Below the pieces are notes generated by a model that searched no databases, was not told where the DNA came from, and saw only the letters and a program-made list of their open reading frames with translations. Position numbers and translations under genes: made by a program. From assembly GCA_002269645.1 (NCBI GenBank), contig NIVC01001153.1, positions 1 through 64,000 on the forward strand: a stretch of DNA of 64,000 bases, read 5' to 3'. How positions within the stretch are numbered: position 1 is the stretch's first letter; each line of letters starts with the position of its first letter. Source of the stretch: Macrostomum lignano. Its lineage: Eukaryota. Shown piece after piece: positions 1-64,000 of this stretch.

Positions 1-410
1 TCAGGCTAAACATCTATTAACACCCTAAGCGTAATGAATTGCATGCCAGGGACTAATTCAAGGAAGGCTTTTAAGAAATAAGCCGAAATGAATGATTATT
101 ATTAGTATAGCATCGAGATGGAGAATTCCGAGTCTGAATTTTCATGTACGTGACAAATTGCAAAAAAATGAGAACAATAGGAAGTCGAGTGGAATGATGC
201 ATGCGCGAACAAGGGCCACGGTGCCAGTCTGGACAGAAATTACTTGTAATTAGTTTGGCTACAGGTGAAATTTTAATATTTCCACAGATACTAGAATAAC
301 TAGATGGGCCACTCAGGCATATATACTTAGTAAACAGCTTTCTACTTCCAGTTCAGTAGCAAAGAAGAATACATAAGCTATTTTATAAAAAATAAAGGCA
401 GCTGAGATGA

Positions 411-693
411 CTTTGATAAGTTTAAAAGCCCAAGCTTGCAGGCATAAACAACTTGCTAATTGGTTCAGCAATAATGTACATTAGCCAGTCCACTGAAATG
501 AACATGGCAGCTTTAGGCAGGAATACCGAGAAAGGCCAATAAAAATTGGGGCGGAGGGGGACTTTGATAAGTTTAGAAGCCCAAGCTTGTAGGCATAAAC
601 AACTTTCTAATTGGTTCAGCAATACTGTACATTAGCCAGTCCACTGAAATGAACATGGCGGCTTTAGGCTGGAATACCGAGAAAGGCAATAAA
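411..693. repeat. ~151-bp tandem unit x2 (x3 in the mirror, ~55860-56292)
   Basis: ctttgataagttt...aagcccaagcttg recurs at ~411 and ~562. Confidence 0.85.
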
Positions 694-1517
694 CTTGGGC
701 CGGGGGGGGGTAGTGTGGAAAGGCGCGGCTAGAGGGTTTGAAGCCTGGGGTTAAGAGCCAATAAATGAGCCTTGGCTTTAAAGTACATAAAAAGCTTCTG
801 TTTAACTTACTACTGAACTGAAAGTAGCTAGACGCAAATGCGCTGAGTGGCCCATCCATCCAAATATCTGTGATATTTTCCAATACGGGTACCCGTAGTT
901 CCATTCCGTGCGATTCTCGCCAAAGACAAAGACCCCCCCAAGGCACAGGATCGGAGAGTGTAAACTAAACTGCCCTGAGAGAGAGTCTTAGGCCGTATGA
1001 ATAAAGTGAGCAATTGCTCAAACTCTTTGTGTGAGCGTGTACGACATCCGTACCTGTGTTTAGTATCCGCTTACGCGCACAGGGATCAACCAATGAAGAA
1101 ATCACCAATGTGTTTCTTTTTGCAACAGTAAAATAAACTCGCAACTAAATTCGAGTTTCTGAGCAAAACAATTATCAAACAATCTACTGTCAGTAGCGTA
1201 CCACCAAGCACAAGTTTATAGTTTATTTTATATATTTAAATAACAACTTTGGCAAACCCATCGCATACAGAACTGGATTGAAAATAATAATAGACTGTCT
1301 CACTGAGTACGCAGTACCGAAAACAGTAGTAGTCTAAGCACAGGTCCGACAAATATAAAATGCTGAGCCGTTCTGATTCAAAACAAACTACTCTTGTAGC
1401 AGTTAAAGTAGTAGTATGCATGCAGATTACCAGCTAAAAAGTATCACGCAGCATTAGGGAGAGCTTAATCGAGATTTTGAGCGTCGAGAGATGTTTAGAA
1501 AGGCGGGATTGAGGTGA

Positions 1518-2134
1518 GGGTTGGCGCCAAGAGGAGCTTAGGGGGTTGGCGCCAAGAGGAGCTTAAAGGGTTGGCGCCAAGAGAAGCTTAGAGGGTTGGC
1601 GCCAAGAGGAGCTTAGGGGGTTGGCGCCAAGAGAAGCTTAAAGGGTTGGCGCCAAGAGAAGCTTAGAGGGTTGGCGCCAAGAGGAGCTTAGAGGGTTGGC
1701 GCCAAGAGAAGCTTAGAGGGTTGGCGCCAAGAGAAGCTTAGAGGGTTGGCGCCAAGAGGAGCTTAGGGGTTGGCGCCAAGAGAAGCTTAAAGGGTTGGCG
1801 CCAAGAGAAGCTTAAAGGGTTGGCGCCAAGAGAAGTTAGAGGGTTGGCGCCAAGAGAAGCTTAAAGGGTTGGCGCCAAGAGAAGCTTAGAGGGTTGGCGC
1901 CAAGAGAAGCTTAGAGGGTTGGCGCCAAGAGAAGCTTAAAGGGTTGGCGCCAAGAGAAGCTTAAAGGGTTGGCGCCAAGAGAAGTTAGAGGGTTGGCGCC
2001 AAGAGAAGCTTAAAGGGTTGGCGCCAAGAGAAGCTTAGAGGGTTGGCGCCAAGAGAAGCTTAGAGGGTTGGCGCCAAGAGAAGCTTAGAGGGTTGGCGCC
2101 AAGAGAAGCTTAGAGGGTTGGCGCCAAGAGGAGC
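1518..2134. repeat. 25-bp minisatellite GAGGGTTGGCGCCAAGAGAAGCTTA, ~25 copies, just 3' of BUD23
   Basis: Direct reading of the sequence. Confidence 0.95.
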
Positions 2135-2184
2135 TGAGAGCGCATCAGCACTAACAAGTACCTGTCGTTAAAAACGCTGGGAGT

Positions 2185-5100
2185 TCAAAACCTTGGCTTC
2201 CTCTTTCGCCCAGTATACTTAGAATCAGACGGCAACGCTTTAGAGTCGGGGTTCTTACGCCGATACTGTTCTTTCTTGCGCATTATCCAAGCCTTGGAGC
2301 CTTTCCGCATAGGCTGTTGCTGTTTTGTAGAATGCCTACCGCCCGCCTCATCTTGTGCCGCTGGCATAGGCCGAGTACCGGCAGTGTCTAGCACTAAGAA
2401 ATGCTTCCTAGCCTTGGCCGATTCGGGATAATCAGTTACTAATCCTCCAGTAAATCCGCAGGACATCGCAGAGTTTAGTAATAATTGTAACTGCAATTCG
2501 TCTGCCGGGTAGAACTGCAGCACAGCTCTGGCGCCTACGGACATGCAGGCATACAGGCTGGTGAAAAAGGCTCGCTGTCTTCGAATGGGGTTGGCTGTGG
2601 ACCTGCGGAATGCCGCATTTTTGTGAGCGTCTAATGTTGCTTCTAGGGGGACTGTCTACCACAGCCGCTATTATCTACCTACAGCTGACTACCACAGCCG
2701 CTATTATCTACCTACAGCTGTCTACCACAGCCGCTATTATCTACCTACAGCTGTCTACCACAGCCGCTATTATCTACCTACAGCTGTCTACCACAGCCGC
2801 TATTATCTACCTACAGCTGACTACCACAGCCGCTATTATCTACCTACAGCTGTCTACCACAGCCGCTATTATCTACCTACAGCTGTCTACCACAGCCGCT
2901 ATTATCTACCTACAGCTGACTACCACAGCCGCTATTATCTACCTACAGCTGTCTACCACAGCCGCTATTATCTACCTACAGCTGTCTACCACAGCCGCTA
3001 TTATCTACCTACAGCTGACTACCACAGCCGCTATTATCTACCTACAGCTGTCTACCACAGCCGCTATTATCTACCTACAGCTGACTACCACAGCCGCTAT
3101 TATCTACCTACAGCTGTCTACTACAGAGTCGCTAGTATCTACCTACAGCTGTCTACCACAGCCGCTATTATCTACCTACAGCTGACTACCACAGCCGCTA
3201 TTATCTACCTACAGCTGTCTACCACAGCCGCTATTATCTACCTACAGCTGTCTACCACAGCCGCTATTATCTACCTACAGCTGACTACCACAGCCGCTAT
3301 TATCTACCTACAGCTGTCTACCACAGCCGCTATTATCTACCTACAGCTGTCTACCACAGCCGCTATTATCTACCTACAGCTGACTACCACAGCCGCTATT
3401 ATCTACCTACAGCTGTCTACCACAGCCGCTATTATCTACCTACAGCTGACTACCACAGCCGCTATTATCTACCTACAGCTGTCTACCACAGCCGCTATTA
3501 TCTACCTACAGCTGTCTACCACAGCCGCTATTATCTACCTACAGCTGACTACCACAGCCGCTATTATCTACCTACAGCTGTCTACCACAGCCGCTATTAT
3601 CTACCTACAGCTGTCTACCACAGCCGCTATTATCTACCTACAGCTGACTACCACAGCCGCTATTATTTACCTACAGCTGTCTACCACAGCCGCTATTATC
3701 TACCTACAGCTGTCTACCACAGCCGCTATTATCTACCTACAGCTGTCTACCACAGCCGCTTTTATCTACCAACAGCTGTCTATCACAGCCGCTATTATCT
3801 ACCTACAGCTGTCTACCACAGCCGCTTTTATCTACCAACAGCTGTCTACTACAGAGCCGCTATTATCTACCTACAGCTGTCTACTACAGAGCCGCTATTA
3901 TCTACCTACAGCTGTCTACTACAGAGTCGCTAGTATCTACCTACAACTGTCTACTACAGAGCCGCTATTATCTACCTACAGCTGTCTACTACAGAGCCGC
4001 TATTATCTACTCACAGCTGTCTACTACAGAGCCGCTATTATCTACTCACAGCTGTCTACTACAGAGCCGCTATTACCAAATACGTACCTATCCGAGTAAG
4101 CCAGCCACTGCAGAGCGGACACGCTGACAACGGCGTCAAAGCAACCAGCTCGGAACGGCAGGCCGTGGCCAATATCGCACCTGGCTAAGCCGCCTTCAAC
4201 TTCGTTCTCCAGCGCGATCTCCAGCATACTAGAGCTGATGTCAACGCCGAACCAGTTTAAACCGGCTTCGGTCAGAGCGGCACCGCTGATGCCGGAGCCG
4301 CAGCCAACGTCTAGCACGAGTAGAGAGGACCGAATTGTCGGATCCTCCGGTAGGCTGAGCAGCTCGATTGCTCGCTCTGACATTTCCGATTGGATTTGAA
4401 TGATGCGCGAGCTGCGAGGTGAAAGTGCGATTTTGTTGTGGGTAAACAGCTGGCGAAACTGCAGTGAGTAATTCTAGATATGTAAGTGCTTTTTGGTATC
4501 TAATCAGGCTTTTGTAAGCACGAAAAGAGCTGGAGCGCTACTGGTGAACTCGGGAAGCTACTGATGGACATCGGAGAGCTACTGATGGACTGGGAGAGAC
4601 CATGGACTGGGAAATACCATGGACTGGAAGAGCTACTGGTGGACTGGAGAGGCTACTGGTGGACTGGGGAAGCTACTGATGGACAGGGAAGCTACTGATG
4701 GACTCGGGAGGCTACTTGTGGACTGGGAAAGCTACTTGTGGACTGGGAAAGCTACTGGTGGATTGGAGAGGCTACTGGTGGACTGGGGAAGCTACTGATG
4801 GACAGGGAAGCTACTGATGGACTCGGGAGGCTACTGGTGGACTGGGAAAGCTACTGGTGGACTGGAAAAGATACTGGTGGACTGGAGAGGCTACTGGTGG
4901 GCTGGAGAGGCTACTGGTGGACAGGGAAGCTACTGATGGACTAGGGAGGCTACTGGTGGACTGGGAAAGCTACTGGTGGACTGGAAAAGATACTGGTGGA
5001 CTGGAGAGGCTACTGGTGGGCTGGAGAGGCTACTGGTGGGCTGGAGAGGCTAATGGTGGACTAGGAAAGCTACTGGTGGACTCGGGAAGCTACTGGTGGA

Positions 5101-5434
5101 CTTGGGAGGCTACTGGTGGACTGGGAAAGCTACTTGTGGACTGGAAAAGCTACTGGTGGACTGGGAAACATTCTCAGTTTTTTATCACCTTTTTCATCAC
5201 CTTAGGAATGATGAATTAACAATAACAGAACTACTAAAAGTTATAATTACTAATAAAATATTTATTAAAAACTTACTTTTGGGTGTACTTCTTTGCTTCT
5301 TTGTCATCATAGTACTAAAAAGTAGCAAAGGAAAAATATTATAATTCCCATATGAAATAATTAGAACATAAAGGCATTATTCTACAAAAGCATACCAATT
5401 CTGGTGGTAGACTTGATTCTGGTCTACTAGCCAT
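2185..5434 (-). CDS. BUD23: 18S rRNA (guanine-N7) methyltransferase BUD23/WBSCR22, 4 exons: 5434-5396, 5314-5277, 4411-4088, 2602-2185 (272 aa)
   Basis: Spliced product [44 protein letters not shown]...VLDVGCGSGISG...SVSALQWL...RAVLQFYP...KYTGRKRKPRF. GT-AG junctions keep frame. Confidence 0.93.
2654..4075. repeat. 33-bp minisatellite in BUD23 intron 3, ~43 copies (mirror 52730-53254, ~16 copies)
   Basis: Unit TCTACCACAGCCGCTATTATCTACCTACAGCTG. Confidence 0.95.
4535..5168. repeat. ~20-bp minisatellite in BUD23 intron 2 with higher-order blocks (mirror 51541-52275)
   Basis: Unit GACTGGGAAAGCTACTGGTG. Confidence 0.93.
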
Positions 5435-6419
5435 TGTGCAAATTGAGATTTAAATCTGAAATTATAATTTGTTAATTTATAAGTAATAGTTTCATTAAGT
5501 AAACCCATAGTTAAGATTTAATCCCTTTAGCATTGACCAATCTCTTAGCGAGAACACATGTATCATTACGAGAAAATTTCTGATCAAACAGTGCAAGTCT
5601 CATGAAAATTGGTTAAGCTATTTTTTCTCTAATCAATTGCAAGCAAGCAAGATTTTCATTTTTAGTATATAGGATGATATATCATTTATATCAAAAAGTT
5701 TTTGCTGTCTATATCAAGAAATTGCTAGAAGATTTAGCATATAAAATGTTGCCAGCAGACAAAAAGGCAGCAGACGAAATCACTGCACACCATATTATTA
5801 ATGATAGGCAATAGTAGCATAGCGAGGAATTTCAATTGTGGGGGGGGGGGGTTGGCCTGGCTGGCCATGCTTTATGCCATTGCCACTTTTGGTGCTGCAG
5901 GCACTTATTTTGGTGCCATAGTCTGGATCATGCTGGATGCATGCCTGAACAAGAATTGAATAATTACAAATGCATGCCAAAAAATGACTGTAGCCTATTC
6001 TTAAAACTACAATGGTATTGCAATAATAAATGACCTTTTTACATTGTGACAATAAATAACCATTTTTGAATAGCATAATGAACCATTTTGGCACATAATT
6101 TAGTTCATTTGTCTGCTTCTTTGACAATATTATTCACTGCAGAAAATTGATACATGCAAATTTTTGTTTAAATGCTTTATTACAAACTTTAAAAAACCTA
6201 GAAAGCTTGAAATTTTTGCTTAAAATGAACCTTTTCTCATCTTTTTTTTCTACTTCATAATAACTCTTTAGCATGATTCTATGAAGTGCATGCCAGGTAT
6301 GTACACACACTATTTTTTAGGAAGGATTCACGCCAACTGTGCATGCCTATTTTTGGCATGCAAGGCCAATGCACCCCAGAATTTTTAGGGGTATACTATA
6401 TGATCTGGAGTGTGGTTTT

Positions 6420-6650
6420 GGCACCGCAGGCACTTATTTTGGTGCTGCAAGCACTTATTCTAGTACCACAAGCACTTTTTTGGTGTTGCAAGCACTTATT
6501 TTGGTGTCACAAGCACTTATTTTGATGTCGCAAGCACTTTTTTTGGTGTCACAAGCACTTATTTTGGTGTTATAAGCACTTATTTTGGCATTGCAAGCAC
6601 TCATTTTGGCACTGCAGGCACTCATTTTGGTGCTACAAGCACTTATTGGC
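6420..6650. repeat. 21-bp degenerate minisatellite (mirror ~48965-49270)
   Basis: Unit ~GCACTTATTTTGGTGCTGCAA, with scattered copies near 5890, 7090 and 7450. Confidence 0.85.
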
Positions 6651-7116
6651 ATTCTTTTGTTTTATGATCCCTATTCCTTCCTAGGCACTTTTGTTATATG
6701 ATCCCTATGTAAAATATGCAGTCAAAGAATAGAAACCAGACAAAACATTATCCATGAGTCAAATGCATTGCATTAAGGCAGTTTCAATTGATATCTATTT
6801 GAAGTGGAGTTCAACCAAAGTGAGGCAATCAAACAAAGCCTCAATAAGATTCTTGGCAAAAGCAGAGACATCTCTAAATTCACTTTTTATATGATCATTT
6901 AAATGGAAGAAATGTATGCAAAGGGATCAGATAACAAAACTTGCATTTTAAAATAAATTTTCAATTTTGTAATATTATCATTCAAGTTAGAAATTTATTA
7001 GATGGGGATCGCATAAGATTGTATAATAAAAGTGCCATATTCTATAGGAAAAATGTAAAGGGATTGTAAAACAAAAGAATGCCCTTATTTTAGCGCCATA
7101 GACACTCATTTTAGCA

Positions 7117-7436
7117 CATACATGTGCAATAGTCGGCCGAGTTGGCCAATCCGGCTGACCGATTTGGTAGCCAAACAAGGAAGTCACAAAAATGCCCACC
7201 TAATAAATACCCAAGTAGGCCTAGTAGTACTAAGTAGTTGATGAGGCATTTTGACTTAATAAGACAGTCATAGTTACTCTTGCCGTTTACCCAAAGTAGC
7301 ATTAATTTTGCTTTACACTACTTACGCTAGGGTTTTTTTACATGTAATTGTAAGTTACATTTTTGGCCAAAAACTGTTGCATTTTGTTAAAACTAAGTCG
7401 CATGGCCGATTGAATTTTAGAGGTTGCACATGTATG
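7117..7436. mobile_element. 320-bp MITE, left arm only
   Basis: 13-bp perfect TIR CATACATGTGCAA/TTGCACATGTATG. TTTTAGCA on both sides (7109-7116, 7437-7444). Absent at the mirrored site (~48480-48540). Confidence 0.75.
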
Positions 7437-8531
7437 TTTTAGCACCATAGGCACTCATTTTAGCACTGCAGGCTCATTTAAGCACCGCAAGCCCTCAATT
7501 GCCTCATGGTTTTTGGTAACCACTGTGCCCAATCCCAACCCCTCCCCCCTAGGTGCCACTGATGGGCAATAGCCAATAGGCCTAACATTAGCCAAGTTGA
7601 TTAGGCCCCTATTGAGAATAGAAAATGTTTAAAAAAAACAAAATACATACATGCATATCAATCACTTTTGCTAAATAAATTAAAAAACTAGATGTACAAA
7701 TTTAAATGTTTTGGACTTGGTAAAATATCACTATCAATGCATAATCATTTTGTTTGCATGTCCTTTTTGCTAGGCTTATTAGCACTCTAAAAAACTTTGA
7801 AAATGAAGAATAAAATATAGCTATAAAATGAGATGTTTTTGTATACTATTAATCTAGTTTAATATAGTATTTCAGTTTATAAAATATATTTTATTAAAGG
7901 ATGACTAAAAAATCCAAGAATACTAATTATTGCAAAAGCAAAATGCAAAATTTTAGCTGCGCTATAGCAAAATTGGAATTTCGCGGCGGTGTAATCCCTT
8001 GCACTGACTGATAGAAACAACCAACAGCCCCAACAGGTAAACTTTAAAAACCCTTACTACGCATTTAGGGTAAAATCTTAGCCGTTTGGTATCTAAATCT
8101 AATCAACCAACGAGCATCATGCTCGGAGCATGTGGTCGGTGTCTTAGAAAATAGTGTAAAAATATAACATTCAAAAATGCACTATGCTAATTGATCTTCA
8201 CGTAGAACAATATTAAATATTTAAATGCCTCGCCATTATCGTAGATAGGCCTAGGTAACCTTTTTATTGCTAAAAACAGCAATAAAATAAAAATAATAAA
8301 GACAGAGTTTTACACACAAATTGGATTTGTTACGTATTATAATTATAATAAAACATTAACATTATCAATTATTTTATGGAGTTGGGCCTAGTTACCTAGT
8401 AAGCCTAGGTATGCTCAGTTATGTTTATTCGTACACACATTTAATATTATTATATTATCCAAGTTCGATGAGCGAACATTACACTATCTTATATCTAGAA
8501 TACAGATGGTAATTGGTAATGGTAATCAGGT

Positions 8532-8901
8532 CTGGGTTTTTTTAGGCCATACGGTAGCCACCGGCTACCCAATAAAGCCACTGGATTTGTGGCATCAGAG
8601 GCCAATCTGGCAAGCAACTTGAACCAAGGCAGTTGCCAATGATAAAACAGTCTGTCACATTTTATTACTGCTAAGATTGGCTTGGCTGAAAACCTGAAGC
8701 CTGAGCTGATTCGAGCATATTATTTTTTCATCAGTGCGTGAATATTGCGATGTTATAGAGCACCATATTTTTTGCTATGCACAAGCACTGGGACACTGAA
8801 ATAGGTCAGTTGCCAGTTGGCAACTGAGGATGGCAATTAGCAACTAGATTTTGAGCTTTAGTTGCCATTTGGCAACTGGATTTTGGATGAAAAAAACCCA
8901 G
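8532..8901. mobile_element. 370-bp MITE, left arm only
   Basis: 12-bp perfect TIR CTGGGTTTTTTT/AAAAAAACCCAG. 8-bp TSD AATCAGGT (8524-8531, 8902-8909). Single-copy empty site at 47349-47356. Confidence 0.88.
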
Positions 8902-9073
8902 AATCAGGTTATTATTCTGCTCATGACTGAATCAAAGACATAGTCAATACTAAATTCTAAAATAGTCATATTCATTGGCCTAGATAAGATGATAGCCTAG
9001 TCAGATAGCTTAGGCCCTAGGTACTTTCTACCTTTTGCACTTGTATTGTAGGCCCCTGCTATAGCAGCATTTG

Positions 9074-10363
9074 CAGGGTGCCTGCGCCCTCCTTTATTTC
9101 CTTTATCTCCTTTATTTGGCAAACCCCTCCTTTATCTCCTTCATCTCCTTTATTTAGAAGATTTTTGGGACTTTCTTTATTTTAGCCACTTTAGCTCCTA
9201 GCACTTGTTCTTGTACTTAATGTATTGTTACTTTAGCCTTTGGGTCCTTTTAAATAATCATTTTTAAGAAGACTATTTTCCTAGGCAAAGTTATATAGAA
9301 GAATAGTTTGTAAGTCTCAACAAAGTTTTGTATATATGATTAGTTAATAATTAAACAAACTTTAAAGCATCAACCCTAAGTTAGCCATAATATCAGATAG
9401 GGCCTATGTGAAACTGTGGAGCTAGAAATATACAAGTTTTTCTCAGGACTGCAAATTGGCTAAAAATATGATGTGATCAAAGCAGTCAACAAATAGGCCA
9501 CAGAATGAAACAACCATGAGAGTAGTATGTCCCTTGAGAGTATAACTGGGAGAGTACATGAGTACGACTGGCTTTTGAAGTAGGGATTAGCAGATTTTTA
9601 CCTCAAAGTCCAGATAAAAAATCTAGCTAGGCCCTAATGGCTGCAGGGGCAGATGAGAGTGGAAAGAAGAATGAATAGACAATAAGAGAAAGGATAAGAA
9701 AATAGATAAAATACAAGAGGAGACAGGAGGGTAAGGAGAGAGAGAGGGGGCAAAGAAAAGGGAGGAGGGAAGAGGAGTGCAAGGACAATAGAGGGGAAAA
9801 GAGACAAATAAGAGAGACAAGAAGAGAGAGGAGAGATAAGATAAGAGAGAGAAAAGATAAAGGAAAAGAGAGGAGAGAAGAGAGAGGAGAAATATGAGAT
9901 AAAGATAAGAGAGAAGAGATTAAAGAGAAGAGATAATAGGGAAAAGAGTTAAGAGAAGAGAGGAAATAGAGGGGATAGCAAAGGAAAGAGAAAAGAAGAG
10001 GGGAGAAATGAGAGGAAAGATAAGAGATCCCAGAGGGGATACAAGAAAGAGTAGAAAAAAGAATAGAGATAAGCAAGATAAGAGAAAAGAGAAGAAAATA
10101 GAGAGGACAAGAGAATGAGAAGAATAGAAAAGAGAAAAAAGGAGAGATAGAAGAGGAAAGAGAATAGAAGAGACAGAAAAAAGATAGAAGTTTCAGAGGA
10201 CCCAAAAGAAAGAGATGCAGAGGCAAAAGGCCAGAGTTTGCCTATACAGGCCTTAGACAGATATTGCCTGTCATTGTTACATTACCAAATTAAATCTCCT
10301 TTATTTTGGGATCAGTCAAACAGTCTCCTTAATTTTACTTTCTCAAAATGCGCGGGCATCTTG
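9074..10363. mobile_element. Putative old non-autonomous TIR element, ~1.3 kb (mirror 45829-47183)
   Basis: Imperfect 14-bp TIR CAGGGTGCCTGCGC vs CAAGATGCCCGCGC. CATTTG on both flanks. CTCCTTTATT motifs near both ends. Confidence 0.4.
9690..10230. repeat. Polypurine (GA-rich) low-complexity tract (mirror ~45985-46590)
   Basis: Almost exclusively A/G on the + strand for ~540 bp. Confidence 0.9.
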
Positions 10364-11114
10364 CATTTGTAAATTAAGTCTATAATAGGCCTCAGCCTAG
10401 GCAATATTTTTTTGGTGGATGACAAACTAACCAAATGTCACCTTATATATTTGGGAATATTTGCTTGGCTTTTGCACCTAGTGATGCACTTGTCATTTGT
10501 ATGCTTAGTTTAGTTGTGCTATGTTGGAAACTATCTAAATCTATATCATTGGCTAAAAAGTCCTTTGAAGCTCCTTTTCCCTTTTCCCAACACTCTTAGT
10601 ATTATATATTTAGTATATTTAGATGTATTTTCCAAAATCTTTATTTCTTTCTAATCTTAGTATTTATATTTAGTACATTTGTAGTTTAAATAGTAAACTA
10701 TATGTTCTTTTTATTTGACTCTTTAAAAAATAGGTAAGTCAAAATATTATTTGAACTTTTTTCAGTAGGTTCAGTTTGCTGTTTGGTTGTTTGGTCCTAT
10801 ATATATATTGGGCCTAGGTTGGTTTAGAATTGAAAGAAGCAAGCTTTTATATTGACTATATCTTTTAAAGTTTTTTCATATCCAGATAAAAATTTGCAAT
10901 GATTGTGCATGAGGTTTCAACCTCATATAGTCTATTGCCAGTGTCTCAAGTAAAATGATGTTTAAAAAAAGCACCAGCTTTGAAAACCAATCAGCTATTA
11001 GCCTAAGATATCAGTATCCTTGTGAGTTTTGGTATCAAAGCTTCCCTTTAAACCATGATGTAATACTAACTCTTCCTTTGATGCTTGGCCTACCAACATC
11101 CTCCAGTTAATTAA

Positions 11115-13800
11115 CCCTTGACATCCAAGCAATTCCCCTGTGAGCCTTGACATCTCAGCAATTCCCTGTGAGCCTTGAAATCTCAGCAATTCTCCTGTGA
11201 GCCTTGCCATCTCAGCAATTCCCTGTGAGCCTTGAAATCTCAGCAATTCCCTGTGAGCCTTGAAATCTCAGCAATTCTCCTGTGAGCCTTGCCATCTTAG
11301 CCATTCCCCTGTGAGCCTTGACATCTCAGCAATTCCTCATCACGGCCTTGATATCTCAGCGTCAGCGATTCCCCTGTGAGCCTTAGCCTAGACATCTCAG
11401 CAATCCCCCCTGTGGCTGTGAGCCTTAACATCTCAGCAATTCCCTGTGAGCTTTGCCATCTTAGCCATTCCCCTGTGAGCCTTGACATCTCAGCAATTCC
11501 CTGTGAGCCTTGACATCTCAGCAATCCCACTTGTGAGTGCCTTGACATCTCAGCAATTCCCCTGTGAGCCTTGACATCTCAGCAATTCTCCTGTGAGCCT
11601 TGCCATCTCAGCAATTCCCTGTGAGCCTTGAAATCTCAGCAATTCCCTGTGAGCCTTGCCATCTTAGCCATTCCCCTGTGAGCCTTGAAATCTCAGCAAT
11701 TCCCTGTGAGCCTTGAAATCTCAGCAATTCCCTGTGAGCCTTGACATCTCAGAAATCCCCCCCCCTGTGAGCCTTGACATCTCAGCAATCCCCCCTGTGG
11801 CTGTGAGCCTTAACATCTCAGCAATTCCACCCGTTAGCCTTGACATCTCAGCAATCCCCCCCCCTGTGAGCCTTGAAATCTCAGCAATTCCCTGTGAGCC
11901 TTGACATCTCAGCAATCCCCCCCCCTGTGAGCCTTGACATCTCAGCAATCCCCCCCTGTGAGCCTTGACATCTCAGCAATCCCACCTGTGAGTGCCTTGA
12001 CATCTCAGCAATTCCCTTGTGAGCCTTGACATCTCAGCAATTCTCCTGTGAGCCTTGCCATCTCAGCAATTCCCTGTGAGCCTTGAAATCTCAGCAATTC
12101 CCTGTGAGCCTTGCCATCTTAGCCATTCCCCTGTAAGCCTTGACATCTCAGCAATTCCCCATCACGGCCTTGATATCTCAGCGTCAGCGATTCCCTGTGA
12201 GCCTTGACATCAGCGATTCCCCTGTGAGCCTTAGCCTAGACATCTCAGCAATCCCCCCTGTGGCTGTGAGCCTTAACATCTCAGCAATTCCACCCGTGAG
12301 CCTTGACATCTCAGCAATCCCCCCCTGTGAGCCTTGACATCTCAGCAATCCCCCCCTGTGAGCCTTGACATCTCAGCAATCCCCCCCTGTGAGCCTTGAC
12401 ATCTCAGCAATCCCCCCTGTGAGCCTTGACATCTCAGCAATCCCCCCCCTGTGAGCCTTGACATCTCAGCAATCCCCCCCTGTGAGCCTTGACATCTCAG
12501 CAATCCCCCCCCCCTGTGAGCCTTGACATCTTAGCAATCCCCCCTGTGAGCCTTGAAATCTCAGCAATTCCCTGTGAGCCTTGACATCTCAGCAATCCCC
12601 CCTGTGAGCCTTGACATCTCAGCAATCCCCCCTGTGGCTGTGAGCCTTAACATCTCAGCAATTCCACCCGTGAGCCTTGACATCTCAGCAATCCCCCCTG
12701 TGAGCCTTGACATCTCAGCAATCCCCCCCTGTGAGCCTTGACATCTCAGCAATCCCCCCCTGTGAGCCTTGACATCTCAGCAATCCCCCCCTGTGAGCCT
12801 TGACATCTCAGCAATCCCCCCCCCCTGTGAGCCTTGACATCTCAGCAATCCCCCCCCTGTGAGCCTTGACATCTCAGCAATCCCCCCCTGTGAGCCTTGA
12901 CATCTCAGCAATCCCCCCCCCTGTGAGCCTTGACATCTCAGCAATCCCCCCCCTGTGAGCCTTGACATCTCAGCAATCCCCCCCTGTGAGCCTTGACATC
13001 TCAGCAATCCCCCCCCCTGTGAGCCTTGACATCTCAGCAATCCCCCCCTGTGAGCCTTGACATCTCAGCAATCCCCCCTTGTGAGCCTTGACATCTCAGC
13101 AACCCCCCCCTGTGAGCCTTGACATCTCAGCAATCCCCCCCCTGTGAGCCTTGACATCTCAGCAATCCCCCCCTGTGAGCCTTGACATCTCAGCAACCCC
13201 CCCCTGTGAGCCTTGACATCTCAGCAATCCCCCCCCTGTGAGCCTTGACATCTCAGCAATCCCCCCCTGTGAGCCTTGACATCTCAGCAATCCCCCCTTG
13301 TGAGCCTTGACATCTCAGCAATTCCACCCGTTAGCCTTGACATCTCAGCAATCCCCCCCCCTGTGAGCCTTGAAATCTCAGCAATTCCCTGTGAGCCTTG
13401 ACATCTCAGCAATCCCCCCCCTGTGAGCCTTGACATCTCAGCAATCCCCCCTGTGAGCCTTGACATCTCAGCAATCCCACCTGTGAGTGCCTTGACATCT
13501 CAGCAATTCCCTTGTGAGCCTTGACATCTCAGCAATTCTCCTGTGAGCCTTGCCATCTCAGCAATTCCCTGTGAGCCTTGAAATCTCAGCAATTCCCTGT
13601 GAGCCTTGCCATCTTAGCCATTCCCCTGTGAGCCTTGACATCTCAGCAATTCCCCTGTGAGCCTTGACATCTCAGCAATCCCCCCCCCCCTGTGAGCCTT
13701 GACATCTCAGCAATTCCCCTGTGAGCCTTGACATCTCAGCAATTCCCTGTGAGCCTTGACATCTCAGCAATTCCCCTGTGAGCCTTGACATCTCAAGCAA
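11115..13800. repeat. ~27-34-bp satellite CTGTGAGCCTTGACATCTCAGCAAT(C)n, ~2.7 kb
   Basis: Fixed core plus a variable C run. Recurrent variant blocks indicate higher-order structure. Confidence 0.97.
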
Positions 13801-13955
13801 TTACCCTAAGAGCCAGAGCATTTTTGCAATGGCCCTCATACGCCACAAATCCATATACTAAAAATCAAACCTGAACTTGTATTTCTAATATAATTTCTAT
13901 ACAATCACTGACAGCAACTCATATTGATCGATTGATGCTAAAATAGACAGCAGCC

Positions 13956-15707
13956 ATGTCGAATTTCTTTGTCAACATCGCCGACAAGTTTGAGGCGATG
14001 AGCAATGTTGTAAAGCAGCAGACCACAGGCTCAGGCGCCGGTGGTAGCAGCAGCGCCAGTTCAACTGGCGTCAACAGTCGCTGCAACGACTGTCGCGGCC
14101 AATTCGCCACTCTGTTTCCAAAGCGTCAGCGTTGCGCAATCTGTCGTTATTATTTCTGTCGTACCTGCGTGGGCAATGTACCAGTGAGTGGCAGAGTGCA
14201 GCTGGGCTCCGCTCTGCCACTTCGAGACGCTGTTAGTAATACGGTTGTGCCAGCCTGCTCTCGTTGTCGGGTGTTCTCTAATCCGAATTTCACTTACGAA
14301 CAATTGATGCGGCTACGAGTTAGGGATCTGTTCTGGTTTCTGCAGCGGACTGGCACGCAGAATGACGAGCTGCGAGGCTTGAAAGAGAAGAATCAGCTGG
14401 CCGATTTGGTGATGGACAGGTTCGGCAATGTCGAGTACCGGCGGGCCCGGGCGGATGAGAGGCGGCACCAGCACGAGAGGCTGGCTCAGATGGCGTCGAA
14501 TATGGAGCAACTGGCCGGTGGCGCCCAGAGACAGGTTAGATTGCAGCAGAGATGGTTCAGTAGTTCCCTAATATGGTCATTGGTTAGATTGCAGCAGAGA
14601 TGGTTCAGCAGTTCCCTATTATGGTGATTGGTTAGATTGCAGCAGAGATGGTTCAGCAGTTCCCTAATACGGTTATGAAACAGTATGTATATGGGGTTTC
14701 AATCACGCATGCTTTAATCTGATCTGTTTAAACAATCTTTTTTTGGACAGCAACAACAACAAACTGCTTCTACGAGTACAAGTCAGCGTGAAAATCAACA
14801 TCAACCAGAAGATTCCCATGCTCAACCACCGGAAGCTGCTCAACCACCGGAAGCTGCTCAACCACCGGAAGCTGCTCAACTACCGGAAGCTGCTCAACCA
14901 CCGGAAGCTGCTCAACCACCGGAAGCTGCTCAACTACCGGAAGCTGCTCAACCACCGGAAGCTGCTCAAATACCGGAAGCTGCTCAACTACCGGATGCTG
15001 CTCAACCACTGGAAGCTGCTCAACTACCGGATGCTGCTCAACCACCGGAAGCGATGGAACGGTCGACAGACACCCTGTCGCAGTCGTCCATCCCGAATGT
15101 ACCGCCGCCACCGTATCCGGGTTTACCGCCAGAAGCTGCCGCCGCTGCTGCAGACGAGGATAACAATGCGGCAAATACTGACGATGAGGACATCGAGATG
15201 GCTCAGGACGCGGCTGCGGAAGCGGCTGCAGCGGATCTGCTGGCCGCTATGGAGGCCGCTGAAGTAGCTGCCGCTATTGAAGAAGCGGAAGCGGCCTCCT
15301 CCTCAGCAGCAGCCGCCGCCCCTGCCGCTCCCGCAGCGTCGTCTCACTCGGAGGTGACCAGTCTGGATCAAGTTGCCAACGAATCGGATTTGGATAAGCT
15401 AAGCGTTCGCGAGATTAAACAACTGCTAGTGCGCAACTTTGTTGACTATCGCGGCTGTTTAGAACGGGCTGAACTGCTGGAGCGACTGCGCAGGCTGTAC
15501 AGAGAGCATGCCGTGTCTAAACAGGCTGTCCTGCATGACGAATTGGCCGACTCTGACCTGTGCAAGATCTGCATGGACGCGGCCATAGACTGTGTGCTGC
15601 TGGAGTGCGGCCACATGGTCACCTGTGTGCAGTGCGGCAAACAGTGCTCGGACTGTCCCGTGTGCCGGCAGTACGTTGTAAGGGTTGTGCGAACTTTTAA
15701 GTCTTGA
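13956..15707 (+). CDS. RNF34: RNF34/RFFL (CARP)-like E3 ligase: FYVE-like finger, SAP-like segments, C-terminal IAP-type RING; exons 13956-14534, 14751-15707 (511 aa)
   Basis: CNDC...RQRCAICRYYFCRTC...CSRC; LRVRDLFWFL; LSVREIKQLLVRNFVDYRGCLERAELLERL; CKICMDAAIDCVLLECGHMVTCVQCGKQCSDCPVCRQYVVRVVRTFKS. CAG|GT and ggacag|CAA junctions are in frame. RNF34 vs RFFL orthology is not resolvable here. Confidence 0.88.
14535..14670. repeat. 48-bp repeat starting at the RNF34 5' splice site, 3 copies
   Basis: Unit GTTAGATTGCAGCAGAGATGGTTCAG(C/T)AGTTCCCTAATATGGT(C/G)ATTG. Confidence 0.93.
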
Positions 15708-15984
15708 ACAATTCTTTGTTTGTTTTTTTGGTTTATTTCCCATTATAAAAACTCTTTTCGAAATTTCTTATTCAGAGTAATCTTCATATTTTGCGTCCTG
15801 TAAAATTAAAATTAAACAGTATATTATTATTTTGTTGTTGTTGCTTTTATAACCTATGCCACAAATCATTTTAAGTCAACTATTGAGCGGCATAAAGCAT
15901 CGCTCAACTGTGCTGTACTACTGTTAGTAGCAACCGTAAGTGTCCGGTATCTAAGAAAAATTTCTTTTGCTATGGAACAGCTTT

Positions 15985-16245
15985 GTATCCAGAGTAAACA
16001 TCCGTTGGTATGCAACCACTTGGTATCCAGGGTAAACATCTGTTGCTATGCAACTACTTGGTATCCAGGATAAACATCCGTTGCCATGCAACTACTTGGT
16101 ATCCATGGTAAAAATCCGTTGCCATGCAACTACTTGGTATCCAGGTTAAACATCCGTTGCTATGCAACCACTTGGTATCCAGGGTAATTGGGTAAACATC
16201 CGTTGCTATGCAACCACTTGGTATCTAGGGTGAACAGCCGTTGCT
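15985..16245. repeat. 38-bp minisatellite, ~7 copies (mirror ~37336-37596)
   Basis: Unit ~CATCCGTTGCTATGCAACCACTTGGTATCCAGGGTAAA. Confidence 0.9.
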
Positions 16246-17147
16246 GTGCATTGTAGTGTAAAATAGTCCGCAATGTTGTTTTTTTGCAAATTTCTTAATA
16301 TTTTTCCAAGGCAACTGGCCGTTTTCAAGTTTTTGGTTTTATTATTTTAACAGCGGTCTGAATATGTGACCCCATATTATTATTTAAATATTGCGACATT
16401 ATTTTTTCGCTGTAAACCTTGCCTGTCCTTATAGTTGTGTTCCCTTTATTATTTAAGTTATAAATAAACTGTTTACTCGAAATAGCACTTCTGTAACCTT
16501 TGCCTATATTTACAAGCTAATAATGTCTTATTTTAATTTTGCAGTATTCAATTAATTGTAATGTTCAAATAGAGTTTCTGAGATTGGGATTCTGAGACTG
16601 GAGACGGGGATTCTTGGAGATGTAATTCTGAGATAGGAAAGCATAAAAATTTTTGGCCAAATATGGATGTACTTTTATGTCGTGCTCTCGTAGTTATATT
16701 TTTTGTGATCTTTCTCCAGTGTTTGGCCACGAAATTTAAGATGATTAAAATTGACTTCATTACTTTCTATTATCTGTTCAAACATGGTGTTGGGTTTTAT
16801 TTTTGTCAACTTTTCTGTGAGAAAATTATAATTTGTCTCTTTAGTTTTGTCACAACCAATATTATATCTACACTGGTCGCAGTAGTAGCACTTTTGATAG
16901 AAAAAAGCTAAAAACGGTGCAACTTCTAAGCAGTCGCAGTAATCTCCCGTCTGTCTGTCCATTATTTAATAATTGCAAGCATTAAAACAGATAGTAATAA
17001 TTACAAGCCTAATTACCAAATACATTCAGTACATGCACGGTAATAGCATGCATCGGGCTTTTGTAAAATTTGTTTGTAACTTTTAATTCTCAGACTACAA
17101 GTAAAAATTATTAGCGTGTTTGTTTTCTATTTTAATTAACTGTACTC

Positions 17148-17520
17148 TTCCTATCTCTGTCTGCACCACCCACCCCAATATACACACTCCCTACCTCTGT
17201 CTGCACCACCCACCCCAATGTACACACTCCCTACTCCTGTCTGCACCACCCACCCCAATATACACACTCCCTACCTCTGTCTGCACCACCCACCCCAATG
17301 TACACACTCCCTACCCCTGTCTGCACCACCCACCCCAATATACACACTCCCTTCCCCTGTCTGCGCCACCCACCCTAATGTACACACTCCCTACCCCTTG
17401 TGTACACACTCCCTGCCCCTGTCTGCACCACCCACCCCAATGTACACACTCCCTGCCCCTGTCTGCACCACCCACCCCAATGTACACACTCCTGCCCCTG
17501 TCTGCACCACCCATTCCAAT
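17148..17520. repeat. 40-bp minisatellite just upstream of the RPP30 ATG (mirror ~36061-36433)
   Basis: Unit CTGTCTGCACCACCCACCCCAATGTACACACTCCCTACCC. Confidence 0.92.
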
Positions 17521-17577
17521 GTACATCGTCATCGGCATTGTCACATAAAAACTCTATATACTACTTGTCACTTATTT

Positions 17578-19434
17578 ATGCCGCAGTCAAATCGTTATTA
17601 CGACCTGAACCTGCTGGACAGGCAGGAGGCCATGGTGGCTCGTAGCCAAAATCTCGGCTATTCGCACCTGGCATTCGCTTCGGTGCACACCAACATCAAA
17701 GTTCCACCGCCGCCGCCCTCACCTCTGCCAACAGCGGCTGGATCTTCTGGTTCCGGTAGGCTATGGCGAATGAGTATATCAGAGAGCATATCGAAGGTCC
17801 TAGTGGTGAAGCTTTAGTGCTGTTGAACTTTGTTTTAAAGGGTACGGATATTTTTTATAATGAAGATAAAATTGAAGTTAAGTTCAGTGAGTCAAAGTTC
17901 CTGAGGTGTGAAGTTAGGTGACTCAAACTTCCTGAGGTGTGAAGTTAGGTGACTCAAAGTTCCTGAGATGTGAAGTTCAGTGACTCAAAGTTCCTCAGGT
18001 GTGGAGTTCAGGGACTCAAATTTCCTCAGGTGTGGAGTTCAGGGACTCAAATTTCCTCAGGTGTGAAGTTCAGGGACTCAAAGTTCCTCAGGTGTGGAGT
18101 TCAGGGACTCAAAGTTCCTCAGGTGTGGAGTTCAGGGACTCAAAGTTCCTGAGGTGTAAAGTTTAGTGACTCAAATTTCCTGAGGTGTGAAGTTCAGTGA
18201 CTCAAAGTTTCTGAGGTGTGAAGTTCAGTGACTCAAATTTGCAAGAATGCGCAGTGACAGATATTTAAACTTCAAAGCATATTTTCTCCATCAACCACTC
18301 CGACTCCAGGCTCTGTGTGGTCCCGCACGGGAAGTCGCGTATGCCGTCTCACCCTAGCTTTCGGGCCGGAAGTTCAAGAAACCGAGCTGAAGTCCTATTT
18401 CCGTCAGCACGCCAAAGAACTGGAGGCCTACGATCTGTTAGCCGTGCTGCCTAAGAGCCAATCGGCTCTGCACGCCTGCGCAGAGACTCTGCCTGTGGAT
18501 CTCATCGCTTGCGATCTGGGCTCGCCTAAGTTGGAGACATTCTGGTCAGATTTTCGCGACATTCGAACAGCAGTTAGGCGAGGTATTAAGATTGAGGTTA
18601 GTTGCGACGCCGGATCATCCGGACACTTGAGAGTGTGGAGTTGCTATAGGCAGGCTGACAGGCCGACTTAAGCTACTGACAGATAGATATTTAGGTATCT
18701 AGAGACACAGACACTAACTCAGACAGACAGACAAATAGACAGATAGGTATACAAACAAACACTAAGACAGACATGGAGACATGGACAGGTGGCAGACAGA
18801 CAGAGACATACAGACAGGCAGGCAGACAGACAGACAGACATACAGACAGACAGACAGACACTAAGACAGACAGACAGACAGACAGACAGACAGCCAAGGC
18901 CACCAATCAGAGCCTGTGCCACCCGCCCATCCCCCGCAGGTGTCCCTGCAGCCCATGCTGCACTCGCAGCAGAGCCGCATCCTGGCGGCCACCCTGCTGT
19001 TCGAGCTGCTGACCTCGGCCAGGCTGTCCCCAGACGGGCTGGTGCTCAGCTCGGGCGCTCTCAACCAGTGGGATCTGCGCGACCCGTTCGGTGTCTGCGC
19101 CCTGGCCGCGTCGCTAGGCGTGCCGCCAGACAAGACCAGAGCCTGCCTGTCAGCCAATTGTGAGTCAGCAGTTGAGCACGCGCTAGTCAGACGTAAGACT
19201 GCTCACGGCGCCCTGGCTATTGCTCAGATTGCTAAGCTGCCGGGCGTGAGCAGCGTGCAGCTGGCAGATTCGGATTCTAAGAGATCGTCGGGTAGGAAGC
19301 GACCAGCCGCCGAGGAAGCTCAAGTAGATGACGGCATGACCGACTTGACGGAGCAGCAGGACCGCCTTATCGACCTGCTGTTGCCGGCAAGACCAAAGAA
19401 GAAAAAGAAAAGCGGAGCTGTTGTTCGAATATAG
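17578..19434 (+). CDS. RPP30: RNase P/MRP subunit p30-like, exons 17578-17755, 18310-18596, 18940-19434 (319 aa)
   Basis: YYDLNL...LGYSHLAF; YDLLAVLPKSQSALHAC...VDLI; AVRRGIKIE|VSLQP; LVLSSGALNQWDLRDPFGVCALAASLG...CLSANCESAVEHALVRRKTAHG matches the Rpp30 pattern. Splice sites are in frame. Confidence 0.88.
17876..18240. repeat. 31-bp minisatellite in RPP30 intron 1 (mirror ~35341-35705)
   Basis: Unit ~GAAGTTCAGGGACTCAAAGTTCCTCAGGTGT. Confidence 0.92.
18675..18895. repeat. (CAGA)n microsatellite in RPP30 intron 2 (mirror ~34686-34906)
   Basis: Direct reading of the sequence. Confidence 0.93.
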
Positions 19435-19696
19435 GGAATGCCGTGCTACTAAAAGTAGGCAAAGTTTAAATTTTGGTGGGATTTGTTCCTGTGCCAAAAC
19501 AACAAGTTGTAAAATTGTAACTTTAACAACTTAATAATGATTTGCTTGTATTTTTGAAGTATAACCGTTGCTAATTTAGTCTGAACTATGCATTTGTTCC
19601 TTTGCGGCCTGTTATTGACTGTGATGAGTCAGTCTTGTTACTTATTTTATTTCACTTTTTCCGTTTAGCATTGCTTAAGCTAGGGGAGGTCTTTCC

Positions 19697-20006
19697 TAAC
19701 CCCTCAGATCATTCAGTGCCTGCTGCCCCTCCCCTCAGATCCTTCAGTGCCTGCTGCCCCTCCCCTCAGATCCTTCAGTGGCTGCTGCCCCTCCCCTCAG
19801 ATCCTTCAGTGCCTGCTGCCCCTCCCCTCAGATCCTTCAGTGGCTGCTGCCCCTCCCCTCAGATCCTTCAGTGGCTGCTGCCCCTCCCCTCAGATCTTTC
19901 AGTGGCTGCTGCCCCTCCCTTCAGATTCTTCAGTGCCTGCTGCCCCTCCCCTCAGATCCTTCAGTGCCTGCTGCCCCTCCCCTCAGATCCTTCAGTGGCT
20001 GCTGCC
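19697..20006. repeat. 31-bp minisatellite interrupted by the mini-Polinton; last unit at ~22815-22845 (mirror 33453-33880, ~4 more units)
   Basis: Unit TGCCTGCTGCCCCTCCCCTCAGATCCTTCAG. Confidence 0.93.
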
Positions 20007-22814
20007 AGTAGTAAATAGAAAATTACGTCCATACCCATTTTTTTCAATTGCAAAACACGTAATAAGGTAACCCGTCAGAAATTTTATTCCGCACATACCT
20101 TTATTTTCCTATAAAATCAAGTAGTAAGATACCGAACCAAATGGTAGGGTATACAACAGGAATTCTAACTACACTGCACCGCACCCACAAATAATTCAAA
20201 AGAAGAAAAGATCTAAATTTCGATCAACCAACCAACTTGTCCAAAAACGCACTTTCCGTATATTTCTGCATTACAAGAACAGAGGCAACTAATGTGCTGT
20301 AAAGCGTCGTAGGCAAAAATACACGCGCCGAAATTCATTTCTTCGACGAGGCTCACAACCGTTAAAAAGAAGCGAAGGCTACCACCACGAGTCAGTTTGA
20401 AATACAAACAAAACAACACCCAAATACCACAATGTCCAGACCGAGGATCCTGAATAGCAAATCGGCTGTAGGACCAATTTTGAAAATCCCCACATTCTCG
20501 CCCCAACCACCGTCTAATATTTTCCGGCGGATTTAAACCAAGCGAATCAAAATATTCCCCGACCCTTCGTCCACGGCCCCCCCCCCTAACCCGCCTGCTA
20601 CTCACCCAAACTGCAACCCAATGCCTACCAGGAAGATTCGAAGTGTCTGTATTCGCCACAAAGAAATAGTCTTTACCATCTAAAGGTAATTGTCCAAGAG
20701 TTCTAATCGAGTCCTGAGGATACACACCCAAAAAGACAACACCAAACAATCTCATACATAGAATTGTAATAATTGACCGCAAGAATCTGTCACTGGCACT
20801 CTGCAACATGTTCAGATTCACTTCCTCCATGCTGTGCCCGGCACGACGTCGCGAAGCTCCGTGATCTGCAGCTGCTTGTCAAATAGACCACCGAATATTA
20901 CATTGTAGACAACGCGCTTGTTGCTTGAGCGAAGCGCAACTCCAACTTTACATTTCCTTCCTTATAGAGCTGAGCACCATGCACGTTACGTCTACGCAAA
21001 AAAGCGAGAAAAGATTCAAAGCCACCTACCATGTCTTTTTAGCGGTCTGTCTCGGACAACATACTCCGCCTCCGCAGAACTACCCTCTTCGAAAAGAGTT
21101 TTTACAAGAGCGTCGTATCTCCTTTTGAATGCCTTCAGAAGCCGATTTTTGGTGCTTCCTCAACACCAACCTCTCGAACAGGACCGCTACTTGGCCCATT
21201 TTGCAGTATTCGCCGAGAATTTTCTAGTCTTGTCTTTACACTAGCATTGCATTCACTACGAATATGGACAAATCCGCCCGAAAGAAAGAACTAGCTGAGC
21301 GATATGTGAGAGACGGTAAGCAATTATTGGGCTTTTTGTTTATTAAGAAGCTGATCGGGTAGTAATGGGCTGCGTCTTCTCTCTTTGCAGCGTTCAAGAA
21401 CGGGGTCTTTGCGCGGCCGCCTCCGGGTTATATGTACCCCGAGAATGTCGCGGTTGCGAGGGCGAATATGCCTTGGCAGTGCAAGCCCTAGGTACTGGGT
21501 GGTACCGCTTTTTCTTCCGGGAGATGAAGTCTGGAAAACTGACGACTATGGACTATTGGGACTTGACTGCGGACGCCTGACTGCGCAATGGAACGATACT
21601 GATATGTAGTTGTTCGTATATAATTTGGTAATATTAATGTCTACTTAGTATTGTAATAATCCACTATTCATTAGGGAATTTTAAAGTTATTTAAAAGACG
21701 GTCATATCGCAATTTTGCGTTCGTTTGCCTTAGTTTACCATAAAGAATTTAACATCATGATACTAAAACTGTATCCGATCTGTTCAAATATATAGAATAA
21801 GACAAGTCAAGTCGATTCGACCCTAAGACTGTTTCTCACTACGAAGGTTCAATTTATTATTGTGCATGGCCGTCAGTACCGAGCTCAGAAGGATCTCGTC
21901 ACAGCAACACTTACAATTACCCGGTTTTTTCGGATGTGATTGGTTTGTAGATCAGTGACTGAGAATTGAAAACAGATTATGTCTTTTGGCGTGTTATACT
22001 TTAGTCCGTTAAATTCAAGTATACTTAGTTTTTTGAGCAAGTGATAGTACAACGAACAGGAACGTTGGCGAAGAACTGCAGAAATGAACAGGTTGGACAA
22101 CGAAAAAATGATATTGAAGCATTCAATCAAGACAGTTTAGTGGCTTACGAATGTTAGAAATTCAAAATATGAATGTATACCCGAGCCGAATAACTGTTAA
22201 GATATTTGGTGGCCTACTACTGTCTTAAACTAACTTTTTGTCCCATCTTTGAAGTATGTATATATTTGGCTGGTAAATTTCAAATACGTTTAAAAATAAA
22301 AAATAGGAGTTTGTATCGTTCGTAATTCTCAATGGTCTTTTCTTGAAAATTTAAAAATTGGGGTCTTGAATGACTCCTGGTACGAAAGGCAGTATGGGGA
22401 GAAAGTATAAGGCGCAGCAGGCGGCTTATTTACTGCCTGTAGCCTATTCTGAGCTGGGTTTTGCTTGCAGAGGGATTGTGGCACAATTTCACTTCTGCAA
22501 TTTATTAAGCTCTTTTCTTTTGTTCTTTGTGGGTGCGTGTTTCCCCTATTCTTGTAATGCAGAAATAGCTATGTCGTTTTTCAGCAACTTGGTTGATCGG
22601 TGTTGTTGGGTCTTTTCTTTCTCGTTCTTTGTGGCTGCACTGCAGTTTAGTTGGAATTCCTGTAGAATACCCTACCATTTGGTTCGGTACCTTATTTGAT
22701 TTTTAATACAAAAATAAGGTATGTGCGTAATAAAATTTCTGACGGGTACCTTATTACGTGTTTTGCAATTGAAAAATGGGGTATGGACGTAATTTTCTAT
22801 TACTACGAGCTACT
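20007..22814. mobile_element. Internally deleted (mini) Polinton/Maverick, 2808 bp
   Basis: Starts AGTAGT (20007). ~280-bp imperfect TIRs (20007-~20285 and ~22535-22814). GCTGCC on both flanks (20001-20006, 22815-22820). Carries an adenain-type protease ORF. Confidence 0.88.
20213..20830 (-). CDS. Polinton/adenovirus-type cysteine protease (205 aa)
   Basis: FLGVYPQD...ANTDTSNLPGRHWVAV...EYFDSLG...IQDPRSGHCGIWVLF shows the His, Asp, Gln, Cys catalytic pattern. Confidence 0.85.
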   Translation of the reverse strand: MEEVNLNMLQSASDRFLRSIITILCMRLFGVVFLGVYPQDSIRTLGQLPLDGKDYFFVANTDTSNLPGRHWVAVWVSSRRVRGGGRGRRVGEYFDSLGLNPPENIRRWLGRECGDFQNWSYSRFAIQDPRSGHCGIWVLFCLYFKLTRGGSLRFFLTVVSLVEEMNFGACIFAYDALQHISCLCSCNAEIYGKCVFGQVGWLIEI

Positions 22815-22942
22815 GCTGCCCCTCCCCTCAGACCCTTCAGTGGCCGCTATTCTCCTTACTTAATTAATATTTCTACAGTGATAAAAGCCAAATAAATGTG
22901 AGCATATCTCGCCATCTCACTGCAGCGCTCAGACCAGGCATC

Positions 22943-23956
22943 ATGAACCCATTAACCCAAGTCCGCAATCAGCGCCTGATGACTGAGAAGGAGCTCCAAC
23001 TGGGCACGGCGAACACCCAAAGCTCCTGGCACTCGATGTTCAAAGACTCCGCTTGGATCTACATTGGCGGCTTGGACTATGAACTCACCGAAGGCGACGT
23101 AATCTGCGTGTTCTCCCAATACGGCGAAGTGGTCAACGTCAACCTGGTGCGGGACCAGTCCACTGGCAAGAGCAAAGGCTTCGCTTTCCTGTGCTACGAA
23201 GATCAGCGATCAACCGTGCTGGCATGCGACAACCTCAACGGAGCCCGAGTTGTGGGTCGCACTCTGCGGGTTAATCACGTGGAAAGCTACAAGGTGAAGG
23301 AGCTGATTAAACCGGACGATGATCCGGTGAAGCAGCGGCTTAAGGAGCGCGGCTGCGCGCCTGAAGTTGGACATGACGGCGATTTGAGTCCGCCTCGCCG
23401 TCGGCGCTCGCCGCCCGCCGCTCCTGGAGGCTCAGCCGCTCCTGTGCGAGTGAAGCGCGAAAAAATCGATCCAAATTATCCGGATTACCAACCGTCTGAT
23501 CGTAGCCGTAGCCGTAACGGACATCCGGGTAGCCGCGACGGACATTCGGGTAGCCGCGACGGACATCCGGGTAGCCGCGACGGACATCCGGGTAGCCGCG
23601 ACGGACATCCGGGTAGCCGCGACGGACATCCGGGTAGCCGCGACGGACATCCGGGTAGCAAGGATCGACAAGTCGCTAGCACGAATCGTAGAAAGAATTA
23701 TAGTCATAGCCGTAGCCGTAGCCGCGATGGACATCCGGGTAGCAAGGATCGACAAGTCGCTAGCACGAATCGTAGAAAGAATTATAGTCATAGCCGTAGC
23801 CGAAGCCGTAGCCGTAGCCGCGACGGACATCCGGGCAGCAAGGATCGACAAGTTCCTAATCCAAATCGTCGAAGAAATCGTAGCCGTAGCCGTAGCCCAC
23901 CGTCCAGAAGTGACGCTGCCAGATATCGAAGGTCTACTACAAGTAGTAGAAAATAA
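22943..23956 (+). CDS. RBMX2: RBMX2/Snu17 (RES complex RRM protein) with RS-rich tail, single coding exon (337 aa)
   Basis: MNPLTQV...SWHSMFKDSAWIYIGGLDYELTEGDVICVFSQYGEVVNVNLVRDQSTGKSKGFAFLCYEDQRSTVLA. ATG 22943 is preferred over the ORF-track start at 22898. Confidence 0.93.
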   Translation: MNPLTQVRNQRLMTEKELQLGTANTQSSWHSMFKDSAWIYIGGLDYELTEGDVICVFSQYGEVVNVNLVRDQSTGKSKGFAFLCYEDQRSTVLACDNLNGARVVGRTLRVNHVESYKVKELIKPDDDPVKQRLKERGCAPEVGHDGDLSPPRRRRSPPAAPGGSAAPVRVKREKIDPNYPDYQPSDRSRSRNGHPGSRDGHSGSRDGHPGSRDGHPGSRDGHPGSRDGHPGSRDGHPGSKDRQVASTNRRKNYSHSRSRSRDGHPGSKDRQVASTNRRKNYSHSRSRSRSRSRDGHPGSKDRQVPNPNRRRNRSRSRSPPSRSDAARYRRSTTSSRK

Positions 23957-24798
23957 TTTCAGTGGTTTTGTGTCGTCATAACAACGGTTTTGACCAAGCC
24001 TCATTGACTATTGTACAGATTATGATTTTTCAATTTGAAAGTTCTATTTTTAATAGCTTGGGAGACTGATTCTACCCAAATTAGATGAAGCCGAGAGGCA
24101 GATTCTACCTATAACTTACTGCTAATAATTATTGGCATGTTTCGTTGAAATTTAATGCCTACCGGTAATTTTGATCCAACCAGTTCTTGCTGTTATTATT
24201 AGGTTATGTTCAGATAACGGCAGTGTACTATGCATTTTACAATACTTTGGTAAATATCAAAATATACTTTAATAAAAACACATGTTCAGTACTGATATAT
24301 AGTGCTCTTCTTATGTGTATTGCAAATGTAGTTATTAACGGAGTTGTTGCTCATTTATTTTTTTAAAATCTAAAATAACACCGTTCGTAACAATTTAAAG
24401 AGAGTTGCTTAGCAAAGCAATTTACTGAATATGCGATTTAAAAGGGTTAAAAAGAATGTTAATTTTCTACAGATATGTAAACAGATTTAATCTTAGCTCA
24501 CTAATACAAGCTACTTGATTTTTTTAGATTTTTTGCAGTCATGAATGACCTAATTTAACACTTGGAAAATTTTTTACCACAAATCAGTGATGTGCCTGTC
24601 GTTTTTTAGAAACATAAAATTTCACAGAACAGCCTTCAAAAGATTTTCTAAGAAACCAAGTGGATCTCGTTTCAACACTACATGTTTATACTTAAGTCAT
24701 TCTGTGTTAACTACTCGCACAGATGTAATCTTTGTCGCTGGTCTGAGTAAATTTCAAGTTAATATATTGACTGACGCGAACTATACCATATCAGATAA

Positions 24799-27625
24799 TT
24801 AGTTCCAGTACGGTCTATAATGCTCCGGTAGGCGAGGCACGTGTCTGCGCCACAGGTTTTTGTCCTCCTGCGACAGGCGAGCTACTGGCCGAAGAAAACT
24901 CTCTGTTGCTTTCCACTTTCTTGCCGGCCTTTCCGTTTCCTGCATGTGGTAATGAGGGTTGCCAGGCTACTGATTATCTAGTGAGAATTTCACGAGTATT
25001 CCGTACCTGCATTTGCTCTAATAAAATGACAGCGTGCGCTCTCCAGTCTCAACCCGTTGAAAACGGTACCGTGACAAGAATCGCTAAAAAGTCGTTGCAA
25101 ACAACTTACTTGTGACTCTGGGCGACTCTTGTGACTTTTTAACGACTCAAACGCGTCAAATGCGACGGAGGCGACTTGCGTCGCAAAAGCGTAAATCATG
25201 AAAAAATTGTCCAAGAATCGTTGAGTTGGCGTTATAACTTTTGCTACAGATACGACTCTAATTCATCAAGCGACGCAAATGCGCTTTAAACACAACTCAG
25301 TGACTACAGCGACTTTAGCACGCCTCAAATACGACTCTTTACGGCACCAGAGTCGATTTCAGAGTCACAGACAACAAAACGCTTCGTGACTTCTTTGGTG
25401 ACGAATTTTTGGTGACTTTAACCATTTCATCTCATCGTTTTAGAGTCGTCTAGAGTCATTTCTTTTCATTTCTTTCATTTCATTCATCACTTTCATTCAT
25501 CACTTTCATTTCATTTCATTCATTTCTTTCCTATTTTGTGTTACCTGCAACGACTGTAAGGCGACGCAAGTGACTTTGGTACGCTTCTTAGCTTAGATAC
25601 CGTTTTCATCGGGCAATTCATTTATCCCTGAGCTGAGATCAACAAGAAGCTTCTCCACTCTCGTCAATTTACTCCCCATCTGCTTTCTTCTCTAACTCCT
25701 TCTTTCCCCATCCATCCCAATCTTCTGTCCTGTCGCACCCTCCTCCAATCATATCCACAGCAACAGTAGCAACTCAAACTTCTAATTTCTCCAGGCAGTT
25801 CCATACCATTGTAATAGACCGACGAAACAGCACGGCCTCGACGGTCAGCAGCGGGAAAAACAGTCTGCCGTAGCTTACAACCTTAGCAACCTTGAAGCCG
25901 CAGCTGTCGCACACTAGATCAACGCCAATTACTTCCACGCCGGGCACCCTTTTGGCTTCGCCGCCAGCTTGGCCGCGAAGTCGGCCGCCGCTGGCGAACA
26001 TCTCGACATCGACAACAACCCGGTGGATGTCGCCGATTAAGCGAAGTCGAGTCGAATGTGACAGCTGAGTGAAGCACTTGCTGCACAGAATGTCGTGATC
26101 GCTGTCAAGAACTTGACCTCGGTTGTTGTTGGCCTGATTGACGTCTCCGCCTCCAGCCTCTTGGTTATCCTCATCTGTGTTCATCATTCTTACTTGATAT
26201 TCGAGCATCTGCAAGCAGGAGGCATCAAAGCTGGGAGTCATACCAAATCGACCCAATTCGGGATTATTTACATGTATATGTTAATCTCTCACCTGAATCT
26301 CCAGTTCCCTTGCTGACATGGCAGCAACGGTCCTCACCGCCTGGGACATCATGGCATCTCGCTCCTGATTGATGCGTTCTTTATCTTTCAGCCATTCCTG
26401 CGTTTCCGCTACAATCACGTGATAGGCGCTGTTTCTGGCCCGGCCGCGGCCCTTGGTCTGCACCATGGAGACCTCGTTGGTCACGTGACAGTAGCGCACC
26501 ACCAGGTTGCAGTCGGGGATGTCCAGGCCCTCCTCAGTGACGCTCGTACAAGCGATCACTTTGTAGAGACCGCGTCGGAAGTCTTCAAGTCTGGCCCGCT
26601 GCTCAGCCGCGTTGGTGCCTCCCGTCGACTCGCCAGATGTTGCACCTGTCACGTAGGTAGCCTTAAGACGCAGTTCCGCACACTCGTCTACAAAATCGGC
26701 CAGAACGCGAGCGTAAAATTTCTGTTTTACAAAAACGATAGCGCGACTGTTTGGCTGGCCGGTGAATTGCTCGCGAAGAATTTCGACAAGCTTGTCCAGC
26801 GGTGGGCTGGACTGGAACATACGAAGGAGGAGTTCATTTTACAGGTTAATACGAAGGTCTGGAGTCTTGCGAGTAAAGGGCATAAAAAATCAGCCTCTAT
26901 GCTGTCTACCCCCATTACTTCCAAATGACTGCACTGTCAAAGAAACCCCTACTCATCCTGCGTCCATTTTTAATATACTCGTACTATCAGAACTAAAAAA
27001 TCCCTAGACCCAGTAACCATGTTCCTCACCGAAGCCTCCTTTGTGCCGCAGAACCTGATCAATTGTTGCATTACGTCATCCAGATGCCGTCTCAGTCTTT
27101 CCTCAGCCTCGCTTGCCGGTGGCTTTGCCATCTCATCCTCGGTTCGCAGCTCCGTCTCCAAATAGCGCAACGCGTCCACCGCGCGAAAGCACTGCGCAAT
27201 CATTTGAGCCTCGTTGCAGCAGCCAAGATACCTGCTGCAGGCTAATATATTCTTGCAAACGGTTTGGTCAGTGATGTTGTGCATGTTGTACTTCACGTTG
27301 GTGCAGTAGTTCAAGTACGCGGGAGTGCCTCGGGGAGGCACAGACGACACTGGCAGGCCTTCACTCTGCCACTGTTCAAGTGAATCGCAATAGTCGCGCA
27401 GAAGGCCCTCGCCCATGTTCATTAATCTGTTTAGCAGGTTGATAAACACGTCGACTTTTGTTGGATCGCCAGGTGCATAGTGTATCTGGCAATCGGGATT
27501 TGATGTCACTTCATTGAGCGACTTGATGCAGCGCTGCACAGTGACTGGATATGGGCAGTCGAGATTGGCGCACAGCTTGATTAGATGCTCCACGGCGGCC
27601 TCGAGTCGCGATGCTTTGCCGGTGC
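24799..27625 (-). CDS. RIG-I-like receptor helicase, 5'-incomplete; exons 27625-27030, 26811-26293, 26208-25807, 24939-24799 (~551 aa visible)
   Basis: Post-motif III LIKLCANLD; Hel2i; PPLDKLVEIL; motif IV IVFVKQK; motif V CTSVTEEGLDIPDCNLV; motif VI MVQTKGRGRA; pincer helix; CTD with CSKC...CDSC; final exon with the ARKWK motif. GT-AG junctions are in frame. Confidence 0.85.
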
Positions 27626-28320
27626 CTTGTTTGTACGAATGTTTTTAAGATGTTAGCGCATTAGACTGTGCGGTTGTACTTTTACTGGGTGTATTTAATG
27701 GCCTCTAATTAGGCTTTGAATTATCTTGAATAGCTACGGTTTTCTAGTGCTCTCCGTTGTAGTTCTCCAATATTCTATACATGTAGTGTCTGTTTGGAGT
27801 TCTCTAGCATCCATATTAAGGTTCGTGGAAACAACCCACTAGTGGTTCTAGCGAATGTTATTTGAAGACTCAAGCGACTGTAATGCAACTGTTGAGTCAC
27901 GAGCGCATCACGTGCGAATCGTAAGAGTCGTCCAAAAGCCGTTGCGTTAGAAATTTTCTACTAACTCAAGTAGACTAAATAGATCGAGTTATTACACGTA
28001 TGCTAGTAAACTGTGCAAGTCGATTCTAGTTCATAAAGTGATATGTTGAATGCTTTTTTCCTGAGCGTATTTAGCCACTCGGCAGATTTTGAAGCGAAAA
28101 AAAAAACTCGGCGGGCAATTCGCTCGCGGGCAAAATGCACTGCGGGCAAATCTCGACGGGAAAATCGTCTGCGGGCAGTTCTCATGGACCTGACTCTGAG
28201 ATGCTTCTTGGCCTAGGTACCGTTTTTTATCAATAGTGTTCTCTTAATGTCCCTTGCATTGTTTGGGTAATCTAGTATCTCTCAAGCGTCCCTTGTTACA
28301 AACTGCACTGTCTAAGTCTT

Positions 28321-28703
28321 NNNNNNNNNNNNNNNNNNNNNNNNNNNNNNNNNNNNNNNNNNNNNNNNNNNNNNNNNNNNNNNNNNNNNNNNNNNNNNNN
28401 NNNNNNNNNNNNNNNNNNNNNNNNNNNNNNNNNNNNNNNNNNNNNNNNNNNNNNNNNNNNNNNNNNNNNNNNNNNNNNNNNNNNNNNNNNNNNNNNNNNN
28501 NNNNNNNNNNNNNNNNNNNNNNNNNNNNNNNNNNNNNNNNNNNNNNNNNNNNNNNNNNNNNNNNNNNNNNNNNNNNNNNNNNNNNNNNNNNNNNNNNNNN
28601 NNNNNNNNNNNNNNNNNNNNNNNNNNNNNNNNNNNNNNNNNNNNNNNNNNNNNNNNNNNNNNNNNNNNNNNNNNNNNNNNNNNNNNNNNNNNNNNNNNNN
28701 NNN
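28321..28703. other. Assembly gap (383 N)
   Basis: Run of n from 28321 to 28703. Confidence 1.
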
Positions 28704-29475
28704 NTAACTTGAATTTACTCAGACCAGCGACAAAGATTACATCTGTGCGAGTAGTTAACACAGAATGACTTAAGTATAACATGTAGTGTTGAAACGAGAT
28801 TCTGTGAAAAATTTTATGTTTCTAAAAAACGACAGGCACATCACTGATTTGTGGTAAAAAGTTTTCCAAGTGTTAAATTAGGTCATTCATGACTGCAAAA
28901 AATCTAAAAAAATCAAGTAGCTTGTATTAGTGAGCTAAGATTAAATCTGTTTACATTATCTGTAGAAAATTAACATTCTTTTTAACCCTTTTAAATCGCA
29001 TATTCAGTAAATTGCTTTGCTAAGCAACTCTCTTTAAATTGTTACGAACGGTGTTATTTTAGATTTTAAAAAAATAAATGAGCAACAACTCCGTTAATAA
29101 CTACATTTGCAATACACATAAGAAGAGCACTATATATCAGTACTGAACATGTGTTTTTATTAAAGTATATTTTGATATTTACCAAAGTATTGTAAAATGC
29201 ATAGTACACTGCCGTTATCTGAACATAACCTAATAATAACAGCAAGAACTGGTTGGATCAAAATTACCGGTAGGCATTAAATTTCAACGAAACATGCCAA
29301 TAATTATTAGCAGTAAGTTATAGGTAGAATCTGCCTCTCGGCTTCATCTAATTTGGGTAGAATCAGTCTCCCAAGCTATTAAAAATAGAACTTTCAAATT
29401 GAAAAATCATAATCTGTACAATAGTCAATGAGGCTTGGTCAAAACCGTTGTTATGACGACACAAAACCACTGAAA

Positions 29476-30510
29476 TTATTTTCTACTACTTGTAGTAGAC
29501 CTTCGATATCTGGCAGCGTCACTTCTGGACGGTGGGCTACGGCTACGGCTACGATTTCTTCGACGATTTGGATTAGGAACTTGTCGATCCTTGCTGCCCG
29601 GATGTCCGTCGCGGCTACGGCTACGGCTTCGGCTACGGCTATGACTATAATTCTTTCTACGATTCGTGCTAGCGACTTGTCGATCCTTGCTACCCGGATG
29701 TCCATCGCGGCTACGGCTACGGCTATGACTATAATTCTTTCTACGATTCGTGCTAGCGACTTGTCGATCCTTGCTACCCGGATGTCCGTCGCGGCTACCC
29801 GGATGTCCGTCGCGGCTACCCGGATGTCCGTCGCGGCTACCCGGATGTCCGTCGCGGCTACCCGGATGTCCGTCGCGGCTACCCGAATGTCCGTCGCGGC
29901 TACCCGAATGTCCGTCGCGGCTACCCGGATGTCCGTTACGGCTACGGCTACGATCAGACGGTTGGTAATCCGGATAATTTGGATCGATTTTTTCGCGCTT
30001 CACTCGCACAGGAGCGGCTGAGCCTCCAGGAGCGGCGGGCGGCGAGCGCCGACGGCGAGGCGGACTCAAATCGCCGTCATGTCCAACTTCAGGCGCGCAG
30101 CCGCGCTCCTTAAGCCGCTGCTTCACCGGATCATCGTCCGGTTTAATCAGCTCCTTCACCTTGTAGCTTTCCACGTGATTAACCCGCAGAGTGCGACCCA
30201 CAACTCGGGCTCCGTTGAGGTTGTCGCATGCCAGCACGGTTGATCGCTGATCTTCGTAGCACAGGAAAGCGAAGCCTTTGCTCTTGCCAGTGGACTGGTC
30301 CCGCACCAGGTTGACGTTGACCACTTCGCCGTATTGGGAGAACACGCAGATTACGTCGCCTTCGGTGAGTTCATAGTCCAAGCCGCCAATGTAGATCCAA
30401 GCGGAGTCTTTGAACATCGAGTGCCAGGAGCTTTGGGTGTTCGCCGTGCCCAGTTGGAGCTCCTTCTCAGTCATCAGGCGCTGATTGCGGACTTGGGTTA
30501 ATGGGTTCAT
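29476..30510 (-). CDS. RBMX2: RBMX2 mirror copy (344 aa)
   Basis: Identical RRM, with one extra SRDGHSG unit. Confidence 0.93.
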   Translation of the reverse strand: MNPLTQVRNQRLMTEKELQLGTANTQSSWHSMFKDSAWIYIGGLDYELTEGDVICVFSQYGEVVNVNLVRDQSTGKSKGFAFLCYEDQRSTVLACDNLNGARVVGRTLRVNHVESYKVKELIKPDDDPVKQRLKERGCAPEVGHDGDLSPPRRRRSPPAAPGGSAAPVRVKREKIDPNYPDYQPSDRSRSRNGHPGSRDGHSGSRDGHSGSRDGHPGSRDGHPGSRDGHPGSRDGHPGSRDGHPGSKDRQVASTNRRKNYSHSRSRSRDGHPGSKDRQVASTNRRKNYSHSRSRSRSRSRDGHPGSKDRQVPNPNRRRNRSRSRSPPSRSDAARYRRSTTSSRK

Positions 30511-30638
30511 GATGCCTGGTCTGAGCGCTGCAGTGAGATGGCGAGATATGCTCACATTTATTTGGCTTTTATCACTGTAGAAATATTAATTAAGTAAGGA
30601 GAATAGCGGCCACTGAAGGGTCTGAGGGGAGGGGCAGC

Positions 30639-33452
30639 AGTAGCTCGTAGTAATAGAAAATTACGTCCATACCCCATTTTTCAATTGCAAAACACGTAAT
30701 AAGGTACCCGTCAGAAATTTTATTACGCACATACCTTATTTTTGTATTAAAAATCAAATAAGGTACCGAACCAAATGGTAGGGTATTCTACAGGAATTCC
30801 AACTAAACTGCAGTGCAGCCACAAAGAACGAGAAAGAAAAGACCCCGACACCGATCAACCAAGTTGCTGAAAAACGACATAGCTATTTCTGCATTACAAG
30901 AATAGGGGAAACACGCACCCACAAAGAACAAAAGAAAAGACCTTAATACGAGTAAATTGCAGAAGTCAAATTGTGCCACAATCCCTCTGCAAGCAAAACC
31001 CAGCTCAGAATAGGCTACAGGCAGTAAATAAGCCGCCTGCTGCGCCTTATACTTTCTCCCCATACTGCCTTTCGTACCAGGAGTCATTCAAGACCCCAAT
31101 TTTTTAATTTTCAAGAAAAGACCATTGAGAATTACGAACGATACAAACTCCTATTTTTTTATTTTTAAACGTATTTGAAATTTACCAGCCAAATATATAC
31201 ATACTTCAAAGATGGGACAAAAAGTTGCTAGTTTAAGACAGTAGTAGGCCCCCAAATATCTTAACAGTTATTCGGCTCGGGTATACATTCATATTTTGAA
31301 TTTCTAACATTCGTAAGCCACTAAACTGTCTTGATTGAATGCTTCAATATCATTTTTTCGTTGTCCAACCTGTTCATTTCTGCAGTTCTTCGCCACCGTT
31401 CCTGTTCGTTGTACTATCACTTGCTCAAAAAACTAAGTATACTTGAATTTAACGGACTAAAGTATAACACGCCAAAAGACATAATCAGTTTTCAATTCTC
31501 AGTCACTGATCGACAAACCAATCACATCCGAAAAAACCGGGTAATTGTAAGTGTTGCTGTGACGAGATCCTTCTGAGCTCGGTACTGACGGCCATGCACA
31601 ATAATAAATTGAACCTTCGTAGTGAGAAACAGTCTTAGGGTCGAATCGACTTGACTTGTCTTATTCTATATATTTGAACAGATCGGATACAGTTTTAGTA
31701 TCATGACGTTAAATTCTTTATGGTAAACTAAGGCAAACGAACGCAAAATCGCGATATGACAGTCTTTTAAATAACTTTAAAATTCCCTAATGAATAGTGG
31801 ATTATTACAATACTAAGTAGACATTAATATTACCAAATTATATACGAACAACTACATATCAGTATCGTTCCATTGCGCAGTCAGGCGTCCGCAGTCAAGT
31901 CCCAATAGTCCATAGTCGTCAGTTTTCCAGACTTCATCTCCCGGAAGAAAAAGCGGTACCACCCAGTACCTAGGGCTTGCACTGCCAAGGCATATTCGCC
32001 CTCGCAAACCGTGACATTCTCGGGGTACATATAACCCGGAGGCGGCCGCGCAAAGACCTCGTTCTTGAACGCTGCAAAGAGAGAAGACGCAGCCCATTAG
32101 TACCCGATCAGCTTCTTAATAAACAAAAAGCCCAATAATTGCTTACCGTCTCTCACATATCGCTCAGCTAGTTCTTTCTTTCGGGCGGATTTGTCCATAT
32201 TCGTAGTGAATGCAATGCTAGTGTAAAGACAAGACTAGAAAATTCTCGGCGAATACTGCAAAATGGGCCAAGTAGCGGTCCTGTTCGAGAGGTTGGTGTT
32301 GAGGAAGCACCAAAAATCGGCTTCTGAAGGCATTCAAAAGGAGATACGACGCTCTTGTAAAAACTCTTTTCGAAGAGGGTAGTTCTGCGGAGGCGGAGTA
32401 TGTTGTCCGAGACAGACCGCTAAAAAGACATGGTAGGTGGCTTTGAATCTTTTCTCGCTTTTTTGCGTAGACGTAACGTGCATGGTGCTCAGCTCTATAA
32501 GGAAGGAAATGTAAAGTTGGAGTTGCGCTTCGCTCAAGCAACAAGCGCGTTGTCTACAATGTAATATTCGGTGGTCTATTTGACAAGCAGCTGCAGATCA
32601 CGGAGCTTCGCGACGTCGTGCCGGGCACAGCATGGAGGAAGTGAATCTGAACATGTTGCAGAGTGCCAGTGACAGATTCTTGCGGTCAATTATTACAATT
32701 CTATGTATGAGATTGTTTGGTGTTGTCTTTTTGGGTGTGTATCCTCAGGACTCGATTAGAACTCTTGGACAATTACCTTTAGATGGTAAAGACTATTTCT
32801 TTGTGGCGAATACAGACACTTCGAATCTTCCTGGTAGGCATTGGGTTGCAGTTTGGGTGAGTAGCAGGCGGGTTAGGGGGGGGGGCCGTGGACGAAGGGT
32901 CGGGGAATATTTTGATTCGCTTGGTTTAAATCCGCCGGAAAATATTAGACGGTGGTTGGGGCGAGAATGTGGGGATTTTCAAAATTGGTCCTACAGCCGA
33001 TTTGCTATTCAGGATCCTCGGTCTGGACATTGTGGTATTTGGGTGTTGTTTTGTTTGTATTTCAAACTGACTCGTGGTGGTAGCCTTCGCTTCTTTTTAA
33101 CGGTTGTGAGCCTCGTCGAAGAAATGAATTTCGGCGCGTGTTTTTGCCTACGACGCTTTACAGCACATTAGTTGCCTCTGTTCTTGTAATGCAGAAATAT
33201 ACGGAAAGTGCGTTTTTGGACAAGTTGGTTGGTTGATCGAAATTTAGATCTTTTCTTCTTTTGAATTATTTGTGGGTGCGGTGCAGTGTAGTTAGAATTC
33301 CTGTTGTATACCCTACCATTTGGTTCGGTATCTTACTACTTGATTTTATAGGAAAATAAAGGTATGTGCGGAATAAAATTTCTGACGGGTTACCTTATTA
33401 CGTGTTTTGCAATTGAAAAAAATGGGTATGGACGTAATTTTATATTACTACT
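30639..33452. mobile_element. Mini-Polinton mirror copy, 2814 bp
   Basis: Flanked by GGCAGC at 30633-30638 and 33453-33458. Ends ACTACT. Confidence 0.88.
32632..33171 (+). CDS. Protease mirror copy (179 aa; 2-bp deletion shifts only the C-terminal tail)
   Basis: Identical to the left copy through MNFGAC. gcgtgtattttt (left) vs gcgtgttttt (right). Confidence 0.8.
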   Translation: MEEVNLNMLQSASDRFLRSIITILCMRLFGVVFLGVYPQDSIRTLGQLPLDGKDYFFVANTDTSNLPGRHWVAVWVSSRRVRGGGRGRRVGEYFDSLGLNPPENIRRWLGRECGDFQNWSYSRFAIQDPRSGHCGIWVLFCLYFKLTRGGSLRFFLTVVSLVEEMNFGACFCLRRFTAH

Positions 33453-34146
33453 GGCAGCAGCCACTGAAGGATCTGAGGGGAGGGGCAGCAGGCACTGAAG
33501 GATCTGAGGGGAGGGGCAGCAGGCACTGAAGAATCTGAAGGGAGGGGCAGCAGCCACTGAAAGATCTGAGGGGAGGGGCAGCAGCCACTGAAGGATCTGA
33601 GGGGAGGGCAGCAGCCACTGAAGGATCTGAGGGGAGGGGCAGCAGGCACTGAAGGATCTGAGGGAGGGGCAGCAGCCACTGAAGGATCTGAGGGGAGGGG
33701 CAGCAGGCACTGAAGGATCTGAGGGGAGGGGCAACAGCCACTGAAGGATCTGAGGGGAGGGGCAGCAGCCACTGAAGGATCTGAGGGGAGGGGCAGCAGG
33801 CACTGAATGATCTGAGGGGAGGGGCAGCAGGCACTGAATGATCTGAGGGGAGGGGCAGCAGGCACTGAATGATCTGAGGGGTTAGGAAAGACCTCCCCTA
33901 GCTTAAGCAATGCTAAACGGAAAAAGTGAAATAAAATAAGTAACAAGACTGACTCATCACAGTCAATAACAGGCCGCAAAGGAACAAATGCATAGTTCAG
34001 ACTAAATTAGCAACGGTTATACTTCAAAAATACAAGCAAATCATTATTAAGTTGTTAAAGTTACAATTTTACAACTTGTTGTTTTGGCACAGGAACAAAT
34101 CCCACCAAAATTTAAACTTTGCCTACTTTTAGTAGCACGGCATTCC

Positions 34147-36003
34147 CTATATTCGAACAACAGCTCCGCTTTTCTTTTTCTTCTTTGGTCTTGCCGGCAA
34201 CAGCAGGTCGATAAGGCGGTCCTGCTGCTCCGTCAAGTCGGTCATGCCGTCATCTACTTGAGCTTCCTCGGCGGCTGGTCGCTTCCTACCCGACGATCTC
34301 TTAGAATCCGAATCTGCCAGCTGCACGCTGCTCACGCCCGGCAGCTTAGCAATCTGAGCAATAGCCAGGGCGCCGTGAGCAGTCTTACGTCTGACTAGCG
34401 CGTGCTCAACTGCTGACTCACAATTGGCTGACAGGCAGGCTCTGGTCTTGTCTGGCGGCACGCCTAGCGACGCGGCCAGGGCGCAGACACCGAACGGGTC
34501 GCGCAGATCCCACTGGTTGAGAGCGCCCGAGCTGAGCACCAGCCCGTCTGGGGACAGCCTGGCCGAGGTCAGCAGCTCGAACAGCAGGGTGGCCGCCAGG
34601 ATGCGGCTCTGCTGCGAGTGCAGCATGGGCTGCAGGGACACCTGCGGGGGATGGGCGGGTGGCACAGGCTCTGATTGGTGGCCTTGGCTGTCTGTCTGTC
34701 TGTCTGTCTGTCTGTCTTAGTGTCTGTCTGTCTGTCTGTATGTCTGTCTGTCTGTCTGCCTGCCTGTCTGTATGTCTCTGTCTGTCTGCCACCTGTCCAT
34801 GTCTCCATGTCTGTCTTAGTGTTTGTTTGTATACCTATCTGTCTATTTGTCTGTCTGTCTGAGTTAGTGTCTGTGTCTCTAGATACCTAAATATCTATCT
34901 GTCAGTAGCTTAAGTCGGCCTGTCAGCCTGCCTATAGCAACTCCACACTCTCAAGTGTCCGGATGATCCGGCGTCGCAACTAACCTCAATCTTAATACCT
35001 CGCCTAACTGCTGTTCGAATGTCGCGAAAATCTGACCAGAATGTCTCCAACTTAGGCGAGCCCAGATCGCAAGCGATGAGATCCACAGGCAGAGTCTCTG
35101 CGCAGGCGTGCAGAGCCGATTGGCTCTTAGGCAGCACGGCTAACAGATCGTAGGCCTCCAGTTCTTTGGCGTGCTGACGGAAATAGGACTTCAGCTCGGT
35201 TTCTTGAACTTCCGGCCCGAAAGCTAGGGTGAGACGGCATACGCGACTTCCCGTGCGGGACCACACAGAGCCTGGAGTCGGAGTGGTTGATGGAGAAAAT
35301 ATGCTTTGAAGTTTAAATATCTGTCACTGCGCATTCTTGCAAATTTGAGTCACTGAACTTCACACCTCAGAAACTTTGAGTCACTGAACTTCACACCTCA
35401 GGAAATTTGAGTCACTAAACTTTACACCTCAGGAACTTTGAGTCCCTGAACTCCACACCTGAGGAACTTTGAGTCCCTGAACTCCACACCTGAGGAACTT
35501 TGAGTCCCTGAACTTCACACCTGAGGAAATTTGAGTCCCTGAACTCCACACCTGAGGAACTTTGAGTCCCTGAACTCCACACCTGAGGAACTTTGAGTCA
35601 CTGAACTTCACATCTCAGGAACTTTGAGTCACCTAACTTCACACCTCAGGAAGTTTGAGTCACCTAACTTCACACCTCAGGAACTTTGACTCACTGAACT
35701 TAACTTCAATTTTATCTTCATTATAAAAAATATCCGTACCCTTTAAAACAAAGTTCAACAGCACTAAAGCTTCACCACTAGGACCTTCGATATGCTCTCT
35801 GATATACTCATTCGCCATAGCCTACCGGAACCAGAAGATCCAGCCGCTGTTGGCAGAGGTGAGGGCGGCGGCGGTGGAACTTTGATGTTGGTGTGCACCG
35901 AAGCGAATGCCAGGTGCGAATAGCCGAGATTTTGGCTACGAGCCACCATGGCCTCCTGCCTGTCCAGCAGGTTCAGGTCGTAATAACGATTTGACTGCGG
36001 CAT
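34147..36003 (-). CDS. RPP30: RPP30 mirror copy, exons 36003-35826, 35271-34985, 34641-34147
   Basis: Exactly colinear with the left copy (coordinates sum to 53581). Translated exon ORFs are identical in the ORF track. Confidence 0.88.
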
Positions 36004-37873
36004 AAATAAGTGACAAGTAGTATATAGAGTTTTTATGTGACAATGCCGATGACGATGTACATTGGAATGGGTGGTGCAGACAGGGGCAGGAGTGTGTACA
36101 TTGGGGTGGGTGGTGCAGACAGGGGCAGGGAGTGTGTACATTGGGGTGGGTGGTGCAGACAGGGGCAGGGAGTGTGTACACAAGGGGTAGGGAGTGTGTA
36201 CATTAGGGTGGGTGGCGCAGACAGGGGAAGGGAGTGTGTATATTGGGGTGGGTGGTGCAGACAGGGGTAGGGAGTGTGTACATTGGGGTGGGTGGTGCAG
36301 ACAGAGGTAGGGAGTGTGTATATTGGGGTGGGTGGTGCAGACAGGAGTAGGGAGTGTGTACATTGGGGTGGGTGGTGCAGACAGAGGTAGGGAGTGTGTA
36401 TATTGGGGTGGGTGGTGCAGACAGAGATAGGAAGAGTACAGTTAATTAAAATAGAAAACAAACACGCTAATAATTTTTACTTGTAGTCTGAGAATTAAAA
36501 GTTACAAACAAATTTTACAAAAGCCCGATGCATGCTATTACCGTGCATGTACTGAATGTATTTGGTAATTAGGCTTGTAATTATTACTATCTGTTTTAAT
36601 GCATGCAATTATTAAATAATGGACAGACAGACGGGAGATTACTGCGACTGCTTAGAAGTTGCACCGTTTTTAGCTTTTTTCTATCAAAAGTGCTACTACT
36701 GCGACCAGTGTAGATATAATATTGGTTGTGACAAAACTAAAGAGACAAATTATAATTTTCTCACAGAAAAGTTGACAAAAATAAAACCCAACACCATGTT
36801 TGAACAGATAATAGAAAGTAATGAAGTCAATTTTAATCATCTTAAATTTCGTGGCCAAACACTGGAGAAAGATCACAAAAAATATAACTACGAGAGCACG
36901 ACATAAAAGTACATCCATATTTGGCCAAAAATTTTTATGCTTTCCTATCTCAGAATTACATCTCCAAGAATCCCCGTCTCCAGTCTCAGAATCCCAATCT
37001 CAGAAACTCTATTTGAACATTACAATTAATTGAATACTGCAAAATTAAAATAAGACATTATTAGCTTGTAAATATAGGCAAAGGTTACAGAAGTGCTATT
37101 TCGAGTAAACAGTTTATTTATAACTTAAATAATAAAGGGAACACAACTATAAGGACAGGCAAGGTTTACAGCGAAAAAATAATGTCGCAATATTTAAATA
37201 ATAATATGGGGTCACATATTCAGACCGCTGTTAAAATAATAAAACCAAAAACTTGAAAACGGCCAGTTGCCTTGGAAAAATATTAAGAAATTTGCAAAAA
37301 AACAACATTGCGGACTATTTTACACTACAATGCACAGCAACGGCTGTTCACCCTAGATACCAAGTGGTTGCATAGCAACGGATGTTTACCCAATTACCCT
37401 GGATACCAAGTGGTTGCATAGCAACGGATGTTTAACCTGGATACCAAGTAGTTGCATGGCAACGGATTTTTACCATGGATACCAAGTAGTTGCATGGCAA
37501 CGGATGTTTATCCTGGATACCAAGTAGTTGCATAGCAACAGATGTTTACCCTGGATACCAAGTGGTTGCATACCAACGGATGTTTACTCTGGATACAAAG
37601 CTGTTCCATAGCAAAAGAAATTTTTCTTAGATACCGGACACTTACGGTTGCTACTAACAGTAGTACAGCACAGTTGAGCGATGCTTTATGCCGCTCAATA
37701 GTTGACTTAAAATGATTTGTGGCATAGGTTATAAAAGCAACAACAACAAAATAATAATATACTGTTTAATTTTAATTTTACAGTACGCAAAATATGAAGG
37801 TTACTCTGAATAAGAAATTTCGAAAAGAGTTTTTATAATGGGAAATAAACCAAAAAAACAAACAAAGAATTGT

Positions 37874-40405
37874 TCAAGACTTAAAAGTTCGCACAACCCT
37901 TACAACGTACTGCCGGCACACGGGACAGTCCGAGCACTGTTTGCCACACTGCACACAGGTGACCATGTGGCCGCACTCCAGCAGCACACAGTCTATGGCC
38001 GCGTCCATGCAGATCTTGCACAGGTCAGAGTCGGCCAATTCGTCATGCAGGACAGCCTGTTTAGACACGGCATGCTCTCTGTACAGCCTGCGCAGTCGTT
38101 CCAGCAGTTCAGCACGTTCTAAACAGCCGCGATAGTCAACAAAGTTGCGCACTAGCAGTTGTTTAATCTCGCGAACGCTTAGCTTATCCAAATCCGATTC
38201 GTTGGCAACTTGATCCAGACTGGTCACCTCCGAGTGAGACGACGCTGCGGGGGCGGCAGGGGCGGCGGCTGCTGCTGAGGAGGAGGCCGCTTCCGCTTCT
38301 TCAATAGCGGCAGCCACTTCAGCGGCCTCCATAGCGGCCAGCAGATCCGCTGCAGCCGCTTCCGCAGCCGCGTCCTGAGCCATCTCGATGTCCTCATCGT
38401 CAGTATTTGCCGCATTGTTATCCTCGTCTGCAGCAGCGGCGGCGGCTTCTGGCGGTAAACCAGGATACGGTGGCGGCGGTACATTCGGGATGGACGACTG
38501 CGACAGGGTGTCTGTCGACCGTTCCATCGCTTCCGGTAGTTGAGCAGCTTCCGGTAGTTGAGCAGCTTCCGGTAGTTGAGCAGCTTCCGGTAGTTGAGCA
38601 GCTTCCGGTGGTTGAGCAGCTTCCGGTGGTTGAGCAGCTTCCGGTAGTTGAGCAGCTTCCGGTGGTTGAGTAGCTTCCGGTGGTTGAGCAGCTTCCGGTA
38701 GTTGAGCAGCTTCCGGTGGTTGAGCATGGGAATCTTCTGGTTGATGTTGATTTTCACGCTGACTTGTACTCGTAGAAGCAGTTTGTTGTCGTTGCTGTCC
38801 AAAAATATATTGTTTAAACAGATCAGATTAAAGCATGCGTGATTGAAACACCATATACATACTGTTTCATAACCGTATTAGGGAACTGCTGAACCATCTC
38901 TGCTGCAATCTAACCAATCACCATATTAGGGAACTGCTGAACCATCTCTGCTGCAATCTAACCAATGACCATATTAGGGAACTGCTGAACCATCTCTGCT
39001 GCAATCTAACCAATGACCATATTAGGGAACTGCTGAACCATCTCTGCTGCAATCTAACCAATCACCATATTAGGGAACTGCTGAACCATCTCTGCTGCAA
39101 GCTAACCAATGACCATATTAGGGAACTGCTGAACCATCTCTGCTGCAATCTAACCAATCACCATATTAGGGAACTGCTGAACCATCTCTGCTGCAATCTA
39201 ACCAATCACCATATTAGGGAACTGCTGAACCATCTCTGCTGCAATCTAACCAATGACCATATTAGGGAGCTGCTGAACCATCTCTGCTGCAATCTAACCA
39301 ATGACCATATTAGGGAACTGCTGAACCATCTCTGCTGCAATCTAACCAATCACCATATTAGGGAACTGCTGAACCATCTCTGCTGCAATCTAACCAATCA
39401 CCATATTAGGGAGCTGCTGAACCATCTCTGCTGCAATCTAACCAATCACCATATTAGGGAACTGCTGAACCATCTCTGCTGCAATCTAACCAATGACCAT
39501 ATTAGGGAGCTGCTGAACCATCTCTGCTGCAATCTAACCAATGACCATATTAGGGAACTGCTGAACCATCTCTGCTGCAATCTAACCAATGACCATATTA
39601 GGGAGCTGCTGAACCATCTCTGCTGCAATCTAACCAATGACCATATTAGGGAACTACTGAACCATCTCTGCTGCAATCTAACCAATCACCATATTAGGGA
39701 ACTACTGAACCATCTCTGCTGCAATCTAACCAATGACCATATTAGGGAACTACTGAACCATCTCTGCTGCAATCTAACCAATGACCATATTAGGGAACTA
39801 CTGAACCATCTCTGCTGCAATCTAACCTGTCTCTGGGCGCCACCGGCCAGTTGCTCCATATTCGACGCCATCTGAGCCAGCCTCTCGTGCTGGTGCCGCC
39901 TCTCATCCGCCCGGGCCCGCCGGTACTCGACATTGCCGAACCTGTCCATCACCAAATCGGCCAGCTGATTCTTCTCTTTCAAGCCTCGCAGCTCGTCATT
40001 CTGCGTGCCAGTCCGCTGCAGAAACCAGAACAGATCCCTAACTCGTAGCTCCATCAATTGTTCGTAAGTGAAATTCGGATTAGAGAACACCTGACAACGA
40101 GAGCAGGCTGGCACAACCGTATTACTAACAGCGTCTCGAAGTGGCAGAGCGGAGCCCAGCTGCACTCTGCCACTCACTGGTACATTGGCCACGCAGGTAC
40201 GACAGAAATAATAACGACAGATTGCGCAACGCTGACGCTTTGGAAACAGAGTGGCGAATTGGCCGCGACAGTCGTTGCAGCGACTGTTGACGCCAGTTGA
40301 ACTGGCGCTGCTGCTACCACCGGCGCCTGAGCCTGTGGTCTGCTGCTTTACAACATTGCTCATCGCCTCAAACTTGTCGGCGATGTTGACAAAGAAATTC
40401 GACAT
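37874..40405 (-). CDS. RNF34: RNF34/RFFL-like mirror copy, exons 40405-39827, 38794-37874 (499 aa)
   Basis: Same motifs. Exon 2 is 36 nt shorter (two fewer 18-bp units). Confidence 0.88.
38879..39826. repeat. Mirror 48-bp repeat, 20 copies
   Basis: Intron is 1032 nt vs 216 nt, a difference of 816 = 17 x 48. Confidence 0.95.
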
Positions 40406-40560
40406 GGCTGCTGTCTATTTTAGCATCAATCGATCAATATGAGTTGCTGTCAGTGATTGTATAGAAATTATATTAGAAATACAAGTTCAGGTTTGATTTT
40501 TAGTATATGGATTTGTGGCGTATGAGGGCCATTGCAAAAATGCTCTGGCTCTTAGGGTAA

Positions 40561-43500
40561 TTGCTTGAGATGTCAAGGCTCACAGGGGAATTGCTGAGAT
40601 GTCAAGGCTCACAGGGAATTGCTGAGATGTCAAGGCTCACAGGGGAATTGCTGAGATGTCAAGGCTCACAGGGGGGGGGATTGCTGAGATGTCAAGGCTC
40701 ACAGGGGAATTGCTGAGATGTCAAGGCTCACAGGGGAATTGCTGAGATGTCAAGGCTCACAGGGGAATTGCTGAGATGTCAAGGCTCACAGGGGAATTGC
40801 TGAGATGTCAAGGCTCACAGGGAAATTGCTGAGATGTCAAGGCTCACAGGGAATTGCTGAGATGTCAAGGCTCACAGGGGGGGGGATGGCTGAGATGTCA
40901 AGGCTCACAGGGGGGGGATGGCTGAGATGTCAAGGCTCACAGGGGAATTGCTGAGATGTCAAGGCTCACAGGGGGGGGATGGCTGAGATGTCAAGGCTCA
41001 CAGGGGGGGGGGATTGCTGAGATGTCAAGGCTCACAGGGGGGATTGCTGAGATGTCAAGGCTCACAGGGGGGGATTGCTGAGATGTCAAGGCTCACAGGG
41101 GGGGATTGCTGAGATGTCAAGGCTCACAGGGGGGGATTGCTGAGATGTCAAGGCTCACAGGGGGGGGGGATTGCTGAGATGTCAAGGCCCACAGGGGGGG
41201 GGGTTGCTGAGATGTCAAGGCTCACAAGGGGGGATTGCTGAGATGTCAAGGCTCACAGGGGGGATTGCTGAGATGTCAAGGCTCACAGGGGGGGGGATTG
41301 CTGAGATGTCAAGGCTCACAGGGGGGGATTGCTGAGATGTCAAGGCTCACAGGGAGGGGGATTGCTGAGATGTCAAGGCTCACAGGGGGGGGGATTGCTG
41401 AGATGTCAAGGCTCACAGGGGGGGGATTGCTGAGATGTCAAGGCTCACAGGGGGGGATTGCTGAGATGTCAAGGCTCACAGGGGGGGGATTGCTGAGATG
41501 TCAAGGCTCACAGGGGGGGATTGCTGAGATGTCAAGGCTCACAGGGGGGGATTGCTGAGATGTCAAGGCTCACAGGGGGGGGGGATTGCTGAGATGTCAA
41601 GGCTCACAGGGGGGATTGCTGAGATGTCAAGGCTCACGGGTGGAATTGCTGAGATGTTAAGGCTCACAGCCACAGGGGGGATTGCTGAGATGTCAAGGCT
41701 CACAGGGGGGGATTGCTGAGATGTCAAGGCTCACAGGGAATTGCTGAGATTTCAAGGCTCACAGGGGGGGATTGCTGAGATGTCAAGGCTCACAGGGGGG
41801 GGGATTGCTGAGATGTCAAGGCTCACAGGGGGGGGATTGCTGAGATGTCAAGGCTCACAGGGGGGGATTGCTGAGATGTCAAGGCTCACAGGGGGGGATT
41901 GCTGAGATGTCAAGGCTCACAGGGAGGGGGATTGCTGAGATGTCAAGGCTCACAGGGGGGGGGGATTGCTGAGATGTCAAGGCTCACAGGGGGGGGATTG
42001 CTGAGATGTCAAGGCTCACAGGGGGGGGATTGCTGAGATGTCAAGGCTCACAGGGGGGGATTGCTGAGATGTCAAGGCTCACAGGGGGGATTGCTGAGAT
42101 GTCAAGGCTCACAGGGGGGATTGCTGAGATGTCAAGGCTCACAGGGGGGGGGGATTGCTGAGATGTCAAGGCTCACAGGGGGATTGCTGAGATGTCAAGG
42201 CTCACGGGTGGAATTGCTGAGATGTTAAGGCTCACAGCCACAGGGGGGATTGCTGAGATGTCAAGGCTCACAGGGGGGGATTGCTGAGATGTCAAGGCTC
42301 ACAGGGAATTGCTGAGATGTCAAGGCTCACAGGGAATTGCTGAGATTTCAAGGCTCACAGGGGGGGGGGATTGCTAAGATGTCAAGGCTCACAGGGGGGG
42401 GATTGCTGAGATGTCAAGGCTCACAGGGGGGGGATTGCTGAGATGTCAAGGCTCACAGGGGGGGGATTGCTGAGATGTCAAGGCTCACAGGGGAATTGCT
42501 GAGATGTCAAGGCTCACAGGGAATTGCTGAGATGTCAAGGCTCACAGGGGAATTGCTGAGATGTCAAGGCTCACAGGGGAATTGCTGAGATGTCAAGGCT
42601 CACAGGGAAATTGCTGAGATGTCAAGGCTCACAGGGAATTGCTGAGATGTCAAGGCTCACAGGGGGGGGGATGGCTGAGATGTCAAGGCTCACAGGGGGG
42701 GGGATGGCTGAGATGTCAAGGCTCACAGGGGAATTGCTGAGATGTCAAGGCTCACAGGGGGGGGGATGGCTGAGATGTCAAGGCTCACAGGGGGGGATTG
42801 CTGAGATGTCAAGGCTCACAGGGGGGGATTGCTGAGATGTCAAGGCTCACAGGGGGGGATTGCTGAGATGTCAAGGCTCACAGGGGGGGATTGCTGAGAT
42901 GTCAAGGCTCACAGGGGGGGATTGCTGAGATGTCAAGGCTCACAGGGGGGGGGATTGCTGAGATGTCAAGGCCCACAGGGGGGGGTTGCTGAGATGTCAA
43001 GGCTCACAAGGGGGATTGCTGAGATGTCAAGGCTCACAGGGGGGATTGCTGAGATGTCAAGGCTCACAGGGGGGGGGGATTGCTGAGATGTCAAGGCTCA
43101 CAGGGGGGGATTGCTGAGATGTCAAGGCTCACAGGGGGGGGATTGCTGAGATGTCAAGGCTCACAGGGGGGGGGGATTGCTGAGATGTCAAGGCTCACAG
43201 GGGGGGGATTGCTGAGATGTCAAGGCTCACAGGGGGGGGATTGCTGAGATGTCAAGGCTCACAGGGGGGGATTGCTGAGATGTCAAGGCTCACAGGGGGG
43301 ATTGCTGAGATGTCAAGGCTCACAGGGGGGGATTGCTGAGATGTCAAGGCTCACAGGGGGGGGGATTGCTGAGATGTCAAGGCTCACAGGGGGGATTGCT
43401 GAGATGTCAAGGCTCACGGGTGGAATTGCTGAGATGTTAAGGCTCACAGCCACAGGGGGATTGCTGAGATGTCAAGGCTCACAGGGGGGGATTGCTGAGA

Positions 43501-45077
43501 TGTCAAGGCTCACAGGGAATTGCTGAGATTTCAAGGCTCACAGGGGGGGGGGATTGCTAAGATGTCAAGGCTCACAGGGGGGGGGATTGCTGAGATGTCA
43601 AGGCTCACAGGGGGGGGGATTGCTGAGATGTCAAGGCTCACAGGGGGGGATTGCTGAGATGTCAAGGCTCACAGGGGGGATTGCTGAGATGTCAAGGCTC
43701 ACAGGGGGGGATTGCTGAGATGTCAAGGCTCACAGGGGGGATTGCTGAGATGTCAAGGCTCACAGGGGGGATTGCTGAGATGTCAAGGCTCACGGGTGGA
43801 ATTGCTGAGATGTTAAGGCTCACAGCCACAGGGGGGATTGCTGAGATGTCTAGGCTAAGGCTCACAGGGGAATCGCTGATGTCAAGGCTCACAGGGGAAT
43901 CGCTGACGCTGAGATATCAAGGCCGTGATGGGGAATTGCTGAGATGTCAAGGCTCACAGGGGAATGGCTAAGATGGCAAGGCTCACAGGGAATTGCTGAG
44001 ATTTCAAGGCTCACAGGGAATTGCTGAGATGGCAAGGCTCACAGGAGAATTGCTGAGATGTCAAGGCTCACAAGGGAATTGCTGAGATGTCAAGGCACTC
44101 ACAGGTGGGATTGCTGAGATGTCAAGGCTCACAGGGGGGATGGCTGAGATGTCAAGGCTCACAGGGGGGGATTGCTGAGATGTCAAGGCTCACAGGGGGG
44201 GGGATTGCTGAGATGTCAAGGCTCACAGGGAATTGCTGAGATTTCAAGGCTCACAGGGGGGGGGGGATTGCTGAGATGTCAAGGCTAACGGGTGGAATTG
44301 CTGAGATGTTAAGGCTCACAGCCACAGGGGAGATTGCTGAGATGTCAAGGCTCACAGGGGGGGATTGCTGAGATGTCAAGGCTCACAGGGAATTGCTGAG
44401 ATTTCAAGGCTCACAGGGGGGGGGATTGCTGAGATGTCAAGGCTCACGGGTGGAATTGCTGAGATGTTAAGGCTCACAGCCACAGGGGGGATTGCTGAGA
44501 TGTCAAGGCTCACAGGGGGGGGATTTCTGAGATGTCAAGGCTCACAGGGAATTGCTGAGATTTCAAGGCTCACAGGGAATTGCTGAGATTTCAAGGCTCA
44601 CAGGGGAATGGCTAAGATGGCAAGGCTCACAGGGAATTGCTGAGATTTCAAGGCTCACAGGGAATTGCTGAGATGGCAAGGCTCACAGGAGAATTGCTGA
44701 GATGTCAAGGCTCACAGGGGAATTGCTGAGATGTCAAGGCACTCACAAGTGGGATTGCTGAGATGTCAAGGCTCACAGGGAATTGCTGAGATGTCAAGGC
44801 TCACAGGGGAATGGCTAAGATGGCAAGGCTCACAGGGAATTGCTGAGATGTTAAGGCTCACAGCCACAGGGGGGATTGCTGAGATGTCTAGGCTAAGGCT
44901 CACAGGGGAATCGCTGACGCTGAGATATCAAGGCCGTGATGAGGAATTGCTGAGATGTCAAGGCTCACAGGGGAATGGCTAAGATGGCAAGGCTCACAGG
45001 AGAATTGCTGAGATTTCAAGGCTCACAGGGAATTGCTGAGATGTCAAGGCTCACAGGGGAATTGCTTGGATGTCAAG
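40561..45077. repeat. Mirror of the same satellite, ~4.5 kb
   Basis: Reverse-complement unit (G)nATTGCTGAGATGTCAAGGCTCACAG. Confidence 0.97.
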
Positions 45078-48000
45078 GGTTAATTAACTGGAGGATGTTG
45101 GTAGGCCAAGCATCAAAGGAAGAGTTAGTATTACATCATGGTTTAAAGGGAAGCTTTGATACCAAAACTCACAAGGATACTGATATCTTAGGCTAATAGC
45201 TGATTGGTTTTCAAAGCTGGTGCTTTTTTTAAACATCATTTTACTTGAGACACTGGCAATAGACTATATGAGGTTGAAACCTCATGCACAATCATTGCAA
45301 ATTTTTATCTGGATATGAAAAAACTTTAAAAGATATAGTCAATATAAAAGCTTGCTTCTTTCAATTCTAAACCAACCTAGGCCCAATATATATATAGGAC
45401 CAAACAACCAAACAGCAAACTGAACCTACTGAAAAAAGTTCAAATAATATTTTGACTTACCTATTTTTTAAAGAGTCAAATAAAAAGAACATATAGTTTA
45501 CTATTTAAACTACAAATGTACTAAATATAAATACTAAGATTAGAAAGAAATAAAGATTTTGGAAAATACATCTAAATATACTAAATATATAGTACTAAGA
45601 GTGTTGGGAAAAGGGAAAAGGAGCTTCAAAGGACTTTTTAGCCAATGATATAGACTTAGATAGTTTCCAACATAGCGCAACTAAACTAAGCATGCAAATG
45701 ACAAGTATCACTAGGTGCAAAAGCCAAGCAAATATTCCCAAATATATAAGGTGACATTTGGTTAGTTTGTCATCCACCAAAAAAATATTGCCTAGGCCTA
45801 GGCCTATTGTAGACTTAATTTACATATGCAAGATGCCCGTGCATTTTGAGAAAGTAAAATAAAGGAGACTGTTTGACTGATCCCAAAATAAAGGAGATTT
45901 AATTTGGTAATATAACAATGACAGGCAATGTCTGTCTAAGACCTGTATAGGCAAACTCTGGCTTTTTGCCTTTGCATCTCTATGTCCTTTGGGTCTTCTG
46001 AAACTTCTATCTTTTTTCTATCTCCTTTTTTCTCTCTTTTCTCTTCTGTTCTATCTTTCCTTTTATCTATTTTCTGGAAATACAATTCTTTTGGATTCTT
46101 TCCATTTTCCTGTCCTCTCTATTTTCTTCTCTTTTCTTTCATCTTGCTTATCTCTATTCTTTTTTCTACTCTTTCCTGTATCCCCTCTGGGATCTTTCAT
46201 CTTTCCTCTCATCTCTTCCCTCTTCTTTTCTCTTTCCTTTGCTATCCCCTCTATCTCCTCTCTTCTCCTAACTCTCTCCCCTATTATCTCTTCTCTTTAA
46301 TCTCTTCTCTCTTATCTTTATCTCATTTTTCTCTCTCTTCCCTTCTCTCTTTTCCTTTATCTCTTCTCTCTCTCATCTCATCTCTCCTCTCTCTTCTTGT
46401 CTCTCTTATTTGCCTCTTTTCCCCTCTATTGTCCTTGCACTCCTTTTCCCTCCTCCCTTTTCTCTGCCCTCTCTCTCTCTCTCTCCTTACCCTCCTGTCT
46501 CCTCTTATATTTTATATTTTATCTTTTTCTTTCTCTCACTTTTCCTTTCTCTTATTGTCTATTCATTTTCTTTCCACTCTTATCTGCCCTTGTAGCCATT
46601 AGCTAGATTTTTATCTGGACTTTGAGGTAAAAATCTGCTAGGCCTAATCCCTGCTTCAAAAACCAGTTGTACTTATGTACTCTCTTAGTTGTACTCTCAA
46701 GGGACATAGTACTCTCATGGTTGTTTTATTCTGTAGCCTATTTGTTGACTGCTTTGATCACATGATATTTCTAGCCAATTTGCAGTCCTGAGAAGAACTT
46801 GTATATTTCTAGCTCCACAGTTCCACATATTTGATATTGTGGCTAACTTAGGGTTGATGCTTTAAAGTTTATTTAGGCCCTAATTATTAACTAATCATAT
46901 ATACAAAACTTTGTTGAGACTTACAAACTATTCTTCTACATAACTTTGTTTAGGAAAATAGTCTTCTTAAAAATGATTATTTAAAAGGACCCTAAGGCTA
47001 AAGTAACAATAGGGCCTACATTAAAGAATTCACCAGTAAGTACAAGTGCTAGGAGCTAAAGTGGCTAAAATAAAGAAAGTCCCAAAAATCTTCTAAATAA
47101 AGGAGATAAAGGAGGGGTTTGCCAAATAAAGGAGAATAGGCCTAAAGGAGATAAAGGAGATAAAGGAGGGCGCGGGCACCCTGCAAATGCTGCTGCTACA
47201 GCAGAGGCCTACAAGTGCAAAAGGTAGGCCTAGAAAATGTACCTAGGGCCTAAGCTATCTAACTATCATCTTATCTAGGCCTATGACTATGACTATTTTA
47301 GAATTTAGTATTGACTATGTCTTTGATTCAGACATGAGTAGAATAATAACCTGATTACCATTACCAATTACCATTGCCATTGCCCGGCATTGGCATTAGA
47401 AAACAAAATCAAATATAGGCCAAATCTGTATTCTAGATCTAGATATAAGATAGTGTAATGTTTGCTCATCGAACTTGGATAATATAATAATATTAAATGT
47501 GTGTACGAATAAACATAACTGAGCATACCTATTCCTACTAGGTAACTAAACCCTACTCCATAAAATAATTGATAATTAATGTTTTATTATATTTATATTA
47601 CGTAAAAAATCCAATTTGTGTGTAAAACTCTGTCTTTATTATTTTCATTTTATTGCTATTTTTAGCAATAAATACGTTAGCTAAGCCTACTTACAATAAT
47701 AGCGAGGCATTCAAATATTTAATATTGATTATTGTTATACATTAGTATAAATTAGCGTAGTGCATTTTTGAATGTTATATTTTTACATCATTTTCTAAGA
47801 CACCGACCCACATGCTCGTTGGTTGATTAGATTTAGATACCAAACGGCTAAGATTTTACCCTAAATTCGTAGTAAGGGTTTTTACAGTTTACCTGTTGGT
47901 TGTTTCTATCAGTCAGTGCAAGGGATTACACCGCCGCGAAATTCGAATTTTGCTATAGCGCCGCTAAAATTTTGCATTTTGCTTTTGCAATAATTAGTAT

Positions 48001-50917
48001 TCTTGGATTTTTCAGTCATCCTTTAATAAAATATATTTTATAAGCTGAAATACTATATTAAACAAGATTAATAGTACACAACAACATCTCATTTTATAAC
48101 TATATTTTATTTTTCATTTTCAAAGTTGTTTACAGTGCTAATAAACCTAGCAAAAAGGACATGCAAACAGAATGATTATGCATTAATAGTGATATTTTAC
48201 CAAGTCCAAAACATTTAAATTTGTACATCTGGTTTGTTAAATTTATTTAGCAAAAGTGATTGATATGCATGTATATATTTTGTATTTTAAACATTTTCTA
48301 TTCTCAATAATCAACTTGGCTAATGTTAGGCCTATTGGCCATTGCCCATCAGTGGCATAGCCTATCAGTGGCTACTAGGGGGGCCGGGGGGGGGGGGGGG
48401 GGTTGGGTGCAGTGGTTACCAAAAACCATGAGGCAATTGAGTGCCTGTGGCACTAAAAATAAAATGAGATCTTGCGACGCTAAAATGAGTGCTTGCGGCA
48501 CAAAAATGAGGGCCTATAGTGCCAAAATAAGGGCATTCTTTTGTTTTACAATCCCCTTACATTTGTCTTATAGAACATAGCACTTTTATTATACAATCTT
48601 ATATGATCCATACCTAATAAATTTCTAACTTAAATGATCATATTACAAAATTTATGAAAAGCCCAAGTTTTGTTATTTGATCCCTTTGCATACATTTCCT
48701 CCATTTAAATGATCATATAACAAAAGTGAATTTAGAGACATCCCTGCTCTTGCCAAGAATCTTGTTGAAGCTTTGTTTGATTGCCTCATTTTGGTTGAAC
48801 TTCACTTCAAATAGATATCAGTTGAAACTGCCTTAATGCAGTGCCTTTGACTCATAGATAACATTTTGTCTGGTTTCTATTCTTTGACTACATCTTTTAC
48901 ATGGGGATCGTATAACAAAAGTGCCTAAGAATAGTGATTGTAAAACAAAAGAATGCCAATAAGTGTTTGCGGTGCCAAAATGAGTGCTTACAGTGCCAAA
49001 ATAAGTGCCTGTAGTGCCAAAATGAGTGCTTGTGACGCCAAAACAAAGCCTATGATGTCAAAATAAGTGCCTGGCACCAAAAAAATGCTTGTGGCACCAG
49101 AATGAGTGCTTGCAACACCAAAATAAGTGCCTGTGGTGCCAAAATGAGTGCTTGTGATGCCAAAACAAAGCCTATAATGCCAAAAAAGTGCCTGCACTGC
49201 CTGGCGCCAAAAAATGCTTGTGGCACCAGAATGAGTGCTTGCGACACCAAAATAAGTGCCTATGGTGCCAAAACCACACTCCAGATCATATTGTATATCC
49301 CCAAAAATTCTGGCATGTATTGGCCTTGCATGCCAAAAATAGGCATGCACAATTGGCGTGTATCACTCCTAAGAAAATAGTGTGTATGTATACCTGGCAT
49401 GCACTTCATAGAATCATGCTAAAAAGTTATTGTAAAGTAGGGCCTAGAAAAAAAAGATGAAAAAAGGTTCATTTTAAGCAAAAATTTCTAGCTTTCTGGG
49501 TTTTTTAAGCTTGTAATAAAGTATTTAAACAAAAATTTGCATGTACCAATTTTCCGCAGTGAATAGTATTGTCAAATAAACAGAAAAATGAACTAAATTA
49601 TGTGCCAAAATGGTTCATTATCCTATTCAAAAAAGGTTATTTATTGGCACAATATAAAAAAGGTCATTTATTATTGCAATACCATTGTAGTTTTAAGAAT
49701 AGACTACAGTCAATTTTTTGGCATGCATTTGTAAGTATTCAATTCTTATTTGGGCATGCACCCAGCATGATCCAAACTATGGTGCCAAAATTAGTGCCTG
49801 CGGCGCCAAAAGTGGCAATGGCATAAAACATGGCCAGCCAGGCCAACCCCCCTTCCCGCAATTGAAATTCCTCATTACGTCACTATTGCCTATCATTAAT
49901 AATATGGTGTGCAGTGATTTGGTCTATTGCCTTTTCGTCTGCTGGCAGACAAAATAGCTATCCTACAGAATTATTTGTTAAATTCACTGCATGCACATTT
50001 TTAGCTATTAACATGCATTTTTTCCAAAAATGAATATTCTCATTATGCCAACATTTTAGAAGTGTTTATAAATGTCTATATTTGTTAGCTCAAGGGCTGG
50101 ACAAACCTATTGAGGTAGCACAATCTATGTTGAGGCAGAAGGTTGTCCACCAGCTATTTTTAAGTGGAAAGCACTTTATTCGTAATATTTGCAGCTTAGC
50201 AGCACCCCTCTCCTTAAAGCCCCAGAGCTAATAACTAATTTTCGCCATAGACACATTTTTAGCCAGTGACATCAGCGTACAAATTTGAAATTGCATAATC
50301 AGTAATAGTCATTAAAATTTGAAAAAAAAACTAAAAAACCTGGAAATTACAATAATGGTTAAGTTGCAACCTCCACAAATGGAATTTTAATGACAAAACA
50401 CTTCTAAGATGTTGGCATAATGAAAATATTCATTTTTGGCAAGTTTCATGTCAATAGCTAAAAAATATGAGTATAGTGAGTTTATCAAATGATTCTGTAG
50501 GATAGCCCAAAAAGTATATAGGTGTTCAGTCAATATTAAATATATAGATAGCTAGAAATATTGCTAGGTATATTAGGCATTTAAAAAGATATTTTTATAG
50601 ATATGTAACAACCAAAAATAGGCATTTAAGACAAAGATTTAGTTAGGCATTTATTGTTTGCAGTTAAATTATTTATAGTATATGAGTAGACATGTAATGT
50701 AGTAGCAATAGCACTGGTATTTGTAAATGAAAATGGGTAGGAAACATGCAAAAAGGGTACCTAGCTTTGAGGAGTCTGGTAAAACAGATTCAATTGGTAT
50801 AAGACAGGTAATAACAGTATATTATATATAGCATTTTGTCTAACTTTTCATGTATTTGAATTCATTTACTTCTTCAATCTGTTGCTTTTTGTAGAGGATA
50901 TCAGGATTGTTATGTGT

Positions 50918-51066
50918 TTCATTCAAACAACATGTTTCGCCTAACATTAGGCATCTTCAGGTTGTTAGAAATTTAATAATGCTAATGTTGGAAATCTGAA
51001 ATATTAAATAAATTTCCAACAACCTGAAGATGCCTGATGTTGGGCGAAACATGTCATTTGAATGAA
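50918..51066. ncRNA. Inverted pair of minimal hammerhead-ribozyme-like motifs (Penelope-like-element type)
   Basis: + strand CTGAAGA-T-GCCTGA tg TTGGGC-GAAAC-ATGT-C (51024-51055). - strand CTGAAGA-T-GCCTAA tg TTAGGC-GAAAC-ATGT-T. ~58-bp arms, ~33-bp spacer. Confidence 0.6.
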
Positions 51067-51294
51067 AAAAATGCTTGCAATTTCCTAAGTTTATTGTATA
51101 AATATGCTTTTCTAGTTCCTGAAACTATTTTAAGCAAAATTTTACATGCTAAATATTCTAGCAATTTCTTGATATAGACAGCAAAATCTTTTTGATATAA
51201 ATGATATATCATCTTGACTATTACTTTACTTAATGAAACTATTACTTATAAATAAACAAATTATAATTTATGATTTAAAATCTCAATTTGCACA

Positions 51295-53715
51295 ATGGCT
51301 AGTAGACCAGAATCAAGTCTACCACCAGAATTGGTATGCTTTTGTAGAATAATGCCTTTATTTTCTAATTATTTTATATGTAATTTTAATATTTTTCCTT
51401 TGCTACTTTTTAGTACTATGATGACAAAGAAGCAAAGAAGTACACCCAAAAGTAAGTTTTTAATAAATATTTTATTAGTTTTGTTATTGTTAATTCATCA
51501 TTCCTAAAATGATAAAAAGGTGATAAAAAACTGAGAATTTTTCCCAGTCCACCAGTAGCTTTTCCAGTCCACAAGTAGCTTTCCCAGTCCACCAGTAGCT
51601 TCCCGAGTCCACCAGTAGCTTCTCTAGTCCATCATTAGCCTCTCCAGCCCACCAGTAGCCTCTCCAGTCCACCAGTTTCTTTTCCAGTCCACCAGTAGCT
51701 TTCCCAGTCCACCAGTAGCCTCTCGAGTCCATTAGTAGCTTCCCTGTCTATCAGTAGCTTCCCCAGTCGACCAGTAGCCTCTCCATTCCACCAGTACCTT
51801 TTCCAGTCCATGTTCTTTCCCAGTCCATCAGTAGCTCTCCCCTGTCCATCAGTAGCTTCCCGAGTTCACCAGTAGCTTCCCTAGTCCACCATTAGCCTTT
51901 TCAGCCCACCAGTAGCCTCTCCAGTCCACCAGTATCTTTTCCAGTCCACCAGTAGCTTTCCCAGTCCACCAGTAGCCTCTCCATTCCACCAGTACCTTTT
52001 CCAGTCCATGTTCTTTCCCAGTCCATCAGTAGCTCTCCCCTGTCCATCAGTAGCTTCCCGAGTTCACCAGTAGCTTCCCTAGTCCACCATTAGCCTCTTC
52101 AGCCCACCAGTAGCCTCTCCAGTCCACCAGTATCTTTTCCAGTCCACCAGTAGCTTTCCCAGTCCACCAGTAGCCTCTCCAGTCCACCAGTAGCTTTTCC
52201 AGTCCATGGTCTTTCCCAGTCCATCAGTAGCTCTCCCCTGTCCATCAGTAGCTTCCCGAGTTCACCAGTAGCGCTCCAGCTCTTTTCGTGCTTACAAAAG
52301 CCTAATTAGATACCAAAAAGTACTTACATATCTAGAATGACTCACTGCAGTTTCGCCAGCTGTTTACCCACAACAAAATCGCACTTTCACCTCGCAGCTC
52401 GCGCATCATTCAAATCCAATCGGAAATGTCAGAGCGAGCAATCGAGCTGCTCAGCCTACCGGAGGATCCGACAATTCGGTCCTCTCTACTCGTGCTAGAC
52501 GTTGGCTGTGGCTCCGGCATCAGCGGTGCCGCTCTGACCGAAGCCGGTTTAAACTGGTTCGGCGTTGACATCAGCTCTAGTATGCTGGAGATCGCGCTGG
52601 AGAACGAAGTTGAAGGCGGCTTAGCCAGGTGCGATATTGGCCACGGCCTGCCGTTTCGAGCTGGTTGCTTTGACGCCGTTGTCAGCGTGTCCGCTCTGCA
52701 GTGGCTGGCTTACTCGGATAGGTACGTATATAGCGACTCTGTAGTAGACAGCTGTAGGTAGATAATAGCGACTCTGTAGTAGACAGCTGTTGGTAGATAA
52801 AAGCGGCTGTGGTAGACAGCTGTTGGTAGATAAAAGCGGTTGTGGTAGACAGCTGTAAGTAGATAAAAGCGGCTGTGGTAGACAGCTGTAAGTAGATAAT
52901 AGCGGCTGTGGTAGACAGCTGTAAATAGACAAAAACGGCTGTGGTAGACAGCTGTAGGTAGATAATAGCGGCTCTGTAGTAGACAGCTGTGAGTAGATAA
53001 TAGCGACTCTGTAGTAGACAGCTGTAGGTAGATAATAGCGGCTCTGTAGTAGACAGCTGTAGGTAGATAATAGCGGCTCTGTAGTAGACAGCTGTAGGTA
53101 GATAATAGCGGCTGTGGTAGACAGCTGTAGGTAGATAATAGCGGCTGTGGTAGACAGCTGTAAGTAGATAAAAGCGGCTGTGGTAGACAGCTGTAAGTAG
53201 ATAAAAGCGGCTGTGGTAGACAGCTGTAAGTAGATAATAGCGGCTGTGGTAGACTAGAAGCAACATTAGACGCTCACAAAAATGCGGCATTCCGCAGATC
53301 CACAGCCAACCCCATTCGAAGACAGCGAGCCTTTTTCACCAGCCTGTATGCCTGCATGTCCGTAGGCGCCAGAGCTGTGCTGCAGTTCTACCCGGCAGAC
53401 GAATTGCAATTACAATTATTACTCAACTCTGCGATGTCCTGCGGATTTACTGGCGGATTAGTAACTGATTATCCCGAATCGGCCAAGGCTAGGAAGCATT
53501 TCCTAGTGCTAGACACTGCCGGTACTCGGCCTATGCCAGCGGCACAAGATGAGGCGGGCGGTAGGCATTCTACAAAACAGCAACAGCCGATGCGGAAAGG
53601 CTCCAAGGCTTGGATAATGCGCAAGAAAGAACAGTATCGGCGTAAAAACCCTGACTCTAAAGCGTTGCCGTCTGATTCTAAGTATACTGGGCGAAAGAGG
53701 AAGCCAAGGTTTTGA
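51295..53715 (+). CDS. BUD23: BUD23 mirror copy, exons 51295-51333, 51414-51451, 52398-52721, 53298-53715 (272 aa, intact)
   Basis: Same exon sizes (39/38/324/418 nt), the same motifs and canonical splice sites. Confidence 0.93.
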
Positions 53716-53764
53716 ACTCCCAGCGTTTTTAACGACAGGTACTTGTTAGTGCTGATGCGCTCTC

Positions 53765-55036
53765 AGCTCCTCTTGGCGCCAACCCTCTAAGCTTCTCTTG
53801 GCGCCAACCCTCTAAGCTTTTCTTGGCGCCAACCCTCTAAGCTCCTCTTGGCGCCAACCCTCTAAGCTTCTCTTGGCGCCATCCCTTTAAGCTCCTCTTG
53901 GCGCCAATTCTCTAAGCTCCTCTTGGCGCCAACCCTCTAAGCTTCTCTTGGCGCCAACCCTCTAAGCTTTTCTTGGCGCCAACCCTCTAAGCTCCTCTTG
54001 GCGCCAACCCTCTAAGCTTCTCTTGGCGCCGTCCCTTTAAGCTCCTCTTGGCGCCAATTCTCTAAGCTCCTCTTGGCGCCAACCCTCTAAGCTTCTCTTG
54101 GCGCCAACCCTTTAAGCTTCTTTTGGCGCCAACTCTTTAAGCTAGCGCCAACCCTCTAAGCTCCTCTTGGCGCCAACCCTCTAAGCTGGCGCCTACCCTC
54201 TAAGCTCCTTTTAGCGCCACCCTCTAAGCTCCTCTTGGCACCAACCCTTTAAGCTCCTCTTGGCGCCAACCCTCTAAGCTTCTCTTGGCGCCACCCTCTA
54301 AGCTCCTCTTGGCGCCAACCCTTTAAGCTTCTCTTGACGCCAACCCTTTAAGCTTCTTTTGGCGCCAACCCTCTAAGCTTCTTTTGGCGCCAACCCTCTA
54401 AGCTTCTCTTGGCGCCAACTCTTTAAGCTCCTCTTGGCGCCAACCCTCTAAGCTCCCCTTGGCGCCAACCCTTTAAGCTTCTTTTGGCGCCAACCCTCTA
54501 AGCTTCTCTTGGCGCCAACCCTTTAAGCTCCTCTTGGCGCCAACCCTCTAAACTTCTTTTGGCGCCAACCCTCTAAGCTTCTCTTGGCGCCAACTCTTTA
54601 AGCTCCTCTTGGCGCCAACCCTCTAAGCTCCTCTTGGCGCCAACCCTCTAAGCTTCTCTTGGCGCCAACCCTCTAAGCTCCTCTTGGCGCCAACCCTCTA
54701 AGCTCCTCTTGGCGCCAACCCTCTAAGCTTCTCTTGGCGCCAACTCTAAGCTAGCGCCAACCCTCTAAATTTTCTTAGCGCCAACCCTCTCAGCTCCTCT
54801 TGGCGCCAACCCTCTAATCTCCTCTTGGCACCAAACCTTTAAACTACTCTTGGCACCAACCCTTTAAGCTCCTCTTGCCGCCAGCCCTCTAACTTTTCTT
54901 AGTGCCAACCCTCTAAGCTCCTCTTGGCGCCAAACCTTTAAACTACTCTTGGCACCAACCCTTTAAGCTCCTCTTGCCGCCAGCCCTCTAACTTTTCTTA
55001 GTGCCAACCCTCTAAGCTCCTCTTGGCGCCAACCCT
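53765..55036. repeat. Mirror 25-bp minisatellite, ~50 copies, more degenerate
   Basis: Direct reading of the sequence. Confidence 0.95.
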
Positions 55037-56878
55037 CACCTCAATCCCGCCTTTCTAAACATCTCACGACGCTCAAAATCTCGATTAAGCTCTCCCTAAT
55101 GCTGCGTGATACTTTTTAGCTGGTAATCTGCATGCATACTACTACTTTAACTGCTACAAGAGTAGTTTGTTTTGAATCAGAACGGCTCAGCATTTTATAT
55201 TTGTCGGACCTGTGCTTAGACTACTACTGTGTTCGGTACTGCGTACTCAGTGAGACAGTCTTATTATTTTCAATCCAGTTCTGTATGCGATTGGTTTGTT
55301 AAAGTTGTTATTTAAATATACAAAATAAACTATAAACTCGTGCTTGTTGGTACGCTACGGACAGTAGTTTTTTTGATAATTGTTTTGCTCAGAAACTCGA
55401 ATTTAGTTGCGAGTTTATTTTACTGTTGCAAAAAGAAACACATTGGTGATTTCTTCATTGGTTGATCCCTGTGCGCGTAAGCGGATACTGAACACAGGTA
55501 CGGATGTCGTACACGCTCACACAAAGAGTTTGAGCAATTGCTCACTTTATTCATACGGCCTAAGACTCTCTCTCAGGGCAGTTTAGTTTACACTCTCCGA
55601 TCCTGTGCCTTGGGGGGGTCTTTGTCTTTGGCGAGAATCGCACGGAATGGAACTACGGGTACCCGTATTGGAAAATATCACAGATATTTGGATGGATGGG
55701 CCACTCAGCGCATTTGCGTCTAGCTACTTTCAGTTCAGTAGTAAGTTAAACAGAAGCTTTTTATGTACTTTAAAGCCAAGGCTCATTCATTTATTGGCTC
55801 TTAACCCCAGGCTTCAAACCCTCTAACCGCGCCTTTCCACACTACCCCCCCCCGGCCCAAGTTTATTGCCTTTCTCGGTATTCCAGCCTAAAGCTGCCAT
55901 GTTCATTTCAGTGGACTGGCTAATGTACATTATTGCTGAACCAATTAGAAAGTTGTTTATGCCTACAAGCTTGGGCTTCTAAACTTATCAAAGTCCCCCC
56001 TCCGCCCCAATTTTTATTGCCTTTCTCGGTATTCCAGCCTAAAGCTGCTATGTACATTTCAGTGGACTGGCTAATGTAAATTATTGCTGAACCAATTAGC
56101 AAGTTGTTTATGCCTGCAAGCTTGGGCTTCTAAACTTATCAAAGTCCCCCCTCCGCCCCAATTTTTATTGCCTTTCTCGGTATTCCTGCCTAAAGCTGCC
56201 ATGTTCATTTCAGTGGACTGGCTAATGTAAATTATTGCTGAACCAATTAGAAAGTTGTTTATGCCTGCAAGCTTGGGCTTTTAAACTTATCAAAGTCATC
56301 TCAGCTGCCTTTATTTTTATAAAATAGCTTATGTATTCTTATTTGCTACTGAACTGGAAGTAGAAAGCTGTTTTACTAAGTATATATGCCTGAGTGGCCC
56401 ATCTAGTTATTCTAGTATCTGTGGAAATATTAAGAAATTTCACCTGTAGCCAAACTAATTACAAGTAATTTCTGTCCAGACTGGCACCGTGGCCCCTTGT
56501 TCGCGCATGCATCATTCCACTCGACTTCCTATTGTTCTCATTTTTTGCAAATTGTCACGTACATGAAAATTCAGACTCGGAATTCTCCATCTCGATGCTA
56601 TACTAATAATAATCATTCATTTCGGCTTATTTCTTAAAGCCTTCCTTGAATTAGTCCCTGGCATGCAATTCATTACGCTTAGGGTGTTAATAGATGTTTA
56701 GCCTGAAGAACTCTATTAACCTCTAGCTGTTTTTGTAGGCAGTACGGGTAAAATTCATGTGAAACGAAGCTTATACCCAGCAGCTGTTTTATTGGCTTCC
56801 ACTGCATTTTTCGTCATTTCTTTAATCCTATGGAGTAATTAAATTATTAAGTATTCAATTACTCCACGCACTTGTGGT

Positions 56879-56942
56879 CAGTGGCGTAGCCAGGAATTTC
56901 AATTGGGGGGGGGGGCGCGGACCCCCCCTGGCTACGCCACTG
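56879..56942. mobile_element. 64-bp hAT-like micro-MITE
   Basis: 16-bp perfect TIR CAGTGGCGTAGCCAGG. 8-bp TSD CTTGTGGT (56871-56878, 56943-56950). Confidence 0.88.
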
Positions 56943-57039
56943 CTTGTGGTTAAATATGCACTTGCTGTACACTACTTTAGTAATACTCACTCGCCACTTT
57001 ACCACCCTCCCGGTCCCAAATTCCCAGTTTCTGAGCCGG

Positions 57040-58010
57040 CCTCCCAGATCCCCAATGGCTGAGCCAGCCTCCCAGATCCTCAGTTGCTGTGCCAGATCCT
57101 CAGCTGCTGGGCCAGCCTCCCAGATCCTCAGTTACTGTGCCAGATCCTCAGCTGCTGGGCCAGCCTCCCAGATCCTCAGTTGCTGTGCCAGATCCTCAGC
57201 TGCTGGGCCAGCCTCCCAGATCCTCAGTTGCTGTGCCAGATCCTCAGCTGCTGGGCCAGCCTCCCAGATCCTCAGTTACTGTGCCAGATCCTCAGCTGCT
57301 GGGCCAGCCTCCCAGATCCTCAGTTGCTGTGCCAGATCCTCAGCTGCTGGGCCAGCCTCCCAGATCCTCAGTTGCTGTGCCAGATCCTCAGCTGCTGGGC
57401 CAGCCTCCCAGATCCTCAGTTGCTGTGCTACCAGCCTCCCAGATCCTCAGTTGCTTGACCAGCCTCCCAGATCCTCAGTTGCTTGACCAGCCTCCCAGAT
57501 CCTCAGTTGCTGTGCCACCAGCCTCCCAGATCCTCAGTTGCTGTGCCACCAGCCTCCCAGATCCTCAGTTGCTTGACCAGCCTCCCAGAGCCTCAGTTGC
57601 TTGACCAGCCTCCCAGATCCTCAGTTGCTTGACCAGCCTCCCAGATCCTCAGTTGCTGGGCCACCAGCCTCCCAGATCCTCAGTTGCTGTGCCACCAGCC
57701 TCCCAGATCCTCAGTTGCTTGACCAGCCTCCCAGATCCTCAGTTGCTTGGCCAGCCTCCCAGATCCTCAGTTGCTTGACCAGCCTCACAGATCCTCAGTT
57801 GCTGGGCCACCAGCCTCCAAGATCCTCAGTTTCTGGGCCAGTCTCCCAGATCTCAATTGCTGGACCAGCCTCCCAAATCCTCAGTTGCTGGGCCACCAGC
57901 CTCCCAAATCCTCAGTTGCTGGGCCAGCAGCCTCCCAAATCCTCAGTTGCTGGGCCAGCAGCCTCCCAGATCCTCAATTGCTGGGCCAGCGTCTCAGATC
58001 CCCAGCTGCT
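57040..58010. repeat. CCAGCCTCCCAGATCCTCAGTTGCTG-family minisatellite (48-bp dimeric unit, then ~28-31-bp monomers)
   Basis: Direct reading of the sequence. Confidence 0.95.
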
Positions 58011-58494
58011 AAGTTTGATTAAAAGTTCTATAAACAAGCGCTATCTTTAATTAAAAGGAAAGAAATAAGCCTCCTGTTTCAGCACTAATGCATTATTTAC
58101 ACATTGAGGATTTTGCGCGCCTTTTCAGAAGATTTTCAATCTTTGATTAGCAATTGATGTCAGACACGCGGTCCTGCTGCGCCTTTAGAGATGACGGGAA
58201 GGGAAACCTGTTTGCATCTGGGCAAATTCCATCACAGAAAAGCGTCTGTGTCACTTGGAATAATTAAATGATTGTTGCGAACGTTGAGCACTTGGGATCC
58301 CGTTGCATTTAATATGCAAGAGGATAGCGTGCATGGGACTTTGAGAATTGGCTGTAATTATAGACTTCGATTAGATCTCAATCCTTCAGCGCGTGCATAC
58401 CTGCGAATCAGATGGGAATCCATTTGAGTTTTTTATTCCCCTGACTACAGAACTTTACTAAATTGGATGTCATACTTGTTAGAATAGTTGTCAG

Positions 58495-59106
58495 ATCACT
58501 AAAATAGGGTGTCAAATCACTGAAGTGGGTGTCAGATCTCTAAAGTGGTTGTCGGATCGCTAAAATGGGTGTCAGATCGCTAAAAAAGGGTGTCAGGTCG
58601 CTAAAAAGGGTGTCAGGTCGCTAAACTGTGGCTGTCAGATCGCTAAAATGGGTGTAAGATTCCTGGGTGTCAGGTCGCTAAACGGTGGGTGTCAGATCGC
58701 TAAACTGTGGGTTTCAGATCGCTAAACTGTGGGTGTCAGATCGCTAAACTGTGGGCGTCCGATCGCTAAAATGGGTGTCAGATTCCTGGGTATCAGGTCG
58801 CTAAACTGTGGGTGTCAGATCGCTAAACTGTGGGTGTTAGATCGCTAAACTGTGGGTGTCAGATCGCTAAACTGTGGGTGTCAGATCGCTAAACTGTGGG
58901 TATCAGGTCGCTAAACTGTCGGTGTCAGATTGCTAAAATGGGTGTCAGATTGCTAAAATGGGTGTCAGATCGCTAAAATGGGTGTCAGATCGCTAAAATG
59001 GGTGTCAGATCGCTAAAATGGGTGTCAGATTGCTAAAATGGGTGTCAGATCGCTAAAATGGGTGTCAGATCGCTAAAATGGGTGTCACATCGCTAAAATG
59101 GGTGTC
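58495..59106. repeat. 20-22-bp minisatellite GGGTGTCAGATCGCTAAA(ACTGT/AT)
   Basis: Direct reading of the sequence. Confidence 0.93.
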
Positions 59107-59842
59107 ATGATTCTAAGAAACCCAATTTCGATTGTCGTTCTTTACGAGTCTCTTCACGGTGAAAATTATTTCTTCAAAGAAATGCGGTACATTTGAACGG
59201 TATAAATGTTTTTCTTATGCCCCTTTTACAGAAACCGGGCCAGTTTTATCCGACCCGATTATTGCAATGCTTGACTATCTTGGAAAAAAGACGATTAGTT
59301 TGTTTTTACTGTCCAAAAATTCTCTTTAGCTACAAAGAAAGGTCCTACGTGGGTTCCATCTGCCCCCCACATCCAATCAAATCAGATTTAGCCCATAATC
59401 CTATCCTAAATCTCTGATCGCCCGTTCACCTGCTCAGTGCAAGCGCTGGAGTCGATAACAGACTGCAGTGTATATTATACCCTCACTGCTCAAGCCTCTG
59501 AGCAGTTGCTGTTGTTTTCTGCTCTGTCATCTTCAGCCCTAGCTGCATCTAATTGCAACGGGAGTCTAAGCCCAGGTAATTTATACCTGCAAGCAATTCT
59601 TTTTTATCATTCAAGTTAAGAGAACGAGCCGGTTTTATTTATTTTATAAAACGTACAAGTTCAACTTTGATCTAGGATTAGTTTCATACTCACGAGGTTG
59701 CTGTTTAACTCGACAATTGCGTGAGCTGTGTAAGTCCATTTGAATTTTGAGCTCCTCTGATGAAACTCCCACAAGCGGCTCTGATGTCATTCTTCTGTCG
59801 AAAGCTCGCTTTGCAGTTTGGAATGTGATTCGCCACTGTGAG

Positions 59843-60045
59843 AGCTTTGAGAATCTCAGCTTTGAGAATCTCTGCTTTGAGAATCTCTGCTTTGAGAATC
59901 TCAGCTTTGAGAATCCCAGCTTTGAGAATCTCTGCTTTGAGAATCTATGCTTTGAAAATCTCAGCTTTGATAATCTCAGCTATGAGGATCTCAGCTTTGA
60001 GAATCTCGGCTTGAAAATCTCAGCTTTGAGAATCTCTGCTTTGAA
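59843..60045. repeat. 15-bp minisatellite GAGAATCTC(A/T)GCTTT
   Basis: Direct reading of the sequence. Confidence 0.9.
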
Positions 60046-60595
60046 AATCGTAGTTACGAGCGTAATAATCGAATTTTATTTGCCCAGAATCTCATTTTCT
60101 AATCGCCTTTAATATTTTCTCTTTTAAGACTCACACCTTCTGATGCATATGTAGGGTTCATGAGAAATACTAGGGGAAAATCTTCCCATATGATCTCCAT
60201 TTCTTCTGAATTTCTTCCCCTAGCTATCGGATCACTCCTTGAAACAAGCGCCTCAAAAAAATTGAACCTGAAAATTGCAGCCATTAGAGTCGTCTCTTCA
60301 GTCTCGCCCCTCTATGCATAAAGACTTCTAGACTATACACGTGAAGGTTTTCAGTAGAGAGTCATCGTGCAGTCGAGCACTGTGCTCAAACGTGCACGTC
60401 TCTCGTGTCCCTTCTATTAAACTAGAAGTATTTTTACCTAGTAGGGAATTTCATAATTATGATCGCTTCCTGCGTGTACCTACTGACAATAGTAGCGTGC
60501 AACGATTTTCGCTCGAATTTTTTGAATGTTGCGGAAAAAATTCTGAAATGATTTGAGACGTTCTGACTATACTATACCTCTCCATTTCACCCCAA

Positions 60596-62941
60596 ATGGC
60601 TCCGCGGCAGATCCAAATGGAGAATATGCTGGCCCACCTGGTCAGGAAGTCGCAAGGCAACATTTCGGCCCGGAACTGCAGTCTGGCAAGTTTTGCTCCG
60701 ACTCACGATCATCTGCGGATAATTTACAAATATTTGAAATGCGTGAACGACACCTACAATATGCGAATGATCGAAGCAAAATACGAGGAACTTAAAAAGG
60801 ATAACAATGCATCCTATCCACTACTGATGGCCATGTCGTGTGTTCAAGTAGTGTTGATTGTATTCGGCGGTTTCGGCAACATTCTGCTGTTGGCCGCAGT
60901 AAGGAGGTGTCGCCATCTGCAGCGGGACAGGATCTACTTTGTGGTGAATTTGGCCATATTCGATGTCATCTTATGCCTGTTCACGCAACCGTTTGGTATT
61001 GCTCGCCTGATGCAGCGCTACGGAGGCTGGAGTCTGGGCGCGTGGGCCTGCAAACTGGTCAACTGCATCACGGGGATTAACATGTTCGGTTCGAGCTTCT
61101 CAATTGCGGCGATTGCGCTGGATCGGATGAGGGTTAGCGAATCTGGTTTGGTGTTGTAGCTCATTGTCTTCGCTTTGGGTGTTGGTCCTGGATCGGTCTT
61201 GCAACTCAAAGGCCCTTGAAAGTTTTGGTTTCGCAACTCAAGGTCCTTGGAGGGTTGATCTTGCAACCGAAGGTCTCTGAGAGATTGATCTTGCAACCGA
61301 AGGTCTCTGAGAGATTGATCTTGCAACCGAAGGTCTCTGAGAGATTGATCTTGCAACCGAAGGTCTCTGAGAGATTGATCTTGCAACCGAAGGTCTCTGA
61401 GAGATTGATCTTGCAATTGAAGCTCTCTGAGAGATTGATCTTGCAACCGAAGGTCTCTGAGAGATTGATCTTGCAACCGAAGCTCTCTGAGAGATTGATC
61501 TTGCAATTGAAGCTCTCTGAGAGATTGATCTTGCAACCGAAGGTCTCTGAGAGATTGATCTTGCAACCGAAGGTCTCTGAGAGATTGATCTTGCAACCGA
61601 AGGTCTCTGAGAGATTGATCTTGCAACCGAAGGTCTCTGAGAGATTGATCTTGCAACCGAAGGTCTCTGAGAGATTGATCTTGCAATTGAAGCTCTCTGA
61701 GAGATTGATGTTGCAATTCAAGATTTCTGGGAGATTGATCTTGCAATTGAAGCTCTCTGGGGATATTAGGTCTTAAGACCTAATGTTACCTTTAACCTCT
61801 GATATTGTATACACGTGTCTTAAGTTATTAACCGTTTGATTTTTAATAAGGTTTCTAATCATAGACTTTTCAATCGAGTATGGTCATATGGGCTCAATAG
61901 TTTCCAGAGTATGCCACTGTCCAAGCCAGAAGGAATCTCGACTGGTATAAACATTGCCTCAACTTTCACCTCCAGTGCGTTCTGTTTCCAACTCGACCGC
62001 CGCTATCCAGCCGCTGTCTCGCGCTGCTCCTGCTGGCCATCTGGCTGACCTCGCTGCTGCTATCGTGTCCTCTGCTAGCATTCGCCAACGCCGTCCCAGA
62101 TCCCATGGCCCTGGAGAGAAACGGTCAAACTCTGTACTTTTGTAGCGAAGGCTTCGATACTTATCACTCGGCGAAACTATTCTACAGCTGCGTCACCCTG
62201 CTGCTGCAGTTCCTGCTGCCGTTGATCTGCATTGCCGGCTCCAATGTTGCCATTCACTGCCGGCTGCAGCAGCGGATGCGGAAGCGCCGCCGCCACCTGT
62301 CGCAGAATCAGTTCAGGAGCCGGCGTCGCTTCCGCGTCAGCCTGATGCTCGGCGTTATCGCCGCCGGCTTCGCCCTGGCCTGGCTACCGTTGACCGTTTC
62401 AAATGCTGTGCACGACTACAGCAACTGGCGTCAGTGGTTGCTATGGCAACAGAACAGATCTTCCAGTGATGAAGTATCGAAATCGCAGCAGCAGCAGCAG
62501 CAGCCGCTGCTCGGTGATCGAAATGCCGAGTTGCACAGCCTCTGCCTGACAGTCATCCTGGTCTCGCCCTGCATCAATGCCACTGTCTATGGCTTTTTCA
62601 ATGACAAGCTCAAGGAGCAGTACAGGAATATTCTAAGGGAACTTCTTCACAAGTTCACCAACGTCTGGCGTCGATTCAGAAGTCTTTGCAATCCAGTTTG
62701 TCATCTGCATCAGGATGCGGCCATCGAGAGCCCGTTGCGGTCAGCATCCACTGAATCTGTGAAGGATGAAGGAGTAAACGAAGTCGCCGTGCGGTCTTGC
62801 AGCTGTGGGAGCTGCAAAATCGAGGAGCTCGTGCTGTACAATGCCGTAGCCGAGGCGCTGCTACCGATGGCGTCGCCGGAGGCGTCGACTCAGCAGCAAT
62901 TGTCGACAGGTCGATTTGACTCTCAAGTTGTAGTCGAGTAA
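60596..62941 (+). CDS. Class A GPCR, neuropeptide (NPY/NPF-like) receptor type; exons 60596-61132, 61976-62941 (500 aa)
   Basis: TM1 GN, TM2 NLAIFD, WSLGAWACK, TM3 IALDRM, TM4 W...P, TM5 QFLLPL, TM6 AWLPL, TM7 NATVYGFFN. AGG|GT and tccag|TGC junctions are in frame. Confidence 0.85.
61255..61762. repeat. 30-bp minisatellite in the GPCR intron, ~17 copies
   Basis: Unit TTGATCTTGCAACCGAAGGTCTCTGAGAGA. Confidence 0.95.
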
Positions 62942-63029
62942 AACTGCTTTAATTTGCCACTCTTCAGTTTTCCTGATCCCAGTTCAAACATTCAGATTCT
63001 CACACTCGGTTACTATTCTCCAAGATCCT

Positions 63030-63630
63030 TGCACCCTCAGTTGCTGGACCAGCCTCCCAAATCATCAGTTGCTGAGCCAGCCTCCCAGATCCTTAGTTGC
63101 TGAGCCAGCCTCCCAGATCCTCAGTTGCTGTGCCACAAGCCTCCCAGATCCTCAGTTGCTTGACCAGCCTCCCAGATCCTCAGTTGCTAGACCAGCCTCC
63201 CAGATCCTCAGTTGCTGAGCCAGCCTCCAAGATCCTCAGTTGCTGGGCCACCAGCCTCCCAGATCCTCAGTTGCTAGGCCAGCCTCCCAGATCCTCAGTT
63301 GCTGGGCCACCAGCCTCCCAGATCCTCAGTTGCTGGGCCAGTCTCCCAGATCCCCAGTTGTTGGGCCAGCCTCCCAGATCCTCAGTTGCTGGACTGGGCC
63401 AGCCTCCCAGATCCCCAGTTACTGGGCCAGCCTCACAGATCCTCAGTTGCTTGACCAGCCTCCCAGATCCTCAGTTGCTAGGCCAGCCTCCCAGATCCCC
63501 AGTTGCTGGGCCAGCCTCCCAGATCCCCAGTTGCTGGGCCAGCCTCCCAGATCCCCAGTTGCTGGGCCAGCCTCCCAGATCCCCAGTTGCTGGGCCAGCC
63601 TCCAAGATCCCCAGTTGCTGGGCCTCTCAG
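63030..63630. repeat. Second array of the CCAGCCTCCCAGATCCTCAGTTGCTG family
   Basis: Same unit and orientation as 57040-58010. Confidence 0.93.
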
Positions 63631-64000
63631 ATATACAAATCACTGAAACAACAAACTGTTCATTAAGAGAGAAGATCATCCAAACAGCAGAAAACTTTTA
63701 GCATCTGTACACAGCATGCATTGCCGTTGTGGGGTTTGTTTTGGAATGATATATACTATTTTGTAACTGTGTTACAAAAATATTGGATCTATGCGCCTAA
63801 ACTGATATAGTACATACTCGAGTCCCTTCTTATTAATACAATATTACACACATTATTCATTTTATTCATTTTCTCCAAACCACTGCAAGTTCTTAGTTAA
63901 AAAATCTAACTACGCTACTTGTATTTGTGAACGCAGTAGTGTGTTGTGACAATCAGCTACAGTTATACTTTTTTTCTATACAAACGTAAGCTTGTTGTGA

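Follow-up and report, generated by a model that had tools for sequence, protein, structure and literature searches.

The locus lies at one end of a scaffold in the Mlig_3_7 assembly (GCA_002269645.1) of Macrostomum lignano. Positions 1–15434 of the window (the whole 64,000-nucleotide stretch analysed) are 100% identical to NIVC01001153.1:1–15434, so that base 1 is the scaffold end. Four genes in the left part of the window recur in inverted orientation further right. BUD23 has four exons on the minus strand (2185–5434). Its 272-aa product (P0123), with Pfam Methyltransf_11 and WBS_methylT domains, is exactly the annotated one. The right copy (51277–53715, plus strand; P0243) equals P0123 apart from an annotated 5' extension of 6 aa. 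The two copies differ by 10 synonymous and no non-synonymous changes, and their proteins are identical. An E3 ligase gene resembling RNF34 and rififylin follows at 13956–15707 (plus strand), with Pfam FYVE, RNF34L-like_3rd and RING domains and an annotated length of 475 aa. Its counterpart at 37874–40405 (minus strand) carries 20 copies of a 48-bp unit in an intron instead of 3. Three amino-acid replacements, from four non-synonymous nucleotide changes, separate the first exons of left and right copies. The repeat array adds a few replacements and a 12-aa length difference between the arms, and both copies remain open. The annotated 475-aa model splices out part of an 18-bp coding repeat, which leaves too many possible reconstructions.

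RPP30 is encoded on the plus strand at 17578–19434, in exons 17578–17755, 18310–18596 and 18940–19434. The 319-aa model (Pfam RNase_P_p30) matches P0244 from residue 4 on, and every junction is GT-AG, with the first donor at 17756. All three exons of the right copy (34147–36003, minus strand) are nucleotide-identical to those of the left. RBMX2 is a single open reading frame in each arm, of 337 aa on the left (22943–23956, plus strand) and 344 aa on the right (29476–30510, minus strand), the latter having one 7-aa repeat more. The homologues that bear this name are 60–67% identical across the RRM domain, and all matches are distant; a metagenome scan with RBMX2 found no close relative. In the annotation the gene encodes 335 aa and contains a pseudo-intron of 21 nt. 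No exact protein record was found for either RBMX2 frame or for a 205-aa frame at 20213–20830, and an exact-record look-up for P0124 gave no match. Rfam and tRNA scans returned no matches. The preliminary description had reported BUD23, the RNF34-like gene, RPP30 and RBMX2 as intact in both arms, and the reading frames are indeed open in each copy.

The homologous part of the left contig, 1–24761, is collinear with the reverse complement of 28705–56706. The alignment consists of 12,509 unique 18-mers on a single inverted diagonal, against about 0.01 expected by chance. The mirror noted earlier between 1–24761 and 28704–56706 is real, except that the right arm begins at 28705 rather than 28704. 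Among 15,535 aligned non-repeat bases there are 290 substitutions (1.87%), unevenly spread, with 0.39% over the inner 11 kb and 3.76% over the outer 14 kb. Overall, the arms diverge by 1.87–1.99% in SNPs, a figure that rises to about 42% with indels included. Minisatellites vary in copy number, left versus right: 2.9 versus 19.9 copies of the 48-bp unit, 87.6 versus 145.6 of a 31-bp unit, 42.7 versus 15.3 of a 33-bp unit and 25.1 versus 52.1 of a 25-bp unit. Two insertions are confined to one arm. One, of 395 bp (8532–8926), has terminal inverted repeats and an 8-bp target duplication, and was previously listed as a MITE; the other, of 1235 bp, occupies 49921–51155. Substitutions, repeat counts and insertions all bear out the earlier statement that the arms are not one sequence written twice.

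Between the arms lies an unmirrored segment, 24762–28320, which carries a RIG-I-like receptor gene on the minus strand, reduced to its 3' two-thirds (Pfam RIG-I_C, Helicase_C and RIG-I_C-RD). Profile matches place the Hel2i domain at 26973–27644, Hel2 at 26284–26838 and the C-terminal domain at 25777–26280. The ATP-binding Hel1 domain is missing, and no helicase domain is found in 27645–28320. The gene is annotated on NIVC01001153.1 as a truncated 484-aa model. Homologue searches gave distant matches only. Its exons comprise 577 open codons, and its introns have clean GT..AG ends, as would be expected of a live gene. From the lengths involved, the missing ATP-binding domain (approx. 690 nt of coding sequence) could not fit into the 676 non-coding bases and 384 N that follow. 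A spacer-less palindrome centred near 26,733 was considered and rejected, since 24762–28320 encodes one continuous minus-strand gene. On the outer side of the right copy, 56707–64000 contains a rhodopsin-like GPCR gene on the plus strand (coding frames 60557–61156 and 61901–62938), and this flank has no mirror inside the window. The preliminary description had allowed that the repeat might extend past base 1, a suggestion made moot by the physical end of the scaffold there. The left-type homologue of the GPCR flank is absent from NIVC01001153.1 and is located on scaffold NIVC01002550.1. Two sequences, L015 (scaffold NIVC01002550.1) and L014, run from BUD23 on into the GPCR region.

The window has a single run of N, of 384 bases at 28321–28704. 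Mlig_3_7 was built with Canu, Pilon and SSPACE 3.0, and the SSPACE step, with 29 paired-end, mate-pair and 454 libraries, reduced 5980 contigs to 5270 scaffolds, only about 710 joins in all. The run of N is an SSPACE scaffolding gap of estimated length between two separately assembled Canu contigs, and the assembly has no continuous sequence through the centre. To its left is a 28,320-bp contig, terminal in NIVC01001153.1, for which the gap is the only link to the main contig; to its right, the arm forms the first 28 kb of that 112-kb main contig. This gap is the sole evidence that the arms are adjacent head-to-head. In a gap continuity test the flanks proved discontinuous, with no reading frame across. 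The sequence that ends at the gap on the left is non-coding and precedes a helicase exon on the minus strand, on its upstream side. That which starts after the gap is the intergenic tail following RBMX2 downstream; the homologue of this tail is located 3.56 kb leftward, at 24761. On the right side the homology between the arms reaches the last base adjoining the gap, without decay. Because it extends to the gap edge itself, a biological inner boundary is not visible, and nowhere do both arms pass into unique spacer at a defined inner limit. Single-base indels cluster near the gap-facing end of the right-arm contig.

Other copies of the locus occur in the same assembly. Over 13.8 kb, scaffold NIVC01002550.1 differs from the left contig by 3 substitutions and 39 gap openings. 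Within about 8,350 non-repeat bases there are no substitutions, and the differences are 1-bp indels. It carries the left-arm allele, termed A, at all 108 diagnostic-site readings. On the scale of the left contig the scaffold stops at position 22,947, and in the other direction it extends outward by over 70 kb; the left contig reaches 5.4 kb further, into the helicase gene. A third copy, on NIVC01000679.1, contains no N. It is collinear with left-contig positions 8150–28102 and passes straight over the 24761|24762 boundary. From there it proceeds gaplessly through the supposed centre into a full-length RIG-I-like helicase of 1004 aa with a DEAD/ResIII domain, and on past the locus. Beside the boundary it has right-arm alleles at eight of nine diagnostic sites, and tracts of left and right type are mixed along its length. 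A chimeric contig could show such a mixture, in which case the scaffold would not count as an independent witness. There are exactly three distinct copies of the locus, namely the left one (the same as NIVC01002550.1), the right one and that on NIVC01000679.1, a number equal to that of the subgenomes.

The neopolyploid genome of Macrostomum lignano (DV1) comprises the three subgenomes S, L1 and L2, and 69.6% of Mlig_3_7 is three-copy. The assembly measures 764 Mb for a genome of about 500 Mb, with 180–312 Mb duplicated, and 36% of it by length is reported to be subgenome-chimeric (MBE 2023, PMC10733133). Published SNP divergence is 1.91% between L1 and L2 and 2.41% between L and S, with overall divergence of 32–36%. 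The values for the two arms (1.87–1.99% and, overall, 42%) match these figures. The mirror is thus very probably a scaffolding artefact, judged from sequence and assembly structure, in which a gap came to link two subgenome copies of one locus head-to-head. We infer that this adjacency is absent from every chromosome. The arms would be two of the three homeologous or haplovariant copies (S, L1, L2) of an ordinary single locus, with the order GPCR, BUD23, RNF34-like, RPP30, RBMX2 and RIG-I-like helicase. Canu built the copies as separate contigs, and the 28.3-kb contig was attached, inverted and over an estimated gap of 384 bp, where the 112-kb contig with another subgenome's copy begins. Four marks of a false duplication are found together here: diverged subgenomes in an assembly larger than the genome, arms on separate contigs of which one is short and terminal, divergence at the subgenome level and the same sequence placed a second time on NIVC01002550.1. 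Of the two origins offered in the preliminary description, haplotypes or subgenomes scaffolded head-to-head accords with the separate contigs, the redundancy, the linear third copy and the matching divergence. Its remark that a right arm beginning directly after the gap favours an assembly origin is likewise upheld. The palindromic amplicon of RNA-processing genes finds no support, as the three copies equal the three subgenomes and the third is linear through the centre.

One feature sits poorly with the artefact. Cross-mapping of homeologous mate pairs onto the helicase tail predicts parallel, overlapping contigs, not a head-to-head pair, and 24000–28320 contains no inverted repeat able to mislead orientation, so that neither accounts for the SSPACE links behind the join. 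If, speculatively, one library had been entered in the wrong orientation, the gap expected would be about 0, not far from the 384 observed. The head-to-head placement with a small positive gap also speaks for a real chromosomal palindrome, in which arms of at least 25 kb would flank a truncated-helicase spacer of 3.2–3.9 kb and all four genes would be doubled on one chromosome. Their intactness in each arm suits such a structure, and gene conversion between arms near the centre could yield the greater similarity of the inner 11 kb. Yet no sequence crosses that centre, the arms are separate contigs and their homology ends where a contig ends rather than at a boundary. No copy is found beyond the number expected from ploidy, and the three that exist differ at the genome-wide subgenome level. 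Neither the remaining copies nor the spacer agrees with a junction: the third copy is linear at this point and has the complete helicase gene, and the spacer version is cut to 484 aa. A helicase fragment as old as 2–4% divergence should show stops or frameshifts, where open codons and clean introns are seen instead. Moreover, since the left-type copy belongs to NIVC01002550.1 with its long outward continuation, the arms would have to exceed 100 kb and coincidentally be the expected subgenome paralogues. A palindrome is accordingly very improbable. Equally hard to credit is a variant in which the adjacency does exist on one chromosome, such as the large fused chromosome MLI1, where post-duplication fusions would have placed two homeologous segments in inverted orientation and left a palindrome of more than 100 kb, its arms dating from the genome duplication itself.

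A true local rearrangement in the right-arm subgenome would dispense with the palindrome and still account for both the orientation and the small positive gap. A segment resembling the helicase tail would be inverted beside RBMX2, for instance at a large-chromosome inversion breakpoint, and its reads, mapped to the left-contig tail, would have pulled the whole left contig into the scaffold. The precise break of the right contig at the meeting point of arm and helicase tail would likewise be accounted for, and inversions between large and small chromosomes are on record in M. lignano. Against it, the arrangement is parallel in two of the three copies, and NIVC01000679.1 is right-type beside the boundary yet continues in parallel. 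The breaks have a simpler cause in a region that is hard to assemble, as NIVC01002550.1 ends only 1.8 kb away. Such a rearrangement, which would amount to a real structural difference between subgenomes, is unlikely, if a shade less so than the palindrome. A literature search found no chromosome-level assembly of M. lignano.

Under the scaffolding artefact, the four housekeeping genes have no more copies than the known three-subgenome structure provides, and the duplication carries little biological weight. Its value lies in quality control of a widely used reference, where it exposes one concrete false join (the gap at 28321–28704 of NIVC01001153.1) and one redundant contig, positions 1–22,947 of the same scaffold repeating the end of NIVC01002550.1. 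It also exemplifies how mis-joined subgenomes imitate palindromes. In knock-out design, copy counts and inference of rearrangements with Mlig_3_7, inverted duplications that straddle scaffold gaps should be regarded as suspect.

Genuine ampliconic palindromes, such as P1–P8 of the human Y, have long inverted arms, a short unique spacer and genes that are intact on both sides. Single clones or reads pass right through them, gene conversion keeps their arms more than 99.9% identical, and they have defined boundaries. The M. lignano locus shares the long inverted arms, the short unique spacer and the genes intact on both sides. It differs in that its centre is a gap, its arms are 2% apart in SNPs and about 42% overall, and its boundary is a contig end. 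A parallel is the case of Adineta vaga, whose 2013 draft (AV13) contained 'palindromes' that disappeared from the chromosome-level assembly and were put down to phased haplotypes having been scaffolded wrongly (Simion et al. 2021, PMC8494291). In both species, allelic or homeologous copies lie inverted on one draft scaffold, genes are intact in both arms and scaffolding alone makes them adjacent. The AV13 artefact was demonstrated by a chromosome-level assembly and ONT reads, whereas that in M. lignano is deduced from contigs, redundancy and a third copy; and A. vaga is a diploid with a tetraploid past, unlike the neopolyploid M. lignano with its three subgenomes. The S/L-chimeric scaffolds described in Mlig_3_7 (PMC10733133) are also comparable, coming from the same assembly and the same cause, mixed subgenome paralogues, with divergence figures that agree. 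That study classed 5-kb windows by k-mers, and head-to-head joins of the present kind are not described there.

The first 24,761 bases match 28705-56706 collinearly on the opposite strand, by BLASTN as well as by 12,509 unique 18-mers that the two share and that form a single chain; about 0.01 such 18-mers would be expected by chance. The inverted duplication noted in the preliminary description is thus present in the sequence. The arms are also, as claimed there, not one sequence written twice. They carry 290 substitutions in 15,535 aligned non-repeat bases (1.87%; 1.99% over all aligned columns), and the difference reaches 42% once unalignable insertions and repeat-number differences are included. 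The substitution rate is very patchy, going from 3-7.5% at 5-11 kb, through about 1% at 14-16 and 21-23 kb, down to about 0-0.1% at 16-20 kb. Each arm contains 13 minisatellite arrays with copy numbers far apart; a 48-bp unit is repeated 2.9 times on the left and 19.9 times on the right. A 395-bp insertion (8532-8926) occurs in the left arm only. Its terminal inverted repeats (CTGGGTTTTTTT...AAAAAAACCCAG) and 8-bp target-site duplication (AATCAGGT) identify it as a miniature transposon (MITE), possibly hAT-like, which inserted later than the split of the copies.

Four genes are found in each arm: BUD23, an RNF34/rififylin-like RING ligase and RPP30, identified with Pfam, and RBMX2, identified by homologues. 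The BUD23 protein is the same in both arms (10 synonymous, 0 non-synonymous differences), the three RPP30 exons are nucleotide-identical, and RBMX2 differs by a single in-frame 7-aa repeat. In the RNF34-like gene, the first exon has three amino-acid replacements and the repeat array a few others, and repeat length changes in frame. All four genes are intact in both arms, and the preliminary description of the stretch is thus correct. The length changes lie in an 18-bp 'PPEAAQ' coding repeat of the RNF34-like gene (13 units at 14819-15052, 11 at 38529-38726) and a 21-bp 'GSRDGHP' coding repeat of RBMX2 (7.2 units at 23508-23659, 8.2 at 29773-29945). In the annotated 475-aa and 335-aa models the repeats are partly spliced out as pseudo-introns, so that exact-protein matches fail. 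Minisatellites make up most of the introns of BUD23 (2652-4075 and mirror; 33-bp unit, 43 copies left, 15 right), RNF34-like (14534-14673 and mirror; the 48-bp unit, in round numbers 3 and 20) and RPP30 (17880-18240 and mirror; 31-bp unit, 11.5 copies). Of the 42% by which the copies differ overall, a large part comes from such arrays. A 221-codon ORF at 20213-20878 (-) is intact on the left, and its right counterpart, 32584-33244 (+), has a 2-nt indel near the 3' end. No gene is on record for this ORF and a Pfam search gave no match; a gene, a transposon remnant and a chance ORF are the candidates.

BUD23 matched a Macrostomum lignano protein, whose coding locus led to the scaffold of the window. 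Window coordinates are scaffold coordinates: bases 1-15434 are 100% identical to NIVC01001153.1:1-15434 of GCA_002269645.1 (Mlig_3_7), and later loci bear this out. The scaffold thus ends at base 1, and the contig that forms the 'left arm' is terminal and 28.3 kb long. For Mlig_3_7, Canu assembled PacBio reads, Pilon polished the result, and SSPACE 3.0, drawing on 29 libraries (paired-end, mate-pair and 454), took 5,980 contigs to 5,270 scaffolds. The assembly spans 764 Mb against a genome of about 500 Mb, and its duplicated blocks amount to 180-312 Mb. Three-copy blocks form 69.6% of it, matching the three subgenomes: S, which the small chromosomes carry, and the two large-chromosome variants L1 and L2 (PMC10733133). 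SNP divergence is 1.91% for L1-L2 and 2.41% for L-S, or 32-36% overall with long insertions, and many four-copy blocks show a read depth only three-fold (PMC10733133).

The single N run in the window, 28321-28704, is spanned by neither reading frame nor homology. On the reverse complement, the right contig closes with ...gtctgagtaaattcaagtta immediately before the Ns, and the left contig reads ...gtctgagtaaatttcaagtta up to 24761 and atatattgactg... from 24762. Homology thus extends to the final base of the right contig; the inner 'boundary' of the arms is a contig end and no biological edge. In the last 760 bp of that contig, six one-base homopolymer indels cluster against one substitution, a pattern seen where the ends of long-read contigs are poorly polished. 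The left contig has a further 3,559 bp that are unmirrored. In this tail (24762-28320 (-); 18560-22010 in L018, a locus fetched from scaffold 679, NIVC01000679.1) lie the 3' two-thirds of a RIG-I-like receptor gene, with Hel2i, Hel2 and C-terminal domains and clean GT..AG introns. The ATP-binding Hel1 domain is missing from the tail, no helicase domain lies in the final 676 bp ahead of the gap, and the 384-bp gap is too small for Hel1. A 484-aa stump, broken off by the contig end, is annotated here, against 1004 aa on scaffold 679. The gene is divergent, with only 25-27% identity to vertebrate DHX58/DDX58, and its GT..AG introns are short (about 85-135 nt).

An identical BUD23 protein is encoded on scaffolds 1153, 2550 (NIVC01002550.1) and 679, and a fourth annotated copy lies in the right arm. 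Scaffold 2550 differs from the left contig by three substitutions and 39 gap openings in 13.8 kb, with no substitution in about 8,350 non-repeat bases, and has the left-type allele at all 108 readings of diagnostic sites, those at which the arms differ from each other. Its end corresponds to position 22,947 of the left contig; outward, it passes window base 1 into a GPCR region that also adjoins the right arm. On these grounds the left contig is redundant, overlapping the end of scaffold 2550 and lengthening it by 5.4 kb. The same haplotype was assembled twice (window 1-22947 and NIVC01002550.1:~79,000-102,118); the differences, almost all 1-bp indels, gauge residual consensus error in Mlig_3_7. 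Beside the right arm, the rhodopsin-like GPCR gene (60557-62938 (+)) has two coding ORFs, the intron between them being filled by a 30-bp minisatellite (61255-61759); the gene list of the NCBI record has no gene in this region. One 28-bp minisatellite family (CCAGATCCTCAGTTGCTG..GCCAGCCTC) flanks it twice, at 57014-58010 and 63035-63624, 5 kb apart.

Scaffold 679 is a third, distinct copy with private differences. It is left-type across BUD23 and the intergenic region (56 of 58 sites) and right-type in the GPCR flank and inner 5.7 kb (8 of 9 sites) and also in the 48-bp repeat array. Compared with scaffold 2550, the left-type stretch of this mosaic (NIVC01000679.1:144439-182832; loci L014 and L018), about 12 kb, shows five mismatches over 7,250 bases. 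The subgenomes may have undergone homeologous exchange or lost heterozygosity, or Canu may have built a chimeric contig. Whichever the cause, its gap-free passage through the 'centre' stands: scaffold 679, without Ns, follows the left contig collinearly over 8150-28102, directly across 24761/24762. There it encodes the 1004-aa helicase (DEAD/ResIII, RIG-I_C, Helicase_C, RIG-I_C-RD), extending past the fetched locus.

The palindrome is very probably not real; falsely joined copies from the subgenomes explain it most simply. The distinct copies number three, as do the subgenomes, and they differ by the published divergence; two of them are linear through the supposed centre; and the inverted adjacency depends on a single scaffolder gap, which links a redundant contig of 28 kb to one of 112 kb. 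These points back the assembly explanation that the preliminary description preferred. A real palindrome is highly improbable. It would require arms of more than 100 kb (scaffold 2550 on one side, what is left of scaffold 1153 on the other) that by chance coincide with the expected paralogues, and the absence of its own third-subgenome copy. It would also require a truncated helicase fragment to stay open over 577 codons while nearby neutral sequence diverged by several per cent.

The orientation of the join calls for its own account. Right-arm-subgenome mate pairs cross-mapping to the left contig's unique tail should predict parallel contigs, not head-to-head ones, and no inverted repeat is present in that tail. 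A library entered in the wrong orientation is a possible source, for which the expected gap would average about 0, near the observed 384. The other candidate is a genuine local rearrangement next to the right arm in one of the subgenomes; that it underlies the join is unlikely, if marginally less so than a real palindrome. The finding is of value in that it flags a mis-join and a redundant contig in a reference assembly. Read in this way, the mirror on scaffold 1153 is an artefact of one kind with the 'palindromes' in the earliest Adineta vaga draft: they are gone from the chromosome-level assembly, and were blamed on erroneous scaffolding of phased haplotypes (Simion et al. 2021, PMC8494291).

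What the first reader, a model, noticed from the sequence alone, without database searches (positions are those of the whole stretch)
20007..22814. 2.8-kb protease-only mini-Polinton/Maverick with intact ends and TSD
Seen: AGTAGT terminus, ~280-bp TIRs (very similar for the first ~90 bp, then decaying), 6-bp TSD GCTGCC, and one recognisable gene, an adenain-type protease with His/Asp/Gln/Cys intact in both arms. No polymerase, integrase, ATPase or capsid ORF is visible. Established: autonomous Polintons are ~15-40 kb, with such termini, ~6-bp TSDs and this protease. Inference: a non-autonomous, satellite-like derivative that keeps only the virion maturation protease. It could be a mobile family parasitising a helper Polinton, a defective-interfering element, or a protease being domesticated. 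An unusual RVRGGGRGRR loop between the catalytic His and Asp resembles an xGG|x cleavage site.
Basis: partly seen in the sequence, partly recalled or inferred. Interest (0 to 1): 0.8.

Follow-up and report, generated by a model that had tools for sequence, protein, structure and literature searches.

The report
Shrunken Polinton keeping an intact protease
This is a small leftover of a virus-like jumping element in an animal genome: it kept both ends, a broken scrap of its capsid gene and an intact-looking protease gene, and is most likely an ordinary defective copy, although the survival of the protease is not fully explained.

Summary
A real Polinton/Maverick derivative at 20007-22814: 6-bp TSD (confirmed by the phase of the host 31-bp minisatellite), ~283-bp imperfect TIRs, and an adenain/Ulp1-clan protease with His70/Asp95/Gln127/Cys134 and normal conservation. 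It is not 'protease-only'. The last ~50 codons of a double-jelly-roll major capsid gene, frameshifted, abut the protease start in the known MCP-PRO order. So it is an internally deleted Polinton, not a purpose-built protease cassette. No polymerase, integrase, ATPase or penton remnant was established; 1.5 kb stays unassigned. The second copy is part of a ~56-kb inverted duplication (same flanks), not a second insertion. The right terminus is imperfect. The Gly/Arg loop is shared by the closest relatives and lies on a G10 run, so it is a lineage trait rather than a special cleavage site. TIR substitutions fall 17/11/1 from inside to outside, which suggests a young insertion of an already asymmetric element, i.e. 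probable movement in trans. Whether the protease was kept by selection is open: no independent copies, dN/dS or expression data were available.

The parts
20001..20006 (.). Left target-site duplication GCTGCC, inside the last unit of a host 31-bp minisatellite
20007..20289 (+). Left terminal inverted repeat, starts AGTAGT; two AATAAA signals on the minus strand (20105, 20088) downstream of the protease stop
20213..20830 (-). Polinton PRO (adenain/vUlp1-type cysteine protease), 205 aa in this copy (179 aa in the duplicated copy, 32632-33171 +); His70, Asp95, Gln127, Cys134
20546..20623 (-). His70-Asp95 interval with the long Gly/Arg loop, partly coded by a G10 run; a similarly long loop is in P0001 and P0004
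20818..21038 (-). Broken 3' end of the major capsid protein gene (profile columns 363-410 firmly at 20987-20842, single homologues extend to ~21038), one frameshift near 20908; its stop overlaps the protease start by 13 nt
   Evidence: MCP identity of the reference:
21039..22538 (.). Unassigned interior: longest ATG-started ORF in 21040-22530 is 71 aa; GC falls from ~50% to 30-38% near 21500; no significant match to MCP, pPolB, integrase, ATPase or penton references, Pfam, PHROGs or Rfam
22539..22814 (-). Right terminal inverted repeat; terminus imperfect (AGTAG plus 7 extra bases relative to the left end)
22815..22820 (.). Right target-site duplication GCTGCC
30639..33452 (-). Second copy of the whole element (98.9% identical), in the other half of the large inverted duplication; same insertion event

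Best explanation
An internally deleted, non-autonomous Polinton. A parent Polinton whose morphogenesis module ended ...MCP-PRO next to one TIR lost its interior (polymerase, integrase, ATPase, penton and most of MCP) and kept both ends. The shortened unit was then copied and integrated in trans by the polymerase and integrase of a helper Polinton, which recognise the outer ~95 bp; the staggered cut gave the 6-bp TSD in the minisatellite between RPP30 and RBMX2. The protease survives mainly because it is the gene next to the TIR (a passenger), and the insertion is young. Shown: ends, TSD, protease family, MCP remnant and order, TIR gradient. Inferred: deletion history, helper, trans-mobilisation, passenger status.
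For: MCP tail scores 47.6 bits vs best 26.7 of 60 shuffles. It is the top site on each strand of the 64-kb window, once per copy (next best 25.7). 117 of 120 capsid homologues have their best hit there, and 0 of 30 shuffles reach the top score. MCP directly precedes PRO in the reference Polinton L001; in vertebrate Mavericks the second module is listed as integrase, minor capsid, PW, major capsid, protease (PMC8097293 passages). TIR substitutions are 1, 11 and 17 in the outer, middle and inner thirds (P=1e-4 against uniform), so most asymmetry predates the insertion or the outer part was kept for cis function. Perfect TSD in phase with the host repeat. The element differs between the duplicated halves more than its flanks (15 substitutions in 2808 bp vs 6 in 5651; P=4e-4), a weak hint of other copies in the genome (gene conversion or mixed reads).
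Against: No second insertion site was seen, and the rest of the host genome could not be searched. The right terminus is damaged and the outer 95 bp hold 6 gaps, which an efficiently mobile element should avoid. If the inner-TIR divergence accumulated during a long non-autonomous history, an unselected protease should have broken: P(no disruption) is 3e-6 to 0.05 with indels, 0.3-0.4 with substitutions only. The between-arm excess is clustered in 21362-22604 and could be a haplotype patch, since the arms range from about 84 to 100% identity.
Confidence: 0.45

Rival explanations
1. Single-locus relic: a full Polinton with natively imperfect or chimeric ends integrated here, and the interior was deleted in place. 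Nothing has moved since, and the protease has not yet been hit.
For: One insertion only; damaged right terminus; 96% of vertebrate Maverick loci are degraded and imperfect TIRs occur (PMC8097293 passages); TIR-only and partial Polinton remnants occur in C. elegans (10.1101/2024.01.15.575659 passages); one of the two copies already has an indel in the protease tail.
Against: The MCP scrap is frameshifted and 1.5 kb holds no long ORF, while the outer TIR has one substitution: decay and a young insertion are hard to fit into one in-place history. The element diverges more than its flanks.
Confidence: 0.3
2. Satellite family selected to keep the protease: the element is packaged or replicated by a helper Polinton and gains from supplying or interfering with virion maturation.
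For: PRO keeps 12 of 12 columns conserved at 90% and 24 of 29 at 70%, like a typical homologue, with no clear rate acceleration against P0001 (p 0.05-1.0 over four outgroups); the neighbouring MCP is broken; 0 of 15 between-copy substitutions fall in PRO (P=0.04); polyadenylation-like signals follow the stop.
Against: The zero-substitution tract (20321-21361) also covers the broken MCP scrap and unassigned DNA, so it is not specific to PRO; this locus was picked because PRO is intact; a protease works in trans, so a satellite gains little from its own copy (inference); no family shown.
Confidence: 0.13
3. Host domestication: the protease is expressed and kept for a host role (clan CE de-SUMOylase/deubiquitinase-like activity or anti-Polinton restriction).
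For: Intact frame and fold (pLDDT 85); clan CE relatives include deubiquitinases; present in both halves of the duplication.
Against: TIRs and TSD are still present; the two copies have different tails; no near-identical protein was found in the 5.8-billion set (1 hit at 49% among 95 candidates); no expression evidence.
Confidence: 0.09
4. The parent was a Polinton-like virus or another preplasmiviricot rather than a Polinton with pPolB and rve integrase.
For: Neither defining gene (pPolB, integrase) is present; the protease lineage has no relative of known context (P0001, P0004, P0014 are unnamed).
Against: (AGT)2 end and 6-bp TSD match Polintons; the capsid scrap matches MCPs of a pPolB+INT element (L001); best viral structure hit is an adintovirus adenain.
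Confidence: 0.03

Closest known systems
Polinton/Maverick (Polintoviricetes), animal elements with the MCP-PRO module; reference L001 = contig JANOGQ010000345.1
   Same: AGT-repeat end, 6-bp TSD, TIR within the 46-1447 bp range of vertebrate Mavericks (PMC8097293), PRO directly after MCP
   Different: 2.8 kb vs 12.7-24.6 kb; no pPolB, integrase, ATPase or penton; MCP reduced to a broken 3' end; TIRs only 80% identical
Non-autonomous Polintons such as zebrafish Polinton-1N1_DR (name seen in PMC9341505; its non-autonomous nature is recalled, the original paper was not held) and Polinton remnants in C. elegans (10.1101/2024.01.15.575659)
   Same: Ends kept, replication and integration genes lost
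   Different: Carries an intact protease; multi-copy status not shown here
Adenain (peptidase C5), ASFV pS273R, adintovirus adenain, mavirus protease (clan CE)
   Same: His-Asp-Cys triad with oxyanion Gln, same fold
   Different: Misses the Pfam Peptidase_C5 model; 9 residues longer between His and Asp than the median homologue; substrate unknown (0 of 120 related MCPs have GG or GxG in their last 30 residues, unlike mavirus MCP, PMC6048507)

Membership tests
Polinton/Maverick (autonomous) | Terminal inverted repeats | tested here: met
   ~283 bp, 236 of 294 columns identical
Polinton/Maverick (autonomous) | (AG)n or (AGT)n end motif at both ends | tested here: inconclusive
   Left AGTAGT; right keeps AGTAG then departs
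Polinton/Maverick (autonomous) | 6-bp target-site duplication | tested here: met
   GCTGCC, in phase with the host minisatellite
Polinton/Maverick (autonomous) | Protein-primed DNA polymerase gene | tested here: not met
   No ORF of that size. A weak single-sequence hit at 22085-21930 was matched by 8 of 30 shuffles, and the N-terminal profile scored 17.5 vs shuffle mean 18.4
Polinton/Maverick (autonomous) | rve integrase gene | tested here: not met
   No ORF, no Pfam hit in 65 frames; L001 and L002 integrases score at null level (17.4 vs null max 35.4; 22.6 vs null max 22.5)
Polinton/Maverick (autonomous) | Intact major capsid, penton and packaging ATPase genes | tested here: not met
   Only a frameshifted MCP 3' end; ATPase and putative penton of L001 at null level (single references, low sensitivity)
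Polinton/Maverick (autonomous) | Adenovirus-like cysteine protease | tested here: met
Non-autonomous Polinton family | Polinton ends without pPolB and integrase | tested here: met
Non-autonomous Polinton family | Several same-structure copies at different sites, and a helper with matching ends | not testable with these tools
   Only the 64-kb window was available; its second copy shares the flanks
Adenain / viral Ulp1 clan CE protease | His-Asp/Glu-Cys triad and oxyanion Gln in order | tested here: met
   His 139 of 139, Asp 134 of 139, Gln 137 of 139, Cys 137 of 139 rows, window included
Adenain / viral Ulp1 clan CE protease | Clan CE fold | tested here: met
   Model pLDDT 85.1; Foldseek pS273R E 3.5e-6, adenain 1nln E 4e-6, adintovirus adenain E 2.3e-8
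Adenain / viral Ulp1 clan CE protease | Pfam Peptidase_C5 gathering score | tested here: not met
   No C5 hit; Peptidase_C48 E 0.05-0.08, below cut-off. The profile of homologues does hit adenain chains at E 4e-12
Adenain / viral Ulp1 clan CE protease | Proteolysis after GG|X or GX|G | not testable with these tools
   Needs an enzyme assay

The most novel reading that the evidence does not exclude
A family of 2.8-kb satellite Polintons that shed replication, integration and capsid genes but keeps a functional maturation protease under selection, riding on or interfering with a helper Polinton (or newly put to host use). It would be a defective-interfering-like satellite among animal Polintons, and indirect evidence that these elements mature virions in the host.
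Probability: 0.2. Interest if true: 0.7.

Novelty: new member of a known kind. Interest (0 to 1): 0.3.

Why it matters
As an ordinary deleted Polinton it adds a divergent protease lineage (nearest relative about 50% identical) and a clean case in which a host minisatellite proves the target-site duplication. If other copies show the protease under selection while the capsid scrap drifts, it would reveal satellite or interfering elements of animal Polintons, or a protease being co-opted, and give a handle on whether endogenous Polintons form and mature virions. My paper searches listed no description of a protease-retaining mini-Polinton; the library lacks most subscription papers and Repbase.

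Tried and rejected
pPolB remnant at 22085-21930: E 0.001 with one sequence and 32.0 vs null max 23.0 of 8 shuffles, but rejected because 8 of 30 shuffles reach the best score of 120 polymerases and the profile gives 17.5. MCP continuing upstream of ~21040, suggested by eye: not supported by a diagonal band test (34 and 37 of 100 shuffles as good), anchored extension (48-135 of 150), upstream-only local alignment (6-15 of 40) or hhalign of three single frames; the capsid references are one family around L001, so a very divergent remnant is not excluded. Second copy as an independent insertion: rejected (same flanks). dN/dS between the two copies: impossible, no substitutions in the protease. 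Loop as unique self-cleavage site: not supported. Weak matches of residues 40-69 to clostridial toxin A repeats (E 0.002-0.03) are chance-level. No Rfam match, no special TIR folding (z 0.25), no phage match, no Atlas hit for frame 21888-22136. Host species not established: an exact look-up of the RBMX2 frame found nothing; a resemblance to flatworm (Macrostomum-type) genomes is recalled only, and one paper search on it gave nothing relevant. No complex prediction was run. Viral and metagenome contig collections stayed unchecked, as did the genomic context of P0001.

Full report
Observation. The element spans 20007-22814 between two GCTGCC copies. It sits in the last unit of a 31-bp host minisatellite (19700-20006, 9.9 copies), and the right flank resumes the repeat in phase only if six bases were duplicated, so the TSD is real and not a chance product of the repeat. 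The TIRs are about 283 bp: 236 of 294 columns identical, 29 mismatches, 15 gaps, with no similarity beyond 20295. Substitutions number 1, 11 and 17 in the outer, middle and inner thirds (P=1e-4), gaps 6, 4 and 5. The left end is AGTAGT; the right end keeps AGTAG and then has 7 extra bases. An (AGT)2 end, a 6-bp TSD and TIRs of 46-1447 bp are described for vertebrate Mavericks (PMC8097293, passages read); 5-8-bp TSDs and 13-25-kb size in PMC10748475 (passages).

The second copy. A 98.9% identical copy lies at 30639-33452 on the other strand. It has the same flanks and TSD and belongs to a ~56-kb inverted duplication centred on an N run at 28321-28704, whose halves are about 84-100% identical block by block. 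It is one insertion seen twice (probably haplotypes or a segmental duplicate; inference). The copies differ at 15 substitutions and 7 indels, against 6 substitutions in 5651 bp of flank (P=4e-4); none falls in 20321-21361. A 2-bp indel at 20319-20320 gives different protease tails: 45 residues after the catalytic Cys in copy 2, whose stop lies at the inner TIR edge, and 71 in copy 1; the homologue median is 47.

The protease. The 221-codon frame is beyond chance (0 of 500 shuffles). Pfam gives no Peptidase_C5 hit and only a sub-threshold C48 hit, but phmmer finds ASFV pS273R (E 4e-5), and 632 representatives at E<=0.001. In an alignment of the window protein with 138 of the 150 listed hits (12 mostly short or partial ones left out) His70, Asp95, Gln127 and Cys134 are held by 139, 134, 137 and 137 of 139 rows. 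The profile hits pS273R (E 1e-16) and adenain (E 4e-12). The model (pLDDT 85.1) matches pS273R and adenain in the PDB and an adintovirus adenain in BFVD (E 2e-8); the Atlas returns C5/C48 clusters at 0.95. The protein keeps 12 of 12, 24 of 29 and 33 of 45 columns conserved at 90, 70 and 50%, like a typical homologue, with no clear rate excess over P0001. In a tree of 47 rows (44 of the top 45 hits, two reference proteases and the window) it groups with P0001, P0004 and P0014 (support 99/85, 99/83, 100/82; bootstrap not fully settled). P0001 (49-52% identical) is the only close relative found. His-Asp spacing is 25 here, 24 in P0001, 22 in P0004, median 16; 8 of 134 rows have GG and 52 have GG or GxG in that interval, and the window's glycines lie on a G10 run. 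Mavirus protease cuts GG|X and GY|G (PMC6048507, passages), so the loop fits that loose rule, but it is best read as a lineage trait.

Not protease-only. A genome scan with the protease alignment returned three loci. L001 is a Polinton filed in a bacterial MAG, with polymerase-type, A32 ATPase, rve integrase and C5 protease genes, the protease directly after a 419-aa ORF. That ORF folds as a double-jelly-roll capsid (pLDDT 93.3; Z 29.6, rmsd 3.5, 363 aligned to a PBCV-1 capsid chain). A profile of the best 120 of its 204 homologues matches the window at 20987-20842 on the protease strand, columns 363-410 of 414, with one frameshift near 20908: 47.6 bits against a best of 26.7 in 60 shuffles. 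It is the top site in the window, once per copy; 117 of 120 capsids have their best hit at about 21038-20839 and 0 of 30 shuffles reach the top score; hhalign gives E 2e-4 and 7e-5 for the two frames. The capsid tail's stop overlaps the protease start by 13 nt, as tight as the junction in L001. Major capsid followed by protease closes the second module of vertebrate Mavericks. Upstream of about 21040 nothing could be assigned: three tests for more capsid were negative, a polymerase-like hint failed its control, integrase, ATPase and penton references scored at null level, and the longest ATG-started ORF is 71 aa. These references come from one Polinton family, so highly divergent remnants are not excluded.

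Mechanism. Shown: Polinton ends, integrase-type TSD, tail of the MCP-PRO module, loss of all enzymes for movement. From established knowledge (PMC4028283, PMC11161782, PMC6431247, passages), Polintons replicate by a protein-primed polymerase, integrate by an rve integrase and use PRO for virion maturation. Inferred: a deletion removed the interior, leaving what lay next to the ends. The near-perfect outer TIR and TSD beside a diverged inner TIR and a broken capsid scrap suggest that the unit was already degenerate when it last integrated, which needs a helper in trans (0.45). An in-place deletion of a parent with imperfect or chimeric ends explains most facts too (0.30). The intact protease is the one point not fully explained: if the TIR divergence measures elapsed neutral time, the chance of no break is 3e-6 to 0.05 with indels and 0.3-0.4 with substitutions only. 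But the gradient shows that the TIRs are not a clean clock, one copy has an indel in the tail, and the locus was picked for its intact gene. Selection for the element (0.13) or the host (0.09) stays possible.

Known versus new. Degraded Mavericks make up 96% of vertebrate loci, Polinton remnants are described in C. elegans (10.1101/2024.01.15.575659, passages), and a zebrafish Polinton-1N1 family is named in PMC9341505 (one passage; its non-autonomous nature is recalled, and the original paper was not held). Searches (listings and abstract starts) showed no paper on a protease-retaining mini-Polinton. No supplements were read; element tables in them could hold such cases. Verdict: new member of a known kind, interest 0.3; the satellite or co-option reading has probability about 0.2 and would deserve 0.7.

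Noticed in passing
window 1-56700: A ~56-kb inverted duplication centred on a 384-N gap (28321-28704), with block identities from about 84% to 100%; probably two haplotypes or duplicates joined head to head in the assembly.
   Followed up: partly
window 21362-22604 vs copy 2: 14 of the element's 15 between-copy substitutions lie in this half, while 20321-21361 has none and the flanks have about 0.1%; could be gene conversion with, or reads from, other copies elsewhere.
   Followed up: partly
window 18258-19434 and 22943-23956: The element lies between an RNase P p30 gene and an RRM (RBMX2-like) gene, 128 bp upstream of the latter's ATG; a pyrimidine tract plus CAG near 22870-22879 looks like a splice acceptor, so the insertion may sit in a 5' intron or outron (inference).
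   Followed up: no
window 25774-27644 (-): A RIG-I-like helicase gene (Helicase_C, RIG-I_C, RIG-I_C-RD) about 3 kb from the element, in the part not mirrored in the other half.
   Followed up: no
L001 136-11215 (contig JANOGQ010000345.1) and L002: Polinton-type elements filed in bacterial MAGs (Lysobacterales, Oxalobacteraceae), most likely mis-binned eukaryotic DNA. L001 carries a TBP-fold ORF (PF00352, E 2e-10) right after its protease.
   Followed up: partly
window 23508-23659 / 29773-29945 and 14534-14673 / 38872-39827: Repeat-number differences between the duplicated halves: a coding 21-bp repeat in the RBMX2-like gene (7.2 vs 8.2 copies) and a 48-bp repeat in the RNF34-like gene (2.9 vs 19.9 copies).
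   Followed up: no
window ~21500: GC drops from about 50% to 30-38% within the element; a candidate deletion junction.
   Followed up: no
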